64,000 nt of DNA from Candidatus Latescibacterota bacterium (lineage in GTDB: Bacteria > Latescibacterota > UBA2968 > UBA8231). The stretch lies in assembly GCA_963422735.1 (NCBI GenBank), contig OY730476.1, forward strand, positions 4,416,001 through 4,480,000, read 5' to 3'. Of the stretch, positions 1 to 64,000 are shown piece after piece. Made by a program: the position numbers and the translations under genes. Below the pieces are notes generated by a model. That model searched no databases. It was not told where the DNA came from and saw only the letters and a program-made list of their open reading frames with translations. The stretch's first letter is position 1. Each line of letters begins with the position of its first letter.

Positions 1-2
1 AG

Positions 3-449
3 GCGCAAGCAACTGACCTCAGCAAAAGTTTCGGTATTGGAGTTCAGGGAACTACACCTGCATTTGGTGGAATTAGTTTTCGCTATACCGGACTGGCGCC
101 CGTATATCTGCAAGCCGTTGGACGTTTTATTCTCAGGGATCAGGATAGCGACCACATGTTAGGTGCTGGTATTTCATATGCTATATTCGAGCACCAAAAC
201 AAACAGAACATAGCCCGACTTTACTTCACCTTAGAAGGTGGCTGGCGATATAAAGAAAAGCAGAATCTCCGTACCACAACGCTAGGAGCTGGACTCGCTT
301 TTGGAGGCGAGCTGGTGTTTTCACTTGGGGGAATTCCACTCGGCTTAAACGTGGAAATCGGTCAAGGGTTTGGCAGAGAAAAAGCCAGGTCTCAATCTAA
401 GGGTCTTGCTGGCGTTTACGTAGGATCGGGCATACATGCCTATTTTTAA
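3..449 (+). CDS. Outer-membrane beta-barrel-like protein, 5' end outside window
   Basis: Frame open from nt 3 (AQATDLSKSFGIGVQG...); amphipathic Gly/aromatic strands; C-terminal GIHAYF. Confidence 0.55.
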   Translation, partial: AQATDLSKSFGIGVQGTTPAFGGISFRYTGLAPVYLQAVGRFILRDQDSDHMLGAGISYAIFEHQNKQNIARLYFTLEGGWRYKEKQNLRTTTLGAGLAFGGELVFSLGGIPLGLNVEIGQGFGREKARSQSKGLAGVYVGSGIHAYF

Positions 450-2067
450 CTCTCTTTCGCAGTGCCTGTTCTCCATGCTGGTTTTTGGAGTATGCCTATC
501 GAGCTTCGCGATGCCTGCCGCCGCGGAATTCACTTTCGAGCAGTACGAGGTCGTCACCAGCTCGGCGAAACGCCAGACCGTTTTGACGGGATTTCTTCTC
601 GGTGGCGCTAGCGCGGAATTGGCCGTGGTGAGCATCGACGACAACGGCGACCGCCGCTTGCGCATCTACGCGTTCGGCGACGGCACCTCGGTGCCGATAC
701 TCGACGCAACGCTGCGTCCCGAAGTGTTGTTTGTCGATGTGGCCAATATCGGCGGACGCGACCGCCTGATTGCGTACGAGCCCGATCGTCTGAACTGGTT
801 CGAGCCCGAATCGGCGACGGAACATGCGCTGGTGGCGGTGACTTCCAACTTCGACCCGCCTCGCAGAGACGAAATCCCCCACGTAGACGTCACTCGGGAC
901 GTGAACGCCGACGACCACGACGATCTGGTGGTGCCGGACGTCGATGGCTTCTGGGTGTTCATCCAGGGGAACGACGGCACGTTCGCGGATCCGGTGCAGC
1001 TCGGGCCCCCCACCGACATGAGTGGGATCTACGGAGCCGACGGATATCGGTACGACCCTTGGTCTCAGGGCCGTGTCCACCAGATGGACTACAACCGAGA
1101 TGGTCGCAGCGACCTAGTGTTCTGGAACGAGGACCACTTTGAGGTTCACACCCAAGACGAGCGTGGGCTGTTTGCCCCGGTGGCCAAGATCTTCACTACC
1201 GATGTGGCATTCGACTCCGACGATCTCTCCTCGCTTGCCGCGGGAGACATGCAGGGGAAGGTACTGCACTCGTTAGCCGACCTGAACGGCGATGGCGTCG
1301 CCGACTTGGTGGTTGTCTCGTTAGAGGGCAGGAGCATTTCCGAAAAAAGTTCCGCCTACGAGGTACATTTCGGCGCGCCAACGCCCGATGGTGGCACCAT
1401 GTTCGCACGGAGCGTCGACATCGCGTTCCAGTCGGACGACAGGATCCAGCTCGGGATGGACCGGCACGACTTCGATCGCGACGGCCAGGTCGACTTGATG
1501 CTCACAACCATCGAACTCAAGTTCCTCAAGGGCAGCCTTTGGAAGACCATCAAAGGGTTCATGGGCGATGACATCCGGTTGGCTCTCGAGTTCTACCGCG
1601 AGGAGAGGGGGCACTACCCCGACACACCAAACGCCATCCGCACCATCGCGCTGGACGGTGTGCCCAGCCATCGCGAGCCGGGGTCGGTGTCCTTGGACAT
1701 CGTGCTTCGAGGGGCGACGCACGAACGCCGAAAGACACAAAAGAGTTGGCCGCGCGCGTTCAACTCGACCTTACTCATCGGGGATGTGACAGGCGACGGC
1801 CGCTCAGATCTGATCATCGGGCAGCACCCTAGGCACTTGGCCGTCTTTGTCGGCGTACCGGGGCCGGGCCTGTTCTCCCGGCGGCCTCAAGACGTTGCGG
1901 TCGCCGTGCCCAACGACGAGGAATACACTTGGCTGGTGGATCTCAACCGGGACGGCAAGCAGGATATCCTCATGCACCACCCGTTTACTCTGCGAGATGC
2001 ACACGGGGCCCCGAAACGGCCGCCAGGAACCGAGCCGCACCAAGTGACAGTGCTGATCGCCCGCTGA
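436..2067 (+). CDS. Secreted FG-GAP/VCBS repeat protein
   Basis: Signal peptide; repeated DxNxDGxxDL motifs (DYNRDGRSDL, DLNGDGVADL, DFDRDGQVDL, DVTGDGRSDL, DLNRDGKQDI). Confidence 0.85.
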   Translation: MPIFNSLSQCLFSMLVFGVCLSSFAMPAAAEFTFEQYEVVTSSAKRQTVLTGFLLGGASAELAVVSIDDNGDRRLRIYAFGDGTSVPILDATLRPEVLFVDVANIGGRDRLIAYEPDRLNWFEPESATEHALVAVTSNFDPPRRDEIPHVDVTRDVNADDHDDLVVPDVDGFWVFIQGNDGTFADPVQLGPPTDMSGIYGADGYRYDPWSQGRVHQMDYNRDGRSDLVFWNEDHFEVHTQDERGLFAPVAKIFTTDVAFDSDDLSSLAAGDMQGKVLHSLADLNGDGVADLVVVSLEGRSISEKSSAYEVHFGAPTPDGGTMFARSVDIAFQSDDRIQLGMDRHDFDRDGQVDLMLTTIELKFLKGSLWKTIKGFMGDDIRLALEFYREERGHYPDTPNAIRTIALDGVPSHREPGSVSLDIVLRGATHERRKTQKSWPRAFNSTLLIGDVTGDGRSDLIIGQHPRHLAVFVGVPGPGLFSRRPQDVAVAVPNDEEYTWLVDLNRDGKQDILMHHPFTLRDAHGAPKRPPGTEPHQVTVLIAR

Positions 2068-2229
2068 GCAAAAGAGAACTTATTCACTGAAATCGAATAG
2101 AAAGCGACTCATGTACCTCCTCGAGTTTGTCGTGCCCGGTAGCCTTTTCGCAGCAGAGGAGAACGACCTTTTCGCCCAGACAGCGGTGGGTGGTTTATCC
2201 AGTTTCAACCAATCCACCAGGCCTCGACT

Positions 2230-3438
2230 CTAAGGCCGCACCACGCTGCCGTCGGCCCGGCGATCCTCGGCTGCGTAAAAGGCGCGCACCTGATCCCCGA
2301 CCAACAGCTTCTGCGCTTTCTCTTCGTCGATGTCGATCCCCAGCCCTGGCTGGTTGTTGGGATACATGTAGCCTCCTTCCATGGTCGCGTGCCCGGGAAA
2401 CGCCTTCAACTCTTCTGGGCTGAAACCATTCTCCTCCTGAATCCCAAAGCTGTAGCTCGTCATATCGAGGTGCATGGCCGCCGCTTGGTTGACCGGATCG
2501 TTGTCCCCGCCCTCCTGCCAAGCCGTCTGCACGCCGTAAAACTCGCAGAGCGCGGCGATTTTGCGGCAGGGGGTGATGCCGCCGCCTTTGGCCACTCGCA
2601 CGCGGACGTAGTCGATGAGGCGCTCGCTGATCAGGGGCAGGTATTCGTGGACATTGACGAATAGCTCGCCCATGGCCTGCGGAGTGGTGCATTGCTGGCG
2701 CATGAGCCGGTACCAGCCGATCTGCTCTGGCGCGAGCGCGTCTTCAAGGAAAAACAGCCGATAAGGTTCCAGCCGCTTGGCCAGTGCCACCGCGATTTGG
2801 GGTTTGAGATGCTCGTGGACGTCGTGGGTGAGCTTGGGGCCAAAACCGAGCTTGTTGCGCAAGTACTCGAACATCGCGGGAATAGCCTCTAGATAGGCTT
2901 CGTCGTCAAAGGCCGGTGTCGTCGACCAAGCGTTGCGCGGCTTGATCGCATTTTCCACGAACCCGCCGCCGCCATAGCCACCGAGTTGACAGCGGATTAC
3001 CGGCCAGCCTTCGTCGATATAGTGCTGTACGTCATCGGCGAGTGCCGCGTGGTCGCCGCCGCCAGCGTGGGCATAGCAGGGGACCGCCGCGCGGCAGGCT
3101 CCGCCTAGCAGCTCGTACACCGGCATCCCGGCCTCCTTGCCCTTGATGTCCCATAGGGCCATGTCAATGCCACCCAGCGCGGCGTTGAGGATGGAGCCGC
3201 TGCGCCAGTAGCCGCTGTTGTACACGCATTGCCAGATGTCTTCGATGCGGCTGGCCTCGCGGCCAATCAGCAGCGGCCCCAAGCTCTCTTCGAGGGCCGT
3301 GGCGACGGTGGCGGCGTGGTTGTGCTCGCTGGCCGAGCCGATGCCGTAGAGGCCGGGCTGGTCGGTGATGATTTTGACGATGACCCAGGTGCCGTTCTGG
3401 CGGGTGCGGATGCAGCGGACTTCCTTGATTTTGGCCAT
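2230..3438 (-). CDS. Mandelate racemase/enolase-superfamily dehydratase (RspA/ManD-like)
   Basis: DMALWDIKGK, HDVHE, FFLED, MGELF, GLGIDIDE, DGSVVRP. Confidence 0.9.
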   Translation of the reverse strand: MAKIKEVRCIRTRQNGTWVIVKIITDQPGLYGIGSASEHNHAATVATALEESLGPLLIGREASRIEDIWQCVYNSGYWRSGSILNAALGGIDMALWDIKGKEAGMPVYELLGGACRAAVPCYAHAGGGDHAALADDVQHYIDEGWPVIRCQLGGYGGGGFVENAIKPRNAWSTTPAFDDEAYLEAIPAMFEYLRNKLGFGPKLTHDVHEHLKPQIAVALAKRLEPYRLFFLEDALAPEQIGWYRLMRQQCTTPQAMGELFVNVHEYLPLISERLIDYVRVRVAKGGGITPCRKIAALCEFYGVQTAWQEGGDNDPVNQAAAMHLDMTSYSFGIQEENGFSPEELKAFPGHATMEGGYMYPNNQPGLGIDIDEEKAQKLLVGDQVRAFYAAEDRRADGSVVRP

Positions 3439-3598
3439 TGGCCTTCTCCTTGCGCGAGTTTGAGATTAGAGTACTCTATGGATCGGTTGCCGTCGCAGCG
3501 ACTGGGATAGGTAGTACCGAGCGTTAGAAACTAAAAATGACATCGGCAGACTACTGCATCAACCACCTCGGCCCCGAGGTGGTGAAAGTGTTTTGCAA

Positions 3599-5278
3599 AT
3601 GAACTTCAATACCACCAACAGCACGTTTCGCCAGTTGATGGGCAATGGGATGAGTTATCGCGTACCGCTGTTCCAACGCGACTATTCTTGGGCTCCCGAC
3701 GAATGGGATGACCTGTGGCAGGACCTTGTTGCGCTGTTCGGCGAGGACCCAGAACCCGCTCATTACATGGGTTATCTAGTACTGCAATCGGCGGACAACA
3801 GGGCGTTCGACATCATCGATGGACAGCAGCGCATGACCACGCTGAGTCTGCTGATGCTGGCGGCCGTGGCGCATCTGACGGACTTGGCCGCGCCGGCGGA
3901 CCCGGCGGACCCACAACATCGGCGCGCTGAGCAGTTGCGTAGCAATTATATCGGCTATTTGGACCCAGTGAGCCTAATGCCGCGCTCCAAACTGACGCTG
4001 AATCGGCACAATGATAGCTTTTACCAGAATTACCTAGTCCCCTTGGAGAGTCTGCCGCAAAGAGGATTGAACCCATCGGAACATCTCCTGCGCCGGGCGT
4101 TTCTCTGGTTCAGAGATCGCATCAAGGACCGAGCAGGGGACGACGGTGAGTCGGTGGCGCGCTTTGTCGATGTCGCGGTGGATAAGTTGTTTTTTACGAT
4201 CATCACCGTGACCGACGAATTAAATGCCTTCAAAGTGTTTGAGACCCTGAATGCTCGCGGCGTGCGCTTGTCTGCCACCGACTTGCTGAAGAATTACCTG
4301 TTTTCCGTTGTTTCGCATGATAATGCGCACGAATCGGATATCAACAACTTGGAGGACCGCTGGGAGAGTATAGTCGGGCTGCTGGGCAGTGAGAGCTTTC
4401 CCGAGTTTTTGCGGGTTTTCTGGAACAGCCGCAACAGGCTGGTGCGCAAGGCGGACTTGTTCAAAACCATGCGCAGTGCCATCGGCGATAGAGCCAGTGT
4501 GTTTCAATTGATCCGCAATATGGACAGGTACGCACGGGTATATTCGGCCCTGTGCCGCCCGGAAGATGGCTCTTGGGCAGCCGAGGAGCGCGCAAGTCTG
4601 GCCCAGCGTCAGCCTTTAGCATTATTGTTGGCGGCGTTTGAGCAATTCGAGGAACGCGACCGCGCCGGCTTTGGACGTTTCTTGCGGGCTATCGCGGTAG
4701 TATCGTTTCGGTATAACGTGATTTGTGGCCGCCAAAGCAACGAGCTGGAGGTTGCGTATAACCAGATTGCCCGCGAGCTATCGACAGGTGAAATTGTCAG
4801 CGCGAAAGCAGCAATTGCAAAGCTGCGGCCAGTCTATCCCAATGACGCGGAATTCAGGGCGGCGTTTGCAGGCAAGGCACTGAGAACAACCAGTTCCCGC
4901 AACAATAAAGTCGTGCGCTTTATACTATTTCGGCTCGAAGCGCAGTTGTCGAGGCAGCCCCTTGAATTCGAGAGCGCGAAGTATGGCATTGAACATGTGC
5001 TGCCAGAAAATCCAAGTGCCGACTGGCACCAGTTCAGCGATCAACAGCGGGAGGCTTTTACCTATCGTCTAGGTAAAATGACTCTCTTGACGACCGCAGA
5101 CAATAGCGATCTGGGCAACTCGGGATACGCCGCAAAGCGATTGAGTTACCAAAAGAGCGACTTCGCAATAACGCGCAAGCTGGCAGAAGAATTTGATGAT
5201 TGGACCGTGGAGAAGCTCCGCTCACACCAAATCTGGATGGCAAAGCAAGCCACGGGCATCTGGCGGGTCAGTTTCTGA
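3599..5278 (+). CDS. DUF262-DUF1524 (GmrSD-like) modification-dependent nuclease, possibly degenerate
   Basis: FQRDYSW, IIDGQQR, FETLNARG, IEHVLP. Confidence 0.9.
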   Translation: MNFNTTNSTFRQLMGNGMSYRVPLFQRDYSWAPDEWDDLWQDLVALFGEDPEPAHYMGYLVLQSADNRAFDIIDGQQRMTTLSLLMLAAVAHLTDLAAPADPADPQHRRAEQLRSNYIGYLDPVSLMPRSKLTLNRHNDSFYQNYLVPLESLPQRGLNPSEHLLRRAFLWFRDRIKDRAGDDGESVARFVDVAVDKLFFTIITVTDELNAFKVFETLNARGVRLSATDLLKNYLFSVVSHDNAHESDINNLEDRWESIVGLLGSESFPEFLRVFWNSRNRLVRKADLFKTMRSAIGDRASVFQLIRNMDRYARVYSALCRPEDGSWAAEERASLAQRQPLALLLAAFEQFEERDRAGFGRFLRAIAVVSFRYNVICGRQSNELEVAYNQIARELSTGEIVSAKAAIAKLRPVYPNDAEFRAAFAGKALRTTSSRNNKVVRFILFRLEAQLSRQPLEFESAKYGIEHVLPENPSADWHQFSDQQREAFTYRLGKMTLLTTADNSDLGNSGYAAKRLSYQKSDFAITRKLAEEFDDWTVEKLRSHQIWMAKQATGIWRVSF

Positions 5279-5339
5279 GCGAGCAAAATAAGCCCCATTG
5301 CGATGGGCGAAAAACCGCTTTTTACTGCGAGGATACTTA

Positions 5340-6104
5340 ATGAGTGCCTTCCAACCCTACGCTTCTTTAGAACGCTATATTGGCCGCCGCCTCTTGGCGC
5401 TGCTGGCCGCGCTGGCCCTAACCGACCTTGTGATTTTGCTGAGCGCGTCGCTGAGCACCGCCTTGATGAGCACGGCTTCCGGGACCGACGTGGTCCGCGC
5501 CCGCGCTATTGAAATCCTCAACGACGAGGGGCAACCCGTGCTCGTAGCTACGGCCGATGAGCGCCAAAACGGTGCTTTGTGGGTCGGGGCTGGCAATGGC
5601 CAGGGCGGGGTTAGTCTCAGTACCGACGCAGCCGGCCAAGGCTTGCTCGTGGTCAACACGGCGTCCGGCGCGCCGCTGGTCTCGGTTGTAAGCAGCGACC
5701 AAGAGGGAGGCGCGTTACAGGTGTACAGCGCCGCGGGCGATCAGTTGGCGTATCTAGGCGCGAGTGAGATCGGTAGCGGCCACTTGGCCCTGCGGAGCGC
5801 GTCCGGCAATTTGCTAGTCGCCGCGGGTGAAGACGAGGGCAGCGGCCTACTGATGGCCAACAATGCCAAGGGCGTCAACGTCTTTCTCGCCGGAGCCGAT
5901 TCGTCGCAAAACGGCGGCCTGTTGATCAACAGCTACACCGGCGACAACCTGATCTACGCGGGTGCGGGTGCTGGCGGCCACGGCGGTTTGCACGTCAACG
6001 CCGCGAATGGAACCCACCTCGTCTTCTTGGGGGCCGACGCACAGCGCAACGGCGCGGTGGGGATTTGGGACCGCAATGGCGCGGGTCGAGTCTTGCAGGA
6101 GTAG
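5340..6104 (+). CDS. Membrane-anchored hypothetical protein with ~22-aa Gly-rich repeats
   Basis: N-terminal hydrophobic helix, then repeated GxLxVxNxxGxxLV-like units. Confidence 0.7.
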   Translation: MSAFQPYASLERYIGRRLLALLAALALTDLVILLSASLSTALMSTASGTDVVRARAIEILNDEGQPVLVATADERQNGALWVGAGNGQGGVSLSTDAAGQGLLVVNTASGAPLVSVVSSDQEGGALQVYSAAGDQLAYLGASEIGSGHLALRSASGNLLVAAGEDEGSGLLMANNAKGVNVFLAGADSSQNGGLLINSYTGDNLIYAGAGAGGHGGLHVNAANGTHLVFLGADAQRNGAVGIWDRNGAGRVLQE

Positions 6105-6107
6105 CGT

Positions 6108-8501
6108 TTGAATCCACTGTGCAGAAGTGAGCAAACCACGGACTTTAGCGACCGACGCCTTGGGCGATCACCGCCGTCCGCGACCGTCTTCTGTGCGGTT
6201 GCCTGTGCCGTTCTCAGCGCGATTTGCTGGCTGCCTCTGGCGAGTGCCGACGAAATTCGCTTTGCCTCCCGCCGCGACTGGCAAGCCTGGCCGCTGCCCG
6301 GCACGGTTGAGTTGACCCCACAGGGTGCTCTCAAACCCGTCGCTATCCGCCGCGACATCAATGCCGCCCTCAATGCCGCGTCCTTTGGCGGCGGCATCCG
6401 CCGCGCTGGTTCCAACCTACGAGACGCGCCGCTGGTCATGGATGGCGACCGCTCCACTGGCTGGCATCCACATCTGGAAGATCCCCCCGCAAGCTGGACC
6501 CTTGAGGTCGATTTGGGCCGGGGCGTCTCCGCCCGCCGCGTCAAGCTGATCTTCGATCCTCAAGGCCCTGCTCCGTCGCTTTTTGACCTGCTGCTCTCCA
6601 CCGGCGAACACGCCGTTGACGAGGTCGATAATCCCATAGCTGGAACCGTCATCTACCGCTGGCGCGAGCGATTCAAGGAGAACGCCCGCCACGAGATTAC
6701 TTATGAACTCGACCAGCCTTTCCACACGCCAATCCAGTACGTGCGCTTGGACCTGCTCGCCCTCGAACCGAACACTCGTCTCCTCGAGATCGAGGTCGAA
6801 GCGCTGGGCGATAATCTGGCCTTGGGAATGCTCCAACGCGGCGGCAACCTCGAAGTGGTCCTCGACGCGTTCGTCACTCAAGACCTCATTCCGCTGGGCA
6901 ACGCCCAAGTGCTCATTGACGGCGATCTCTCCACCCGCTGGTTCGTGCGGCGCACCATCCAAGCCGAGCGCGATGTCTTTTCGCACATCATCCTCGACTT
7001 GGGTGCCACCTATTTTATCGACAAACTCAAAATCGTCGGCGGCGTAGTCGTCCGGCCCGGCGGCGGCATCACCGCTGGCAGCGGCCGAGTCATTGACTTC
7101 TTCATCACCCGGCGCTCCTTTGGGTTCAATTTCTACGAGGTGCTCGGTTCCGATGGCTCGGTGGCACCCGATGGCACCCTGATCTGGCAGAAGTACTATT
7201 CTGGCACTGCCAGCCAACACGTCAAAGAAGTAACCGGGGCCGCCACCCACGAGTTCGGGCTGGTACCCACTCGCTTTATCCGGGTGCTGTGGAAGAGCTG
7301 GGACGCGAGCAATCGCTGGGTCTTCCGGGGCTTTGCCGAGGAGCTTCAGGTGTTCGGCGAGGGCTTTCCGCAGAACCTAAAATTTCGCTCGCACATCATG
7401 GACTTCCACAGCCCCAAAAGCCTCAACGCCCTAACTTGGGAGGCCGACATCCCGCCGGGCACCCGACTGGAACTACGCAGCCGCTCCGGCAACGAAGTCG
7501 AAAACCTGCTCACCTATCGCGACAAAAACGGCAAGCAAGTCTCCAAGAGGCGCTATGACAAGCTGATTCCCAGCTTCAAAGGACCTATCGACACTTCCCA
7601 GGTCATCGGCGACGACTGGAGCGCGTGGAGCAAGCTCTACGCCTTCTCCGGCCAAGGGTTCCAGTCGCCCTCGCCGCGGCGCTACGCTCAGCTACAGATG
7701 CGGATGATCACCGCAGACCCATCGGTGGCACTCCAACTCGACGCGCTCAGCATTGCCTTCAGCGACCCTTTATCCCAACGCGCTGTGAGCGAAATTTTCC
7801 CGACCGAGGTTCTGCCGGGCGAGGAAACCGAGTTCCGCTTCTTCTTGCGCCCGCGTGGGACTAGGGCCTCCGGGTTCGACCGCCTCGTCTTGGAGACGCC
7901 GACGCCGACGCGCTTTATTCGCGCCTTGGTCAACGACGCGTCCTTAGAGGTCGCAGATCAGCCGGTCGAAGCTGGCTTTGCGGTGACCTTTCCCCAGCCC
8001 CTGCGCGACGACGATCTCGTCGAATTGCGCTTTGCCGCCCGGGTCTTCCAGCAGTCCACCCCCTTCGTCCTTTCTATCCAAGACGCTCGCACCGAGGACG
8101 CCAGCCGCCAGCGCGTCGATCCCGGGGATGCTACCGACCAAGTCGCCAGCAGCACCAACGTCGTCGGCCTTCCCGTCGCCCGCGACCTTCTGCTCAACAT
8201 CGTCTTCGACACTGAGGTGCTGACGCCCAACGGCGACGGCGTAAACGACGCATTAGCCATCCGCGCCGACGTGATCAACATCCTCGAACCGCGCCCTTGG
8301 CACCTGCGGCTCTACGACTTGGCCGGCCATGCGCTCGTCGAGCACTCCCAAGCTGTTACTGCGGGTGCCCAGCACTTCACTTGGGATGGCCGCGACCAAG
8401 CAGGACAACTGATGCCGCCCGGCCTCTACGTGCTCGAAATCCACCTCGATGGAGACGCGCATCAGCAGCGCGTCCGGCGCGTGGTCTCAGTGGTCTATTG
8501 A
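6108..8501 (+). CDS. Secreted protein with discoidin-like region and C-terminal FlgD-Ig-like domain; start uncertain
   Basis: Signal-like segment ending ASA; DGD..TGW...LEVDLG; C-terminal TPNGDGVND...WDGRDQAGQLMPPGLY...VVY. Confidence 0.8.
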   Translation: MNPLCRSEQTTDFSDRRLGRSPPSATVFCAVACAVLSAICWLPLASADEIRFASRRDWQAWPLPGTVELTPQGALKPVAIRRDINAALNAASFGGGIRRAGSNLRDAPLVMDGDRSTGWHPHLEDPPASWTLEVDLGRGVSARRVKLIFDPQGPAPSLFDLLLSTGEHAVDEVDNPIAGTVIYRWRERFKENARHEITYELDQPFHTPIQYVRLDLLALEPNTRLLEIEVEALGDNLALGMLQRGGNLEVVLDAFVTQDLIPLGNAQVLIDGDLSTRWFVRRTIQAERDVFSHIILDLGATYFIDKLKIVGGVVVRPGGGITAGSGRVIDFFITRRSFGFNFYEVLGSDGSVAPDGTLIWQKYYSGTASQHVKEVTGAATHEFGLVPTRFIRVLWKSWDASNRWVFRGFAEELQVFGEGFPQNLKFRSHIMDFHSPKSLNALTWEADIPPGTRLELRSRSGNEVENLLTYRDKNGKQVSKRRYDKLIPSFKGPIDTSQVIGDDWSAWSKLYAFSGQGFQSPSPRRYAQLQMRMITADPSVALQLDALSIAFSDPLSQRAVSEIFPTEVLPGEETEFRFFLRPRGTRASGFDRLVLETPTPTRFIRALVNDASLEVADQPVEAGFAVTFPQPLRDDDLVELRFAARVFQQSTPFVLSIQDARTEDASRQRVDPGDATDQVASSTNVVGLPVARDLLLNIVFDTEVLTPNGDGVNDALAIRADVINILEPRPWHLRLYDLAGHALVEHSQAVTAGAQHFTWDGRDQAGQLMPPGLYVLEIHLDGDAHQQRVRRVVSVVY

Positions 8502-8600
8502 AGCTCTATTCTGGCGAATAGGTAGGCACTAATCTGCGTGATCGTGAGCCACTGCCCGGCACCCAAAGGGCCGGGGTTGATACTAAACCGCAGAGAAGGG

Positions 8601-8768
8601 AAGGACTGTTTGATCAGTGATCCGTTCCATCCGCCCCCTTGGCGGTGGGTACCCGGCGACGGGCCCCGGAACATTGACGCGGGGGACCGCGCGGGCCCGG
8701 ACGAGGGCTACGGGCCAGCCGAGTGAAACTGAAACCTGAATTCCCAACCGTAAACTAGGAAATTCCGT
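8601..8768 (-). mobile_element. MITE-like family A, copy 1 (reverse orientation, one TIR missing)
   Basis: Reverse complement matches 35658-35855 and 43774-43984; ends CTAGGAAATTCCGT. Confidence 0.85.
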
Positions 8769-9100
8769 GGGACGAAAATGTACATGGAATCGTCTTACGG
8801 GAGTGCATGGCTTAGAGGTTTGTTCGTAGGAGCCCACCTAAACAAAAATTTCATGGTAAGCGTTAGATTTGCTCCCTCCGTTTACAAAATCCACCACAGA
8901 TACGGGGATGAAGAGAGAAATAGTTTATTCATTAGTAAGCCAAATCTGGGAAGGGATGACTGCGGCATTACCAATCGCCAGCAGTACGGCAACAGAGGTG
9001 AGGAACGGACTGGTTCGCCAAATAAACGCCAGCAAACGTGGCAGGAGACTCACAAGGGTAGATAGCCGACTTATCCGTCACTCACACCTAATGACCGCCC

Positions 9101-11064
9101 TCAGTACAAGTAGCAGTCGGCGACGCATTGGACGATCTCCGCCACGGTCGTCTCCGTGCCCTTAATAGCATCGTGTACCCGGTAGTGCCACGGCTCACTC
9201 CCCAACCCAGCGCGCCAATCTCGAATGGCCTCGATATTGTCCTCGCCCGCCTTTTGCAACTGATTGAGACGGCCGCGCACCAGAGCTTGATTTTCCACAT
9301 CCGCTAGGTCGAGAGTGGCCATTTGTTCGGCGACCCAATAGACGCCGCGTGCCAATTCCACATAGGACTGCACTACCCGCGTCTCGTGGGCCAGATCCGC
9401 TTCCCCAAGCCCCTCGACAATTTTCAAGGCCCGGTCGCAGATCGCGGCTTTGGCGTCGAAGTCTTCGACCGTGAGATAATAGCGGAACATGCCCTCGCCC
9501 AAATAGGGCCGCTGCCGCTGCCGCACCATCTGTGCGGCTTTGCCCCAAGAATAGCATATCGGGAAATCGGAATCGTACACGTCGAATTCCACCGGCCCCA
9601 TCAAGGTGGCCCACTCGGCCACAGCCTCTGGATGGGCATAGCCTTCCTGCCGGGCCCATGCCAAGGCGAATTCCGCCTCGTCGCGGCCTTGCGCGTTCCA
9701 AGTCCACTCGGCCAAGGCGTGGATATGAAGCTGCAAATCTGGCGCTCTGGACCGCCCCACGCCATCATGCCATAAGCCCCACTATAGCCCCGCCGCACCA
9801 GTTGGCCGATGTAGTCCCGCAAGCGGTGGGCCGAGCGCTGCGGCACCTTGAACTCGGGCGTATCCACTTTGCCGTTGGCCGCAATAGGCACATCGTAACT
9901 GGCGATCCAGCGCCCTTCAGCCGCATAGTGGTCCAGCAGCGGATTGGCCATTAAATCGCGAGGCCGATGCAGTACGCGCTCCAACTCGGTGGCGCAGGCC
10001 CGCTCAATTTTTACCTCTGGCGGCAATTCGTCCAGCACTCGATAGTTGTGCACGGTGGTGGTGGTCGATAAAAAGATGCGAATCTGCAAATTGGGATAGT
10101 GCTTTTGGGCCCGCCGCCAAGCCGCGACAAAAGCCCGCGCCTCCAGTGCGAACTGCCCCACCGCAGTGCATTCCAGACAGCCGCACTGCCCCGGCCGTTC
10201 GCTCAACCAGCAGCTTATTTCCCCGGCCCCCTGCCCGGCGATATCCTCCATCCACTCTTGCAGAATTTGCACCAATAGCGGCTGCGAAGCGCAGGGAACC
10301 CGGTGCTGATTGCCTGCCTTGTGGGCGAAATAGCGCCCGGTCAAAGCCCCATCTTTCTTGCCAGCTAGTTCGGGATAGGCCCTGAAAAGGCCGCAGTCGT
10401 GCAGGAAGTTGAGGTGCAGGATATAGGGTAGATAATTGAAAGCCCGCTGCCGCGCTGCTTCGAACTGTTCCCGGTCGATAGTGGCCCGGTTGCGCTGACC
10501 GCGTTCAATGGGGTGCAGTTGCGTCGAGGCCATTTTGCCGTAGTTCAATTTGAGCTTGGCCAGCCACGGGATCCAAGTTTCGGGCTCGGGAAAATTCCAC
10601 AGGCCCCGCTCGTCCACATCGGGCCAGTCGATCACCTGTGCTAGGGGGATGTGCACCTGCTCCCGGCTCATTTCGGGCTCGAGCAATTGGAAAAGGGTCC
10701 GGCAGGCGTAGTACGCGCCGCGCTCGTCTGAGCTTGTCAGCACCAGCCCGTTTCGCCCCCGTGGCTCAATGAGGTATGCTTGGGCTTTATTCTTTAAGCT
10801 CTGGAGCCGTTCAATGGCCCCGCTGTTCGCCGGAGCCACGCCAATATCGATGGTAAAGGCCTCACCGTTTGGCTTTGCTTTTCCCTTTTCAATGAACAGT
10901 GCTTCCAACTCGGCGGCACCCTGCTGCTCGATTAGCCCCGCGTGCTCCCGCAGCGCAATGCCCACTTCGCCCGGCCTACAGCGGACACTGTCGGCAATGC
11001 GAATCTCGTGAGGCAAGGGCAGCAGATAGGATGTCCACAATTGCATTGGCTTAGCCTCAGTCAT
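9101..11064 (-). pseudogene. GH20 domain-2-like protein split by one frameshift near 9725
   Basis: LLPLP...AYLI...GAYYACRTLFQL...IDWPDVDERG; frame switches at ICSF/IHALAEWTWN. Confidence 0.7.
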
Positions 11065-11902
11065 GCGAACTCCTTTGCTTGCGCAGCCTTTTCGGCGGGG
11101 TGGCCGATACGCCTTCCATGCCGCCGCTGACGCGGAGCACTTCGCCGGTGATCCAAGACGCGGCCGGGCTACACAAGAAGGCCACGCCTTGGGCAATATC
11201 CTCGGGCTCGCCCCAGCGTCCCAAGGGAATGGCCGCGCGAATGCGCTCGATCATTTCTTCTTCGGATAGCCCTAAGGTGACGCGGCGTTGGGTCATATTG
11301 CGCTGGTTGAATTCCGTGTACACCGGCCCCGGACACACGGCATTGACTCGCACGCTGTACGCGGCCAACTCCAGCGCCAAGGTCCGGGTGAGACTGATGA
11401 TACCGGCCTTGGCCACATTGTACGCAGCGACCAAGGCGGCCGGATTCTGGCCATTGATCGAGGAGATATTGACGATGCAGCCGGCCTCCTGTTCCTCCAT
11501 GATGCGCCCGGCGGCGCGGCAGCAGTAAAATGCCCCGGTTAGGGTGGCATCCAGCACCCGGTGCCACTCGGCGTCCTCCAGTTCGACCACCGGAGCCACC
11601 TGTTGGCCAGTGCCGGCGTTGTTGATTAGGATGTCCACTCGCTCCTCTTCGGCGACTAGCTCGGCGAAAAAGGATGTTACCGCAGTGCTGTCGGTTATAT
11701 CGAGTGCTACGGCCCGCACGGTTAGGCCCTCGTCGTGGAGCTTCGCGGCCTCCTCACGCGCCTTATCCTCCTGCCGGTCGGCGATGACCACGTTGGCCCC
11801 GTCACTGGCCAATTGCCGGGCGATCCCCAGCCCCAAGCCTTGGGCACCGCCCGTGACGACGGCGATTTGCTGGTCCAGTAGAAGGTTTTCAAGCTGATTC
11901 AT
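11057..11902 (-). CDS. SDR family oxidoreductase (FabG-like)
   Basis: TGGAQGLG, NNAG, YNVAK, VNAVCPG. Confidence 0.95.
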   Translation of the reverse strand: MNQLENLLLDQQIAVVTGGAQGLGLGIARQLASDGANVVIADRQEDKAREEAAKLHDEGLTVRAVALDITDSTAVTSFFAELVAEEERVDILINNAGTGQQVAPVVELEDAEWHRVLDATLTGAFYCCRAAGRIMEEQEAGCIVNISSINGQNPAALVAAYNVAKAGIISLTRTLALELAAYSVRVNAVCPGPVYTEFNQRNMTQRRVTLGLSEEEMIERIRAAIPLGRWGEPEDIAQGVAFLCSPAASWITGEVLRVSGGMEGVSATPPKRLRKQRSSHD

Positions 11903-11932
11903 CGGATAACCTCATATCGGTTTAGGAACGAC

Positions 11933-12466
11933 TCAGGATTTTCTCTTGAAGAAAAATCTCACAACATCGCGTTCTTCTAAGACGACGTTATATAGATCGT
12001 AAACTTCCGCATCGAGATCTTCCGCTTGTCTGAGACCTGCTAGGAGCTGTTCCTTTGCAAATATAAATGTTAGGTCATCTCCATCTAGGAAGTACCCTAA
12101 TCTCGTGCTGTTGCCACCCGCGTCGGTGGTGATGAAAGTGCCGTCCTGAATGCGCCATGTTCCTTTATTACCACTGTTGTCCTTCCATGTATTGTCCGCA
12201 TTATAGCGAATTATTTCGCGAAAGTCTCTAACATACTCTTCAGTACTGGCAACCGCTTCATCAATATATGCCTTAGCGTCTGTCCGGCTCACTCCTTGCG
12301 CGACGAGGAGGTTTTCGAGTCGCAGGGCTAGAATATCGATTAAATCCGTCCCTTCAAATACCCATGTGCCAACGAGATCATTTTCAGGTCCAGTAGGTTC
12401 AGTACCACAGGCGGTTACCCCAACTCCTAAGATAAGGGCCATACTCGCGGCTAACAGCCGTTTCAT
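11933..12466 (-). CDS. Lipoprotein of unknown function (lipocalin-like)
   Basis: Lipobox VTA-C; LVGTW and GTW motifs; lower GC than flanks. Confidence 0.75.
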   Translation of the reverse strand: MKRLLAASMALILGVGVTACGTEPTGPENDLVGTWVFEGTDLIDILALRLENLLVAQGVSRTDAKAYIDEAVASTEEYVRDFREIIRYNADNTWKDNSGNKGTWRIQDGTFITTDAGGNSTRLGYFLDGDDLTFIFAKEQLLAGLRQAEDLDAEVYDLYNVVLEERDVVRFFFKRKS

Positions 12467-12546
12467 GGCTTAGCTCCATGTTTTAGAAAACCTGATTTAT
12501 CCGATGCGGTTGGTCTGGCCGGCCTGTTGCCAAACAACATAAGCAG

Positions 12547-13635
12547 CTACAGCCCATAATTTTTCGCCGTCGCGCCGCATATCTGCATGATGGCGTCGCG
12601 CTCGGCTGTGCTGAACGCCGCTTCGTATTGGGGCTGATACGCAACTTGCTCGGCCCAACCCTGCACCCACGCCTCGTCAGCGTCCAAGTTGCAAAACGCT
12701 AGGATGTCTGTAATTTTTTGCTCGGCTGCCGCGCACAAGTGCTCAAACGGCACCACCAAACAGCGCGTCTTAAGCTCGGTGTGCTGCAGCACCGCCTCGT
12801 AGGTCCAAGCGTATATCGCATTCCAGTATTCAGCCCACCCTTCGACATTGCACCCTGCGCCCCACAGCGTTTGGATGTGCTGAGTCTTCTCCGCGTTGAT
12901 GGTGATGGGGATGCGCTCGTGGCCAAACTCGAAGTGGCCGGCGTTTCGCAGGTACTGGCGGTGAATTGGGGATGAGAAGTGGGCCAAGTTGCGCTGATGC
13001 TGGCGCGCCATGGACGCGATGTGCGCGACCGGATGGCGCACCGCGATGACAAAGCGTACGTCCTCGTACAGCTTGGCCAGATACGCGATCCGCGTGATAT
13101 TGTAGTTGTTTTTGCAGACGATGCGCTCGGCGTTGCGGCACAGCAAAAGCTTCGCCAAGGTCGCCGCGTAGAAAGCCTCAAACTCCGGGTGGCTGGTTTG
13201 CCGTTCAACTGCGTTGTTCACCGCCGGGTCGTGCAGGTAATCGAAAAACTGCATCCATAGGATTTCTTCCATGGCTTCTGGACTGTATGCGTTGACCATC
13301 ACGCCGTCGGCATGGGCCCGCTCTTGTTTGTGCGCCGCGCCCAATCTGGCAGCGCGGAAGATGCGGTCGGCCCAAAACGGCGTGAATGCGCCGTAGTAAT
13401 CGCAGTATTTGAACGAGGTCAGGCGCGGGTGGGACGCCAGTATGTTCAGCAGCAGAGTCGTGCCGGCGCGGGCCAAGCCCGTGATGTAAATGGGTGCTTC
13501 TACCGCCCGGCCTGCCAACCGCCCCTTGAGCAGCCGCGTCTCCAGCTTGCCCACGTCAATCCAAAGGTTCGGATGTGCATGCACCAGCCAGCCGACAAAA
13601 CGCATCAGCCGCGTTTGATTAAAATCCGTTTTCAT
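12547..13635 (-). CDS. PAPS-dependent sulfotransferase
   Basis: 5'-PSB loop ITGLARAGTTLL; 3'-PB motif VRHPVAHIAS. Confidence 0.9.
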   Translation of the reverse strand: MKTDFNQTRLMRFVGWLVHAHPNLWIDVGKLETRLLKGRLAGRAVEAPIYITGLARAGTTLLLNILASHPRLTSFKYCDYYGAFTPFWADRIFRAARLGAAHKQERAHADGVMVNAYSPEAMEEILWMQFFDYLHDPAVNNAVERQTSHPEFEAFYAATLAKLLLCRNAERIVCKNNYNITRIAYLAKLYEDVRFVIAVRHPVAHIASMARQHQRNLAHFSSPIHRQYLRNAGHFEFGHERIPITINAEKTQHIQTLWGAGCNVEGWAEYWNAIYAWTYEAVLQHTELKTRCLVVPFEHLCAAAEQKITDILAFCNLDADEAWVQGWAEQVAYQPQYEAAFSTAERDAIMQICGATAKNYGL

Positions 13636-14021
13636 AGCTTATTGAAAGGTCTGTGGGGGAGTATTCACAGTATAGTAAAATAGCTTGTAACTTTCGACGA
13701 GGGGATCGTGAAAAGTACCGAAACGAATACCACGATTGGCGCACTGATTGAACGGCTTGAACAGACCGGGAAACCCTTGGCGACCAAGGTTAGGGCCTTC
13801 ATTCTTATAGAAGACGCAGAGCCGGATCAGCCCCGAGAAGATATGACGCGAGGCTTGTAATCTCTTACAAAGGAACTTGACCACGAGCGAGCTTGGGGAG
13901 TGGGATGTTCCCAATCGCCGACTACGAAGTGGGGAAGATAGATGGTGATTGGCCAAGAGCAAACACATGGAACTGGAACAAGGCCGGTTGGAAGGTATCC
14001 CGAAACAGGTCGTAGCTCGTC

Positions 14022-14573
14022 TTGACAGCCTCAATAATACAATCACTGAACGGCATTCCAATCCGGCTTACCTCTGAACGCTGGGTCCATATTACTGAAG
14101 AGCACTGCGAACTCGCCGCCATCAGCCAGTTCGACCTGCTACGGATTTACTTTTTTTTCGTGCTCATTCCCAACGCTGTCCACGAGGAGGTCGTCCGAGC
14201 AGGCGACGAGCAGCACGGCGCATTGGAAACGCGAGCCGGCGTTGAGGAGGGCTGGATTGCGGTCGTAGATACCACCAGTGATCCGCGTATTGCCTTCCTG
14301 CTGGATCAAGGTATGACGCCAACGGATGCTCACGTCGTTGTCCTAGCACAAAAGCGACAAGCAGACCTACTCATCGCGGATGATGCGATGGTACGCGAGC
14401 AAACCCAATCTCTGGGACTGCCGCTATCAGGCACCCTCGGCATCCTGCTGAACGCCCAACGAGACGGTCACCTACCCGATCTAAAGGGGATGCTGGATCA
14501 ACTCATTGCTGCCGGATTCTATCTTCAGCCCAACGGCCCATTCTACAAAGACTTATTGCGACATGCTGTGTGA
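14022..14573 (+). pseudogene. Chimeric TA debris: toxin-like N-terminus fused to DUF3368 PIN domain lacking its start
   Basis: IRLTSERWVHITEEH then IPNAVHEEV...LLIADD...GTLGILL. Confidence 0.6.
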
Positions 14574-14596
14574 ACGCATAATACTCTAACTAGCCC

Positions 14597-15916
14597 ATGT
14601 CGTCCTTCTTCCACAAAGCCTACATCGCCGCCCTCATCTGCTGCCTCCTATTCCTCGCCTACATCTACGGCGTGGTGTCGGCGATTTTCCACCTCTCCCC
14701 CGCCCCCGACATCCGCATCCACGCAGTCAACGCCTACGGCCACCTCGCCTATCTCTACGAGAGCCTCACCGACACCAAAAACCAATTCACCAGCACCATG
14801 TGGTTTGAAGACGCCAGTGCGCCGTCCGGGGCCATCATCCACAACGCCGCTGCCATGCAGCCCGGCCTAACGCTCGTATCCAAAAACGCCACCGCTGCCG
14901 TGCTTATGGACTCTCTCGGCAACATTGTGCATCAGTGGCAATGCGACTTTGCGGCCGCCTTTGACGAAGGCGATTTCGCCGCGTTCCCGCAGCAGCCCGA
15001 CATGCTGCACTGGCACCGCACCCACCTGTATCCTAACGGCGACCTGCTCGCCAACCACGACTACGTCAACCACTACCCCTACGGCTACGGCCTCGTCAAA
15101 CTGAACAAAAACTCACAGGTCATCTGGAAATACACCGGCACCGCCCACCACGACTTCGACCTCGACGGCGAAGGCAACATCTACGCCCTAGTCCAAGAAA
15201 TCGGCACTGCGCCCATCGGCAACATCCAACCCCCATACATCGAGGATTTCGCCGTGGTTATCAACGCGCAAACCGGCCAAGAGAAGCGGCGCTTTTCCCT
15301 CTTCCGCGCCTTGAAAAACTCGCCGTATCGCAGCGTATTCGACCGCTGGCAGCCCACCCGCCACAGCGAAGTTACCCACACCAACGCCATTCGCCTGATC
15401 CCGCCGGATTGGGCCACCCACATCCCGCGAGTCAAAGCCGGCGACCTGCTCATCTCCCTGCGCAACCCCAACGCCCTCATCATCGTCGATCCCACAGAGC
15501 AACAAGTGATCTGGTATGGGGAAGGAATTTGGAAACAGCAGCACGACCCCGACTTGCTGCCCAACGGCCGCGTGCTGCTCTTCGACAATCAGGGCCTGCG
15601 CGGCAACCCCTTCGGCCAAAGCCGCGTACTCGAAATCGATCTATTTACGCACGAAATTTACTGGGAGTACAAAGGCACCAGCCCCGACCACCTGTTCGAC
15701 AGTTGGATCCGCGGCGCCCAACAGCGCCTGCCCAACGGCAACACCCTCATCACCGAATCGCAACGCGGGCGCTTGCTCGAAGTCACGCCAGCCGGCGAAA
15801 TCGCGTGGGAATACTACAATCCAGACCGCGCCGAATACCAAGGCAAACCCCTGCGCGGCATGATGACCCAAGCCCAGAGGATACCCCAAGATGCGCTGTC
15901 ATTTCTCGGTAATTAG
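14597..15916 (+). CDS. Arylsulfotransferase (ASST) family protein
   Basis: N-terminal TM; AHHD, THTNAI, QQHDP, LLFDN, QRLPNGNTLITE. Confidence 0.9.
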   Translation: MSSFFHKAYIAALICCLLFLAYIYGVVSAIFHLSPAPDIRIHAVNAYGHLAYLYESLTDTKNQFTSTMWFEDASAPSGAIIHNAAAMQPGLTLVSKNATAAVLMDSLGNIVHQWQCDFAAAFDEGDFAAFPQQPDMLHWHRTHLYPNGDLLANHDYVNHYPYGYGLVKLNKNSQVIWKYTGTAHHDFDLDGEGNIYALVQEIGTAPIGNIQPPYIEDFAVVINAQTGQEKRRFSLFRALKNSPYRSVFDRWQPTRHSEVTHTNAIRLIPPDWATHIPRVKAGDLLISLRNPNALIIVDPTEQQVIWYGEGIWKQQHDPDLLPNGRVLLFDNQGLRGNPFGQSRVLEIDLFTHEIYWEYKGTSPDHLFDSWIRGAQQRLPNGNTLITESQRGRLLEVTPAGEIAWEYYNPDRAEYQGKPLRGMMTQAQRIPQDALSFLGN

Positions 15917-16106
15917 TCTCGCGCTCCTGCTCCTGTGCAACAGCGCGGCCCACGCTTACATCGGCCCCATCATCATCATCGGCGCAATCGGCAGCATGTT
16001 TGGCTGGGTCGCCGCCGTCGTCATCGCCGCCGCACTCGTCGCCTCGTACCCCTTTTACGTGCTGTATCGCCGCAAAAACAAACGCAAACAAAGCAAACCA
16101 ATGTGA
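15891..16106 (+). CDS. Small membrane protein
   Basis: Signal-like peptide ending AHA, YIGP, one TM helix, YPF and basic tail; overlaps ASST stop. Confidence 0.65.
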   Translation: MRCHFSVISLALLLLCNSAAHAYIGPIIIIGAIGSMFGWVAAVVIAAALVASYPFYVLYRRKNKRKQSKPM

Positions 16107-16147
16107 TTGCGCCCAAGCCTCCCCCAAGACAAGCACAAGGCTTGTCC

Positions 16148-16891
16148 CTACAGGGCGTGCTGGCTCGTTTCCCCCGTCATCCTCAGCAGCCGGACGCCGT
16201 GCTCCAAAGCTCCGGGCGTATCCACATCTTGCCACCAAGCCGCGCCAATGTCCAAAGGGCGCAGTCGGCCGCGCTCTATCAGCATCTGCATCCCGTCGGT
16301 CAAGCTGCAATCGCCCCGACGCGCCTCGACCTCGCTGAGGCACTCCACCAAGGTGTCGCTGCAAGCGAACAGACCGGTATCGACGGCGTTGAAATCCGTT
16401 AGCTCCTTGCCAATCGCCGCGATGCGTTCACCCACTAGCCGCACCTTAGTCGCGTCGTCCATGTCGTAGATCGCGTCCAATTTGCGATCCACCGCCAACA
16501 TCACTTCTCCGGGACTTAGGCCGACGCCGCACATCGCGGTGATCATCTGAGGGTCGAAGAGATGATCGGCCATCAGTAGTAGGAATTTCTCAGACAGCAT
16601 CTCGGCTGCCGCCAACACCGAAATCCCATTCGACAGCTTCCATTGCGGATTCTCTACAAATCGCAGCCCGATTCCCAAATCGCCCATCCCCTTCAGGGCC
16701 GCCCGCACTGCCGCGCTGCGATACCCGGTGACCACGACTCCCTCCCGCAGGCCGATCTTCCCCAGCATCCGGCAGGTGCGCCCCAGCAGCGGCTCCCCCT
16801 CAATTTCGACTAGCCCCTTGTGTTCCACCGGCACGTGGTCGCGCAAGCGCGAGCCATCGCCCGCCGCCAAAATAAGCGCTTGGTCAATCAC
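16148..16891 (-). CDS. Nucleotidyltransferase (LicC/IPCT-like cytidylyltransferase)
   Basis: ALILAAGDGSRL, HKGL, LLMADH, WQDVDTP. Confidence 0.85.
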   Translation of the reverse strand: MIDQALILAAGDGSRLRDHVPVEHKGLVEIEGEPLLGRTCRMLGKIGLREGVVVTGYRSAAVRAALKGMGDLGIGLRFVENPQWKLSNGISVLAAAEMLSEKFLLLMADHLFDPQMITAMCGVGLSPGEVMLAVDRKLDAIYDMDDATKVRLVGERIAAIGKELTDFNAVDTGLFACSDTLVECLSEVEARRGDCSLTDGMQMLIERGRLRPLDIGAAWWQDVDTPGALEHGVRLLRMTGETSQHAL

Positions 16892-17069
16892 AACACCTCT
16901 CCTTTAGCGAGAAACACTATCGACCGAGCGCGAAAGCTATCCAATACCTCGTTATCAGGATAAATGGCAACGCGGGTTTTGCCTCTCTGGGCTGCGACCA
17001 GCCCCCGCTTCCCCGGCCTGAAATCATATTCCTTCTTCATAATCTCACTGCTCCGATTGATTTGCTATT

Positions 17070-19196
17070 TCAGCCGATGATAAACACTATATTGCCGGTC
17101 TTGCCGGTAAAGTAGTCGATGACAATCCACAGGCCGTTGCACAGGCTCTCGCCCATAATCAGCCCCAAGAAGAAACGCACGCTCGCCGCGTAGAACGCCG
17201 GCCCGCCAAAGCGCAGCACGAGCCGCTTGACCGCCCAAGCGATGAAAATGCTGAACCAGATCTTGTCCATCAGGTGATTGGCTGCCACGGCAAAACCGAG
17301 CGGGTGTAGAGGCCACCAAAGCACGTGATGTCGCGCCCACATCAACAAGAGCATGACCGCCCCACCGCCAGCGCAAAAAGCGAGTCCGTCCCAAGCCACA
17401 CCCGCCGGCTCCAGCCCGCGCACCGCATAGTTGTACACGGTGGACGGCCCGCCCTTAAAAAACCACCCCACCAGATTGATCCCCCCGTGCCGGTGTGCCA
17501 TGTGCAACACCATCCAGCACGAGCCAGCCGCGCCAATCAAGATCGCCAAACATACCCCCCACATCACCACCCGCCGGCTCGGGCGCGTCATGTCCTCGAC
17601 CAGCTTCAGCCCGTTGGCCAACAGCGCCATCACAAAGATGCGGATGTCGGCACACCAGATATAGGCCAGCGACAAATTGAACACCCCGCTGGTGCCGATC
17701 AGGTTGACGCCCAAGCCGTGTATCATCAGGTCCGGCGCGATCATGGGCGAGCGCACGGCTGCCAACCCTGCTTCGGCTACAATCCGGCTAATCCCGATAA
17801 AAATCAACAGCGCGAACCCAATAAACACCGCAGCCACCCATAATTGCACCCCCATCAGCCACAGCCATCCCACCATCGTCCCCACGCCGGCCAGCAAGGT
17901 GCAAACCGCGCCGCGATACGAGACGATCTCGTCGCCATCGTCTATGTCGCACACGCCCCCAAATGCCTTGCGGAATACTTGCTTCAGGTGTTCGCGGCTC
18001 ACCCATAGGCCGGCCAGTACCATCGCCAGCAGTGCGCCGCCGCCCTGATAGGCCAGATAGGGCTGGGAGGCAATGCCATAAACGAACTTCTGCTTGGACG
18101 TCAGGCCCATCAGCAGTAGGATCTCGGACTCGGCCCGGACTAAGAGCTGGAAGATCCACAGGCCGGCCGAGATGCTCGTGTTGATCAAATAAGAAAAACC
18201 CACTAGCGCGAAGATGATCCGCAGTTGCAAGCGCTGGCCGAAGTAGGGCATGCTCCATTGCAGGCTTGCATTGGGCATAGACGGTTCGTACTGGTGCAGG
18301 GCCTCAAGCGACCCCCACAGCACTGGGATGGCGCAGCCATACCACATGGCCCGGCTCTTAAAAAAGCGGTTGACCAAACCCCGGCCCTCGCCCTGCACCA
18401 TGGCCGCCCCCACCTGCGCCACTGGGTACGCCAGCCGTTCGCGGTCCATCCACTGCCGCCGCAAGATCACGGCCGCAGCGACCATCGCCGCGTAGAGCGC
18501 GATGAGGAACACCGCCCACCACAACAGCGGCTCGGCCCAAGCCCCATAAGGGATTTCCCCGCCCTCGAAGAAACCGCGGTTGTCCTTTCCGTCGTCGACC
18601 AAGATCGCGTGCTCGGGCAAGAGCGGGCCGAGCTTTTCCTGCCACTTGTTTAGCGGCGTACCGTAATACGCAAAGGCCGCGAGAATGGGCAGCAACTGCT
18701 GGCTCATGCCCATAGTACACAGGGCCGAGACCATCAAGAGCATGATGTACACCAAGACCAAGTCGGCGCGGTCGAGAGCCAGCGATCCACCGTGCCAGAC
18801 CAAGGCCGCGTTGAGCAGCAACGAGGCCACCAAAAAGGAGGCAAACCACAGGCCCGGCTTGAACAGGTCAATCTGCGGCTGGGGCAGATAATAAGCCAGA
18901 TAGAGACCCAGCCCTACCGCAGCTACCCCCAGTGCCCAAAATCCGTTCCGCGCCACCACCTTGAAGAGGACGTTTAGCAGGCCGATGAGCACGAGAAACA
19001 GGAAGATCGCGCCGGGGGTATTGAAGTCCCACGCCATAAAGGTCGCGTGCATGGCCATGTTGGCGTATGGTGCGCCAATGGCGAGGAAGAAGCTGAGAAA
19101 GATACCCGTCCAAAAACCACGCCAAGTTACGCCGATCGCGGCTCCCGGGCGGGATTTAGGGGAGGTGGCAAAGGTGGAGGGAATGGACCGCTGCAA
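17070..19196 (-). CDS. DUF6785/DUF6784-type polytopic membrane protein, paralog 1
   Basis: RRQWxxxERLxYP, RIVAEAG, WWPLHPLG, FFLGLIMGE; paralogous to 61043-62995. Confidence 0.8.
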   Translation of the reverse strand: MQRSIPSTFATSPKSRPGAAIGVTWRGFWTGIFLSFFLAIGAPYANMAMHATFMAWDFNTPGAIFLFLVLIGLLNVLFKVVARNGFWALGVAAVGLGLYLAYYLPQPQIDLFKPGLWFASFLVASLLLNAALVWHGGSLALDRADLVLVYIMLLMVSALCTMGMSQQLLPILAAFAYYGTPLNKWQEKLGPLLPEHAILVDDGKDNRGFFEGGEIPYGAWAEPLLWWAVFLIALYAAMVAAAVILRRQWMDRERLAYPVAQVGAAMVQGEGRGLVNRFFKSRAMWYGCAIPVLWGSLEALHQYEPSMPNASLQWSMPYFGQRLQLRIIFALVGFSYLINTSISAGLWIFQLLVRAESEILLLMGLTSKQKFVYGIASQPYLAYQGGGALLAMVLAGLWVSREHLKQVFRKAFGGVCDIDDGDEIVSYRGAVCTLLAGVGTMVGWLWLMGVQLWVAAVFIGFALLIFIGISRIVAEAGLAAVRSPMIAPDLMIHGLGVNLIGTSGVFNLSLAYIWCADIRIFVMALLANGLKLVEDMTRPSRRVVMWGVCLAILIGAAGSCWMVLHMAHRHGGINLVGWFFKGGPSTVYNYAVRGLEPAGVAWDGLAFCAGGGAVMLLLMWARHHVLWWPLHPLGFAVAANHLMDKIWFSIFIAWAVKRLVLRFGGPAFYAASVRFFLGLIMGESLCNGLWIVIDYFTGKTGNIVFIIG

Positions 19197-19199
19197 ACT

Positions 19200-21050
19200 T
19201 CAATACTCCACGTGGATGCCGGCCAGCGCGGGCGTCTTGGCGACCAAGGTGCGCACGCGGCGAAGATGCCGCTGCCCGGCCCGGCTCAGCGCGGGCTCGC
19301 CCCCGGCCAGCAAATCGCGCTGTTCCAGCGCGTCGGTCGCCAAGTCGAACAGCATGGAGCCGCGCCAGCTATAGTTGATGTACTTCCAATCGCTGGCCAC
19401 AACCGCGTAGCCTTTGCGCGACCACTGCACGTGCTCGTCTGTGTTGACCACCACGATCAAACGCTCGGGATCTAGCGGACGCAAAAGCGAGCGGCCGTCC
19501 AGTCGCTCCTGCCACGCGCCGACCAAGGAATCGGCGGACAGCCCGAGGAGGTCCAGCGCGGTCGGCACCAAGTCCGTTAGCGCGACGCGCATCTGCGCGT
19601 TCTCGCGCCACAGATCGAAGCTGGTGCCTAGCCGCTGCCGGTGCCGCTCGGGCACGACGGCAAAAAACGGGACGGCAATCGCCGTCTGGTAATACGAATC
19701 CGTGCGATGGAGTTTGTGGATACTGTCGAGGTCTTCGCCGTGGTCGGCCGCAAAGATCACACTCGTATTCGCCGCTAGGCCCTGTGCGGCGAGGTGGTCG
19801 AACAGCCGTCCGAGCAGGTGATCCATATAGGCCACCGCACTATCGTAGCTCGCGTCCGGCCACGGCTGCCAATCCGGCGGCGAGTACCCCGGATAATGTG
19901 TGCAGTTGAATTGCAGGGCCACCACAAACGGGCCGCGTGCGGCAAAGTGGTCGATAGTTGCGAGGGCTTCGGTCATCATCCGGCGGTCGTCCATCCCTTC
20001 GGAATTGACGATCTCGGCGTCCGAGCGCTCGAGCGTAAACACATAGTCCAGCGCATCGTCAATAAAAAAGCCTTCGAAATTGTTCCAAGCATAGCTCTGC
20101 GCCGAGATCAGCGCTGTCTGGTAGCCGGCGGCGTGGGCGTAGTGCCACAGCAGCGGGAAGGTGTGCTGCTCCACGGGCGTGCGCGATGGGAAAAGCCCGG
20201 TCAGCATGGCCGGCAGTGCCACCTTCGTCGCCGTAGCATTGGACACGGCCTTCTCCATCTGCACCCAATCGGCTGGCCGCGCCTTTCGCAACGCCGCCAG
20301 CCGGGGCGTAGTTTGCCGCTCGTACCCGTAGAGGCCGGTGCGGCTAGGCGCGACGCTTTCCCCGATCACCACGATGAGGTTGGGCGCACGCTCATCCACG
20401 GGTGCGCCGCTGTGCATGGCACCCGACGCCGGGCGGCTCGCTTGCAATAAACGTCCGTGTACCCCGCCGACAAGCGAATGGACGGCAAGGTCAACGGCCA
20501 GTTTCGCAGCCGCCGCATCCGGCACCATGACGCTCGCGTGGCGATGCACCGCGCCAAAAGCCACCGCCCCGGCCAAGCACAGCGCGACCAAAACTCTGCC
20601 GTGCGCCATCTGGCGGCCTAGACGCAGCTTGTAGTGCCACCAGCCTATGACAAAGGCCACAAAGGCCACCCAGACGACCGCATCCCCCCAATCGGCCTCA
20701 TTGCAGATATATCCCCAAACCTCGCGTGGATGGCTAGCTGAATGCACGAGCGCGTAGGCCGTCGGCCAGCAGTAAAATATCTCGTGGAAGCCAATCCATA
20801 GCAGAGCCAGCGCGGAGGTCACTAAGCCGACGACGATGACAAACGCGGTTTGCCAGCGCGGGTACAACCGGCTGCTGAGCGCGAAAAGGCCCTGCCACAT
20901 CACCAGCGAGAACACCACCGACAGCCCCCACCACGCCCACTGCGTCGGGCGCAAGTCGAGCGTCGGCCGCAGCCATAGATCGACGGCCACTCCCAACAAG
21001 GTGATGGGAAGCAAGGGCAACGTTTGCTTTCGCACGCAGGGATCGTACAT
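19200..21050 (-). CDS. Membrane-anchored sulfatase-fold transferase (EptA/LtaS-like)
   Basis: About five TM helices, VVIGES, Thr-containing NATAT, THYP, ADHGE; no CxPxR. Confidence 0.8.
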   Translation of the reverse strand: MYDPCVRKQTLPLLPITLLGVAVDLWLRPTLDLRPTQWAWWGLSVVFSLVMWQGLFALSSRLYPRWQTAFVIVVGLVTSALALLWIGFHEIFYCWPTAYALVHSASHPREVWGYICNEADWGDAVVWVAFVAFVIGWWHYKLRLGRQMAHGRVLVALCLAGAVAFGAVHRHASVMVPDAAAAKLAVDLAVHSLVGGVHGRLLQASRPASGAMHSGAPVDERAPNLIVVIGESVAPSRTGLYGYERQTTPRLAALRKARPADWVQMEKAVSNATATKVALPAMLTGLFPSRTPVEQHTFPLLWHYAHAAGYQTALISAQSYAWNNFEGFFIDDALDYVFTLERSDAEIVNSEGMDDRRMMTEALATIDHFAARGPFVVALQFNCTHYPGYSPPDWQPWPDASYDSAVAYMDHLLGRLFDHLAAQGLAANTSVIFAADHGEDLDSIHKLHRTDSYYQTAIAVPFFAVVPERHRQRLGTSFDLWRENAQMRVALTDLVPTALDLLGLSADSLVGAWQERLDGRSLLRPLDPERLIVVVNTDEHVQWSRKGYAVVASDWKYINYSWRGSMLFDLATDALEQRDLLAGGEPALSRAGQRHLRRVRTLVAKTPALAGIHVEY

Positions 21051-21248
21051 CCGAACCTGAGAAGCGTTCTTAGAGGCCCTAACCAAACGCCCGGCGTCGG
21101 CCCAAGCGCGAGCGAGCAAGGCCGTGGCCGGCGCAGCCGCGCGACGCCAGCAGAGCGTTTGGTTTTCGCTTAACTAAACCGCATTGGCCTTAAATTCCGG
21201 TTGGAGCCCCTCCCCATAGGCTTCGACGGCTCGCCGAAGGGTGCGGGG

Positions 21249-21409
21249 ACTAACCACTAACCACTAACCACTAACCACTAACCACTAACCACTAACCACT
21301 AACCACTAACCACTAACCACTAACCACTAACCACTAACCACTAACCACTAACCACTAACCACTAACCACTAACCACTAACCACTAACCACTAACCACTAA
21401 CCACTAACC
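21249..21409 (+). repeat. Perfect tandem heptamer array (ACTAACC)x23
   Basis: 161 bp counted directly; preceded by a GC hairpin ending AGGGTGCGGGG. Confidence 0.98.
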
Positions 21410-21414
21410 ATTGC

Positions 21415-22326
21415 CTACGCGCCCAAGATCCCGAGGTGCTGCAACTCCTTTTTGATGGCCTCGCGCCCTGCTGGTGGTACGTTGATGCGGGGTGGACGCA
21501 CCGCACCACCGGCTAGCCCCATCAGCTCCATCGTCGCCTTGAGCATTCCGGCATCGTCAAAGCGCGAGCGCAACCGCTCCAAGGGGGCCAGCCGCTCCTG
21601 CAACTCGATCATCTGTGGCCAATCCTGCCGTTGCGCGGCGGCGAAAAGCGCCAGCTCTAGCTGCGGAGCGAAGTTGACAAAACCAGCGGTAAAGCCCTCG
21701 ATCCCGGCTTGGAAGCGGAAATGCAACACGCCCGGGTCGTAGCGCTTGTTGCCGATCCAGACGAAGCGGTCGCCGAGCCGCTTGATGGCGCGGAAGAGGT
21801 GGTGCGGCTCAACGCAGGGGTCCTTGATCGCGGCGATCTGCGGCACTGCGGCCAGCCGCTCGAAAAGTTCGGCCGACCAGCCCTGCGTATTGTAGGGCAT
21901 CAGCACCAACCCCGACCGCGTCCCCAGCACTTCGTAGTATTGATACACGCCTTCGGGATCTTCGGGCACCTGATGGCGCGTGTAGGGTGCCATAGCCAGT
22001 GCCACGCGCAACCCCAACGCCTCGTAACGCGGTGCCAAGTCCGCGGCCTCGCCCAAGTTGCCGGGCAAGGTCGGCACCACCAGCGCCCGCTCCCCCACCG
22101 TCGCTAGGGCGCACTCGGACAACACCACGCGCTCGGTCGGGGCCAACGCGTCGTTTTCGCCCGTCCCGCCAGCCACCACAAAAACCCGTACCCCCCTGTC
22201 GGCGGCCCACGCTATATTGCGTGCAAACCCGTCCAAGTCGAGTGCGCAGAGATCATCGCGCTGATAAATGGTCAGGGTGTATGCGTGGACATCTTTTAGC
22301 TGGTCGCGCAAAGCATGGTCGATCAT
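21415..22326 (-). CDS. Dihydrodipicolinate synthase/N-acetylneuraminate lyase family protein
   Basis: AGGTGE, MPYN, AIKD, VRPP. Confidence 0.9.
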   Translation of the reverse strand: MIDHALRDQLKDVHAYTLTIYQRDDLCALDLDGFARNIAWAADRGVRVFVVAGGTGENDALAPTERVVLSECALATVGERALVVPTLPGNLGEAADLAPRYEALGLRVALAMAPYTRHQVPEDPEGVYQYYEVLGTRSGLVLMPYNTQGWSAELFERLAAVPQIAAIKDPCVEPHHLFRAIKRLGDRFVWIGNKRYDPGVLHFRFQAGIEGFTAGFVNFAPQLELALFAAAQRQDWPQMIELQERLAPLERLRSRFDDAGMLKATMELMGLAGGAVRPPRINVPPAGREAIKKELQHLGILGA

Positions 22327-22339
22327 CGCTTTCTCCTAC

Positions 22340-24034
22340 CTAAGTGTATTCAGATATTTTCCACACCGCGGTTGCCTGCTTCGCCAACCATCTTTGATGC
22401 TCCTCTAAGCAGTTCATGTTCCATTCCGAGTACTCAGAGATGTGATGATTAATGCGATACTCGCTGGCCTGTAGCTTCTCTCTTTTTTGCTCAAAAACTT
22501 CCTGCCCCATATTTTGATGCGAAGGCAGCAAGGCCATGTTACCCAAACGATCAATCGCATTTTCATAGGTTTCGCGGCCAAAATAAGCCTGCCAATCGTC
22601 TCCTGGATTGTACGGCAACACATGTTCGATCGTCAGATTTTGGGGGGCTTGGCCGCCTAAATGCGTTTCAATTGCTCGCAACAGAAACATAATTTTTTTG
22701 CTACTGCGGCGACTTGGCATACTCTTGGCACCAAAGTGCTGGCGCACCTCTGCATCGTGCGGATAGATTGGCTTTAGCCTATCCATTACCTCTTGCAACG
22801 ATAAGCCTTCCTTCATTAACTGGTTGGCGGTACTGTTGTAAATCCGCTCTTGGTCATTGGTTGCTAGATTGCAAATAACATTGTAGCGCAGCGTCAATAC
22901 TTCAATATAGTTTAGCAGCTTGATGAACTCTTGCGGCGAAAATTTTTCATATCCTGCCATGAGCAGACTGAGAGGTGTTTTAATGCCAAATAGCTTAAGG
23001 GCTTCTAAATGGGGCTTTGCTTGTGTATATCGGCCCTCTCGTTCTTTCTAAAAATCGTCGTGGGGTTCTTGCAGGGCGGCATAGACTGGAGCCCGATCTT
23101 CGAGTTTTCCAAGATAGGGAATGACCTTTTCAGCTACATCGATTTCTCGCCTGAGCAACTTGTAAAGTTCTCTCTTGTGTGGAAGAGGGTCGGTCATTCC
23201 CCTATGGCTGCGGAGAAAATTGGCAAACTCAGTCTCGCCTAGTTGTTCAATGATAATCTGCCAGCGTCCGGCAAAGTCATCGAGGTTTTCCTCAGTGGAA
23301 AAAGCCGGATGACTTGCAAACGTTGAGAGGAGATAGTTTTTTAACAAATCTGGAGTTGCCAAATGTACACCACGTGCGTTGAGGGTCTCAAAAACAGTAT
23401 AGGCATTCAAATCATCTTTAACGGTAATCGCCGTAAAGAGAAGGCCATCTGCTATATCTCCCACTAGGGTCGCCAGCTTTCTCCCATCTTTTCCCATCTG
23501 AGAAAGTTTATTTGTAAAGAACTCAAACGTCCTATTTAATGCCCGGTTTGTCTTTGTAAGCCTGCGCCTAGTGGGTACCTCCAACCTTTCCGCCATAGCC
23601 CGAAAGTGCTGATTGTTGTGTCAATTGAGTACCAGCTTTGGCGATGTCGTTAGCGCAATGGAGTCAAAAACTCCAACATAGGTCCTTTTGTATTCCTCTA
23701 TCCTTTGCCGATTGGCCTCTTTATCGATCTGGCCATCGGCCAATGATTGTAATGTTTTCAATACTGCTAATACAACAATAGAAACAGTCGTTATCCGTTG
23801 CTGGCCGTCGATGATTTGAAAGCTCTTTCCATCCTCGGTCTGCAAAACCAGATAGCCCATAAAATGCTGAGTCTGGCTTTGCTGCATCTGCTCAATATCC
23901 TCCCACAGCTCCTCCCATTGTTCGTATTCCCAAGAATAGTCTCGCTGAAATGGGGGTACGATGTACCTCCTGTTACTGGACATGATCTCGGCAAAACACC
24001 TGTTTTCTGGATCGAGATAGATTTTCTCAAACAT
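22340..24034 (-). pseudogene. Second DUF262-DUF1524 (GmrSD-like) gene with two in-frame stops
   Basis: Three ORF pieces in one frame; TGA 23621-23623, TAG 23048-23050; DGQQR, FETLNARG, IEHVLP...LGNMALL. Confidence 0.9.
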
Positions 24035-24043
24035 GAGAGCCTC

Positions 24044-25159
24044 CTAGTGCGCCACCGAGCCATCGGCGTGGAAATTGCCCTTAATCGCCCAGCGCTCGTA
24101 CGGGTATTTCGCCAGTGCGTCCTCGACTATTTCAACCCCAATCCCCGGCCGATCTGTCAGTATCCGATAGCCGCCTTCTACCCGTAGTTGCTCATCGACG
24201 ATCTCGGCCATCGGCCCGCTGAGGGCGTTGTGCTCGGTGTGCGTGTAGTTGGGAATGGCTGCGGCTAGCTGTGCAAAAGCCGCGTTGTTGATGGGGCTGC
24301 CCATCAGATGGGGAAAAATCCCGACGAAAGCCGCCTCCGCCAGCGCGGCAATTTTCTTCACCTGTGTGAATCCGCCGGCCAAGGATACGTCCGGCCGAAT
24401 CAGGCTGACGATCTGGCGGTCGATCAAATCCTTAAACTGGAAGAGGTTGTAACACCGCTCGCCGGTGGCGATTGGGATGTTGATATGCCGGGCGACGTAC
24501 TCGAGGGCCTCCAAGCTCTGTGGAGGCAGCGGGTCCTCGTAGTACAGTATCTTAAAGGGCGTCAATTCCGTGGCCAGTGCGATCGCCTCTTCCGGCCGCA
24601 AGTTCCGATGGATCTCCAACCCCAAATCCACCCCGTCCCCAATCGCCTCCCGCGCCGCGGCCACCAATTCCACAGCCGTCGAGATATTGGCCGTACTAGT
24701 GCGCTGCTCAAACCCGCTGACAAACGGCCCCATTCGCAGCGACGTAAAGCCCTGCTCCACCCGCGCTTGTGCGCTCTCCCGTACTTCCGCGGGCGTCTGC
24801 CCGCCTACGTTCTCGTACACCTGTACCTTGTCGCGGCACTTGCCGCCCAACAATTGGTACACGGGCAAACCTACCGACTTGCCGAATATATCCCACAGCG
24901 CGATGTCTATCGCGCTCATCGCCGCGCTCATCGCCGAGCCCATGAAGTGCGCCGACCGCGACACCACCTGATAGTGGTGCTCGATGCGGAGCGGGTCTTT
25001 GCCCACGTAGTAATCACTCAACTCCCCAAGTGCCTCTTTCACCACCCCGTGATGCGCCCACAGCCCAGCCTCCCCGTTGCCGACGATCCCCTCATCCGCA
25101 TAGACCCGCACCAACAAAAACCTTCCCACTAAAAATGTCCGAATCTCTGTGATTTTCAT
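24044..25159 (-). CDS. Enolase-superfamily dehydratase (galactonate dehydratase-like)
   Basis: DIALWDI, YYEDP, IATGER, IRPD, DGSVAH. Confidence 0.9.
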   Translation of the reverse strand: MKITEIRTFLVGRFLLVRVYADEGIVGNGEAGLWAHHGVVKEALGELSDYYVGKDPLRIEHHYQVVSRSAHFMGSAMSAAMSAIDIALWDIFGKSVGLPVYQLLGGKCRDKVQVYENVGGQTPAEVRESAQARVEQGFTSLRMGPFVSGFEQRTSTANISTAVELVAAAREAIGDGVDLGLEIHRNLRPEEAIALATELTPFKILYYEDPLPPQSLEALEYVARHINIPIATGERCYNLFQFKDLIDRQIVSLIRPDVSLAGGFTQVKKIAALAEAAFVGIFPHLMGSPINNAAFAQLAAAIPNYTHTEHNALSGPMAEIVDEQLRVEGGYRILTDRPGIGVEIVEDALAKYPYERWAIKGNFHADGSVAH

Positions 25160-25236
25160 CTTCTTTTCCGTTTATGCAAATGTGCAACAGTGAAGCGCAA
25201 CCATGAGATCAAGGGCAGCCACAAGGGTTGCCCCTA

Positions 25237-25986
25237 CTAGTACAAATTCATCAATCCTTCCGCGCCTTTGATTTGCTTCTTCGCAAAGCTCGGGCTAAGC
25301 CACCGCGCTCGCGATTCCCGCCCCGGATTGCGATACGCATACACCACGCACCACCGCGTGTCGCTGTCTTCCTTGCGCGGGCTGACTCCATGCGCCGCAT
25401 GCGTCCACATCAACACTACACTCCCCTGCGGCACGGAAAGCTCCTCGATTGCGAGCGGTTGGCCGCTAAACGCATGTACCTTCCCTGCCATCCACCCCTG
25501 TGCCAACTCGGCATCCGACTCCGCGCTAATGCTCGGATCGCGATACAAATGGCTCCCCGGCACCACCTTCAATCCGCCGTCGTCTGCCGCAAAGCCATTG
25601 ACGTAAAAAAACACCCGCACAAAACCTAGCACCGGATCGTCGTCGGCGTACTCGTGGCTGTGCCACTTGCTCCCCTGATTGCCCCCTGCGCGATTCAACG
25701 CCACACAGTGGTCGTAGCGGATCTCTGGCCCTAACACTCGGCGCACCAAGTATAGTAGCTGCGGATGCCCGATCAGGCTTTCCAAATAGGCGTCGAATTC
25801 AGCGGCATATCGCGGGGGGCGATATGCTTCGTCGCCGTGCGGCAGCGACTCGATGCGTACCAGTGCTGCGGTCAACCGAGTGCAAGCCGCATCGGTCAGG
25901 ATGCCCGGCAGTGCAAAATGCCCGTCGCGGTCGAGTACGGCCCGTTCGGCGGCACCAAAGGTAAAGGGACGAAACAGCGCTTCCAT
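25237..25986 (-). CDS. PhyH family Fe(II)/2OG oxygenase (WHSH motif)
   Basis: DGHFALPGIL, GGLKVVPGSH, GSVVL..HAAHG. Confidence 0.85.
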   Translation of the reverse strand: MEALFRPFTFGAAERAVLDRDGHFALPGILTDAACTRLTAALVRIESLPHGDEAYRPPRYAAEFDAYLESLIGHPQLLYLVRRVLGPEIRYDHCVALNRAGGNQGSKWHSHEYADDDPVLGFVRVFFYVNGFAADDGGLKVVPGSHLYRDPSISAESDAELAQGWMAGKVHAFSGQPLAIEELSVPQGSVVLMWTHAAHGVSPRKEDSDTRWCVVYAYRNPGRESRARWLSPSFAKKQIKGAEGLMNLY

Positions 25987-26037
25987 ACCTCAAATCTCCA
26001 GTCGAGTTGCATTCCCAAGACGAGCGCGTGTTCCAGG

Positions 26038-26793
26038 TTATGATCGCACCTCTTCAAAAAGCGAGGCCCGTGCGTGGAAATACGGTGGTTCAAAAAGCAG
26101 TGCCTGCCGCTCGGTTAAGGAGACGCTGCCCGGCGGCTCAATGTGGTTTTTGGACCACGACTGCTGCCCGGGGCTGTACTTGAACAGCAGCGAGCGCCGC
26201 TGGTGCGCGGCCCGCCACGGTGCGGTGCCGTGCGTGAGTGCCTCGGTAAAAATCACCACCGACCCGGCTTTCGCCTCCGGCACCACCACGCACCCGGCCT
26301 CGACATGGGCCTCGCGGATTTCCTGCGGACAGGGGTAATTGACTTTGTGGCTGCCCGGAATGCAGCAGAAACCGCCCTGCGCCGGTCCGGTGTCGGCCAA
26401 ATTCCAAGCGACGACCGTCAGCCCATTGTACATCTGTCCATTGCGGAAGTGGTAGTACTCCGGCGGGTCGTAGGGCGTGTTGCCCCCGTGCAACCCGAGC
26501 CGCTCGGCCCCGGCATCCAGATAGATCGCATAGTAGTGGTCGAGCCGGAAGCCATCGCCGAGGATCACTTTGAGCAGCGGCATAATGCGCTCGTGGTCGA
26601 GCAAATCGACAAAGGGCTGGCCCCACGTCAAAAACCCGCCGCTGTGTAGCCGCCCCTGAGCCTGCTCGACATCCGCGCCTATCTCTCGGGCGTCAATCAG
26701 CCGATTCAACTCGGCAACAGCTTCCGCATCCAACGCGTCCTCGACAATCAGATAGCCCTGTAGGTCAAACAGATATTGCTCCACTTCGGTCAT
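26038..26793 (-). CDS. PhyH family Fe(II)/2OG oxygenase (HxG variant)
   Basis: FDLQGYL, LHGG, CIPGSHK, FTEALTHG. Confidence 0.9.
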   Translation of the reverse strand: MTEVEQYLFDLQGYLIVEDALDAEAVAELNRLIDAREIGADVEQAQGRLHSGGFLTWGQPFVDLLDHERIMPLLKVILGDGFRLDHYYAIYLDAGAERLGLHGGNTPYDPPEYYHFRNGQMYNGLTVVAWNLADTGPAQGGFCCIPGSHKVNYPCPQEIREAHVEAGCVVVPEAKAGSVVIFTEALTHGTAPWRAAHQRRSLLFKYSPGQQSWSKNHIEPPGSVSLTERQALLFEPPYFHARASLFEEVRS

Positions 26794-26976
26794 ATGTAAT
26801 GGCTCCTATTGGGGTGGTCGTTAAGCGGGGCGCATCCGTGCGACTATAGCAATCCCTGAATGACTTGAACGATTCGAGATTCGGATCATCTTGTGAATAC
26901 TATTCTGTGCTCATCTGCGTCCATCCGCGGATTATCTTATGAATGATGAAGAATTTATTAGGGGGCAGGTGTCCTT

Positions 26977-27527
26977 CTACAAGTTCTGCTTCAGAAAACT
27001 TTTCAGCGGTTCCAGTGCGGTATTTTCAAAGTCCCAGTAACGAGGATCAAAAGGATCTTCAAGAATGCCGAGCACTTGCTTATAAGCATATATCTTTGCT
27101 TTTATACCGGGCGGCTCATATTCGCTCATGCACTTGCTTACGCACTGTCTGTATTCCTCAAAGCACTCAAAAATTCTTTCGTGTTCCGACCTTACTATTC
27201 TTTACTAGCAAATTTTCCACGGCTCCATTACTACTGTCGTCAGGAAAAAGAAATATCTTAAATCCTTCTAATCGTTCGAGAGTATGCTCAATATCGGTTT
27301 TGGTGCTTTCACAATCCAAGTCGGCGTCAAAGATAATTAGAACCTTTGACGCCTACATCCAAGGCATTTTCAATTTCGTTTTTAACACTGTCTTCTTTCA
27401 GATTATTCTTTCCTTTTGTTTGCTAGACGTTAAAAATTTCATCGGAATAGCCCAAATTTTTAATATAAGACTTTAGAAAATTCTCGTCCTCTTCGCCTTC
27501 GATAACAATCAAGGTTTTATCAGTCAT
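26977..27527 (-). pseudogene. DUF3226-like TOPRIM protein, several disruptions
   Basis: Manual translation: MTDKTLIVIEGEEDENFL...IIFDAD...FLFPD...KAKIYAY...WDF; low GC. Confidence 0.7.
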
Positions 27528-27529
27528 GG

Positions 27530-28146
27530 CTAACGGCGAATATCTATACCCACATCTAAGGCATTTTTTAGCCCATCGGGCGAATATCTGTAGGCTTTGA
27601 TCCTGTCGTCATCGAGCTTGCCCAGCCAGAAGCAGGCGACAGAATCCGATTTGTCCTTCAAGGCCAGACTCAAACCCTTTATAACGTCACTGCTGTGAGT
27701 TGTCATGAATATCTGCGTGTGGTTTTGCTTGGAAGACTTCAGCACCATATCCCACATATATTTTATAGAAGAAACATGGAGTCCGTTTTCAATCTCGTCG
27801 ATAACTAAAATCTCATTCCTAGCCCAATAAATATTGGAGAGTATATTCAGAATACGTAATATCCCATCTCCAAGATGGTTAATCGGCAAAAAGCTATCCA
27901 CTCCAATATCGACCCTATCCTTATATCTCGCACTTTTGGCTCTATGGACTGAAGACTACTCACTAGCACGGCCTTGCGCTTTTCATTAAGCATCCTGCCA
28001 ACCATATTCGGACCGTATGACAGACCTAAAAACCAAATATGTGTAGTTTCCTTGTAATCTTCGTCGTAATCGTCCGCTTCCGCGCCGCTCAGATATGATT
28101 TGTACTCGTTCAGGCTATTGCCGAAGTCCATAAGACGCGCCTCCAT
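27530..28146 (-). pseudogene. AAA_21/ABC-type ATPase C-terminal remnant
   Basis: LGDG, LVIDEIENGLH, FMTTHS; no Walker A; frameshifted. Confidence 0.8.
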
Positions 28147-28343
28147 ACTACTTTTTCGCCTGACACCTGTCAAGCACGTCTCATCTCAGCACACCGCTAC
28201 CGCAAATGCCGACTAGCCTGATTGCACCCTACCTGATTTCCGCTTTCTCGACTCCAAATAAATAGTAAATTACAGTAGCATCGCGGCTTTCCAAGCGCAC
28301 GCCCTTTGCATATCCTTCCCAAGCAATTCTAACAGGTGAAAAC

Positions 28344-29132
28344 ATGCTAACAACCGACGAGATGCACTTCTTCAAACGCAACGGCTACCTCATCAAGCGG
28401 GGTGTACTCGACCCCGCGCTCATGGAGTGCGCCCGCGCCCGGCTGTGGGACGGCGCACCTCCGAGCCGCCGCCGCGACGACCCCGCCACTTGGGTTGGCC
28501 CGTTCCGCAAAGACGAAGAAAACCTCGACGGTGCCAACCACCGCCGCGGCTTTCGCTGGAACTTCCGCGCACCGGGCGGCGAGGAGTGGATGGTGCGCCT
28601 GCTGGCCACCGACCCCAAGGTGTGGGCCATGGCCGAACAAATGCTCGGCAAAGGCCAGCTCGTCCAGCCCGAGCGCATCCGCGGCATCTATTGCACCCTG
28701 CCCTACGGTGATCACCCACCCCAAACCCTAGGCTGCCACACCGACGGCCATCCCTTCCACCTCGGCGTGGTTGGGTACATTGACGACGTGCCGCCCAACG
28801 GCGGCAGCTTCACAGTCTGGCCTGAAAGCCATCGCGCCTTTTACCCGACCTTTACTTCGCAGTACCTGCGCGACCAAGACGAAGCCGCCTACGAAGAAGT
28901 GCGCGCCGAATTCAACCAGCGTACGCCCGTTGATACCCACGGCCGGGCCGGCGACATCGTCTTCTGGCACCACCGCCTCGGCCACATGGCTAGCCCGAAC
29001 ACCTCGCGCCAATTGCGCCAAGCCGTGCTCTACGATTTTCTCAAGCAGGATATCGAGCAAACCCAACAGGAGCCACCGCAAAAGGACATGTGGCGCGACT
29101 GGTCGGACGAGATGCGCGCCATCACCCTATGA
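28344..29132 (+). CDS. PhyH family dioxygenase (canonical HxD)
   Basis: FKRNGYL, HTD, WPESH, AGDIVFWH..LGH. Confidence 0.9.
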   Translation: MLTTDEMHFFKRNGYLIKRGVLDPALMECARARLWDGAPPSRRRDDPATWVGPFRKDEENLDGANHRRGFRWNFRAPGGEEWMVRLLATDPKVWAMAEQMLGKGQLVQPERIRGIYCTLPYGDHPPQTLGCHTDGHPFHLGVVGYIDDVPPNGGSFTVWPESHRAFYPTFTSQYLRDQDEAAYEEVRAEFNQRTPVDTHGRAGDIVFWHHRLGHMASPNTSRQLRQAVLYDFLKQDIEQTQQEPPQKDMWRDWSDEMRAITL

Positions 29133-29205
29133 GAAATTCCAAGTGCGCCCCTCCCTGCTCTGCGCTCATCTGCGAATACATGGCCACCGGCGGTTTTCAG
29201 ACAAA

Positions 29206-30093
29206 TCACCCGGCAAAAGCATCCGAGGGCACGCCGCGCGCCCCAGGATCGAGCCGCACTAGCGAGCCAGCCAAAGGCTGAGCCTGCCGCGCCTCGGCAT
29301 CCAAGCCCTGGCAAGCCGAGGTGATGTAGAGCTGGTCCAAGCCCGCGCCGCCAAAGGCGCAGGACGTCACATTGGACATAGGTAGCTCCAAGTGGCGCAG
29401 CAAGTCTCCAGAGCGGGGATCGTAGCATACGACGCACCAGCCTCCGTACACGGCGATCCACAAGGCGTCCGCCTCGTCGATGGCCATGCCGTCGAACACC
29501 CCCGGGCCCCCGTATTCCACCACCACGCGCTCGTTGCTGATGGCTCCGCTGTCGCGGCAGTAGTCGTACGCGCGCACGTTGTTCAAGCCGGAGTCAATAA
29601 AGTACATGGTCTGCTGGTCGGTGCTCCAGACGATGCCGTTGGACACGCTGACCGGTGCGACCTTCTGGCTCACCAAGTGATCTACGTCGAGGCAGTAGAG
29701 TGCGCCGCGATCGGTCGTGCCCCCAAACTCCATCGTCCCCGCCCACAACCGCCCGGCCGGGTCGCACTTGCCGTCGTTGAAGCGGTTGGCAGGAATCGCA
29801 CGCTCGGGGTCTTCGCCGAGAGGCTCCATGCGCTCCGTCTCCAAGTCGATGTGGGCAAAGCCATTGTGCAAGGCCACGACGAGGCCGCCGCTGTGCCGCT
29901 TGACCACCGTACCCACAGCTTGGCACGTAGGGATGGTGCGGTTGACTCCGCTCGCCGGATCGTACACATACACCTCGTGGCCGAGGATATCGACCCAGTA
30001 CAACAACTGATCGTCCGCATCCCAAACGGCCCCCTCGCCGATGAGCGCGTCCTTTTTCACGACTAGTTCAGGAGCTATCTTTTTACTGTTCAT
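29206..30093 (-). CDS. SMP-30/gluconolactonase/LRE family protein
   Basis: GEGAVW, RFNDGKCD, SNGIVWS, DGMAID. Confidence 0.95.
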   Translation of the reverse strand: MNSKKIAPELVVKKDALIGEGAVWDADDQLLYWVDILGHEVYVYDPASGVNRTIPTCQAVGTVVKRHSGGLVVALHNGFAHIDLETERMEPLGEDPERAIPANRFNDGKCDPAGRLWAGTMEFGGTTDRGALYCLDVDHLVSQKVAPVSVSNGIVWSTDQQTMYFIDSGLNNVRAYDYCRDSGAISNERVVVEYGGPGVFDGMAIDEADALWIAVYGGWCVVCYDPRSGDLLRHLELPMSNVTSCAFGGAGLDQLYITSACQGLDAEARQAQPLAGSLVRLDPGARGVPSDAFAG

Positions 30094-30170
30094 CTTGGAT
30101 TTCCTCCTTTTGGGCAACACTAGGTTGCCTGCCGTTCTCTGTCAAACGCGCCGCTCAGGAGCACAACCCC

Positions 30171-31166
30171 ATGACCGCTTTCACTTATCAAGACTTCGAC
30201 CGCCAGCTCTGGAATCAGGAACTCGAAGACTTCGTCCCCGCCACGGTTTACGACATGCATACGCACCTGTGGTCTGAAGACCACAGAGGCTTGTTGACGG
30301 GCGAGCCTACCGGCCTGCGCGAGGAAATCGACTATCGCGATCACCTCTGCTGGGCGGCTAAACTCTACCCAGGCCGCGCCTTCCACATGCTGGCCTTGGG
30401 CACCCCGATGCCGGGCATGGATGCCGCCGGGCACAACGCCTGGATGGCGGCCCAGCTTGCCGCCGACCCCGAATCCGCAGTCAACATGATGGTCACTCCG
30501 GACATGACGCCCGAATACGTGGCGGCCCAAGTTGATGAGTACGGCTTCCTCGGCCTCAAACCCTACCGCACCTTTGCCCCAGACCCGGTCGGTGCCCGCA
30601 TCTGCGACTTCCTCCCGGAATCCCTCATTGAACTCGCTCACCACAAGAGGCTGGCCATCACCATGCATCTGGCCAAACCCACCGGCCCAGCCGACCCGGA
30701 CAACCAACGCGACTTAGCGCGCTACACCCGCGAATACCCCAACGCGCAGTGGATTTTGGCCCACTGCGCCCGTTCGTTCAATTCCTTTATGGTGGAAGAG
30801 GCCGTCCACTTCCTGTGCGATCTGCCCAATATATGGTACGACACCTCGGCAGTGAACGACCTGTATGCTCACTATCTGCTGATGAAACACGAAGATCGCA
30901 AGAGGGTGATGTTCGGGTCGGACAACATCGTCGCCGGCTGTGCGCGCGGTAAGTACATCACCTATGGCCGCGCCTGGCTGTTTTATCCTGGGGACGAGGC
31001 CGGTACGCCGCACTGCGACTCGCGGGCCACGCTCGTCATCTACGAGCAACTGCGCCAAGAGCGGCAAGTAGCCGAGATGCTGCAACTAACGCCCGCGGAA
31101 ATCGAAGATCACTTTGCCGGGAATGCCCAGCGGTTTCTGGCGATGATGCGCAGACAGGGTGCGTAG
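30171..31166 (+). CDS. Amidohydrolase family protein
   Basis: DMHTH, ILAH, YDTS, MFGSD. Confidence 0.85.
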   Translation: MTAFTYQDFDRQLWNQELEDFVPATVYDMHTHLWSEDHRGLLTGEPTGLREEIDYRDHLCWAAKLYPGRAFHMLALGTPMPGMDAAGHNAWMAAQLAADPESAVNMMVTPDMTPEYVAAQVDEYGFLGLKPYRTFAPDPVGARICDFLPESLIELAHHKRLAITMHLAKPTGPADPDNQRDLARYTREYPNAQWILAHCARSFNSFMVEEAVHFLCDLPNIWYDTSAVNDLYAHYLLMKHEDRKRVMFGSDNIVAGCARGKYITYGRAWLFYPGDEAGTPHCDSRATLVIYEQLRQERQVAEMLQLTPAEIEDHFAGNAQRFLAMMRRQGA

Positions 31167-31212
31167 CGTTCGTCACCGCCTCGGCATCGTTAGTTCCACC
31201 TTCGCAGCGCGG

Positions 31213-31614
31213 CTACCATGATTTCCAGCCCGTGCCGGCCGCGCGGCCGGCGACGAACTGAGCGCGTCGATGATGCGGTCGGCGTCCTCTACGGTGGTCG
31301 GCCAGTGGCTTCTCGCGGAAAATGCCGCGCACACCCGCGGCCACCGCATCGCAGACCGGGCCGACGTGGAGGTAATCCGGGGTGGCCAGGCTCACCATGT
31401 CGAGGCGTTCCCGCTTCAACATCACGCGGTAATCCGCGCATTCGGCGATTTGCCCCAGCTCGATTTCGTCCCGCTGGTAAAAGCGCGTGAATACCTCCGG
31501 GTTTATGTCGCAGACCGCCGCGAACTCGTATTCCGGAGCGCGGGCGTATGCGTATCCATGATCCCAACCCACGCCCGTGCCAATAACGGCCGCACGCAAC
31601 TTGCCTTCAGACAT
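31213..31614 (-). pseudogene. Truncated Gfo/Idh/MocA oxidoreductase
   Basis: AAVIGTG, ATPDYLH, EKPLA, then frame lost. Confidence 0.75.
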
Positions 31615-31628
31615 CTCTCGTTCCTTTC

Positions 31629-32453
31629 TCAAGTTTTCATGCGCCCGCGCACAAAAGCCGACGACGACGCCACCTGCTCTTCTTCTAGGCTGTGCAATAT
31701 CAACGACCCGTCAAAGCCGATCTGCCGCAAGAGCGCCAAGTAGTGATCGTAGTCGAGCAAACCCGTGCCCGCGGCTTGGTGCCCGGCGTCGCCGTCCCGC
31801 TCCAAGTCCTTGGCGTGAGCCAGCCGAATCGAATTCCCGAGCAAGTCGAATGCCTCGTCTAAGACCTCGCGCATGCTCGGTAGCTGGCCAGCGTGGAATA
31901 GGTTGGCTCCGTCGATAACCACCTGCAAGTGCTTGGACCGCACCTCGTCGAGCAAGCGCCTCGCCTTCTGCGCCGAATCCACCACATTGTTGACCTCCGG
32001 CTCGAACGCGAGTGTCGCGCCCTGCGCTTCGGCGATCGCGACGGCTTCCTCCACAGCCGCGACCATCTCGGCCCATGCGGCCGGCGTGTTGTTGTCGGGA
32101 TGGCCGCCCCACAGCGAGTCGGGATTGCGCGTACCCGTGCAGGAAGTGATCAGTTCGGTTCCCAACTTGCCACTCGCAGCGGCTAGCGCGGCGAGCCAGC
32201 ACATCCCAGCGCGGCGCTTTTCCAAGTCGGGGTCGATAATATTGAAGGTCCCCGACAGCGCGGCGATCTCAATACCCCGCGTTGCGTGTGCAGCACGAAT
32301 GCGCTCGCAATCGACATCCGTCAGGGCCGCCGGATCGATGCCCGCGGCCGTCAAATCGAGTTGCACGGCCTCCAAGCCGGCGGCCTGCACCCCGTCGAGG
32401 CTCTCCTCCAGCGTCGGCCGCGCAAAGACCTTGTGGAAAATCCCTAGCTTCAT
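31629..32453 (-). CDS. Sugar-phosphate isomerase/epimerase (TIM barrel)
   Basis: Start MKLGIF; LAFEPE, DGAN, HAKD, GTGLLDY. Confidence 0.85.
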   Translation of the reverse strand: MKLGIFHKVFARPTLEESLDGVQAAGLEAVQLDLTAAGIDPAALTDVDCERIRAAHATRGIEIAALSGTFNIIDPDLEKRRAGMCWLAALAAASGKLGTELITSCTGTRNPDSLWGGHPDNNTPAAWAEMVAAVEEAVAIAEAQGATLAFEPEVNNVVDSAQKARRLLDEVRSKHLQVVIDGANLFHAGQLPSMREVLDEAFDLLGNSIRLAHAKDLERDGDAGHQAAGTGLLDYDHYLALLRQIGFDGSLILHSLEEEQVASSSAFVRGRMKT

Positions 32454-32880
32454 TTTGCCTCTCCCCAGCTCCGACCGACCCCCGCTTCGACGCGGATCGG
32501 CACGCGAAACGGCCGGCCCTTTGCGTCCGCCACGGGCGACTCCATGATCGACGCGATAAGATCGGCATATTCGCAAGCTTTGTCCCGAGGCGCTTCGAAG
32601 AGCAATTCGTCATGGACCTGCACGAGCATTCGCGTTTCCGGTGGGAACATGTTGTCTAAGCCTTGCGGCAGATGTCCGCGGCAGTGCCTTGGATCATTGA
32701 GTTGAAAGCAGTTCGGACGTTGCCTTCAGGGAATCTCCGCCGCATGTCCGTGCCGGCTCGTATAAGCGAGCACATCCTTGCGGATCTGCCGCACGTTTTG
32801 TCGAGAATCGCCAACCTCGTCTTTTTGCCCAATGACCAGCCACACTAAAAAGCCGCGGAATTTCCCTTCGTCGGTCATGG
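32450..32880 (-). pseudogene. Family A DNA polymerase C-terminal fragment
   Basis: RTAFNSMIQGTAADI and LVQVHDELLFE...VGRSWGEAK in different frames. Confidence 0.85.
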
Positions 32881-33046
32881 GACACCTCGTGGTGAGGTTT
32901 GCGCCCAGTACTGTATCCCCCAATGAAGCCAAGGCAAGGATCATCTAAAATGTTATTGACACCGCGCGGCAGGCCCCATAAATAATAAGGCCGTTAAGGC
33001 CCCCAATTGTTCTTGGATTACACGAGCGAAAAATTAAGGAGTGAAC

Positions 33047-33610
33047 ATGACTGCAGCGCGCGAACAACTCGTCTTTTCCGATGCGTTCGACGGTGCTCTT
33101 GATCCCGAGTGGACTTGGCTGCGCGAACATCCCGGCTTTTGGCGCTTGCAGGACGGACTGGAAATTCGCGTCCAACCAGGCGTGGCCGCTACCGTGCAAA
33201 ACGCGCTTTTGCGCCCGGCCCCGAATCGCAGCGAAGGGGCCTGGGCCATAGAAGTGACGGTGTACAACCACACCTACCCCATCCAGCAGTACGAGCAGGC
33301 CGGCATCACTTGGTACCAAAACGGCAAGCCGATCTTCAAGCAAGTCAAGGAACTGATCGACGGCGATCTCTACATTATTCCCGGCCGCAAGGCCATGCTC
33401 ACACAGAGTGTGCGTCTGCGCCTTATTGTCACCGCCGACTCTTGGGAAGCCCGGTACCGGCCCGAGGGCAAGGACCAATTCCACACCGCGGATCGGGGCG
33501 AATTGCCCCCGCCCGGCGACGATCAAGTCAGCATCCAGTGCTACAACGGCCCCGAGAACGCCGAACACTGGATCCGCTTTCGGGACTTTCAGATCAAAAG
33601 ACTAGGCTGA
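33047..33610 (+). CDS. Concanavalin-like domain protein (GH43-C/DUF1349-like)
   Basis: DAFDGALDPEWTWLRE, YEQAGI; RBS AAGGAG. Confidence 0.65.
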   Translation: MTAAREQLVFSDAFDGALDPEWTWLREHPGFWRLQDGLEIRVQPGVAATVQNALLRPAPNRSEGAWAIEVTVYNHTYPIQQYEQAGITWYQNGKPIFKQVKELIDGDLYIIPGRKAMLTQSVRLRLIVTADSWEARYRPEGKDQFHTADRGELPPPGDDQVSIQCYNGPENAEHWIRFRDFQIKRLG

Positions 33611-33622
33611 CGCCCGCACCTG

Positions 33623-34714
33623 CTAGCGAAACCAGTCGTAATTCAACCCCAACGACCGATCCTGCAACGGCAACCCCACCCGCTCCCCTCCCTGCGCCGC
33701 AGAAACCTTCAACGCTACCTCCACCTCCAACGCTACTCCCACTCGCCGCCCCGAATTCTTCGGCTCCTCCATTTCCCCGGCCAAACACTGCATCACGTCA
33801 TCCACGCAATACACTGCCCCATACGGCACATTGAACTGTGGCGGCGGCCAATCCAGCTCCGCCCCTGTCGGCCCCTGTGGCCCTTCCACCTGCTGCCACA
33901 ACCGCCATCTCTTGCCGTAGTCGAAGACCATCTCCCCGCGCTCGCCGCACAACCGCACCCCCGGTGCTCCCTTGCGGAAATGCACCACCGTCCCGTCCGC
34001 AGCCACTAACATCCCCTGACCGACAAACTCGTCGCTGCCCGATTCCCGCTGTAGCTGATCCCCCGTGCCGACCACCCAAGCCGGAGGCGCGTCGAGGAAG
34101 TACGACCAGTTCTGATGCTGCGCCCCAGCGCTCGGAGCCTCGATCGACACCAGCTCGCCAATCGCCCCTTCTATCAGCAGCGCCTTGGCCCGCGCAAACG
34201 AAGGATGGGTCGTGGTAATCGCCCCGCAGCATAGGGGCACCCCCGCCCCAGCGCAGGTACCCACCATCCGATCAACCTCTTCTAATGTATGCGCCATCGG
34301 CTTTTCGGTGACGATGCCCTTGGCTCCGCACTCAACGGCCAGACAGGTAAAATGCGCACGGTATTTGGTATTGGTACACACCGCGACGATAGCCGGCCGC
34401 TCCTTTTGCAGCATGGCCTCGGCGTCCTCGTAGAGTGCCTCGAGCCCATAGCGCTCGCCATAGGCTTTAAGCCGCTTGGGGTCGCGGTCGGCGGCGATGA
34501 CCGTTTTCACCTCGGGCCGATCCCACAGCGCCTCGGCATACGAGGTGGGGTTGCCCTCGTCGCCGGGGTGGTCGTAGTGGTGGAATGTGCGATGGATGTC
34601 CAAAGGCGGCGTGGGCCGGTCGATATCGTCGATGTCAAAGCGATCCCCAATCCGGCTGGCCAAATCGTAGAGTAGGCCCATCCAGCCTAGGCCGATAACT
34701 GCGGCGCGGTACAT
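33623..34714 (-). CDS. Gfo/Idh/MocA oxidoreductase
   Basis: AAVIGLGWMG, TEKPMA. Confidence 0.85.
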   Translation of the reverse strand: MYRAAVIGLGWMGLLYDLASRIGDRFDIDDIDRPTPPLDIHRTFHHYDHPGDEGNPTSYAEALWDRPEVKTVIAADRDPKRLKAYGERYGLEALYEDAEAMLQKERPAIVAVCTNTKYRAHFTCLAVECGAKGIVTEKPMAHTLEEVDRMVGTCAGAGVPLCCGAITTTHPSFARAKALLIEGAIGELVSIEAPSAGAQHQNWSYFLDAPPAWVVGTGDQLQRESGSDEFVGQGMLVAADGTVVHFRKGAPGVRLCGERGEMVFDYGKRWRLWQQVEGPQGPTGAELDWPPPQFNVPYGAVYCVDDVMQCLAGEMEEPKNSGRRVGVALEVEVALKVSAAQGGERVGLPLQDRSLGLNYDWFR

Positions 34715-34738
34715 GAGCAATCTCCTTTATAGTCGAAA

Positions 34739-35587
34739 TCAATCGGCCCGCAACACCGCGTTGTGCGCGGCCAGATCCCAAGTCTCGTTGTACACCAGCG
34801 GCTGGGCCCGTGCGGGCGGATGGCCGGAGGGCTGATTATTGGAATTGAGCAGCTCCAGCCGATCGCGGCCTCGGGGCGCGTCGAGCCACGCCCGCTCCTC
34901 GGGTGCTGCTTGCACCGGACGCCGCAAAATAAACTCCACCCGGTCGCGGCGCGAGAAGGCCGCATGGGCGACGAAGACCCGATGCAAGTCGCGTCCATCC
35001 CAAGTCCCCAAATCCGGCAGCAGTACCGGGCCGGTGCAGACTTGGTATTGGCCATCGGCCGCGTTGAGATTCATGACGTTGATCGGATATTCGAGTTCGA
35101 CCTCAATACCACTCGCCGCGTCTTGGTACACCGAGCGGGCGTTTTGTGCATCGCCGGCAAAGGTCGAGGCCACAATCGCGTCGGCTTCTTCCAGCGCCTC
35201 GGATGCAGGATAGGAGCGGATGTCGATGGTATAATCCTGATACGCATCCGCTAGTGGGCGCGCGCTGCTCACTTCGGGCTCCGTGCTCGGTCGCTGGGCA
35301 ATCGCCGGAATCGAGGAGTGGCTAAAGGCCATCCGCCACTCGCCGCTGGGGATCTGGAACAGGTTTTCGCTGGCAATGGTGTATTCGCTGCGGCAAGGTG
35401 CGCCCAGAAAGAGTTCGGCCAACTCGGCTCCACCGCTGTCGCGCAAAACACAACGGGCCTCTAAGGTGAAACGCACGTGATAGACCTGACCGTGCTCGCC
35501 GACAAAGCCGCCGGGCCACTTGTAATAAGGGTCCGGCTTCGCCGGATGGGCCTCCCACGCAAAGGATGAACGGGGGAAATTGATCAT
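34739..35587 (-). CDS. Hypothetical protein
   Basis: 282-aa ORF with GGAG RBS, co-oriented with downstream oxidoreductase. Confidence 0.7.
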   Translation of the reverse strand: MINFPRSSFAWEAHPAKPDPYYKWPGGFVGEHGQVYHVRFTLEARCVLRDSGGAELAELFLGAPCRSEYTIASENLFQIPSGEWRMAFSHSSIPAIAQRPSTEPEVSSARPLADAYQDYTIDIRSYPASEALEEADAIVASTFAGDAQNARSVYQDAASGIEVELEYPINVMNLNAADGQYQVCTGPVLLPDLGTWDGRDLHRVFVAHAAFSRRDRVEFILRRPVQAAPEERAWLDAPRGRDRLELLNSNNQPSGHPPARAQPLVYNETWDLAAHNAVLRAD

Positions 35588-35657
35588 CGCCGTCTCCTGC
35601 CGGGCGACTTGCCCCGGCCGCTATAGGTTCACATATTACTGCGCCAGATTTTGTAGT

Positions 35658-35855
35658 ACGGAATTTCCTAGTGTACGGTTGGGGATTCAGGTTTCATGTA
35701 GGCGGTATCACTCGGCCTGCCCGTAGCCCTCGTCCGGGCCAGCGCGGTCCCCCGCGTCGATGTTCCGGGGCGGTCCCCGCCTCCAAGGGGGCGGATGGGA
35801 CGGACCACGGACCACGGACCACTGATTAAACAGTCCTTATTCTAGGAAAGTCCGT
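35658..35855 (+). mobile_element. MITE-like family A, copy 2 (198 bp)
   Basis: TIR ACGGAATTTCCTAG / CTAGGAAAGTCCGT; flanks TGTAGT / TGTAAT. Confidence 0.9.
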
Positions 35856-35928
35856 TGTAATATTAAAAAGCATCATTAGGTACAAAATGCCTTTTTCACT
35901 CTCACATTAATAGCCCAAGGAGAATTCC

Positions 35929-36519
35929 ATGACTCGCCCTAATGCGTTCCACTTCGCATGGGTTGCCGCCCTGACGTTCGCCCTTACCGCCGAGGCGACC
36001 TTGGCGGAAACTTACGTGGTCGATGCTGCACACTCTTCGGTCGATTTCAGCATTCGCCATCTCGTCGGCCGCACAAAGGGCCGTTTCGGCGACTTCAGCG
36101 GCACCATCGGCTACGACGCCACCCAGCCCGCAGCCTCCAGCCTCTCCGGCACTATTCAAGTCAAAAGCATCGACACCGGCAACAAACGCCGCGATGGCCA
36201 CCTGAAAAATGCCGACTTCTTCGATGCCGAAACCTATCCCACTATCACCTTCGAATCTACAGAGGTGACCAGCACGGGCGAAAACACCCTCAGCGTGAAG
36301 GGCAAGCTGACCATGCACGGCACCACCAAAGAGGTCACCCTGCCCGTCGAGATCCTCGGCACCGGCACCAATCCGCGGAGTGAAAAGGCGCAGATCGGCC
36401 TAGAAACGAATTTTTCTATACTCTGCTCCGATTACGGAGTCAATAGCTGGGCACGCTTTAGCGCCGTTCTCGGAGACGAAGTAAAAATTCAGGTGTTGAT
36501 CGAGGCCAACGCAGAGTAA
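35929..36519 (+). CDS. yceI: YceI family polyisoprenoid-binding protein
   Basis: Signal peptide; DAAHSSVDFSIRH, RDGHLKNADFFD, GKLTMHG. Confidence 0.9.
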   Translation: MTRPNAFHFAWVAALTFALTAEATLAETYVVDAAHSSVDFSIRHLVGRTKGRFGDFSGTIGYDATQPAASSLSGTIQVKSIDTGNKRRDGHLKNADFFDAETYPTITFESTEVTSTGENTLSVKGKLTMHGTTKEVTLPVEILGTGTNPRSEKAQIGLETNFSILCSDYGVNSWARFSAVLGDEVKIQVLIEANAE

Positions 36520-36530
36520 ATCGGAATCAG

Positions 36531-37390
36531 CTAGCCGCGGCCGAACCAGTCGGCCATCCATTCAAAGTACTCGACGAGGAAGGCGTGATTCCCTTCTGGC
36601 TGGCGGACCTCGAAGTGCTCTGGACAGCCCGCCTCTGCATACGCTTGGGAGACGACCGGGATCATATCTTCGACTCCTTCTCGGGGCATGTCTTCGTCCC
36701 GGGTCGGGGCAATCAGGCCGCGACGATTGCGGCGTGGTCGAAATGGCGCAGTAGAAGGGGAATAAAATAATAGGCGCTGTGGCGATCGGCGGCGTGGTGG
36801 ATTACCCGCGCCATGCTGCCCACCCCGGCACAAATCCACGGGGCGCACGCAATCGCGTACCAAGTCGCATTGCCGCCCAGCGACATCCCGGTCAACCCGA
36901 TCCTTGGGGTGGCGGCCAAAAGCCGCGCCCCTTTGAGGGCCTCCTCAACCAATACGCCCATCTGGGCGCGACCATAAGGTGCCAGTAGCTTACTTTCGGT
37001 CGCCCACTCTTCGAGACTGCTGCGCCGCATCTGACACCCTTTGGGGGAAATGGCCCGTTGCAAAGCCCCGGCGCGCCAATTTGCAAGCCCAGCCCATTAG
37101 CCTCTGCTCTAGGCAAAAGCGCGGGTGGGCGATCTCTTCGGCCGTCCCTCCAGTGCCGGGGACGCAGACAATACCAGGCCATTTGCGCGCCGGTTCTTCC
37201 TGCGGCATCGCGAGGATTCCCGGCACGGTCTCACCCAGCGAATTCTCGTATCTCACCTGTATAGTGCAAAGGCTGTCCTCCTCTTGCCGACTCTCTGTGC
37301 TATAGTCGATCGCGGCGGGAATCTCTTCTAAACCGAGCAATTCCACGAGCTTCGAGCGCACAGCAGAGGGGGGATCTCGTCGAGGTAGGC
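36531..37390 (-). pseudogene. Alpha/beta hydrolase (dienelactone hydrolase-like), frameshifted
   Basis: GETVPGIL..P, GLTGMSLGG, GNHAF across three frames. Confidence 0.75.
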
Positions 37391-37544
37391 CGGACGGATG
37401 CCCTTGGGAATAATGGAGCGCATGGTCGATTTCCTTGGGGGTTATGGGGATGTGAGCCGCGAAGTTGATGTGAACGCCTGTCAATCGCTATGCTCATTCT
37501 TTTTGCATACATTGAGCGGCCCGAGGAAACTTGAGGAGCAAACT

Positions 37545-38363
37545 ATGATCAAACTGAGCACAATGGCCCGCCAGACCTTCACTACCACGATTGAGCAGGT
37601 CGTTGAACAAGCCCGCCTTTTGCAGCTAGACGGCGTGGATTTCCATTTGTCGGGCATGGACCGCAGAGTCAAGTATATCAACCACATCAAGAGCCTCTGT
37701 CTCAAACGCGGCTTGAACATTGGCTATGCTGGAGCCGGCAGCTTTGTAGGGCCGGCCGAAGAGCGGGCCGTGCGTTTGCAGCAGGGTCGCGCCGACGTCG
37801 ATACTGCAGCTTTGTTAGGAGCGCAGGTGCTGCGCGTTTTCGCGCGCCACAAGTGGCCGAGTACCGTCGAGGAACAAGAGGCCCTGTGGCACCCGATGAT
37901 CGAGGATTTTCAGGCTATTGCCGACTATGCGGCCCAACGCGGGGTAATGGTGGCCTTGCAGAACCACGACAACGGCAGCTTCGCTATGACTGCGGACCAA
38001 GTGTTGCGCATCCTGCGCGAGACCGAGCGCGACAATTTCAGTTTTCTATTGGATACCGGGCAGTGGCTAGGGGCCATTGGCTCGCATCCGCGCGGCGAGT
38101 TTGATCCGCAGGTCGATTTGTACAAAGACTATTTGGAGCCGACCGCGCCTTTTGCCACGTACGTGCGGGCCAAGATCTACAAGATCGACAGCGGCATTGA
38201 GGAGTTTATCGACTACAGACGCGTGTTAGAAATTCTGCGCGGGGTGGATTTCAACGGCACGATCGGCCTAGTCTTTGAACTAGGCGAGTTCAACAGTTGC
38301 AGCCAAGAGGAATGCATGCGCTTGGCCGTGGCCCATTTGCGCCAAGTGATCGCCGCGAGCTGA
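37545..38363 (+). CDS. Sugar-phosphate isomerase/epimerase family protein
   Basis: GAGGAG RBS; LQNH, LDTGQW, IDY. Confidence 0.85.
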   Translation: MIKLSTMARQTFTTTIEQVVEQARLLQLDGVDFHLSGMDRRVKYINHIKSLCLKRGLNIGYAGAGSFVGPAEERAVRLQQGRADVDTAALLGAQVLRVFARHKWPSTVEEQEALWHPMIEDFQAIADYAAQRGVMVALQNHDNGSFAMTADQVLRILRETERDNFSFLLDTGQWLGAIGSHPRGEFDPQVDLYKDYLEPTAPFATYVRAKIYKIDSGIEEFIDYRRVLEILRGVDFNGTIGLVFELGEFNSCSQEECMRLAVAHLRQVIAAS

Positions 38364-38451
38364 TGTAGCATTTCGTCCCTATTCGTGCGCCGCTGACCTT
38401 ATTGTCTTATCTTCGTTGGGCCAACCAGCCAAAGCCGATAAAGGAACAGCC

Positions 38452-39324
38452 ATGTCCGCACTTGATCCCAGTGCCGCCAAGCCCCTCCTCTTTCAACAGA
38501 GCCGCGTCGGCTATGTCGATATAGACGCGGTTGACCTACCCCGGACCAACGCCGCCGGCAAGCCGGTAATTGATCCGACGCCGGAACAGAGGTACTTGTT
38601 CGATACTCAGGGTTGGCTGTTGATACCCGGTCTGCTCAGCGACGGCGAGGTGGAGGAGATGCGGGCCTTTTGCCACCGCTTGCACCAAGCGCCTGAATCG
38701 CTGCCGGAGCCGCAGCGTAGCCCTATTGGTGGCCCTTTGGAAGAATTGACCGACCACCCCTTTATCGTCGGTTTTATGAACGAATTCCTCGCCAATCCCG
38801 ACCTGTCGAGTCAGGACTGCTACGGTTTTCGCATGGAATCAACCAGCCTATGTATGCGTCAGACCGGGGAAGGGGGCTTTGGGCCCCACAACGGCAATGG
38901 CCTGTGGCGCCTGCCCGGCGACGGGCACAACTACCATTGCGTGCCCGGCAAGGTGCGCAGCAGCTTGACTTGCGTGGTGTGGGAATTGAACGAGGTCGAG
39001 GCCAGTGGCGGCGGCACCCTGTTCATCAGCGGCAGCCACAAGGCCGCCTTCCCCCTGCCCGTCGGAGTCCAAAGGCTCGATTCGGACCTTTGGACTCAAT
39101 ACGCGTGTCCGGCCGGCTCCCTGCTCATTTTCGCAGAGAGCACCACCCACACCGCTTTCCCGTGGGGCAGCACTAGGCACGAGCGCTGTGCCATCTTCAG
39201 TCGCTACAATTACGTCGATAGCAAATGGCATAAGTGGCAGCCCCACCCCCAAGCACTCGAAGCCATGCCGCCCAAGCGCCGCACGCTCTTTCGGCCCGTC
39301 CATGTCGAAGGCAATCTGATATAG
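38452..39324 (+). CDS. PhyH family Fe(II)/2OG oxygenase (HxG variant)
   Basis: FDTQGWL, PHNG, ISGSHK, FAESTTH. Confidence 0.85.
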   Translation: MSALDPSAAKPLLFQQSRVGYVDIDAVDLPRTNAAGKPVIDPTPEQRYLFDTQGWLLIPGLLSDGEVEEMRAFCHRLHQAPESLPEPQRSPIGGPLEELTDHPFIVGFMNEFLANPDLSSQDCYGFRMESTSLCMRQTGEGGFGPHNGNGLWRLPGDGHNYHCVPGKVRSSLTCVVWELNEVEASGGGTLFISGSHKAAFPLPVGVQRLDSDLWTQYACPAGSLLIFAESTTHTAFPWGSTRHERCAIFSRYNYVDSKWHKWQPHPQALEAMPPKRRTLFRPVHVEGNLI

Positions 39325-39372
39325 TACGCGAATCAATTGGCTTCGATCTGGCTGGCTCAAACGAGTACATAG

Positions 39373-39789
39373 CTAGTGGTCATCGCCCGAGTAAATCCAC
39401 ATAGATTGAGCTTCACCAGCCCGTTCAAAACCGAGCTTCTTGTAGAAGTTGATCGCCTCGCCATCCGCAATCAGTATGTGCTGATGAAAGCCTTCATACA
39501 TCGACATGAGTCTTCTCATTAATGCCGATCCAATTCCCCGTCTTTGATAGTCTGGATGAACCAGCAAATGGGGATAGTACACAACTAAATGACCATCAGA
39601 GATCGCATTGCCTAATCCGCTCAGACGATCTCTATCCCAGGCAGTCCATAGCGAATATGAGTTTAGTAGGCCGTTGCGAAGCTCAGTCGGTTTTGCGGCC
39701 GCTGACCAACCATTCGCTACATACAGTTCCCGTATGGCTTCCGGCGAAATATTCCGCGTGTCGCTATAGAAAATTACTGCGCTAGTCAT
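39373..39789 (-). CDS. GNAT acetyltransferase
   Basis: VHPDYQRRGIGS, FYKKLGF. Confidence 0.9.
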   Translation of the reverse strand: MTSAVIFYSDTRNISPEAIRELYVANGWSAAAKPTELRNGLLNSYSLWTAWDRDRLSGLGNAISDGHLVVYYPHLLVHPDYQRRGIGSALMRRLMSMYEGFHQHILIADGEAINFYKKLGFERAGEAQSMWIYSGDDH

Positions 39790-40088
39790 AGGTCTCCCTC
39801 GTAAACACCCACATAGTGTTCCACTTCGGGAGATGGGTCGTAAAAGTGATGTAACAGCCTACGCCATTCTTGGTACCGTTCAGACTCTCTGAACCCAACA
39901 GTATGATCTTCAAGCGTTTGCCAGTTTACCAGAAGAATGTAGCGTTTGCCTTTTTCAATACACTTCTGTAGCTGATGGGAAACGTAGCCATCCATACTTG
40001 AGATGATCTTTTGCGCCTCGCCAAAAGTAGCTTCAAACTCCTTCGCACGACCGGGTTTAACGTCCAGTATTGCGACCTCTAGAATCAT
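39786..40088 (-). CDS. Antibiotic biosynthesis monooxygenase (ABM) family protein
   Basis: MILEVAIL, WQTLEDHTVGFR, LHHFY. Confidence 0.9.
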   Translation of the reverse strand: MILEVAILDVKPGRAKEFEATFGEAQKIISSMDGYVSHQLQKCIEKGKRYILLVNWQTLEDHTVGFRESERYQEWRRLLHHFYDPSPEVEHYVGVYEGDL

Positions 40089-40139
40089 TGTTTAGCTCTG
40101 GGATTTCGCTGAAATGATTTCGACAGAAGCATAGCGTTG

Positions 40140-40450
40140 CACCGCTTCGAACTTTCCTGGCGACTATCTCGCCCCACGCTTCTGCCGCAAACGCCTCTGG
40201 CATCTCTCCCCACATGAGGAATGTGGACTTTAGTTGGGCCAAAACCCATTTGTCCGCTAGCCCGTATTCCACAAGCTGATCAGAGAATTCAGAGTCGCCG
40301 CACAACTCCGAGAGAAAATGAGCGTTTCTCCGCGTGGAGTATGCATACGACGCGGAAACCTTGAGGCTCTCGAACCTTGCCTTGCGGAATAGTCCCGGCT
40401 GGCGACGTCCGCAGTACGGATCCCCACCATTTCGTTGCATTAGCTGGATA
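40140..40450 (-). pseudogene. C-terminal remnant of a SAM methyltransferase
   Basis: GGDPYCGR...WGEMPEAF...GEIVARK with no SAM-binding N-terminus; boundaries approximate. Confidence 0.45.
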
Positions 40451-40527
40451 ACAACAGAATGCCGATTCATTTGTCTTATGCTTATTGGTGCAGGCAATTG
40501 ACGGCGCAGCTTGTCCGCATCTTTTCG

Positions 40528-41232
40528 TTAGCCAATTTCTGTCGGCACCATGCAACCGTAGTAAAAGAACTGTCCGGTTCTTCCAACTGAGCCACTCCAG
40601 CCAAGATCGCGTAATTGCCGTTCCAATTGCTCCGGATCGTGGAATACTTTTACGATGTTAAAAATCCGACCATCGTTCAGCTTCCTTTCCACTACGCCGG
40701 AATCGTCGATTGCAGCGTGATCTCGTTGCGTTGCCAGACCATCTATAAAAAAAGCGCTACCTCCCGGCTTTAGGGCGGCGCGAATCATCTCCCAGAACCG
40801 ATCGAATTGCTGTGCCGGAACATGCGACAGCCAAAAACCAAAAAAGACAAAATCATACTTTTCGGTTGGCCACCACTCGAAAAGGTCTGCCACTACATAC
40901 CGCACAGAAGCATTACCGGTCTTGGTGCGATTGATCTCAATCGTCTCGGGAGAAGCATCTATAGCCGTCAGGCCAGCGGCATCGTGCGCCAGACATGCTG
41001 TCCACAATCCCGTACCGCAAGCAAGCTCAAGACACTTGCCGAACGGCCTCTCCCGCTCAAGTGCCGATCGCAAAATGCCCAATTCTGCACGCCATTGGGT
41101 GTTGCGCTCGTCGCCCTGGTCGTATCGCCCTTGGCGCAAATGCCACTCGTCATACTCGGCAGCTCGCGCCCGGTAATAGGCGGCTTGTTCCTTCAGAATT
41201 GATTTGTCAGCCGACTTTTTGTCGAAGTTCAA
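40528..41232 (-). CDS. Class I SAM-dependent methyltransferase
   Basis: YYRARAAEYD, LELACGTG, FWLSHVP. Confidence 0.9.
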   Translation of the reverse strand: MNFDKKSADKSILKEQAAYYRARAAEYDEWHLRQGRYDQGDERNTQWRAELGILRSALERERPFGKCLELACGTGLWTACLAHDAAGLTAIDASPETIEINRTKTGNASVRYVVADLFEWWPTEKYDFVFFGFWLSHVPAQQFDRFWEMIRAALKPGGSAFFIDGLATQRDHAAIDDSGVVERKLNDGRIFNIVKVFHDPEQLERQLRDLGWSGSVGRTGQFFYYGCMVPTEIG

Positions 41233-41662
41233 AATTTCCTACTCGTTTGCGATTCAATCTCCAGTGGCTGCTTGATCCGCCTCTCTAGTTCCAGCAGATC
41301 CAATCGACCGTCCGGCACATCCTTTTCCATAGTTCCATCTCTGCCGGCGTCCGCGACACCTGAATACCGTCCTTTGAAATGGCCATGCGAGAATGTGTAA
41401 TACGTCCCTCGCCGATAACCTGAAAAAGTGCTGCCGCATCGCCTCTAGCACCTCCGACCGATCCACCACATTATACGCTGGACTTGCTCCGTCTCCCCCT
41501 ACACCTGCCAGCGAACCGGGCATCCACAAAAAACAGAGGGCGGTTGCGAGCCTTAAACTCCAATGGGTTGCAAGCTTGTCATAACCTATATCCCGTCTGC
41601 ATAAAAGGTTCGATCTATGGGCCTTTGGACGCGCAGAGCGTCAAAACGACATGGCAAGATTC

Positions 41663-42448
41663 CTATTGCAGGAGCTTGCCGGGAATGCGCGAGCCGGGAT
41701 ATTCCTTTTTCGGGTCGCGCTCGGCGATGATAGCTGGTACTTCGTCGGTCCAATAGGCGGGTACAGTCTCCGGGCGCCGGTGCCAAGCCAGCACCAACGT
41801 GCGACGCTGGTCGGTCTGGTTGCGATGCGCCGAGTGCAGAACGCGGGCGTCGGCCAGCACCAAGTCGCCGGCCTTGACGCAGACATCGATTTGGTCCGGG
41901 TGATCGCTGAACATGGTCGGGTGGTCTTCTTCTATGAAACGCGCCCCTTGCTCGTGGGCCGGAACCATTTCGTCGTGCAGAAGAATGCGCTTGTGATGGG
42001 TGCCGGGGATGACTTTGAGGCAGCCGTTCTCCGGCGCGGTATCGCTCAAGTAGTAGGACACAAAAATGATCTGCGGCCACGGCGAACAGCTCAAGGGATC
42101 GTTCCACTGCATCCAGTCTTGGTGCCAATACAGGGCCGGTTCGCCAGGGTCTTTGGTCAGGAGGATGATCCCGCCCGTGCTGGCAAAGTCGCCTAGGCTC
42201 ATCTGTTCGAGGGCGCGGCGCGTGGGAGGCCAGTCGAGCAATTTCTGGATGGTCGGGTTGTCCTCCCCGCGTGCGGTGACGTGCTGGCCTTGGTACTTGA
42301 AGTCGGGCGGCGGCACCCAGTCCTCCATCATGCGCTCGGTCTCGTCGCGCAATTCCCGTAAGAATTCGTCGCTGAGAATGTTATCGACGACGCAGAATCC
42401 GTCGCGCAGTAGCTGTTGGCGTTTTTCTATGGCTTCTTCGGGAGTCAT
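41663..42448 (-). CDS. PhyH family dioxygenase (canonical HxD)
   Basis: WHQD, GCLKVIPGTH, AGD...LHS. Confidence 0.92.
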   Translation of the reverse strand: MTPEEAIEKRQQLLRDGFCVVDNILSDEFLRELRDETERMMEDWVPPPDFKYQGQHVTARGEDNPTIQKLLDWPPTRRALEQMSLGDFASTGGIILLTKDPGEPALYWHQDWMQWNDPLSCSPWPQIIFVSYYLSDTAPENGCLKVIPGTHHKRILLHDEMVPAHEQGARFIEEDHPTMFSDHPDQIDVCVKAGDLVLADARVLHSAHRNQTDQRRTLVLAWHRRPETVPAYWTDEVPAIIAERDPKKEYPGSRIPGKLLQ

Positions 42449-42482
42449 TGCAAACCTCGTCGAAAGGTGTGGGGTCAGAGCT

Positions 42483-42960
42483 TCAATTCTGATAGGGCCC
42501 GGTGCGGCCTCCGGTCAAGGCGCGGTCAAAGCTAGGGCGCAGCAGTTTGGTTAAAACGGGCGGTAGTTCGCCCCGCTGCGCTTTGAGTGCCCATAGCGAC
42601 GGCACGGCATGGGGTGGTTGCACCAAGCCAGTGCGATCGTCCGCTTTTTTGTACGCGTACAGGGAACACCAGCAGGTCGGCCGGTCCGCCCCCTTCGGAG
42701 CCACGCCGTGAGCTCCGTGCGACAGGCAGCAGACAACCGAGCCGGGGGGCAGTTCGAGGTGTTCGATGGTCAGCGGCTTCCCAGTGATAGGGTGGACGCG
42801 CCCCTTGAGCCAACCAGCTTCGATCTCCTCGTCGGTGGCCCCTCGGCAGTTGTCCGGGTCTAGGTATTGCAGCGTTTCGAAATCGTTCATGGATATAATG
42901 AGGCGGGGGCGGTAAAATCCCGGAAATTGTATCAACGGTCTCCAATATAGCCAGACCTAT
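42483..42960 (-). pseudogene. PhyH family C-terminal fragment
   Basis: GWLKGRVHPITGKPL...GSVV...HGAHGV resembles C-terminal half of 25237-25986; N-terminus absent. Confidence 0.65.
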
Positions 42961-43069
42961 CGCACGCCTCAATGAGGCCGGGGCGGGGACGCCCCGATGA
43001 TCGCCTGTACGACCTGCCTTTCCAGAAATTGTCGACAGATCTCACACGGCTCGTCAAAACCCGCTGTGC

Positions 43070-43345
43070 TTACGGGATAACTTCAAAGCCCATCTGTAGG
43101 AAGTGATGGTCTAATGTCAATGCTCGGCGAATTCGCAGTTCTCGCATGAGAACAAAGCTGCAGCAGTCGGTGAAGGAGAATTCCTTATCCCGATAGCCGA
43201 AGAAGAGGGACCGCGCCCATTCTCTTCGCGTTTCATCAATGGACTCGATCCGCCGTCGAGCCGAGCCGTCGAGTTGCTGCCACCTATTGCGAATCGACAC
43301 AGGTCGGATGGTTGTTTCGGCCCTGCTTGTGACGGGCTCGCTCAT
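43070..43345 (-). pseudogene. VapC/PIN toxin C-terminal half fused to an unrelated N-terminus
   Basis: FSFTDCCSFVLM...ALTLDHHFLQMGF; N-terminal acidic PIN motif missing. Confidence 0.7.
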
Positions 43346-43379
43346 TCAGCGCGTCGAGGGCTTGATTCCAGCGCCGATC

Positions 43380-43626
43380 AGGTCCCAAGGCGGAAAATCA
43401 AGTGGCAGCATCCGCCACGGGATAGTGCCCTTGACGACATAGAAGATCGCACTGACCACATCGCATTTGGCCCATTTGCCGGGGTTGCCCCAAGGGTCGG
43501 GACGCTCGAAAGACGCCGCGATCTGAGCCCACTCCCGATCGGTCAAGTCGCTGGATTTCCATTATCTCTCTATGCAAAAGATCAATGCCGATATTCATAT
43601 TCTTTTTAGCGGAGATAGGCACAGCC
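43380..43626 (-). mobile_element. IS5-family (IS1031-like) remnant: one end plus transposase N-terminus (DUF4096)
   Basis: SDLTDREW...AIFYVVKGTIPWRMLPLDFPPW; end reads TAA|GGCTGTGCC on minus strand. Confidence 0.8.
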
Positions 43627-43628
43627 TT

Positions 43629-43757
43629 AGGAGCGTTCTTAAACCCCCCTCGGGCTGCTTTGCGAGGCTGTCGAGTGGCTCATAGGGCGAGACGCCCTCG
43701 GTCCTAGATACTTTGAGCTGAGCGAGAGACCGAAACCCTAGTTTTAAGAACGCTTCT
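43629..43757. mobile_element. MITE-like family B (129 bp)
   Basis: 15-bp TIR AGGAGCGTTCTTAAA / TTTAAGAACGCTTCT, one mismatch; same end recurs at 21058-21072. Confidence 0.75.
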
Positions 43758-43773
43758 CAAGCGATATAACTTA

Positions 43774-43984
43774 ACGGAATTTCCTAGTGTACGGTTGGGC
43801 ATTCCGGTTTCATGTAGGCGGTATCACTCGGCCTGCCCGTAGCCCTCGTCCGGGCTAGCGCGGTCCCCCGCGTCAATGTTCCGAGGCCCGTCGCCGGGTA
43901 CCCGCCGCCAAGGGGGCGGATGGGACTAACCACTAACCACTAACCACTAACCACTGATTAAACAGTCCTTCTAGGAAAGTCCGT
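43774..43984 (+). mobile_element. MITE-like family A, copy 3 (211 bp)
   Basis: 14-bp TIR with one mismatch; perfect 6-bp TSD AACTTA (43768-43773, 43985-43990). Confidence 0.93.
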
Positions 43985-43993
43985 AACTTAATT

Positions 43994-44206
43994 TCAGTGG
44001 TCCAACCTGCTACGGCTCTTACATCGGCCTGTAAGTGCATTGACAACAGAGGATTTCCCACTATTTACAGGACCGTAGAGTGATATAACTAATTTTTTTG
44101 ATCTCCTCGAATTCCTCGCTTTTTTCGCAAAAGATTCCTCGACTGCTTTTTTATGTCCCTCGACATCGGGTTCATCGGATTCAAATGCGTCGTTTACTTT
44201 GGCCAC
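43994..44206 (-). pseudogene. P-loop GTPase N-terminal fragment
   Basis: LYGPVNSGKSSVVNALTG then stop. Confidence 0.55.
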
Positions 44207-44275
44207 TATACTCTCTCCTTACTGGAAATAACGAAATCTGTCGTTGGATGCTCAATGTACACAAAGAATCATCCC

Positions 44276-44737
44276 CTAAGCCGATATATCGAGCAGGGCC
44301 TCTTCGTCGGCCAAAGCGTAGCCCTGTTCCAGCAGGTCGGCGAGGGTTGTGCGCGATAAAATTTGATCAACGGCCTGCTGCACTTGCCTCCATAGTGCGC
44401 GAACCGAACACGCAGTGAGCGAGTGCGTGCAGCAATCCGCGCTGCCGGCGAAGTGATCGCAGAAGTCGTCGTCGAAGAGGCGACCGCCCAGCGTGGCGAG
44501 CGCGTCGGCCACGGCGATTTGGTGGGGGGGCCTAGCGAGGGCGTAGCCGCCTTGCTGGCCGCGGGCACTTGCCACAAACCCGCCTTGCCGGAGAATGCGC
44601 AAGAGCTTGGCGACGTTGTGATGCGTGATCCCCTCGGCTTGGCTGATTTCCGGGATGGTCAGGCTGCGGCCGGGGGTTTGGCGCGCTAGTTGCAACAGGC
44701 AGCGCAGGCCGTATTCTTCGCGCGAGCTGAGTTTCAT
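44276..44737 (-). CDS. Rrf2 family regulator (IscR/SUF type)
   Basis: EYGLRCL, RGQQGGYALA, Cys cluster C..CC..C. Confidence 0.92.
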   Translation of the reverse strand: MKLSSREEYGLRCLLQLARQTPGRSLTIPEISQAEGITHHNVAKLLRILRQGGFVASARGQQGGYALARPPHQIAVADALATLGGRLFDDDFCDHFAGSADCCTHSLTACSVRALWRQVQQAVDQILSRTTLADLLEQGYALADEEALLDISA

Positions 44738-44738
44738 A

Positions 44739-45077
44739 TTACATCATGCCTAGTTCGAGTTTCGCCCCCTCGGTCATCATGTCTATCGTCCACGGCGGAT
44801 CCCACACGACCTCGACCGAAGCCGTGGCGAGGCCCGGGACATGGGCCTTGATTTTGTGCTCGATTTCCGGCGGTAACGTGCCGGCCACCGGACAGGCGGG
44901 CGAGGTCAAGGTCATGGTCACGTGGACGTCCTGCGAGTCGCTGACCTCGATTTCGTAGATCAGGCCGAGGGCAAAAATATCGACCGGAATCTCGGGGTCG
45001 TAGCAGGTTTTGAGCACGGCCACCACTTTGGCCTCGGTAGAATTAGGGGGAAAGGTTTTTTCGTGCAACAGTTCCAT
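44739..45077 (-). CDS. sufT: SufT/DUF59 Fe-S assembly protein
   Basis: DPEIPVDI..LGLIY, TLTSPACP, VWDPPW. Confidence 0.9.
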   Translation of the reverse strand: MELLHEKTFPPNSTEAKVVAVLKTCYDPEIPVDIFALGLIYEIEVSDSQDVHVTMTLTSPACPVAGTLPPEIEHKIKAHVPGLATASVEVVWDPPWTIDMMTEGAKLELGMM

Positions 45078-45090
45078 AGAGGACTCCTTT

Positions 45091-45191
45091 TTAGTGATCA
45101 GTGGTTAGTGGTTAGTGATCAGTGGTTAGTGGCCACCCCCTCTAGGTAGGGTGCGGGGAACTGATCACTGATCACTGATCACTGATCACTA
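45091..45191. repeat. Tandem-inverted heptamer palindrome between sufU and sufT
   Basis: Five GATCAGT/GGTTAGT units, 29-bp spacer, four ACTGATC units. Confidence 0.92.
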
Positions 45192-45193
45192 TT

Positions 45194-45646
45194 CTATTCG
45201 GTGGATGTGGGGGACGGGTCTTGTTCTATGGCCGCTTTGGCAGTGTGCCAAGCGAGGGTCGCGCACTTGACGCGCATGGGAAACTCGCGCACCCCAGCGA
45301 AAACGGCCATCTTGCCCAAAGCCCCGGTGTCGACGGGAGCGTCCGGTTGTGCGGTCACCATCTGCTGGAACTGCTCAAACAGCTCGACCGCCGCGTCGGG
45401 ATGCTTGCCCTTGATGGCGGTGGTCATCAGCGAAGCTGAGGCTTTAGAAATGGCGCAACCCGACCCCTCAAAGCGTATGTCGGCAATCCGCTCGTCGGCC
45501 ATGTGGAGATAGATGTGCAGGTGATCGCCGCACAGGGGATTGTAGCCCTCTTGCATGCGATTGGCCTCGGGCAGCTTGCCGAAGTTGCGTGGATTTTTGT
45601 TGTGATCGAGGATGATCTGCTGGTACAGTTCGCGAAGCTCTGTCAT
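45194..45646 (-). CDS. sufU: SufU scaffold/sulfur-transfer protein
   Basis: NPLCGD, GCAIS, RVKCATL. Confidence 0.95.
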   Translation of the reverse strand: MTELRELYQQIILDHNKNPRNFGKLPEANRMQEGYNPLCGDHLHIYLHMADERIADIRFEGSGCAISKASASLMTTAIKGKHPDAAVELFEQFQQMVTAQPDAPVDTGALGKMAVFAGVREFPMRVKCATLAWHTAKAAIEQDPSPTSTE

Positions 45647-45689
45647 TGTCGAAGTACCTCGTTGATGTTGTATAAACCCCTACCACTCC

Positions 45690-46919
45690 TCACCCTTCAA
45701 ACACCTTCTTGACCTTGTGTACCGCCGAGACTAGCGCATCAATTTCCGCGTGCGTGTTGTAAAAAGCCAACGAGGCACGCACCGTCGCCGGCACTTGGTA
45801 AAACTGCATGGTCGGCTGGGCGCAGTGGTGGCCGGCGCGTACGGCAATACCCTCGGCGTCGAGGACGGTGCCTATGTCGTGTGGGTGGATGTCGCCGAGC
45901 GTGAAGGAGAGGACGGCCACGCGCTCGCGGGCCGTGCCAATCAGGCGCAAGCCCGGGATGGCGGCGAGGGATGCGTCTGCGTACGCGAGCAAGTCGGCCT
46001 CGTACGCGGCGATTTGCTCTCTTCCTACGGAGTTGACGTAATCAATGGCGGCCTCCAAGCCAATACCGCCGGCGATGTGCGGCGTGCCAGCTTCAAACCG
46101 AGCCGGTGGGGGAGCATACGTGGTGCCGGCAAAGCTCACCTTCTCGATCATGGAACCACCGCTTTCATAGGGCGGCATGGCGTTTAAAAGGGCCTGCTTG
46201 CCGTAGAGTACGCCAATGCCGGTGGGGCCGAAGAGCTTGTGGCCGGAAAAGGCATAGAAGTCGCAGTCGAGGTCCTGCACGTCCACCGGCAGGTGAGGCA
46301 CTCCTTGCGCTCCATCGACGACGACGACCGCGCCGTATTGATGGGCCAAGGCGGCGATTTCCTTCACCGGCAGAATGGTGCCGAGGGCGTTGGAAGCATG
46401 GGCGACGGACACGATGCGGGTGCGCTCGGACAGCAGGCACTCGTATTCGTCGAAGAGGAACTCGCCCGTCGCGCTGATGGGTACTACCCGCAGGCGTGCG
46501 CCCTTTTCTTCGCACAGCATTTGCCACGGCACGATGTTGGAGTGGTGCTCTAGCTGCGAGACGATGATCTCGTCGTCAGGACCTACCTGCGGCCGACCGT
46601 AGCTGTGGGCGACGAGATTGAGCGCCTCGGTGGTGCCGCGCACGAAGACGACCTCGCTGCTCTCGCGGGCGTTGATAAACTGGCCGACTCGGCCGCGCGC
46701 TCGCTCGTACGCAAAGGTCGCCTGCTGGCTGAGGAAGTGGACGCCACGGTGGATGTTGGAGTTTTCGCGGGCGTAGTAGCGCTGGAGCGCGTAGAGGACC
46801 GTCAGCGGCTTTTGGGTGGTCGCGCCGTTGTCGAAATAGACCAGATCCTTGCCGCGAATTTTCTCGCCGAGTACGGGGAAGTCGCGGCGGATCTTGGCTA
46901 TGTCAAAGGAAGCGGTCAC
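45690..46919 (-). CDS. sufS: Cysteine desulfurase SufS
   Basis: DNGATTQKP, SGHK, RAGHHCA. Confidence 0.97.
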   Translation of the reverse strand: MTASFDIAKIRRDFPVLGEKIRGKDLVYFDNGATTQKPLTVLYALQRYYARENSNIHRGVHFLSQQATFAYERARGRVGQFINARESSEVVFVRGTTEALNLVAHSYGRPQVGPDDEIIVSQLEHHSNIVPWQMLCEEKGARLRVVPISATGEFLFDEYECLLSERTRIVSVAHASNALGTILPVKEIAALAHQYGAVVVVDGAQGVPHLPVDVQDLDCDFYAFSGHKLFGPTGIGVLYGKQALLNAMPPYESGGSMIEKVSFAGTTYAPPPARFEAGTPHIAGGIGLEAAIDYVNSVGREQIAAYEADLLAYADASLAAIPGLRLIGTARERVAVLSFTLGDIHPHDIGTVLDAEGIAVRAGHHCAQPTMQFYQVPATVRASLAFYNTHAEIDALVSAVHKVKKVFEG

Positions 46920-48208
46920 GAAGCAACTCCGGCGGCGGCTTGGTCCAGCCGGCGGTCTACTAGCCGGTCGAGTTGGTCTTTAAGGGTGGGGACGCGCACG
47001 CGGTTGAGCACCTCCCCAGCAAAGGCCCGCGTCAGTACCCGGACGGCCTCGCGGTGGCCGATGCCACGGGAACGCAAGTAAAAGAGGGCGTCTTCGTCGA
47101 GCTGGCCGATGGTGGCTCCGTGCGAACACTTGACGTCGTCGGCGTAGATTTCGAGCTGGGGCTTGGTGCTGATTTGCGCCGTCTCCGAGAGCAGGAGATT
47201 TTGGTTGGCTTGATAGGCATCGGTTTTTTGCGCGGCTTGGTGAACGTGGATTTTACCGCGGAAGACGCCGGTGGCGCGGCCACCGAGGATGCCCTTGTAG
47301 AACTCATGGCTCTGGCAGTGAGGCTCGGCGTGTTCGATGAGCGTGTGATTATCCACGTGTTGTGCCCCGTCCTCGATGTAGAGGCCGTTGAGAGTGGAGT
47401 CAACGCCTTCGCCCTCTAGGACAGTGTGGACGTGGTGGCGCGTCAAGTGTCCCCCCAAGGTGATGGAAGTCGAGCGGAATTGGGCGGCGCGTTCCTCGCG
47501 GACGTGGGTCGCCGCGACGTGGAAGGCGGCGGCGGACTCGCGCTGGACTCGGTAGTGGTCGAGCACGGCGTTGGGGCCGACGAAGAATTCGCTGACGCTG
47601 TTGGTCAGATACGGTTCTGCCTCTAAGCCGACGTAACTTTCGACTAGGGTCGCTTGGGCGTTGGCTTCGGCGACCACGAGGACGCGCGGATGGGAGACGA
47701 CGTTGGCGCGTCGGCCCGTGGAGACAAACAGCAAGTGGATGGGCTGCTCGACGATGGTGCCCCGAGGCAGATAGACGACCGCGCCGTCTTGCAAGAAGGC
47801 GGTATTGAGCGCGGTAAATGCCTCGTCCTCGGTGGTGGCGGCTTGGCCTAGGGAGTTCAAGAATAGATCGCCGTTTGAGGCGATGGCTTCGCCCAGGCTC
47901 TCGACGCGCACACCGGCGGGCAGACGGTTGAGCTGGGAATGCGCGAGGGCAAAGTGGCCATCGACAAAGACCAGCCCGTTGAGGCCGTAGCGGTAGTCGT
48001 CGAGAGGAGCCGGCACCGTCGTGGACGCGGCTAGCTCAAAATTGATCCGAGCCAGCGGGGCGATGTTAGTAAAAGCCCACTCCTCGTCTTTGGTTGTGGG
48101 AAAGCCACAAGCGGCAAAGTGCTCAATAGCCCTTTGACGCAGCGGCAGCAGTGCGCCTGTGACGACGAGGTCGTTAAAGTAGGACTGATAATGGGCGACG
48201 CCGTTCAT
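46916..48208 (-). CDS. sufD: Fe-S assembly protein SufD
   Basis: [26 protein letters not shown]. Confidence 0.95.
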
Positions 48209-48954
48209 GCCGCTTGCTCCTTGACCCAATCGTAGCCCTTTTCCTCTAGCGTCAGCGCCAATTCTTTGCCGCCCGATTGGGCAATGCGCCCCTCGTAGAG
48301 CACGTGGACGAAGTCCGGGACTATGTAGTTGAGAAGACGCTGGTAGTGAGTGACGACGACGACCGCCTTGTCTGGGGCGTGGAGTTGGTTGACGCCTTGA
48401 GCGACGATCCGCAGCGCGTCGATGTCGAGGCCGGAGTCGGTCTCGTCGAGAATCGAGAGCTTGGGTTCCAACACGGCCATTTGCAAAATTTCGTGGCGCT
48501 TTTTCTCGCCGCCGGAAAAGCCTTCGTTGACCGACCGCTTGAGGAAGCTCTCGTCCATTTCCACCAAGGCGAGTTTTTCGCGGATTAGGCCAAGGAAATC
48601 GATGGCGTCGAGCTCCTCCTCACCGCGTTGCTTGCGGATTTCGTTGTAGCTTTGGTGGAGGAAATACGTGGAGTTGACGCCGGGGATTTCCACCGGGTAC
48701 TGAAAGGCGAGGAAGAGCCCGGCACACGCCCTCTCTTCTGGCGCGAGTTCGAGCAAATCCCGGCCGCAGTACGCGACCGACCCTTCGGTAATGTCGTAGC
48801 CTTCGCGGCCCGCGAGGACTTGGGCGAGGGTGCTTTTGCCCGAGCCGTTAGGGCCCATAATGGCGTGGATTTCGCCGGGTTCTACTTGCAGGTTGACACC
48901 GCGCAGGATGGGGGTGTCTTCAACGGCGACGTGGAGGTTTTCGATGTGGAGCAT
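48205..48954 (-). CDS. sufC: Fe-S assembly ATPase SufC
   Basis: [26 protein letters not shown]. Confidence 0.97.
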
Positions 48955-48997
48955 AGTGCGCTTTCGGTTGGGGTTGTAATGCTATGGGTGTATTGGA

Positions 48998-49372
48998 CTA
49001 CAGCAGATTTCGGTTGGTTTCGGGTTGCCAAGCGAGGATGATAGCGGCCTCCAACTCGCGGGTTTCTTCTTCGCTTTCGGTGAATGTTACCGAGAACTCT
49101 ACTAGATCGGGGAACATGCGGAGCTGGCGTCGCAGTTCGGGATTAGCCTCGTTCGCCAAGTGCTCCAGGAGACGGCGACGGACGCAAGTTATGGACATGC
49201 CGATGTAGAGTCGTTCGTGGGCATCTTCTATTTCATCGGGTAGCCACAGGGCATATAGGCCACAACAGTCCTTCGGTAGCGTTTGCACCTCTTCCCGGTT
49301 GAATGGGCGCAGGTTCTTTTCTAACTGATACTTCTTGGCGAACAAATTATTGGAATAGCTGACCCTGTGCAT
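48998..49372 (-). CDS. Stand-alone GIY-YIG nuclease; start uncertain
   Basis: GLYALW, LYIGMS, RRRLLEH, ELE, QPETN. Confidence 0.8.
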   Translation of the reverse strand: MHRVSYSNNLFAKKYQLEKNLRPFNREEVQTLPKDCCGLYALWLPDEIEDAHERLYIGMSITCVRRRLLEHLANEANPELRRQLRMFPDLVEFSVTFTESEEETRELEAAIILAWQPETNRNLL

Positions 49373-49580
49373 CTTCTTTCGTCCTTGAGAGGGCAGAAAG
49401 GATGTCTTGCCACGCGGAGACGAGATTGTTGAAGAGTACCGCATTTTGTGAGTCGCCTTTGCGATCGTAGTGATTGTAGAGAATACGCGCCAGTCGCTCG
49501 ACGGATTCGACATTGCCATCCATGGCCCGGGCGACATACGCCGCTCCTTCAATGCCGTCGCCGTGCTCGCGATTGAGGTA
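49347..49580 (-). pseudogene. C-terminal fragment resembling DUF1156 DNA methyltransferase
   Basis: Manual translation YLNREHG...VERLARILYNHYDRK...FNNLVSAWQDI...QGQLFQ*. Confidence 0.6.
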
Positions 49581-50637
49581 TCACTCCCCACAGGGTGTTA
49601 AGCGGATCGCCGTTTGGGGTTTTGGCTGCATCAGTGGGCGAAAGATACGTGCCGTCGAGCACGGCGACGCGGGCCTGAACACCAGTGCTTGAGGCCAGCC
49701 CGGCTTCTTCTACAATGCCGTGTATCTCGTTGTGGGTCTGCTCGGATTGGCCATTTTCGCTCGGATTGGTCAAGGCGTCGGTGCTATTCACTAGATGATA
49801 GAGCGCGATGAGGCTGTGAGTCTTACCGCCACCAAAGCCCGTTTTGGTCTGGATAACCGGATCGCCCCCGTTGCCACTGAGCCGCTTCAGGGTGTTCACT
49901 AGCAGGGTGCGAATGCCCGGGGTGATGTACGTATGGTTGAAGAAGCTGACCGGATTGCCGTACTGAGTCGCGTCGGCACGGCCGTCGTGGACCTGTTGGA
50001 GATCAGCGGCGAACTCGGCCTCTTGAAAGGTGCCTAGAGCCACATCAGGATTGGGACGGATGACCGTCCGCCAAGGAGCGAGATCGGTGGTTAGAGGGGA
50101 TGGTGGCGTTTCAGGTTGGCTCTTGGCAGGTGCCGCTGGTGCGGCCGTATCGCGTTGGCTAGAAGGGCTGGCGAGTTGGTCTCTGATCGCTTCTACAGTC
50201 TGCTTCTGCTGCGGCGCATTGATTTTGCCGAGTACATCGGCAATGTGAAACAGGTGGGTTCTGGCAAACTCAAAGTCTATGTCCTGTGGGCCAGGATGAG
50301 CCGCTTTATCTCGTGATTCCTTTATCAGCCATAGCGCATTCTGGATGCCCCTCTCGTCTCCGAACGGCTGTTGGAAAAACTCGTTCCATTTCCTGCCGAT
50401 GAGGTGAGGAAAATCGCCAATATCTATTGAGGCTTCTACATCGTTCCCGTTCTTATTCAGATTCTGGCTGAACTGCTTGGCCTGTCGGTCATTTAGAGCG
50501 TTGCGTATCACATCTTCGACCTGCTGGCCCCGAGCTTTCTTTAGAGAGCGGACAATAAACGGGCGCATGGCGTCGCGGTAGATGTCCAGTGCCTCGTTGA
50601 GCGCGTCTCTGTTTGGTCGGTCTATCGTCGTATTCAC
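49549..50637 (-). pseudogene. Swt1-like HEPN plus DUF499 ATPase N-terminus, truncated
   Basis: RDKAAH, PWRTVIRP..DV, EFAADL, TGFGGGKTHSL, breaks after TLWG. Confidence 0.85.
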
Positions 50638-50685
50638 GGACTTACCCTTCGGGCCATCGACAGTAGTGTAGGCTCGTAGCCTTAT

Positions 50686-52149
<1,464 letters not shown>

Positions 52150-52217
52150 GTTGGCTCCTTGTATACAAGAACGTAGGAATCTGTACAAAAAAGTCAAGTT
52201 TCAGGACGGGGCGGCGG

Positions 52218-53117
52218 CTAGCCCATTTTTTTGCGTTGCGCCAAGTAGCGCGATAGGGCCACGTCAAAGGGGGTTGCCGTATCGAGCAGGGCGTAGTCGA
52301 TGCCGGCCTCGGCGCACCCGAATCGATAGGTCTGGACCAGATCGTCCATCAGCGCGCGGTATTCGTGCTGGATGTGCCAGGGCTGGGTGGTGAGGGTTTG
52401 GTCTGGGTCTTCGAGGTCGTAGAAGCGAGTCTGATCGCGGAAGGCGAAGTCGCGCTCGCGGGGGTCGAGTAGGTGGAAGACGATCACTTCGTGCTGCAGG
52501 TGGCGGAAGTGGCGCAGCCCTTCGAGGACTTGGTCGGGCGCGTCGAGCAGGTCGGAGAGCACGATGACGAGGCCGCGGCGGCGGATGCGCTCGGCGAGAT
52601 CGTGGAAGGCCGGGGCCATGTGCGTCTCGCTGTGGGGTCTCGCTTGGTCGATGGTCTTGAGGAGCACTTGGAGGTGACTTTGCACCGAGCGCGGCGGCAC
52701 GTACGCCTCGATTTGGTGGTGATAGAGCAACAGGCCGGCCGCGTCGCGCTGCTTGAGCATGAGGTACGCCAGTGCGGCTGCTAAAGAGGCCGCGTAGCGA
52801 AATTTGCTCAACGGTGCGCCAGCCGCAAAATCCATGGAGCCGGACACGTCGAGCAGCAGATAGGCTTTGAGGTTGGTTTCCTCCTCGTACTGTTTGACGT
52901 ACAGGCGGCCGGACTTGGCATAAGCTTTCCAATCGAGGTCGCGCAGGGGGTCGCCCGGCAGGTAGGGACGGTGCTCAGAGAATTCGACCGAGAAGCCGTG
53001 GTATGGGCTGCGATGCAGGCCGGTGATAAAGCCCTCGACCACAAGGCGCGCAATCAGGTCGAGGCGCGCGAGGCGCGAGATGGTTTCCGGGCGGAGGTAG
53101 GAGACGGCTTCGCTCAC
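52218..53117 (-). CDS. DUF58 (VWA-like) protein
   Basis: GLHRSPYHGFSVEF, DVSGSM, VLSD. Confidence 0.93.
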   Translation of the reverse strand: MSEAVSYLRPETISRLARLDLIARLVVEGFITGLHRSPYHGFSVEFSEHRPYLPGDPLRDLDWKAYAKSGRLYVKQYEEETNLKAYLLLDVSGSMDFAAGAPLSKFRYAASLAAALAYLMLKQRDAAGLLLYHHQIEAYVPPRSVQSHLQVLLKTIDQARPHSETHMAPAFHDLAERIRRRGLVIVLSDLLDAPDQVLEGLRHFRHLQHEVIVFHLLDPRERDFAFRDQTRFYDLEDPDQTLTTQPWHIQHEYRALMDDLVQTYRFGCAEAGIDYALLDTATPFDVALSRYLAQRKKMG

Positions 53118-53118
53118 G

Positions 53119-54108
53119 TCAGGATTCTGGCTCCACGTCGGCGAGCAGGCGCTGGATCAGGCCGACCGCGCTGATGTTTTGCGCTTCGGCGTGGAAGTTG
53201 ACGACCATGCGGTGGCGCATCACCGGCAGAGCCACGGCACGGATGTCCTCGATAGCGACTGAATGCCGGCCGGCGAGGATGGCCCGCGCCTTGGCCGCTA
53301 AGACCAAGTACTGGGAAGCGCGCGGGCCGGCACCCCAGCTAACCATTTCGCGGATGTAATCCGGTGCTTGGGCGTCTCCGGGCCGGGAGGAGCGCACCAG
53401 CGAGACAGCGTAGCGGACGCAGTGATCGGCCACGGGCACTCGGCGCACGAGCTGTTGTAATTCGACGATCTGCTCGGCATCGACGACCTGGCGGACGGTG
53501 GCTTGGGCGACGCTGGTGGTGGCACGGACGATGTCCTCTTCCTCGCGATCACTCGGATAGTCGATCCACAGCTCAAAGATAAAGCGGTCGAGTTGGGCTT
53601 CGGGCAGGGGGTAGGTTCCCTCCTGCTCGATGGGATTTTGCGTGGCGAGCACGAAGAACGGCTCGCTGAGCTGCATGGTCTCGCCGGCCGCAGTGACCGC
53701 GTGTTCCTGCATGGCTTGGAGCAGGGCGGCTTGGGTTTTGGGGGGCGTACGATTGATTTCGTCGGCGAGGATGACGTTGGCAAACAGGGGCCCGCGGATG
53801 AAGCGAAATGCCTTGCGGCCGGTGTCGATATCCTCTTCGAGTACCTCGGTACCGGTGATGTCCGAGGGCATCAGATCCGGGGTGAATTGGATGCGGCCAA
53901 AGGAGAGCTCGAGCGTGTGTGCGAGGGTTTGGATGAGCGTAGTTTTGGCCAGGCCGGGTACGCCTACGAGCAGGCAATGGCCGCCGGAGAGCAAGGCTAT
54001 GAGCAGTTCCTCGACGATTTGCTTCTGGCCGATAACTACTTGGCCGACCTCGCCGTAGATGCGGTCCCTGATTTGGCCGAGCTGGGCTACGGCCTCGGTG
54101 TCTGACAT
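53119..54108 (-). CDS. moxR: MoxR family AAA+ ATPase
   Basis: GVPGLAKT, IQFTPDLMPSD, DEINR, ATQNPIEQEGTYPLPEAQLDRF. Confidence 0.95.
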   Translation of the reverse strand: MSDTEAVAQLGQIRDRIYGEVGQVVIGQKQIVEELLIALLSGGHCLLVGVPGLAKTTLIQTLAHTLELSFGRIQFTPDLMPSDITGTEVLEEDIDTGRKAFRFIRGPLFANVILADEINRTPPKTQAALLQAMQEHAVTAAGETMQLSEPFFVLATQNPIEQEGTYPLPEAQLDRFIFELWIDYPSDREEEDIVRATTSVAQATVRQVVDAEQIVELQQLVRRVPVADHCVRYAVSLVRSSRPGDAQAPDYIREMVSWGAGPRASQYLVLAAKARAILAGRHSVAIEDIRAVALPVMRHRMVVNFHAEAQNISAVGLIQRLLADVEPES

Positions 54109-54254
54109 GTACTTCCTTTCAGGACAATGGGTTGGTGAGTCGGCAGAAGGTATGGGCCGAGGGCCGGCTTGGCCAAACAGCCCGGACACTTAGAGGTTTG
54201 GGCTGTTTTATTATCGCCCGGACGTAGAATCACGATGCACTCCTCTACTATATC

Positions 54255-54305
54255 ATCCCTGAAATATCAACTGTGGCATACTGTGGGATATGATATTTCA
54301 GGGAT
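54255..54305. repeat. 15-bp perfect inverted repeat with 21-bp spacer
   Basis: ATCCCTGAAATATCA ... TGATATTTCAGGGAT. Confidence 0.8.
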
Positions 54306-54325
54306 CGATCAGCGCAAGTAGGTCG

Positions 54326-54678
54326 TTATGGTATTCCTCTGTTGGCCTCAAGAAAGTAACCACTCCGCTTTCTCAATAGTCGTTTGTGACGTTCAGTCGA
54401 AATAGACCCTATAGAGCCCAGTACGCGATGACGCGGTGACACAGCGAGAAAGCCGAGTCGAATCAGAGATTTTGAGCGCAGACCACTCGACTTGAAATCC
54501 GCGTCAGCAGGAGAAATAATTTCGTCAAATTCCTCGACATACTGACGGGACTGCGTGCTTACACCGCAAAAAGCGTATCTCGATAGAACGGCATCTCCCG
54601 TAGAAAAATGGCAGGTCTGTCCTTTAGCTCCCCATCGGCCTGAGGTACTGGTGTAATAACGACGTCACCTTCCCTCAT
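54326..54678 (-). pseudogene. PemK/MazF-type toxin with two frameshifts
   Basis: MREGDVVITPVPQADG / KDRPAI / GVSTQ...SGLRSKSLIR...LGSIG. Confidence 0.75.
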
Positions 54679-54919
54679 AGTCGGGAGTCACCTCTTTGAG
54701 CAACTCCGCTGAATACTCAGGTTCGTTCTCGCCGTAGGTGTCTTTTAGTCTTTGACCAGATAAACGCAGCCAAGCTGCATACTCACTGTCAGATTCTCGT
54801 CTTGGTAGAATAGTGACTATCAGTTTCGCATTCAGTTTCGCATTCGGTTCTAGGTCAAATGGCTCATCCAAGCAAATGCGCTCTCCATCAAAATGGGCGG
54901 GCACAGCTGTCATGGGCAT
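54665..54919 (-). CDS. Putative antitoxin of the MazF-type toxin
   Basis: Small acidic ORF (AHFDGERI.LDEP) overlapping toxin start. Confidence 0.65.
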   Translation of the reverse strand: MPMTAVPAHFDGERICLDEPFDLEPNAKLNAKLIVTILPRRESDSEYAAWLRLSGQRLKDTYGENEPEYSAELLKEVTPDYEGR

Positions 54920-55017
54920 AGTCAATTCCTCCTTTGAGAAAGCGGTTTCACAGCAGTTCCCTTTCCCCCGTTTGGGTCTTGCGAACTTTTTTGGCTGCCG
55001 AAAAACACACATTGTTC

Positions 55018-55248
55018 CTATCGCCTATTCCAGATTGCTTCTGCGATATTCCGGTTGATGCCCGCCTGAAGCTAGATCGAGCTCAATGTGCCTTGAGGAA
55101 TACTGCGCTTGTTTCGCGGCACGACAACTACGCGATTGTGGCCTCCGTATTCTCCCGCGAAAATGTCTTCCTTGCCGCGCCTAGCGAGTTGTATGCCGAT
55201 CTGGTTTAATATCCAAGCTACATCCCTGCTGGATAGGTTCTTAGGCAT
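55018..55248 (-). pseudogene. HicA-like toxin with in-frame TAG at 55072-55074
   Basis: MPKNLSSRDV...VVVPRNKRSIPQGTLSSI*LQAG. Confidence 0.75.
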
Positions 55249-55519
55249 GTTCGAGTGCCAGCGGGATCGCCTTAAAAGATTGCTCAGAAACCTCGTCCCC
55301 AGAAAATAGGAATTCTTTAAGCTCGTTTATGGGTACAGGCCGATAGATTTCGTCTCGGCGATTCTCAGCAATCATGTACTCAAGATAGGCTTCCGCCGCG
55401 TCTCTCAAGCCTTCCAGCGTTTCTTTTTTATTTTTTCCGCAAGAGGCAATATCCAGCTCGACGCACAGCGAGGCGTACTGATTGCCTTCTTTTTTTATTA
55501 AACAGGTAAGCGGTTTCAC
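55241..55519 (-). CDS. HicB-like antitoxin
   Basis: KEGNQYASLCVELDIASCG...LRDAAEAYLE; GGAG RBS before GTG. Confidence 0.8.
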   Translation of the reverse strand: MKPLTCLIKKEGNQYASLCVELDIASCGKNKKETLEGLRDAAEAYLEYMIAENRRDEIYRPVPINELKEFLFSGDEVSEQSFKAIPLALEHA

Positions 55520-55557
55520 GGCAGACTCCTTTCCCTTGCAAAATACCATCTTTGCAC

Positions 55558-56817
55558 TCAGGTCTTGCGCTCCTTTTTCTTCGCCGCCGGGAAGAGTACG
55601 TTGTTTAAGATCAGCCGGTAGCCGGGCGAATTGGGATGCAGGGTGAGGTTGGTCGGCGGGTCGTGGACGTGGTGCCTGTGGTCTTCTGGGTCGTGGCCGG
55701 CGTAGAAGGTGAAGGTCCCCTTGCCGACGCGGCCGTGGATGTACTTGACACTGTCGGTGCCTTCTTCTTGACCGAGGAGGATGACCGAGTCTTTGATCAG
55801 CGACTGGCGAAAGGCCGTGGTCTGGCCGAGGAAGCCATCGACGATGTTGGTGTGGCACTGGGTGAGCATCGTCGGCACTGGGTCGTATTTGGCGGAAAAC
55901 TCGAACAGCGTGAAATACTCGGCCTCGGCCGTGCGAACTCGGCGCATGTTGTTCGGCGTGGTGTCGATGTTTGAGAATTCGTACACGAGCGGGTTGGTTT
56001 CGAGCACAAAGTTCTCAAAGGCCACGGTGCGGCTGAAGTCGAGCTTGGCTTGGGCGTTGGGGTCGGCTCCGTCGCCATCGAAGACCGCGTGACATATATC
56101 CACGGCGAGGGCAGTAAGGGCGATATCAAAGGTGTCGGTGGCCGAGCACATGGCGAAGAGGAAGCCGCCCGCCGCCATGTACTCGTAGATCTTGACGACC
56201 ACGGCCTTCTTTTGCTCGGAGACTTTGGCGTAGCCGAGACGGTGTGCCATCTGCTCGTACGCGGCTTGCTGTTCGCGGTACCAACCCTGATTGCTGTAGG
56301 AACCGTAGAACTTGCCGTACTGGCCGGTGAAGTCCTCGTGGTGCAGGTGCAGCCAATCGTAGTTGTCGAGTGCGCCTTGGAGCACCTCGTCGTCCCAGAT
56401 TTTTTCGTAGTCGATTTGGGCGTATTCCAAGGCAAGGGTCACTGCGTCGTCCCAAGGCTGTTTGTTGGGCGGTGTGTACACGGCGATCTTCGGCACCTTT
56501 TCCAAGCGCACGACTTCCATGTTGGACTCGTCAATCTCCGCGTAGATCTGGGCGGCTTGGGCCTCGGAGATGTGCTCGGTGCTGACGCCTCGGAGGATGG
56601 CTTCGCTGGCGATGAGGGCGTGTGCTTCGACGAGGAACGCGCCGCCTCGATAGTTGAGCAGCCACTCGACCGGAATGCCGCGCTCCAAGGTCCAGAAAGC
56701 GAGGCCATAGGCCCGGAGATGGTCGCGCTGGGCAGTGTCCATGGGCACGATAAGCCGCTCGGCACGAACCGGGAGGAGGGCGAGAGTGCAAAGGGCTAGG
56801 GCAAAGAGAATGGGCAT
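55558..56817 (-). CDS. Conserved secreted protein with GATase-like fold
   Basis: Signal peptide; WLLNYRGG, LHLHHEDFTGQYGKF, AMCSATD, GHDPED. Confidence 0.8.
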   Translation of the reverse strand: MPILFALALCTLALLPVRAERLIVPMDTAQRDHLRAYGLAFWTLERGIPVEWLLNYRGGAFLVEAHALIASEAILRGVSTEHISEAQAAQIYAEIDESNMEVVRLEKVPKIAVYTPPNKQPWDDAVTLALEYAQIDYEKIWDDEVLQGALDNYDWLHLHHEDFTGQYGKFYGSYSNQGWYREQQAAYEQMAHRLGYAKVSEQKKAVVVKIYEYMAAGGFLFAMCSATDTFDIALTALAVDICHAVFDGDGADPNAQAKLDFSRTVAFENFVLETNPLVYEFSNIDTTPNNMRRVRTAEAEYFTLFEFSAKYDPVPTMLTQCHTNIVDGFLGQTTAFRQSLIKDSVILLGQEEGTDSVKYIHGRVGKGTFTFYAGHDPEDHRHHVHDPPTNLTLHPNSPGYRLILNNVLFPAAKKKERKT

Positions 56818-56821
56818 GGAA

Positions 56822-57661
56822 TCAGCCGCTTTCGCGCAGGTGGCGGAGTCGCTCGATGCGCAGGCGCGTCTCTGGGGCGCGGGCGTCGTGCGGGTGTTGG
56901 AGGAGCGCGGTCTCGCAGGTTAAGAGGGCCTGCTCAACCGCGCCTTGGCGCTCGTAGAGCGCGGCGAGGCCGAGATGGGCGGCGACGATGCGTTCGCCTT
57001 GGGGGAAGTGGGCGATTTGGTGCTGGTACAGGGCCATGGCCTCGTCAAGACGACCTTGTTTCGCACGCAGCTCAGCGCGAACGAACAGGCTCCACTCTAC
57101 GAGGCCCGGCTCGGCGCGATCTTCGAGGTCGGCCCATTGCTTCTCGGCCGCTTCGTTCTGTCCTTGTCGCTCTAGAAGCTGGGCGCGACTGAGATCGGCG
57201 AGGCCAGCGGACGCTGCGTACTCTTCGCAGACGGCGAGCAGGGCGAGGACATCGTTGGCAAAGGCATGGCCCGGGTCGGCAGCACCCAGCGCGGCCAAGG
57301 CGGCTGTAGCTCTGGCAAAGTCGCCGCGGAAGTAGAGCAGTTCGGCGCGGTGGTAGCGGGCCGCGTACGCAGCCGGGCCGCCGCGCTTTTCCAAGTCCGC
57401 CCAAAAGCTATCGGCGCGGTCTAGGTCGCCGAGGCGCAAGCTGCACTCGGCGATTAGCATCAGGGCCGGTGCGGTCCACGGCCCGCGCTGCGGTGCTTCG
57501 ATCACCGCTTGCAAGGCGGTGCAAGCACCCTGTGCGTCATTCTCCATTAACAGGCGCGCTTGCTCGACTTGCGCTTGCAGAGCCTGCCCCGTGCTCGACG
57601 CGGGGGCGGCGGCGGTCGCGCTCCACAGGCCGAGGGTACCGATGAGGGCGGGGATCTTCAC
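56822..57661 (-). CDS. Tetratricopeptide repeat protein
   Basis: Ala/Leu helical repeats; GTGA overlap with upstream stop. Confidence 0.75.
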   Translation of the reverse strand: MKIPALIGTLGLWSATAAAPASSTGQALQAQVEQARLLMENDAQGACTALQAVIEAPQRGPWTAPALMLIAECSLRLGDLDRADSFWADLEKRGGPAAYAARYHRAELLYFRGDFARATAALAALGAADPGHAFANDVLALLAVCEEYAASAGLADLSRAQLLERQGQNEAAEKQWADLEDRAEPGLVEWSLFVRAELRAKQGRLDEAMALYQHQIAHFPQGERIVAAHLGLAALYERQGAVEQALLTCETALLQHPHDARAPETRLRIERLRHLRESG

Positions 57662-60600
57662 GGGGCTTCGTGCGCTTGCAGGTCTTGGTAGATTTGGTCG
57701 TAGTAGCGCCGGAGCAAGGCGCGGTACTCCTCGGGATAGGGGCCGGCGAGAGCTTGGCGCAGGGCTTCGCGCCACAGGTCGGGCGTCTGCTCGCGATCTG
57801 CGGGCCGGGCAGTCGGGCCGGCGTAGGGCTGGTCGGTAGCCGTGATGCTGCGCCGCTTTTCATCGAAGCCGCGGCTGTGGATGGAGCGGCTGGCGTCGAG
57901 CATGCGCTGGTAGATGCGCTCCTGATTTTGCCGCGTGCGCTGGTTGAGCCGCCCCTGCTGCAAGTCGGCGAGCACGTCCCGCATCTCTTCCCGTATGGCT
58001 TGCACCCGCTGTTGCGCCCCTCGGTGCCCGCGCAGCGAGCGGCTGATCTCGTCGATCGCCTGCATGAGGCCCTGCTGTTGGGCACTGAGGCGCGCGATTT
58101 GCCGCTGTTGTGCAGGGCCTGGCATCTGGCCCATGGCCTGCTCGGAGGCTTGGTTGAGCTGGCTCTGCTGCTCGGAGAGGCCGAGTAGCTGCTGCATGGC
58201 CTCGGCAAAGGCCGAAGGGGTCTGCGCCTTGGCGAGGTTGTCGAGGCTCTCGCGCAGGAGCAGAACGGTCTCGTTGAGATAGCGCATGGCCTTCTTCTGG
58301 GGATTGCGCGCCCCCTGTGCGTTGCGCTGGCCGAGGCGCTGGGCCGCGTCGTGCATCTGGCGCAGGGCGTAGCCGATGGTTGCGCTCAGATTGGGGGTGA
58401 GGGCCAAGGTGCGCTGGCCCACGGCGGCGATGCGCTCCACGACCTGACTGGTGCCTTGCAGGAGCGCGAATTGGTCTTGGGCGCGGGTGTCGGTAAACAG
58501 GCTCTCTTGGCGTTGGGATAGCTGGACGAGGTCGCGCATGGCGCGGCGCAACTCGCGGCTGAGTTCGTCCTTTTCTTCGGCGAGGTACTCGTCTTGAAGC
58601 TGCTGCAAGTCCGCAGCTATCGAGTCGAGGTCTGTGGCCAGAGCCTGCCCGGTCTGCTGGGCCGCGCCCTCGGATTTGGCCCGCATCTGGCGCACCATCT
58701 GGCGCATCCGCTCGGAAAGTGCCTTGCCCTCTATGTCCTCGGCGCGGTGCGCTAGCTGCTCGGCGAGCGCGGAGTTTTGCTCGGCCGTGGAGGTGCTCAA
58801 TTCTTGGAGTTGCTCGGCGAGCCGCTCGGTGTCGCGCTGCAAACTGCCTTCCTGTAGCTGCTGGCGTAGGCCGCTTTGGCCGGCCGCAAGCTCGCGGTTG
58901 ATCTGGCTCTGGCGGCGGGCTAGTTCCGCGGCTTGCTCGACGATGGCGCGAAGCTGCTGCTCGGTCCGCACCTGTTCGAGCAGGGCAATGGTGCGGTCGA
59001 GCCGTTGCTGGAAGGCTTGCTGGTCTTCGTTAAAGCGCTTGAGGGCGTCGGCGAGGGCTTGGGGGTCTGGGTTGCTAGCGGCTTTTTGTAGGTCGGCGAG
59101 GGCCTGCTGCATTTCGGGAGTGGCGATGTCCCCCATGAGCTCGCGGATGTGGTCGAGCTTGTCGAGCAGCTCTTCGGTGCCTGTGTCCTCGGCCTTCATG
59201 GAATCGATGGTTTTCTCCAATGTAGCTGCGAGCTCCTCTACGGCGCGGGTGCGCTCGACTTCGGCCTCAAGCGTCGCTTCGAGTTCCTTCTTTTGCTCCC
59301 AGCTCAACTCCTCGCTTTTGAGCAGCTCGCGGCGCACCCGCTCAACATACGCTTGATGAGCCTGTCCTTCGGCTTCGAGTTCCTCCAAGGAGGATAGTTG
59401 TTCGCCTTGGGCTTGGTCGGCCTCTGAGTAGAGTTCGTACAGGGAGGGGTAGCGCAGCGCGTACTGGCGGCTCTGGCCCTTTTGCGGGCCGAACACTTGG
59501 TTGTTGTCGAGGGCCTCTAGGTGGTAGTAGATGCGGTCTTCGGGCAAGAGGTTGGCGGCTGATAGGTCCCAGATGTGGCTGACGAGCACCTCGCGCTGAG
59601 GGCTGATGGGCAAAGCTCGGTGCTGTTCGGGGCCGTTGTTGACTCGATAGACCAAGGCAATTTTCTCGACGGAAAAGTCGTCACTGGCCTCGGCCTTGAG
59701 CAGCACCTTGAGGGACTCGGGCAGATCGCTGTCGCGGCCGGGATCGACGAGGGCCACTTCCGGCTCTTGGTCTTCGCGCACTTGGATGGTGTAGCGGATG
59801 GGGTCGCGGTTGTGTGCGCCCTTGCCATCGACGAGGGCGATATGGTACGCACCCGTGCGCTCGATTTGGAAGGCGACGCGGGCGGTCGCGCCGTCGAGTT
59901 GGGCGGGTATCGACAAAGTATCGTCAAGGACCAAGGCGGCCTTGGACAGGGGCTTGTTGGCCGCGATTTCTAGGGCGACGCGGGTGCCGGGCAAGCCCTG
60001 TATGTCGCCGCCTTCCTCTTCGATGCGGTCGGGCAGCCGGCTGTAAGCAGGGTACTGGTAGTGCAGGCGCAAGCGCTTGACGGCCGGAGGGTCAATGACG
60101 AGCACTTCGTATTCGGGCGAGCGGTCGTCGCCGACCGCGATGGCGTAGCGGAAGGACTGCTGGACTTGGGGGAAGGTATAAGCGACGGAGTCGGCGCGAT
60201 CAACCACGAGCTCTTCGATCTGGTAGGGTGCTTCTGTGCGCGGGCGGCGCACGATGCGGGCGCGGCGCGGCTTGTCACCGGCAAAATGCACTTGCAGGGT
60301 GGCGTCTTCGCCCTTGATGACTTCGAGGTCGCCAGGTCGGACGGTGATTAGGGTGCGCGGGGGTCGCTCGTATGCGGTAAGGGGATGAGCGCAGCGTTGG
60401 GCGGCTTGGGCGAGGTCGTCGCCAAACAGTGCGCCGCAGAGGAGCGCGACGGCAGCTACGCCGCCAAGTAGGCGCAGGTAGGTACGCAGTGGATCGCGGT
60501 CGAGGATTTTGGACGGATCGACGGTGTGCAAGAGCGCGGCGGCCCGTTCGCTCGCAGCCGCAAGGAGCGCGGGCGAGTGAAGGGTTGGGTCTGCGTCGGA

Positions 60601-60930
60601 TAACTCTAGCGCGCTAATCAGCCGCTGTTGGAGCGGGGGGCAGCGCCTTTCGACGAAGAGGGCGAAGCGGTGCCGCGAGAGGAGAACGGGCATGTGCTGC
60701 CGCAGGGCAAACGCCAGCACCCCCCCGGTACCCAAAAGTGCCAAGACGCCCCAGCCCGTGCGCCAAGGCGGCGAGAGGAAGAACAGGGCTTCGAGCAGCA
60801 CCCACAGCAGGGCGAGGCCCAGCCCGGCGGCTAGGCACAGGGCTACTCCGGAGCCGAGGGCGAGGACTAGGGCGCGGCGGCGCAGGGTGGCTAGACGTAC
60901 GCGAAGGGGTGAGAGTGAGCTATGGTCCAT
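57658..60930 (-). CDS. DUF4175-like membrane-anchored Ig plus coiled-coil protein
   Basis: N-terminal TMs, YPAYS, ASDDF, Gln-rich coiled coil, PEEYRALLRRYY. Confidence 0.85.
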   Translation of the reverse strand: MDHSSLSPLRVRLATLRRRALVLALGSGVALCLAAGLGLALLWVLLEALFFLSPPWRTGWGVLALLGTGGVLAFALRQHMPVLLSRHRFALFVERRCPPLQQRLISALELSDADPTLHSPALLAAASERAAALLHTVDPSKILDRDPLRTYLRLLGGVAAVALLCGALFGDDLAQAAQRCAHPLTAYERPPRTLITVRPGDLEVIKGEDATLQVHFAGDKPRRARIVRRPRTEAPYQIEELVVDRADSVAYTFPQVQQSFRYAIAVGDDRSPEYEVLVIDPPAVKRLRLHYQYPAYSRLPDRIEEEGGDIQGLPGTRVALEIAANKPLSKAALVLDDTLSIPAQLDGATARVAFQIERTGAYHIALVDGKGAHNRDPIRYTIQVREDQEPEVALVDPGRDSDLPESLKVLLKAEASDDFSVEKIALVYRVNNGPEQHRALPISPQREVLVSHIWDLSAANLLPEDRIYYHLEALDNNQVFGPQKGQSRQYALRYPSLYELYSEADQAQGEQLSSLEELEAEGQAHQAYVERVRRELLKSEELSWEQKKELEATLEAEVERTRAVEELAATLEKTIDSMKAEDTGTEELLDKLDHIRELMGDIATPEMQQALADLQKAASNPDPQALADALKRFNEDQQAFQQRLDRTIALLEQVRTEQQLRAIVEQAAELARRQSQINRELAAGQSGLRQQLQEGSLQRDTERLAEQLQELSTSTAEQNSALAEQLAHRAEDIEGKALSERMRQMVRQMRAKSEGAAQQTGQALATDLDSIAADLQQLQDEYLAEEKDELSRELRRAMRDLVQLSQRQESLFTDTRAQDQFALLQGTSQVVERIAAVGQRTLALTPNLSATIGYALRQMHDAAQRLGQRNAQGARNPQKKAMRYLNETVLLLRESLDNLAKAQTPSAFAEAMQQLLGLSEQQSQLNQASEQAMGQMPGPAQQRQIARLSAQQQGLMQAIDEISRSLRGHRGAQQRVQAIREEMRDVLADLQQGRLNQRTRQNQERIYQRMLDASRSIHSRGFDEKRRSITATDQPYAGPTARPADREQTPDLWREALRQALAGPYPEEYRALLRRYYDQIYQDLQAHEAP

Positions 60931-61042
60931 AGGGATTAGGCTTGGGATCGCTGTATAGATGTTGCGGTGCGGAGCATGGTTCCGCGTAGCATAGCAGGAG
61001 ATAAAGTTAGCCTAGGGGTGCCCCCGCCGCCAGACGGCTAGG

Positions 61043-62995
61043 TTACCAACTCATTACGTAATTGCCGCTAGTGCCGTTCAAGTAGTCGATAAAGTACCAC
61101 ACCCCGGCGGTGACGAACTGGCCGAGGATCAGGCCCAGAAAGAAGGGCTTGGTCTTCAGATAGAGCCGGGGACCGCCGTATTTCATCACTACTGTCTTGA
61201 GCAACCAGGCCAAAAAGACGCTGAAGAACATGGTGCCGAAGACGGCGCTGATGGGAAAGCCGAGGGGATGGAAAGGCCACCATAAAAATCGCTGCCGCGC
61301 CAGCATGAGTAGCCCCATAACCCCGGCACCAATTCCCGTGTAGCCCCAGTTGGCCCAATTGGGACCCGTGGGAGCGGCAATGCGGGCGGCGGCATTGTCA
61401 AAGGGATAGCGGGCGGCTCCGCCAAAAAAGAACTGGTCGGTATTGATGCCGCCGTAGCGATAGGCTAGGTCGATAATGGCCCAGATCGATGCCCCCAGCG
61501 TCGCGACAATGGCCACCAGCATGGCCCAAAAGACCAGCCGACGGCCTTTGGAGATGGTCTCTTCGACCAGCTTGAGGCCGTTGGCGCAGGAGGCCATGAC
61601 AAAGGTGAGAATGTCCGAGGCCCAGACATAGGTAAAGGCCAAGGCGACGGTGCCAGTGGAGCCTAGGGCGCGGGTGCCAAAGCCGGCGGCGACGAAGTCC
61701 GAGGCGATCATGGGGGCAAAGATGAAGGCCACCCCCCCTTCGGCGACCACGCGGGTGATGCCGATGAAGAGTAAGAAAGCGAGGATCAGGTAGATCGGCG
61801 TGATCCAGGCCGGCAGCCCCGATTTCCACAGCCAGACGCCCATGAATGCAAGGCTACCCAACAGCAGGAAGAAGGCGGTCCGGTAGGAGAGGATCTCATC
61901 TTTGTCGTCGACTTTGGGATTGAGGCCCAGGGCCTTGCCGACGACGGCCTTCAAGTGTCCCCGAGCAGTCCACAGACCAAAGAGCACCAGCACTAGAATA
62001 GCGCCAAAGCCCTGATGCACGACAATGGAGCCGGTATAGGCGCTGTACACGCCGAGGACGGGATCTATGATCTGGAAGCCCAGGATGTTGAAAAGGCCCT
62101 GCTGCATGGTATTGAGCAGATAGAAGAAACACAGGCCAAAAGCGATATCCGGGTTGACGAAATAGGAGAATCCGATCATTTGGAAACTAATGCGCAACGG
62201 AATGTGGATGGTGTCGCGGAAAAGAGATACCGAGGTGTCGAGACTGACCGTGGGCACAAAGGGGAAATAGTGGTTGAGGCCGTTGAGGCTTTGCAGGATG
62301 GCCGGCAGAGCAAAGCCGACCCACATGAGTGGATTGCGGAAGAAGGGCTTGAGCAGTGAGCGGCTGTCCTCATCCCCCTGGATCATGGACAGCGGTACCT
62401 GCACCAAAGGGAAAATCAGGCGCTCGCGCTCAACCCATTGGCGGCGCAGAATGACCATGGAAGTGATCATGGCCAGATAGAGCGCCAAAATAAAAGGCAA
62501 CCAGTAGGCCAGCGGCCGGAGCCACAAATTCCAAGGTATAGCTTGGCCTTGGGGAGCCCCTTCGTAGAAGTGTTGGATGCGGGTGAAGTCGTGATGCGGA
62601 ATTATCCAGTCCGGCACATAGGGTAGGACTAGTTCGTTCCAGTTGTTCTCGGGGGTGGCATAGTAGATCAGGCTGGTGATATCGGGTAGCAAGAAGGCGG
62701 TCAGGCCCCATTCGGGGATGGAGGTGGCGACGATCCACATGATGTAGATCAAGGCCAGCTCGGCCCGGTTCAGCATCCACGAGCGGCGCACGATCCCCAG
62801 GAGGGAATTGCCGCAGAGAATTAGAAAAAAAAAGAGGATGATGGCCGCCGGCGTATTGAAGTAGGAGGCGATGCGCGAGCCGTGCAGCACCATGTTGCAG
62901 TAGGGGATGCCCATACCAATGGCCCAAGCACCGGCCGCGCCGACGAGGAGGGCGCGGAGGCCGGGCCTCTGTGAGGTAGATGAAGTCGCGGTCAA
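61043..62995 (-). CDS. DUF6785/DUF6784-type polytopic membrane protein, paralog 2
   Basis: RRQWVERERLIFP, RVVAEGG, WWPFHPLG, FFLGLILG. Confidence 0.8.
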   Translation of the reverse strand: MTATSSTSQRPGLRALLVGAAGAWAIGMGIPYCNMVLHGSRIASYFNTPAAIILFFFLILCGNSLLGIVRRSWMLNRAELALIYIMWIVATSIPEWGLTAFLLPDITSLIYYATPENNWNELVLPYVPDWIIPHHDFTRIQHFYEGAPQGQAIPWNLWLRPLAYWLPFILALYLAMITSMVILRRQWVERERLIFPLVQVPLSMIQGDEDSRSLLKPFFRNPLMWVGFALPAILQSLNGLNHYFPFVPTVSLDTSVSLFRDTIHIPLRISFQMIGFSYFVNPDIAFGLCFFYLLNTMQQGLFNILGFQIIDPVLGVYSAYTGSIVVHQGFGAILVLVLFGLWTARGHLKAVVGKALGLNPKVDDKDEILSYRTAFFLLLGSLAFMGVWLWKSGLPAWITPIYLILAFLLFIGITRVVAEGGVAFIFAPMIASDFVAAGFGTRALGSTGTVALAFTYVWASDILTFVMASCANGLKLVEETISKGRRLVFWAMLVAIVATLGASIWAIIDLAYRYGGINTDQFFFGGAARYPFDNAAARIAAPTGPNWANWGYTGIGAGVMGLLMLARQRFLWWPFHPLGFPISAVFGTMFFSVFLAWLLKTVVMKYGGPRLYLKTKPFFLGLILGQFVTAGVWYFIDYLNGTSGNYVMSW

Positions 62996-63055
62996 GGGAT
63001 GGGTTGGGGGTCAGGGGACGGCTGCATGGGGAGCTATATTGGCGGGGTGGCGATG

Positions 63056-64000
63056 TCAGTACACCACCCCGATCAGGCGCGTCTCGCTGGTGTGGGACGC
63101 AGAGGCTGCATCTACGTCGGCGTCTATCTTACACAGATACGCCCCCGGCGGCACGAGTTGCCCGTCGTCGTCGCGGCCGTTCCAAGTGAATACCTGTTCC
63201 CCAAAGCCTTGCCGACTCCCGCTCCACACGGAGTGCCCGGCCAAGTCGAAGATGCGCACCTGGATGGTGCGCTCAGCATTGAGGTTGCCGAGCGCAAAGC
63301 GGATGTGGGCTTGATCGTTGGTGCCGTCGCCATTGGGGGTAAAAGGGTTCGGCGCGATGGCGAACCCCTGTACGACGCGGTCGGACAAGGGCACGGAGAT
63401 GCTCAGGGCCGTACTAGGCGTCAGGGTCGTGGCGTCTCCCGGATCGACTTGCTGATAGGTATCGGGAAAAGCCGAATCGCGGATTGCGGCATCTACAGTG
63501 GTGCCATTGAGCAGCACCGAGGCGTGGAAGCGCACCCTCACCAACTCGCCGGCTGCAGCGATGGACCCTTGCTGGCTCTGGGGCAGGGCGTTGTACGCGG
63601 CTTGAGTCAATGGATTCCCCTCGCGGTCAAAAGGGAATTCTCCGCCTTTACCTATCAGTCGGCGAAAGTAGCGAATCTCGCCTTGGAGCGAATCGGCCAA
63701 GCTCCGGTATGCGAACTCCTCTACGGCCTCTAAGTTGCGGCCCCGCAAGGCGAAGTAGAGGATGTCGCCCTGCTCCTCGATCGGTAGGCCGAGATAGGTC
63801 AGCTCGTTGAGTATGCGACCGTCGCCATCTACGGGCACCTGCTCGTCCTCTTCTGTCACGACCCGATAATAGGTGCGGGTGTCGTCATCTGCGGCCTGCA
63901 AGGCCACCTTTTCGGGTAGGAGCAACCGCAGGCCGGTGTTGGCGTCCGCCGGGAAGATCTTCAGGGAATCGCCAGTGGCCGCATCAACCAGCACATCCGC
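63056..64000 (-). CDS. FlgD-Ig C-terminal domain protein, 5' end outside window
   Basis: QQVDPGDAT, PNPFTPNGDGTND, WNGRDDDGQLVPPGAY, VVY; paralogous tail to 6108-8501. Confidence 0.8.
   Translation of the reverse strand, partial: ADVLVDAATGDSLKIFPADANTGLRLLLPEKVALQAADDDTRTYYRVVTEEDEQVPVDGDGRILNELTYLGLPIEEQGDILYFALRGRNLEAVEEFAYRSLADSLQGEIRYFRRLIGKGGEFPFDREGNPLTQAAYNALPQSQQGSIAAAGELVRVRFHASVLLNGTTVDAAIRDSAFPDTYQQVDPGDATTLTPSTALSISVPLSDRVVQGFAIAPNPFTPNGDGTNDQAHIRFALGNLNAERTIQVRIFDLAGHSVWSGSRQGFGEQVFTWNGRDDDGQLVPPGAYLCKIDADVDAASASHTSETRLIGVVY

Follow-up and report, generated by a model that had tools for sequence, protein, structure and literature searches.

Heptamer Arrays and Their Genomic Context

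The 64,000-nt stretch of DNA analysed here (the window) contains tandem heptamer arrays at five loci, all of them intergenic (Table 1). An earlier note on this DNA had claimed such arrays, and TRF and a pattern search found them in the same places. Its unit counts were revised at the left arm of the inverted pair, which had been counted as 5 units and for which TRF gives 6.0. The family consists of the units ACTAACC, ACTGATC/T, and ACGGAYC, which differ from one another by one to three substitutions. The arrays have between 2 and 23 copies and are internally pure (100% matches in TRF). In the window, 37 tandem pairs of ACKRAYY (pattern ACKRAYYACKRAYY) were counted against 0.05 expected, and none of 100 shuffles reached 37. 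No period-7 run outside this family was detected in the 64,000 nt by TRF and pattern search, and single units outside the arrays were not enriched in the window. The unit ACTAACC is present at three loci (21.2, 43.8, and 45.1 kb) on two different carriers.

The long array at 21.2 kb lies in a 295-nt spacer between two minus-strand genes, with the stop codon of a DHDPS-family gene (21415-21417) 4 nt away on one side and the start of a sulfatase-family gene at 21119 on the other. Minus-strand RNA across the array would read (GGUUAGU)n. Three single-array loci lie after a gene of the same direction, and at all of them the G/U-rich form is on the sense strand of that gene. Two arrays lie 3-4 nt from stop codons, and a Shine-Dalgarno sequence closely follows one array. 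No common function was seen among the neighbouring genes of the arrays. Stop codons occur in all six frames of the ACTAACC and ACTGATC arrays. One strand of ACTAACC has no G, and the 21.2-kb array was predicted to be unstructured on both strands (MFE 0). ACTGATC tracts are self-complementary; the DNA of the right arm at 45.1 kb gave z-scores of -3.2 and -5.1 on its two strands.

Table 1. Heptamer arrays, anchors, and carriers located in the window.
Feature	Position	Strand	Details
MITE-like copy 1	8590..8768	-	alignment; nhmmer E=5e-57 (8768-8596, envelope to 8590)
Two-unit proto-array ACGGATC ACTGATC in copy 1	8612..8625	-	directly after GGGGGCGGATGGA
Anchor B, AGGGTGCGGGGA	21238..21249	+	exact 12-mer, directly 5' of the long array
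(ACTAACC)x23.1, perfect	21249..21410	+	TRF, 100% matches
MITE-like copy 2, 198 bp	35658..35855	+	TIRs ACGGAATTTCCTAG and CTAGGAAAGTCCGT; nhmmer E=5e-69
Copy 2 array, (ACGGACC)x3 + ACTGATT	35800..35827	+	directly after GGGGGCGGATGGG
MITE-like copy 3, 211 bp	43774..43984	+	TIRs as in copy 2; nhmmer E=5e-71
Copy 3 array, (ACTAACC)x4 + ACTGATT	43925..43959	+	directly after GGGGGCGGATGGG
Whole inverted module	45091..45190	-	between sufU and sufT-like gene; predicted long stem-loop on suf sense strand
Left arm of inverted pair	45091..45132	-	TRF 6.0 units (2.0 copies when taken as a 21-nt block, 100%)
27-nt G/C-rich spacer, CCACCCCCTCTAGGTAGGGTGCGGGGA	45133..45159	+	imperfect palindrome around CTAG; anchor B at 45148-45159
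Right arm, (ACTGATC)x4.4	45160..45190	+	sufU stop codon (45194-45196) 3 nt further on

Carriers of the Arrays

Three arrays share one internal position of a 198-211-bp MITE-like element with 14-bp terminal inverted repeats (TIRs) and a 6-bp target duplication. The alignment of its three copies covers the whole length between the TIRs and places the array at one homologous site next to the right end. Exactly three full copies were retrieved from the window by nhmmer, and the TIR motif was matched five times against 0.46 expected, each time at one of these elements. Copy 1 has an intact left TIR (match at 8755-8768) and a degenerate right end, and lies 89 nt past the stop codon of a CHU_C/T9SS-domain gene (6108-8501). 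Copy 2, flanked by the 6-mers TGTAGT and TGTAAT (5/6 match), sits between the divergent genes 34739-35587 (minus strand) and YceI (35929-36519, plus strand). Copy 3 is flanked by AACTTA on both sides (6/6 match) and lies downstream of the minus-strand suf/Rrf2 gene string. This structure suggests that the element is mobile; a transposase, an empty site, and a fourth copy were not found in the window. Since the three loci are copies of one element, which the earlier note had missed, they are not independent observations.

Copies 2 and 3 (35.7 and 43.8 kb) are 96% identical over 114 nt outside the array, yet their units differ at 2/7 positions, which bears out the statement that unit and number vary between near-identical carriers. 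TRF reported ACGGACC x3.3 at 35800-35822 and ACTAACC x4.4 at 43925-43955, each followed by ACTGATT up to the end of the array (35827 and 43959). In both expanded copies, the anchor-proximal unit is multiplied and the distal ACTGATT is single; the seed ACGGATC ACTGATC of the 8.6-kb copy stays unexpanded at two units.

The exact 12-mer AGGGTGCGGGGA occurs in the window only at 21238 and 45148, the two non-MITE loci, where its module is found once single (21.2 kb) and once as a head-to-head inverted pair (45.1 kb). The "three different architectures" described previously therefore reduce to two carriers for the five loci, the MITE-like element and the AGGGTGCGGGGA module. The left arm of the inverted pair reads, in its own sense, ACTAACC, ACTGATC, ACTAACC, ACTAACC, ACTGATC, and ACTAA, that is, a 21-nt three-unit block twice, and stops just before AAAGGAG and the ATG of a SUF-associated (sufT-like) gene (44739-45077). 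The spacer CCACCCCCTCTAGGTAGGGTGCGGGGA alone forms no significant hairpin (-3.5 kcal/mol, z +1.2). The predicted RNA fold of 45078-45196 (minus strand) reached -46.4 kcal/mol (z -6.2; 0/200 shuffles as good), and the DNA folds of the whole module gave z-scores of -6.6 and -6.0. According to this modeling, the inverted pair should fold as a stem-loop of ~100 nt in the transcript and may have a REP-like effect on mRNA stability or processing.

G-Rich Anchors and Enzyme Search

A G-rich run precedes 6/6 arrays when these are read in the A/C-rich sense (GGATGGG, GGATGGA, GCGGGG, or GCGGGGA; GGGGGTGGCC at the left arm at 45.1 kb). The motif GGGGGCGGATGGG is exact at 35787 and 43912 and has one mismatch at 8626-8638 (minus strand). 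Arrays starting directly after a G-rich anchor, as had been proposed, are present, with GGGGGCGGATGGG and AGGGTGCGGGGA as the anchors. The GC hairpins that these anchors were supposed to close were no more stable than dinucleotide shuffles: the DNA z-scores were -0.5, -0.2, and -0.8 for the GGATGGG anchors (n=3) and +1.1 and +1.2 for the AGGGTGCGGGG anchors (n=2). The GGATGGG-type and AGGGTGCGGGGA-type classes align with each other only loosely. The five loci reduce to two carriers, whose common descent accounts for most of the anchor sharing.

The family scan covered 251 of the 254 listed ORFs, 190 of which had no Pfam match. No match to reverse transcriptase (RT), transposase, or recombinase families was found among the 251 ORFs, in agreement with the earlier statement that the window holds no RT-type enzyme. 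There was no gathering-level Rfam match, only a spurious miRNA-precursor match of 33 bits against a gathering score of 59 bits.

Origin of the Arrays

The arrays are probably heptamer microsatellites that small mobile repeats have dispersed and slippage has remodelled. All five loci would belong to a single family of non-coding heptanucleotide simple-sequence repeats (SSRs) specific to the lineage, in which the array is the internal variable-number tract of a ~200-bp MITE-like element and the short AGGGTGCGGGGA module is a second carrier. These carriers would disperse seed and anchor around the genome, and the anchors look alike because they are carrier copies. Slipped-strand mispairing in replication, possibly with unequal exchange, would expand, contract, and homogenise the arrays locally, and a mutated unit could sweep through a short array, which would explain why carriers with 96% identity elsewhere differ in unit and copy number. 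The intergenic position of the arrays is probably the reason why they are tolerated, and a dedicated enzyme would not be needed. The proposal of slippage on a shared seed fits the inheritance of seed and anchor in repeated carriers, the purity of the arrays, and the exact duplication of the 21-nt three-unit block at 45091-45132, a slippage signature; judged from sequence, slippage is the likely cause of array change. The small differences between units, the unexpanded seed of the 8.6-kb copy, the lack of enrichment of single units outside the arrays, and the self-complementarity of ACTGATC tracts point the same way. Against this reading stand the G-rich 5' flank at all six arrays and the recurrence of the heptamers in unrelated phyla. 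Independent expansion from different seeds also does not predict ACTAACC at three loci on two carriers; for that, the loci must share descent, have exchanged sequence, or be under selection for this unit. The sample is small, with five loci from only two independent carriers.

Selection would keep the unit if the arrays were cis-acting sites for a protein reading a 7-nt register in RNA or DNA in (post-)transcriptional control of the neighbouring genes, a reading we consider rather unlikely. The presence of the one unit ACTAACC at three loci on two carriers, the arrays 3-4 nt from stop codons or just before a Shine-Dalgarno sequence, and the recurrence of units across phyla speak for it. So does the G/U-rich form on the sense strand at 3/3 single-array loci after a co-directional gene, although by chance this polarity would arise with a probability of 1 in 4 (either strand) to 1 in 8. 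The UAG triplets of (GGUUAGU)n are spaced by 4 nt, the spacing at which ring-shaped RNA-binding proteins such as HutP recognise UAG; however, units differ by locus, and no UAG-like triplet is common to ACGGACC and ACTGATC. The copy number spans 2 to 23, the position of three of the five sites simply reflects where a mobile element inserted, no enrichment of single units was seen, the neighbouring genes share no function, and no candidate binding protein was identified. A regulatory proposal is already in print, since MacGregor hypothesised that the TAACTGA repeats are regulatory binding sites (PMC4679880), and, also in favour of such a role, a Nostoc preprint described an altered response of a recO promoter reporter to LexA and NtcA in E. 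coli upon deletion of a heptamer array (10.1101/2022.06.06.494920).

Exchange between loci is the core of another explanation, by which dispersed arrays came to share ACTAACC through recombination or gene conversion (concerted evolution across loci), the arrays being mainly substrates for genome-rearranging recombination. It appears improbable. ACTAACC is found in a MITE copy, in the long 21.2-kb array, and interleaved with ACTGATC at 45.1 kb, the units of copies 2 and 3 differ more than their flanks, and MacGregor suggested a rearrangement role for long arrays (PMC4679880). However, arrays of 21-31 nt offer little length for homologous recombination, none of the arrays in the window shows a rearrangement junction, and array-bearing spacers in Xanthomonas were reported to be more stable in gene order than controls (Rehm 2015, PMC4692102). 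Contraction to one unit, mutation, and re-expansion explain unit replacement equally well. Very improbable, in our estimate, is enzymatic addition or homogenisation of heptamers, RT-templated or telomerase-like, with a structured G-rich anchor as its site. The G-rich run on the same side of every array, the multiplication of the anchor-adjacent unit in both expanded MITE copies, and the perfect homogeneity of the arrays would be expected from it. Nevertheless, no RT, Avd-like, or nuclease candidate was present among the 251 ORFs, the anchor hairpins are at shuffled-sequence level, and carrier homology accounts for the anchors. Identical units form long anchor-free arrays in three other bacteria, the arrays lie between genes inside the chromosome and not at its ends, and a multi-unit duplication of 21 nt is expected of slippage or unequal exchange, not of one-unit addition. 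The undescribed process suggested in the earlier note, RT-templated addition at structured anchors, thus found no support.

Comparison with Known Systems

The likeness to RT-templated addition (telomerase, retrons, and DGRs) is superficial and consists in arrays of G/T-rich units with a fixed polarity to a G-rich flank; unlike in those systems, no RT or template-RNA gene was found in the window, the arrays are internal and intergenic, and carrier homology explains the anchors. The carrier resembles bacterial MITEs in its size (~200 bp), the absence of an ORF with a family match, 14-bp TIRs, a short target duplication, AT-rich insertion sites, several intergenic copies, and an internal variable-number module. 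It differs from known MITEs in that the window yielded neither a parent insertion sequence nor a transposase, and its mobility is read from structure. Pneumococcal BOX elements are modular MITEs with a variable number of boxB modules of 45 nt, whereas the variable module here is a 7-nt microsatellite. REP/REPIN-type elements occur as inverted short repeats in intercistronic spacers and form a long transcript hairpin. The 45.1-kb module is likewise an intercistronic inverted pair of short repeats with a predicted long transcript hairpin; however, its arms are microsatellite arrays and not a fixed 20-40-nt palindrome, its central palindrome alone is not significant, and only two copies of the 12-mer and no RAYT-type transposase were found in the 64 kb. 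REP/REPIN elements are the subject of Bertels and Rainey 2011 (PMC3116915).

In two Xanthomonas, Rehm 2015 (PMC4692102) reported 186 and 183 GGGAATC arrays of 2-26 units, among them 70 and 75 convergent inverted pairs, and array length and sequence varied between close relatives. Their function was given as unknown, and the explanation by polymerase slippage was cited from Mrazek 2007. Like the Xanthomonas GGGAATC and Nostoc GGGGAYT SSRs, the arrays described here are over-represented intergenic heptamers of one consensus with variable positions and include a stem-loop-capable convergent inverted pair (45091-45190). Those SSRs contain G-tracts and are quadruplex-prone, whereas ACTAACC is unstructured and lacks G on one of its strands. 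In that account (PMC4692102), the SSRs are generally not tied to mobile elements, whereas 3/5 arrays are here.

MacGregor 2015 (PMC4679880) described arrays of TAACTGA, 2-43 units long, between genes of Beggiatoaceae, Cyanobacteria, and Bacteroidetes, listed TCACTGA and TTACTGA as one-base variants, argued that recurrence across phyla was unlikely by chance, and stated that no transfer mechanism was evident. The arrays of the window share with them the intergenic tandem 7-nt units in 2 to tens of copies, often near start or stop codons, the stop codons in forward frames, and the mixing with related heptamers; rotating TCACTGA and TTACTGA gives ACTGATC and ACTGATT. On the other hand, none of the arrays here contains an exact TAACTGA unit, their dominant ACTAACC departs from it at 3/7 positions, and three arrays ride in a MITE-like element. 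The same units form intergenic arrays without a G-rich anchor in Pseudoalteromonas donghaensis ((ACTAACC)x27), in Mycetohabitans rhizoxinica (blocks (ACTGATT)4, (ACTGGTT)3, (ACTGATC)6, and (GTCGGTC)7), and on a Microcystis plasmid (ACTGATA, ACTGATC, and ACTGATT interleaved). The Mycetohabitans blocks show the block-wise succession of mutated units expected under slippage. On this comparison, the arrays of the window resemble the slippage-prone heptamer microsatellites known from other bacteria.

Heptamer Arrays of the Window

Period-7 arrays of units following the consensus ACKRAYY were detected by Tandem Repeats Finder (TRF) where the earlier note had placed them, and its two-unit minus-strand site was picked up by a pattern of two consecutive consensus units, ACKRAYYACKRAYY. 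This pattern matched 37 times in the window versus 0.05 expected, a count reached by none of 100 dinucleotide shuffles. A plain period scan of the 64 kb returned no further period-7 runs and nothing comparable at periods 8–12. Single heptamer units outside the arrays occurred in the window at the expected frequency, with no enrichment. The arrays and the MITE-like element copies bearing some of them are listed in the table.

Positions and repeat content of the heptamer arrays and of the MITE-like element copies in the window
Feature	Position	Strand	Repeat content	Basis
MITE-like copy 1	8590-8768	minus	ACGGATC ACTGATC	End-to-end alignment; right end degenerate
Two-unit site	8612-8625	minus		Double-unit consensus pattern ACKRAYYACKRAYY
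Array	21249-21410		ACTAACC x23.1	TRF, period 7, 100% matches
MITE-like copy 2	35658-35855	plus	(ACGGACC)3 ACTGATT	End-to-end alignment of three copies
Array	35800-35822		ACGGACC x3.3	TRF, period 7
MITE-like copy 3	43774-43984	plus	(ACTAACC)4 ACTGATT	End-to-end alignment of three copies
Array	43925-43955		ACTAACC x4.4	TRF, period 7
Array	45091-45132		6.0 units, or 21-nt block x2.0 at 100%	TRF
Array	45160-45190		ACTGATC x4.4	TRF, period 7

Each of the five loci falls between ORFs that have family support. The units present are ACTAACC, ACTGATC, ACTGATT, ACGGACC, and ACGGATC. ACTAACC reads TAA in one strand and TAG in its complement, ACTGATC contains TGA in either strand, and ACGGACC is free of stop codons. 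Because 7 and 3 are coprime, arrays of ACTAACC and ACTGATC close all six frames. Coding repeats were ruled out because two of the three units close every frame with stops, CRISPR by the period of 7 and the absence of spacers, intrinsic terminators by the lack of a U-tract, and telomere-like ends by the internal position of the arrays. Promoter and terminator scans gave counts at shuffle level, and no terminators were predicted at the arrays.

Carriers of the Arrays

The arrays belong to two small repeated carriers, apparently mobile, one of which has the anatomy of a MITE. This element is about 200 bp long (198–211 bp), is present in three copies in 64 kb, and accounts for three of the five array loci. 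Copies 2 and 3 are bounded on either side by terminal inverted repeats, ACGGAATTTCCTAG and ACGGACTTTCCTAG (reverse strand); each opens with ACGGAATTTCCTAG and closes with the inverted form, CTAGGAAAGTCCGT. Copy 1 retains the repeat on the left only. The terminal motif matched five times in the window against 0.46 expected, always at MITE-like elements. Target duplications were recognized at copy 3 (AACTTA/AACTTA, 6/6) and copy 2 (TGTAGT/TGTAAT, 5/6) and not found at the flanks of copy 1, the test being weak with just two informative copies. A profile built from the three copies detected no additional full copy in the window.

The element contains no ORF with a family match and has no Rfam match. 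The sole ORF of at least 80 aa crossing a copy (8583–8837) belongs to no family, the protein search gave no candidate relative of a 49-aa MITE-encoded peptide, and an atlas search with the unexplained 282-aa neighbor of copy 2 was uninformative (best scores 0.80–0.81). In the plasmid search, the element was matched at the heptamer level only. A scan of genome contigs placed its invariant 20-mer at six loci of unrelated GC-rich genomes; these are chance matches, since the BLAST match was confined to a 20–21-mer. A 37-nt match to enterobacterial IncN-type plasmids was also treated as chance.

In three of three copies, the heptamers occupy one internal position, between GGGGGCGGATGG(G/A) and ACTGAT(T/C)AAACAGTCC. 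Over the first 114 nt, identity between copies 2 and 3 is 96%, and the two carry (ACGGACC)3 and (ACTAACC)4, respectively, in agreement with the earlier claim that unit and number differ among near-identical carriers.

The second carrier is represented at the other two loci, which share the exact 12-mer AGGGTGCGGGGA (anchor B), absent from the rest of the window. It stands at 21238, directly before the 23-unit array, and at 45148, before the ACTGATC array. At the latter locus, the inverted mixed array is preceded by GGCCACCCCCT, the mirror half across a central CTAG, and the two arrays form a head-to-head pair (45.1k module). The nhmmer matches at 21.2k and 45.1k had E-values from 3e-5 to 4e-4 and ran into the array. 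The two anchor classes align loosely, and the 5' flank is G-rich at six of six arrays. The three architectures of the earlier note thus reduce to two carriers, one of them occurring both singly and head-to-head, and the recurrence of the anchor largely reflects copies of one element.

Folding of Anchors and Arrays

The GC hairpin reported at the anchors was not recovered, as the segments folded as DNA were no more stable than shuffles. The z values were −0.5, −0.2, and −0.8 for the MITE anchors and +1.1 (21.2k) and +1.2 (45.1k) for the AGGGTGCGGGG anchor segments; the central 35 nt around anchor B at 45.1k gave −3.5 kcal/mol (z +1.2). The ACTGATC tract pairs with itself (z −3.2 and −5.1), and the ACTAACC arrays are fully unstructured on both strands. 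The whole 45.1k inverted module reached −46.4 kcal/mol on the suf sense strand (z −6.2, matched by 0 of 200 shuffles) and z values of −6.6 and −6.0 as DNA. Rfam returned nothing at the gathering level in the window and nothing at 21.2k; a 33-bit match of the 45.1k hairpin to a plant miRNA precursor was rejected, the gathering score being 59 bits.

Gene Neighborhoods and Enzyme Search

The 45.1k module fills a 116-nt spacer between sufU (TIGR01994) and a SUF-associated SufT-like gene, within a minus-strand string of sufB, two inserted ORFs, sufC, sufD, sufS, sufU, the sufT-like gene, and Rrf2. The sufU stop (45194–45196) lies 3 nt from the array, and on the other side, AAAGGAG follows the array and the SufT-like gene starts at 45077. 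The 23-unit array begins 4 nt past the stop codon of a DHDPS-family gene and is followed by a sulfatase-family gene in the same orientation. Two arrays thereby abut stop codons, and the six-unit array ends just before a Shine-Dalgarno sequence and ATG. The ORFs interrupting the suf string (48998–50637, minus), between sufB (50686–52197) and sufC (48205–48954), include one with a Swt1-like HEPN domain (E 5e-8) and another with a weak sub-threshold GIY-YIG match (E 6e-4). A 70-aa minus-strand ORF at 43994–44206, comprising only a GTPase P-loop start (MMR_HSR1, E 3e-4), ends in an AT-rich stretch, 10 nt away from the right-hand terminus of copy 3, and may represent the remains of a gene at the insertion site or close to it.

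The Pfam scan covered 251 of the 254 ORFs of at least 80 aa, leaving out the edge ORF 3–449, its shorter form 156–449, and the open-ended form of 63056–63994. Families of reverse transcriptases, transposases, and recombinases were found in none of the 251 window ORFs, nor was a RAYT (IS200/IS605-like) transposase; 190 of the 251 had no Pfam match at all. Defense-type genes in the window comprise GmrSD, the HEPN domain, and an AAA_15 fragment, none of which would add repeats. An intact GmrSD gene (561 aa) is located at 3593–5278 (plus), and three consecutive ORFs at 22340–24034 (minus), matching GmrSD_C, a piece of GmrSD_N, and GmrSD_N, appear to be one type IV restriction gene split into three pieces; the G+C content there is 49% versus about 59% elsewhere. 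A second low-GC stretch (26001–28000, 49%) holds a 123-aa ORF (27530–27901, minus). Its match to AAA_15/AAA_21 ATPases is confined to their C-terminal end, and it probably represents a fragment from a defense-type ATPase.

The window also contains two large paralogous proteins with DUF6785 and DUF6784 (17070–19196 and 61043–62995, both minus), CHU_C/T9SS-type C-terminal domains at 6108–8501 and 63056–63994, which are no more than a hint of the FCB group, six PhyH-family ORFs, and several sugar-acid, sulfatase, and sulfotransferase genes. GC skew changes sign at ~42000–44000: it is below zero between 6 and 42 kb and above zero between 42 and 64 kb, and its cumulative minimum falls at 40–42 kb. 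Supported genes lie mostly on the minus strand on both sides. The sign change might mark a replication landmark or the breakpoint of an old inversion; neither dnaA nor another marker gene was seen.

Occurrence of the Units in Other Bacteria

A Pseudoalteromonas donghaensis replicon from the plasmid collection carries (ACTAACC)x27 in an intergenic spacer, preceded by ...CGACTATCTAACC, a flank with no G-run. The plasmid search listed 24 places in this record; the 50 kb inspected hold one ACTAACC array and one unrelated array, and most of the 24 are probably offset alignments of one array. The unrelated array, (TCGCATC)x42 with 83% matches (NZ_CP032091, 19112–19407 of the retrieved stretch L010), is 3.4 kb from (ACTAACC)x27. 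A motif of about 30 nt, GTTCGGCGCTAAAGCACCTCCTACCTCGC, occurs twice just upstream of the latter, and arrays there may also adjoin a small repeat. One intergenic spacer of Mycetohabitans rhizoxinica (NZ_CP062173, 340–480 of the retrieved stretch L008) contains (ACTGATT)4 (ACTGGTT)3 (ACTGATC)6 (GTCGGTC)7, four blocks, each homogeneous and one to several bases apart. They are a clear natural example, of textbook kind, of units that mutate and are then amplified locally one after another. On a Microcystis plasmid, ACTGATA, ACTGATC, and ACTGATT are interleaved. A G-rich anchor was present at none of these three loci. When the pure 161-nt array was compared with plasmids and phages by Megablast, nothing matched, probably owing to low-complexity masking; this result is uninformative on absence.

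Origin of the Arrays

Carrier-borne heptamer arrays, with a seed spread by the carriers and reshaped by slippage, probably explain these data. The arrays are pure, a three-unit block is duplicated, and an unexpanded seed survives in copy 1. Once the carriers had dispersed the seed, replication slippage would expand, contract, and homogenize each array, presumably aided by self-pairing for ACTGATC, and one unit would be replaced by another through contraction, mutation, and re-expansion. The 45.1k module would have originated as a head-to-head pair and, when transcribed, would form a REP-type stem-loop in the suf mRNA. Since the arrays lie inside repeated carriers, the shared anchors are accounted for without new biochemistry.

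Three observations speak against a purely neutral story: ACTAACC is common to three loci on two carriers, the 5' flanks are G-rich at all six arrays, and the same units recur across phyla. They leave some room for a binding-site role of the arrays, which we regard as unlikely, and for exchange of units between loci, which is distinctly improbable. It is quite unlikely, in our estimate, that ACTGATN/ACTAACC is the recognition unit of a conserved factor with a 7-nt register rather than an arbitrary product of slippage, and that the carriers are the vehicle seeding repeat networks within and between genomes; such an arrangement would account for the units found here and in Cyanobacteria, Beggiatoaceae, Bacteroidetes, and a beta- and a gammaproteobacterium. 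Its bolder version, enzymatic addition of units primed at the anchors, has lower odds. The earlier note had offered, as the bolder of two alternatives, an undescribed process at structured anchors such as reverse transcriptase-templated addition, and had stated that no such enzyme is encoded in the window. The latter statement agrees with the Pfam result, and the former finds no support: with no reverse transcriptase family among the 251 ORFs, anchors folding no better than shuffles, and no Rfam family at the gathering score, repeat addition of the telomerase, DGR, or retron-like type is highly improbable.

The window provides a concrete case of heptamer arrays physically inside small repeated, apparently mobile carriers, a simple dispersal route. 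For annotation, masking as MITE plus microsatellite is advisable for such stretches, which assemblies may collapse and which could serve as strain-typing markers. With the suf inverted pair, an mRNA stem-loop built from repeats can be put to the test. No new field is opened unless a repeat-binding factor turns up.

Comparison with Known Repeat Families

Long SSRs in the sense of Mrazek 2007 are head-to-tail, perfect or near-perfect repeats of a 5–11-nt unit beyond chance (as cited in PMC4679880 and PMC4692102), and the arrays described here have a period of 7, up to 23.1 copies, and 100% matches. In two Xanthomonas genomes, 186 and 183 GGGAATC arrays of 2–26 units were reported, with 70 and 75 convergent inverted pairs and with length and sequence varying among close relatives; that report describes no general link to mobile elements and repeats polymerase slippage from Mrazek 2007 (Rehm 2015, PMC4692102). 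A Nostoc preprint reports that deletion of a heptamer array altered the response of a recO promoter reporter to LexA and NtcA in E. coli (10.1101/2022.06.06.494920). TAACTGA direct repeats, frequently together with other heptamers, form intergenic arrays of 2–43 units in Beggiatoaceae, 15 Cyanobacteria, and 5 Bacteroidetes, lying near start codons in forward orientation, with many sets per genome; translational control was proposed, and the mechanism of transfer was described as not evident (MacGregor 2015, PMC4679880). Table 3 of that paper lists TCACTGA, for which a stem-loop was predicted, and TTACTGA as one-base variants; their rotations are ACTGATC and ACTGATT. As presented in the two reports, neither a function nor a spreading route was found for over-represented intergenic heptamers of scattered bacteria (PMC4679880, PMC4692102). 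Our targeted literature search with exact double units gave no relevant description, and the search for TAACTGA literature since 2016 gave primer noise only among the matches listed.

The striking features of the earlier note all have published counterparts, namely the consensus with variable positions, the variable number, the inverted pairs, and the differences in near-identical contexts. These units, their carriers, and the combination are undescribed as far as targeted literature searches show. The TAACTGA unit itself (rotation ACTGATA) does not occur in these arrays, ACTGATC and ACTGATT being one base off. In contrast to REP/REPIN elements with their conserved hairpin-forming imperfect palindrome, the 45.1k hairpin arises from the array arms only. 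Intergenic heptamer SSR families, inverted pairs, and MITEs are each of a known class, and a MITE carrying heptamers internally provides the dispersal vehicle missing from the TAACTGA paper.
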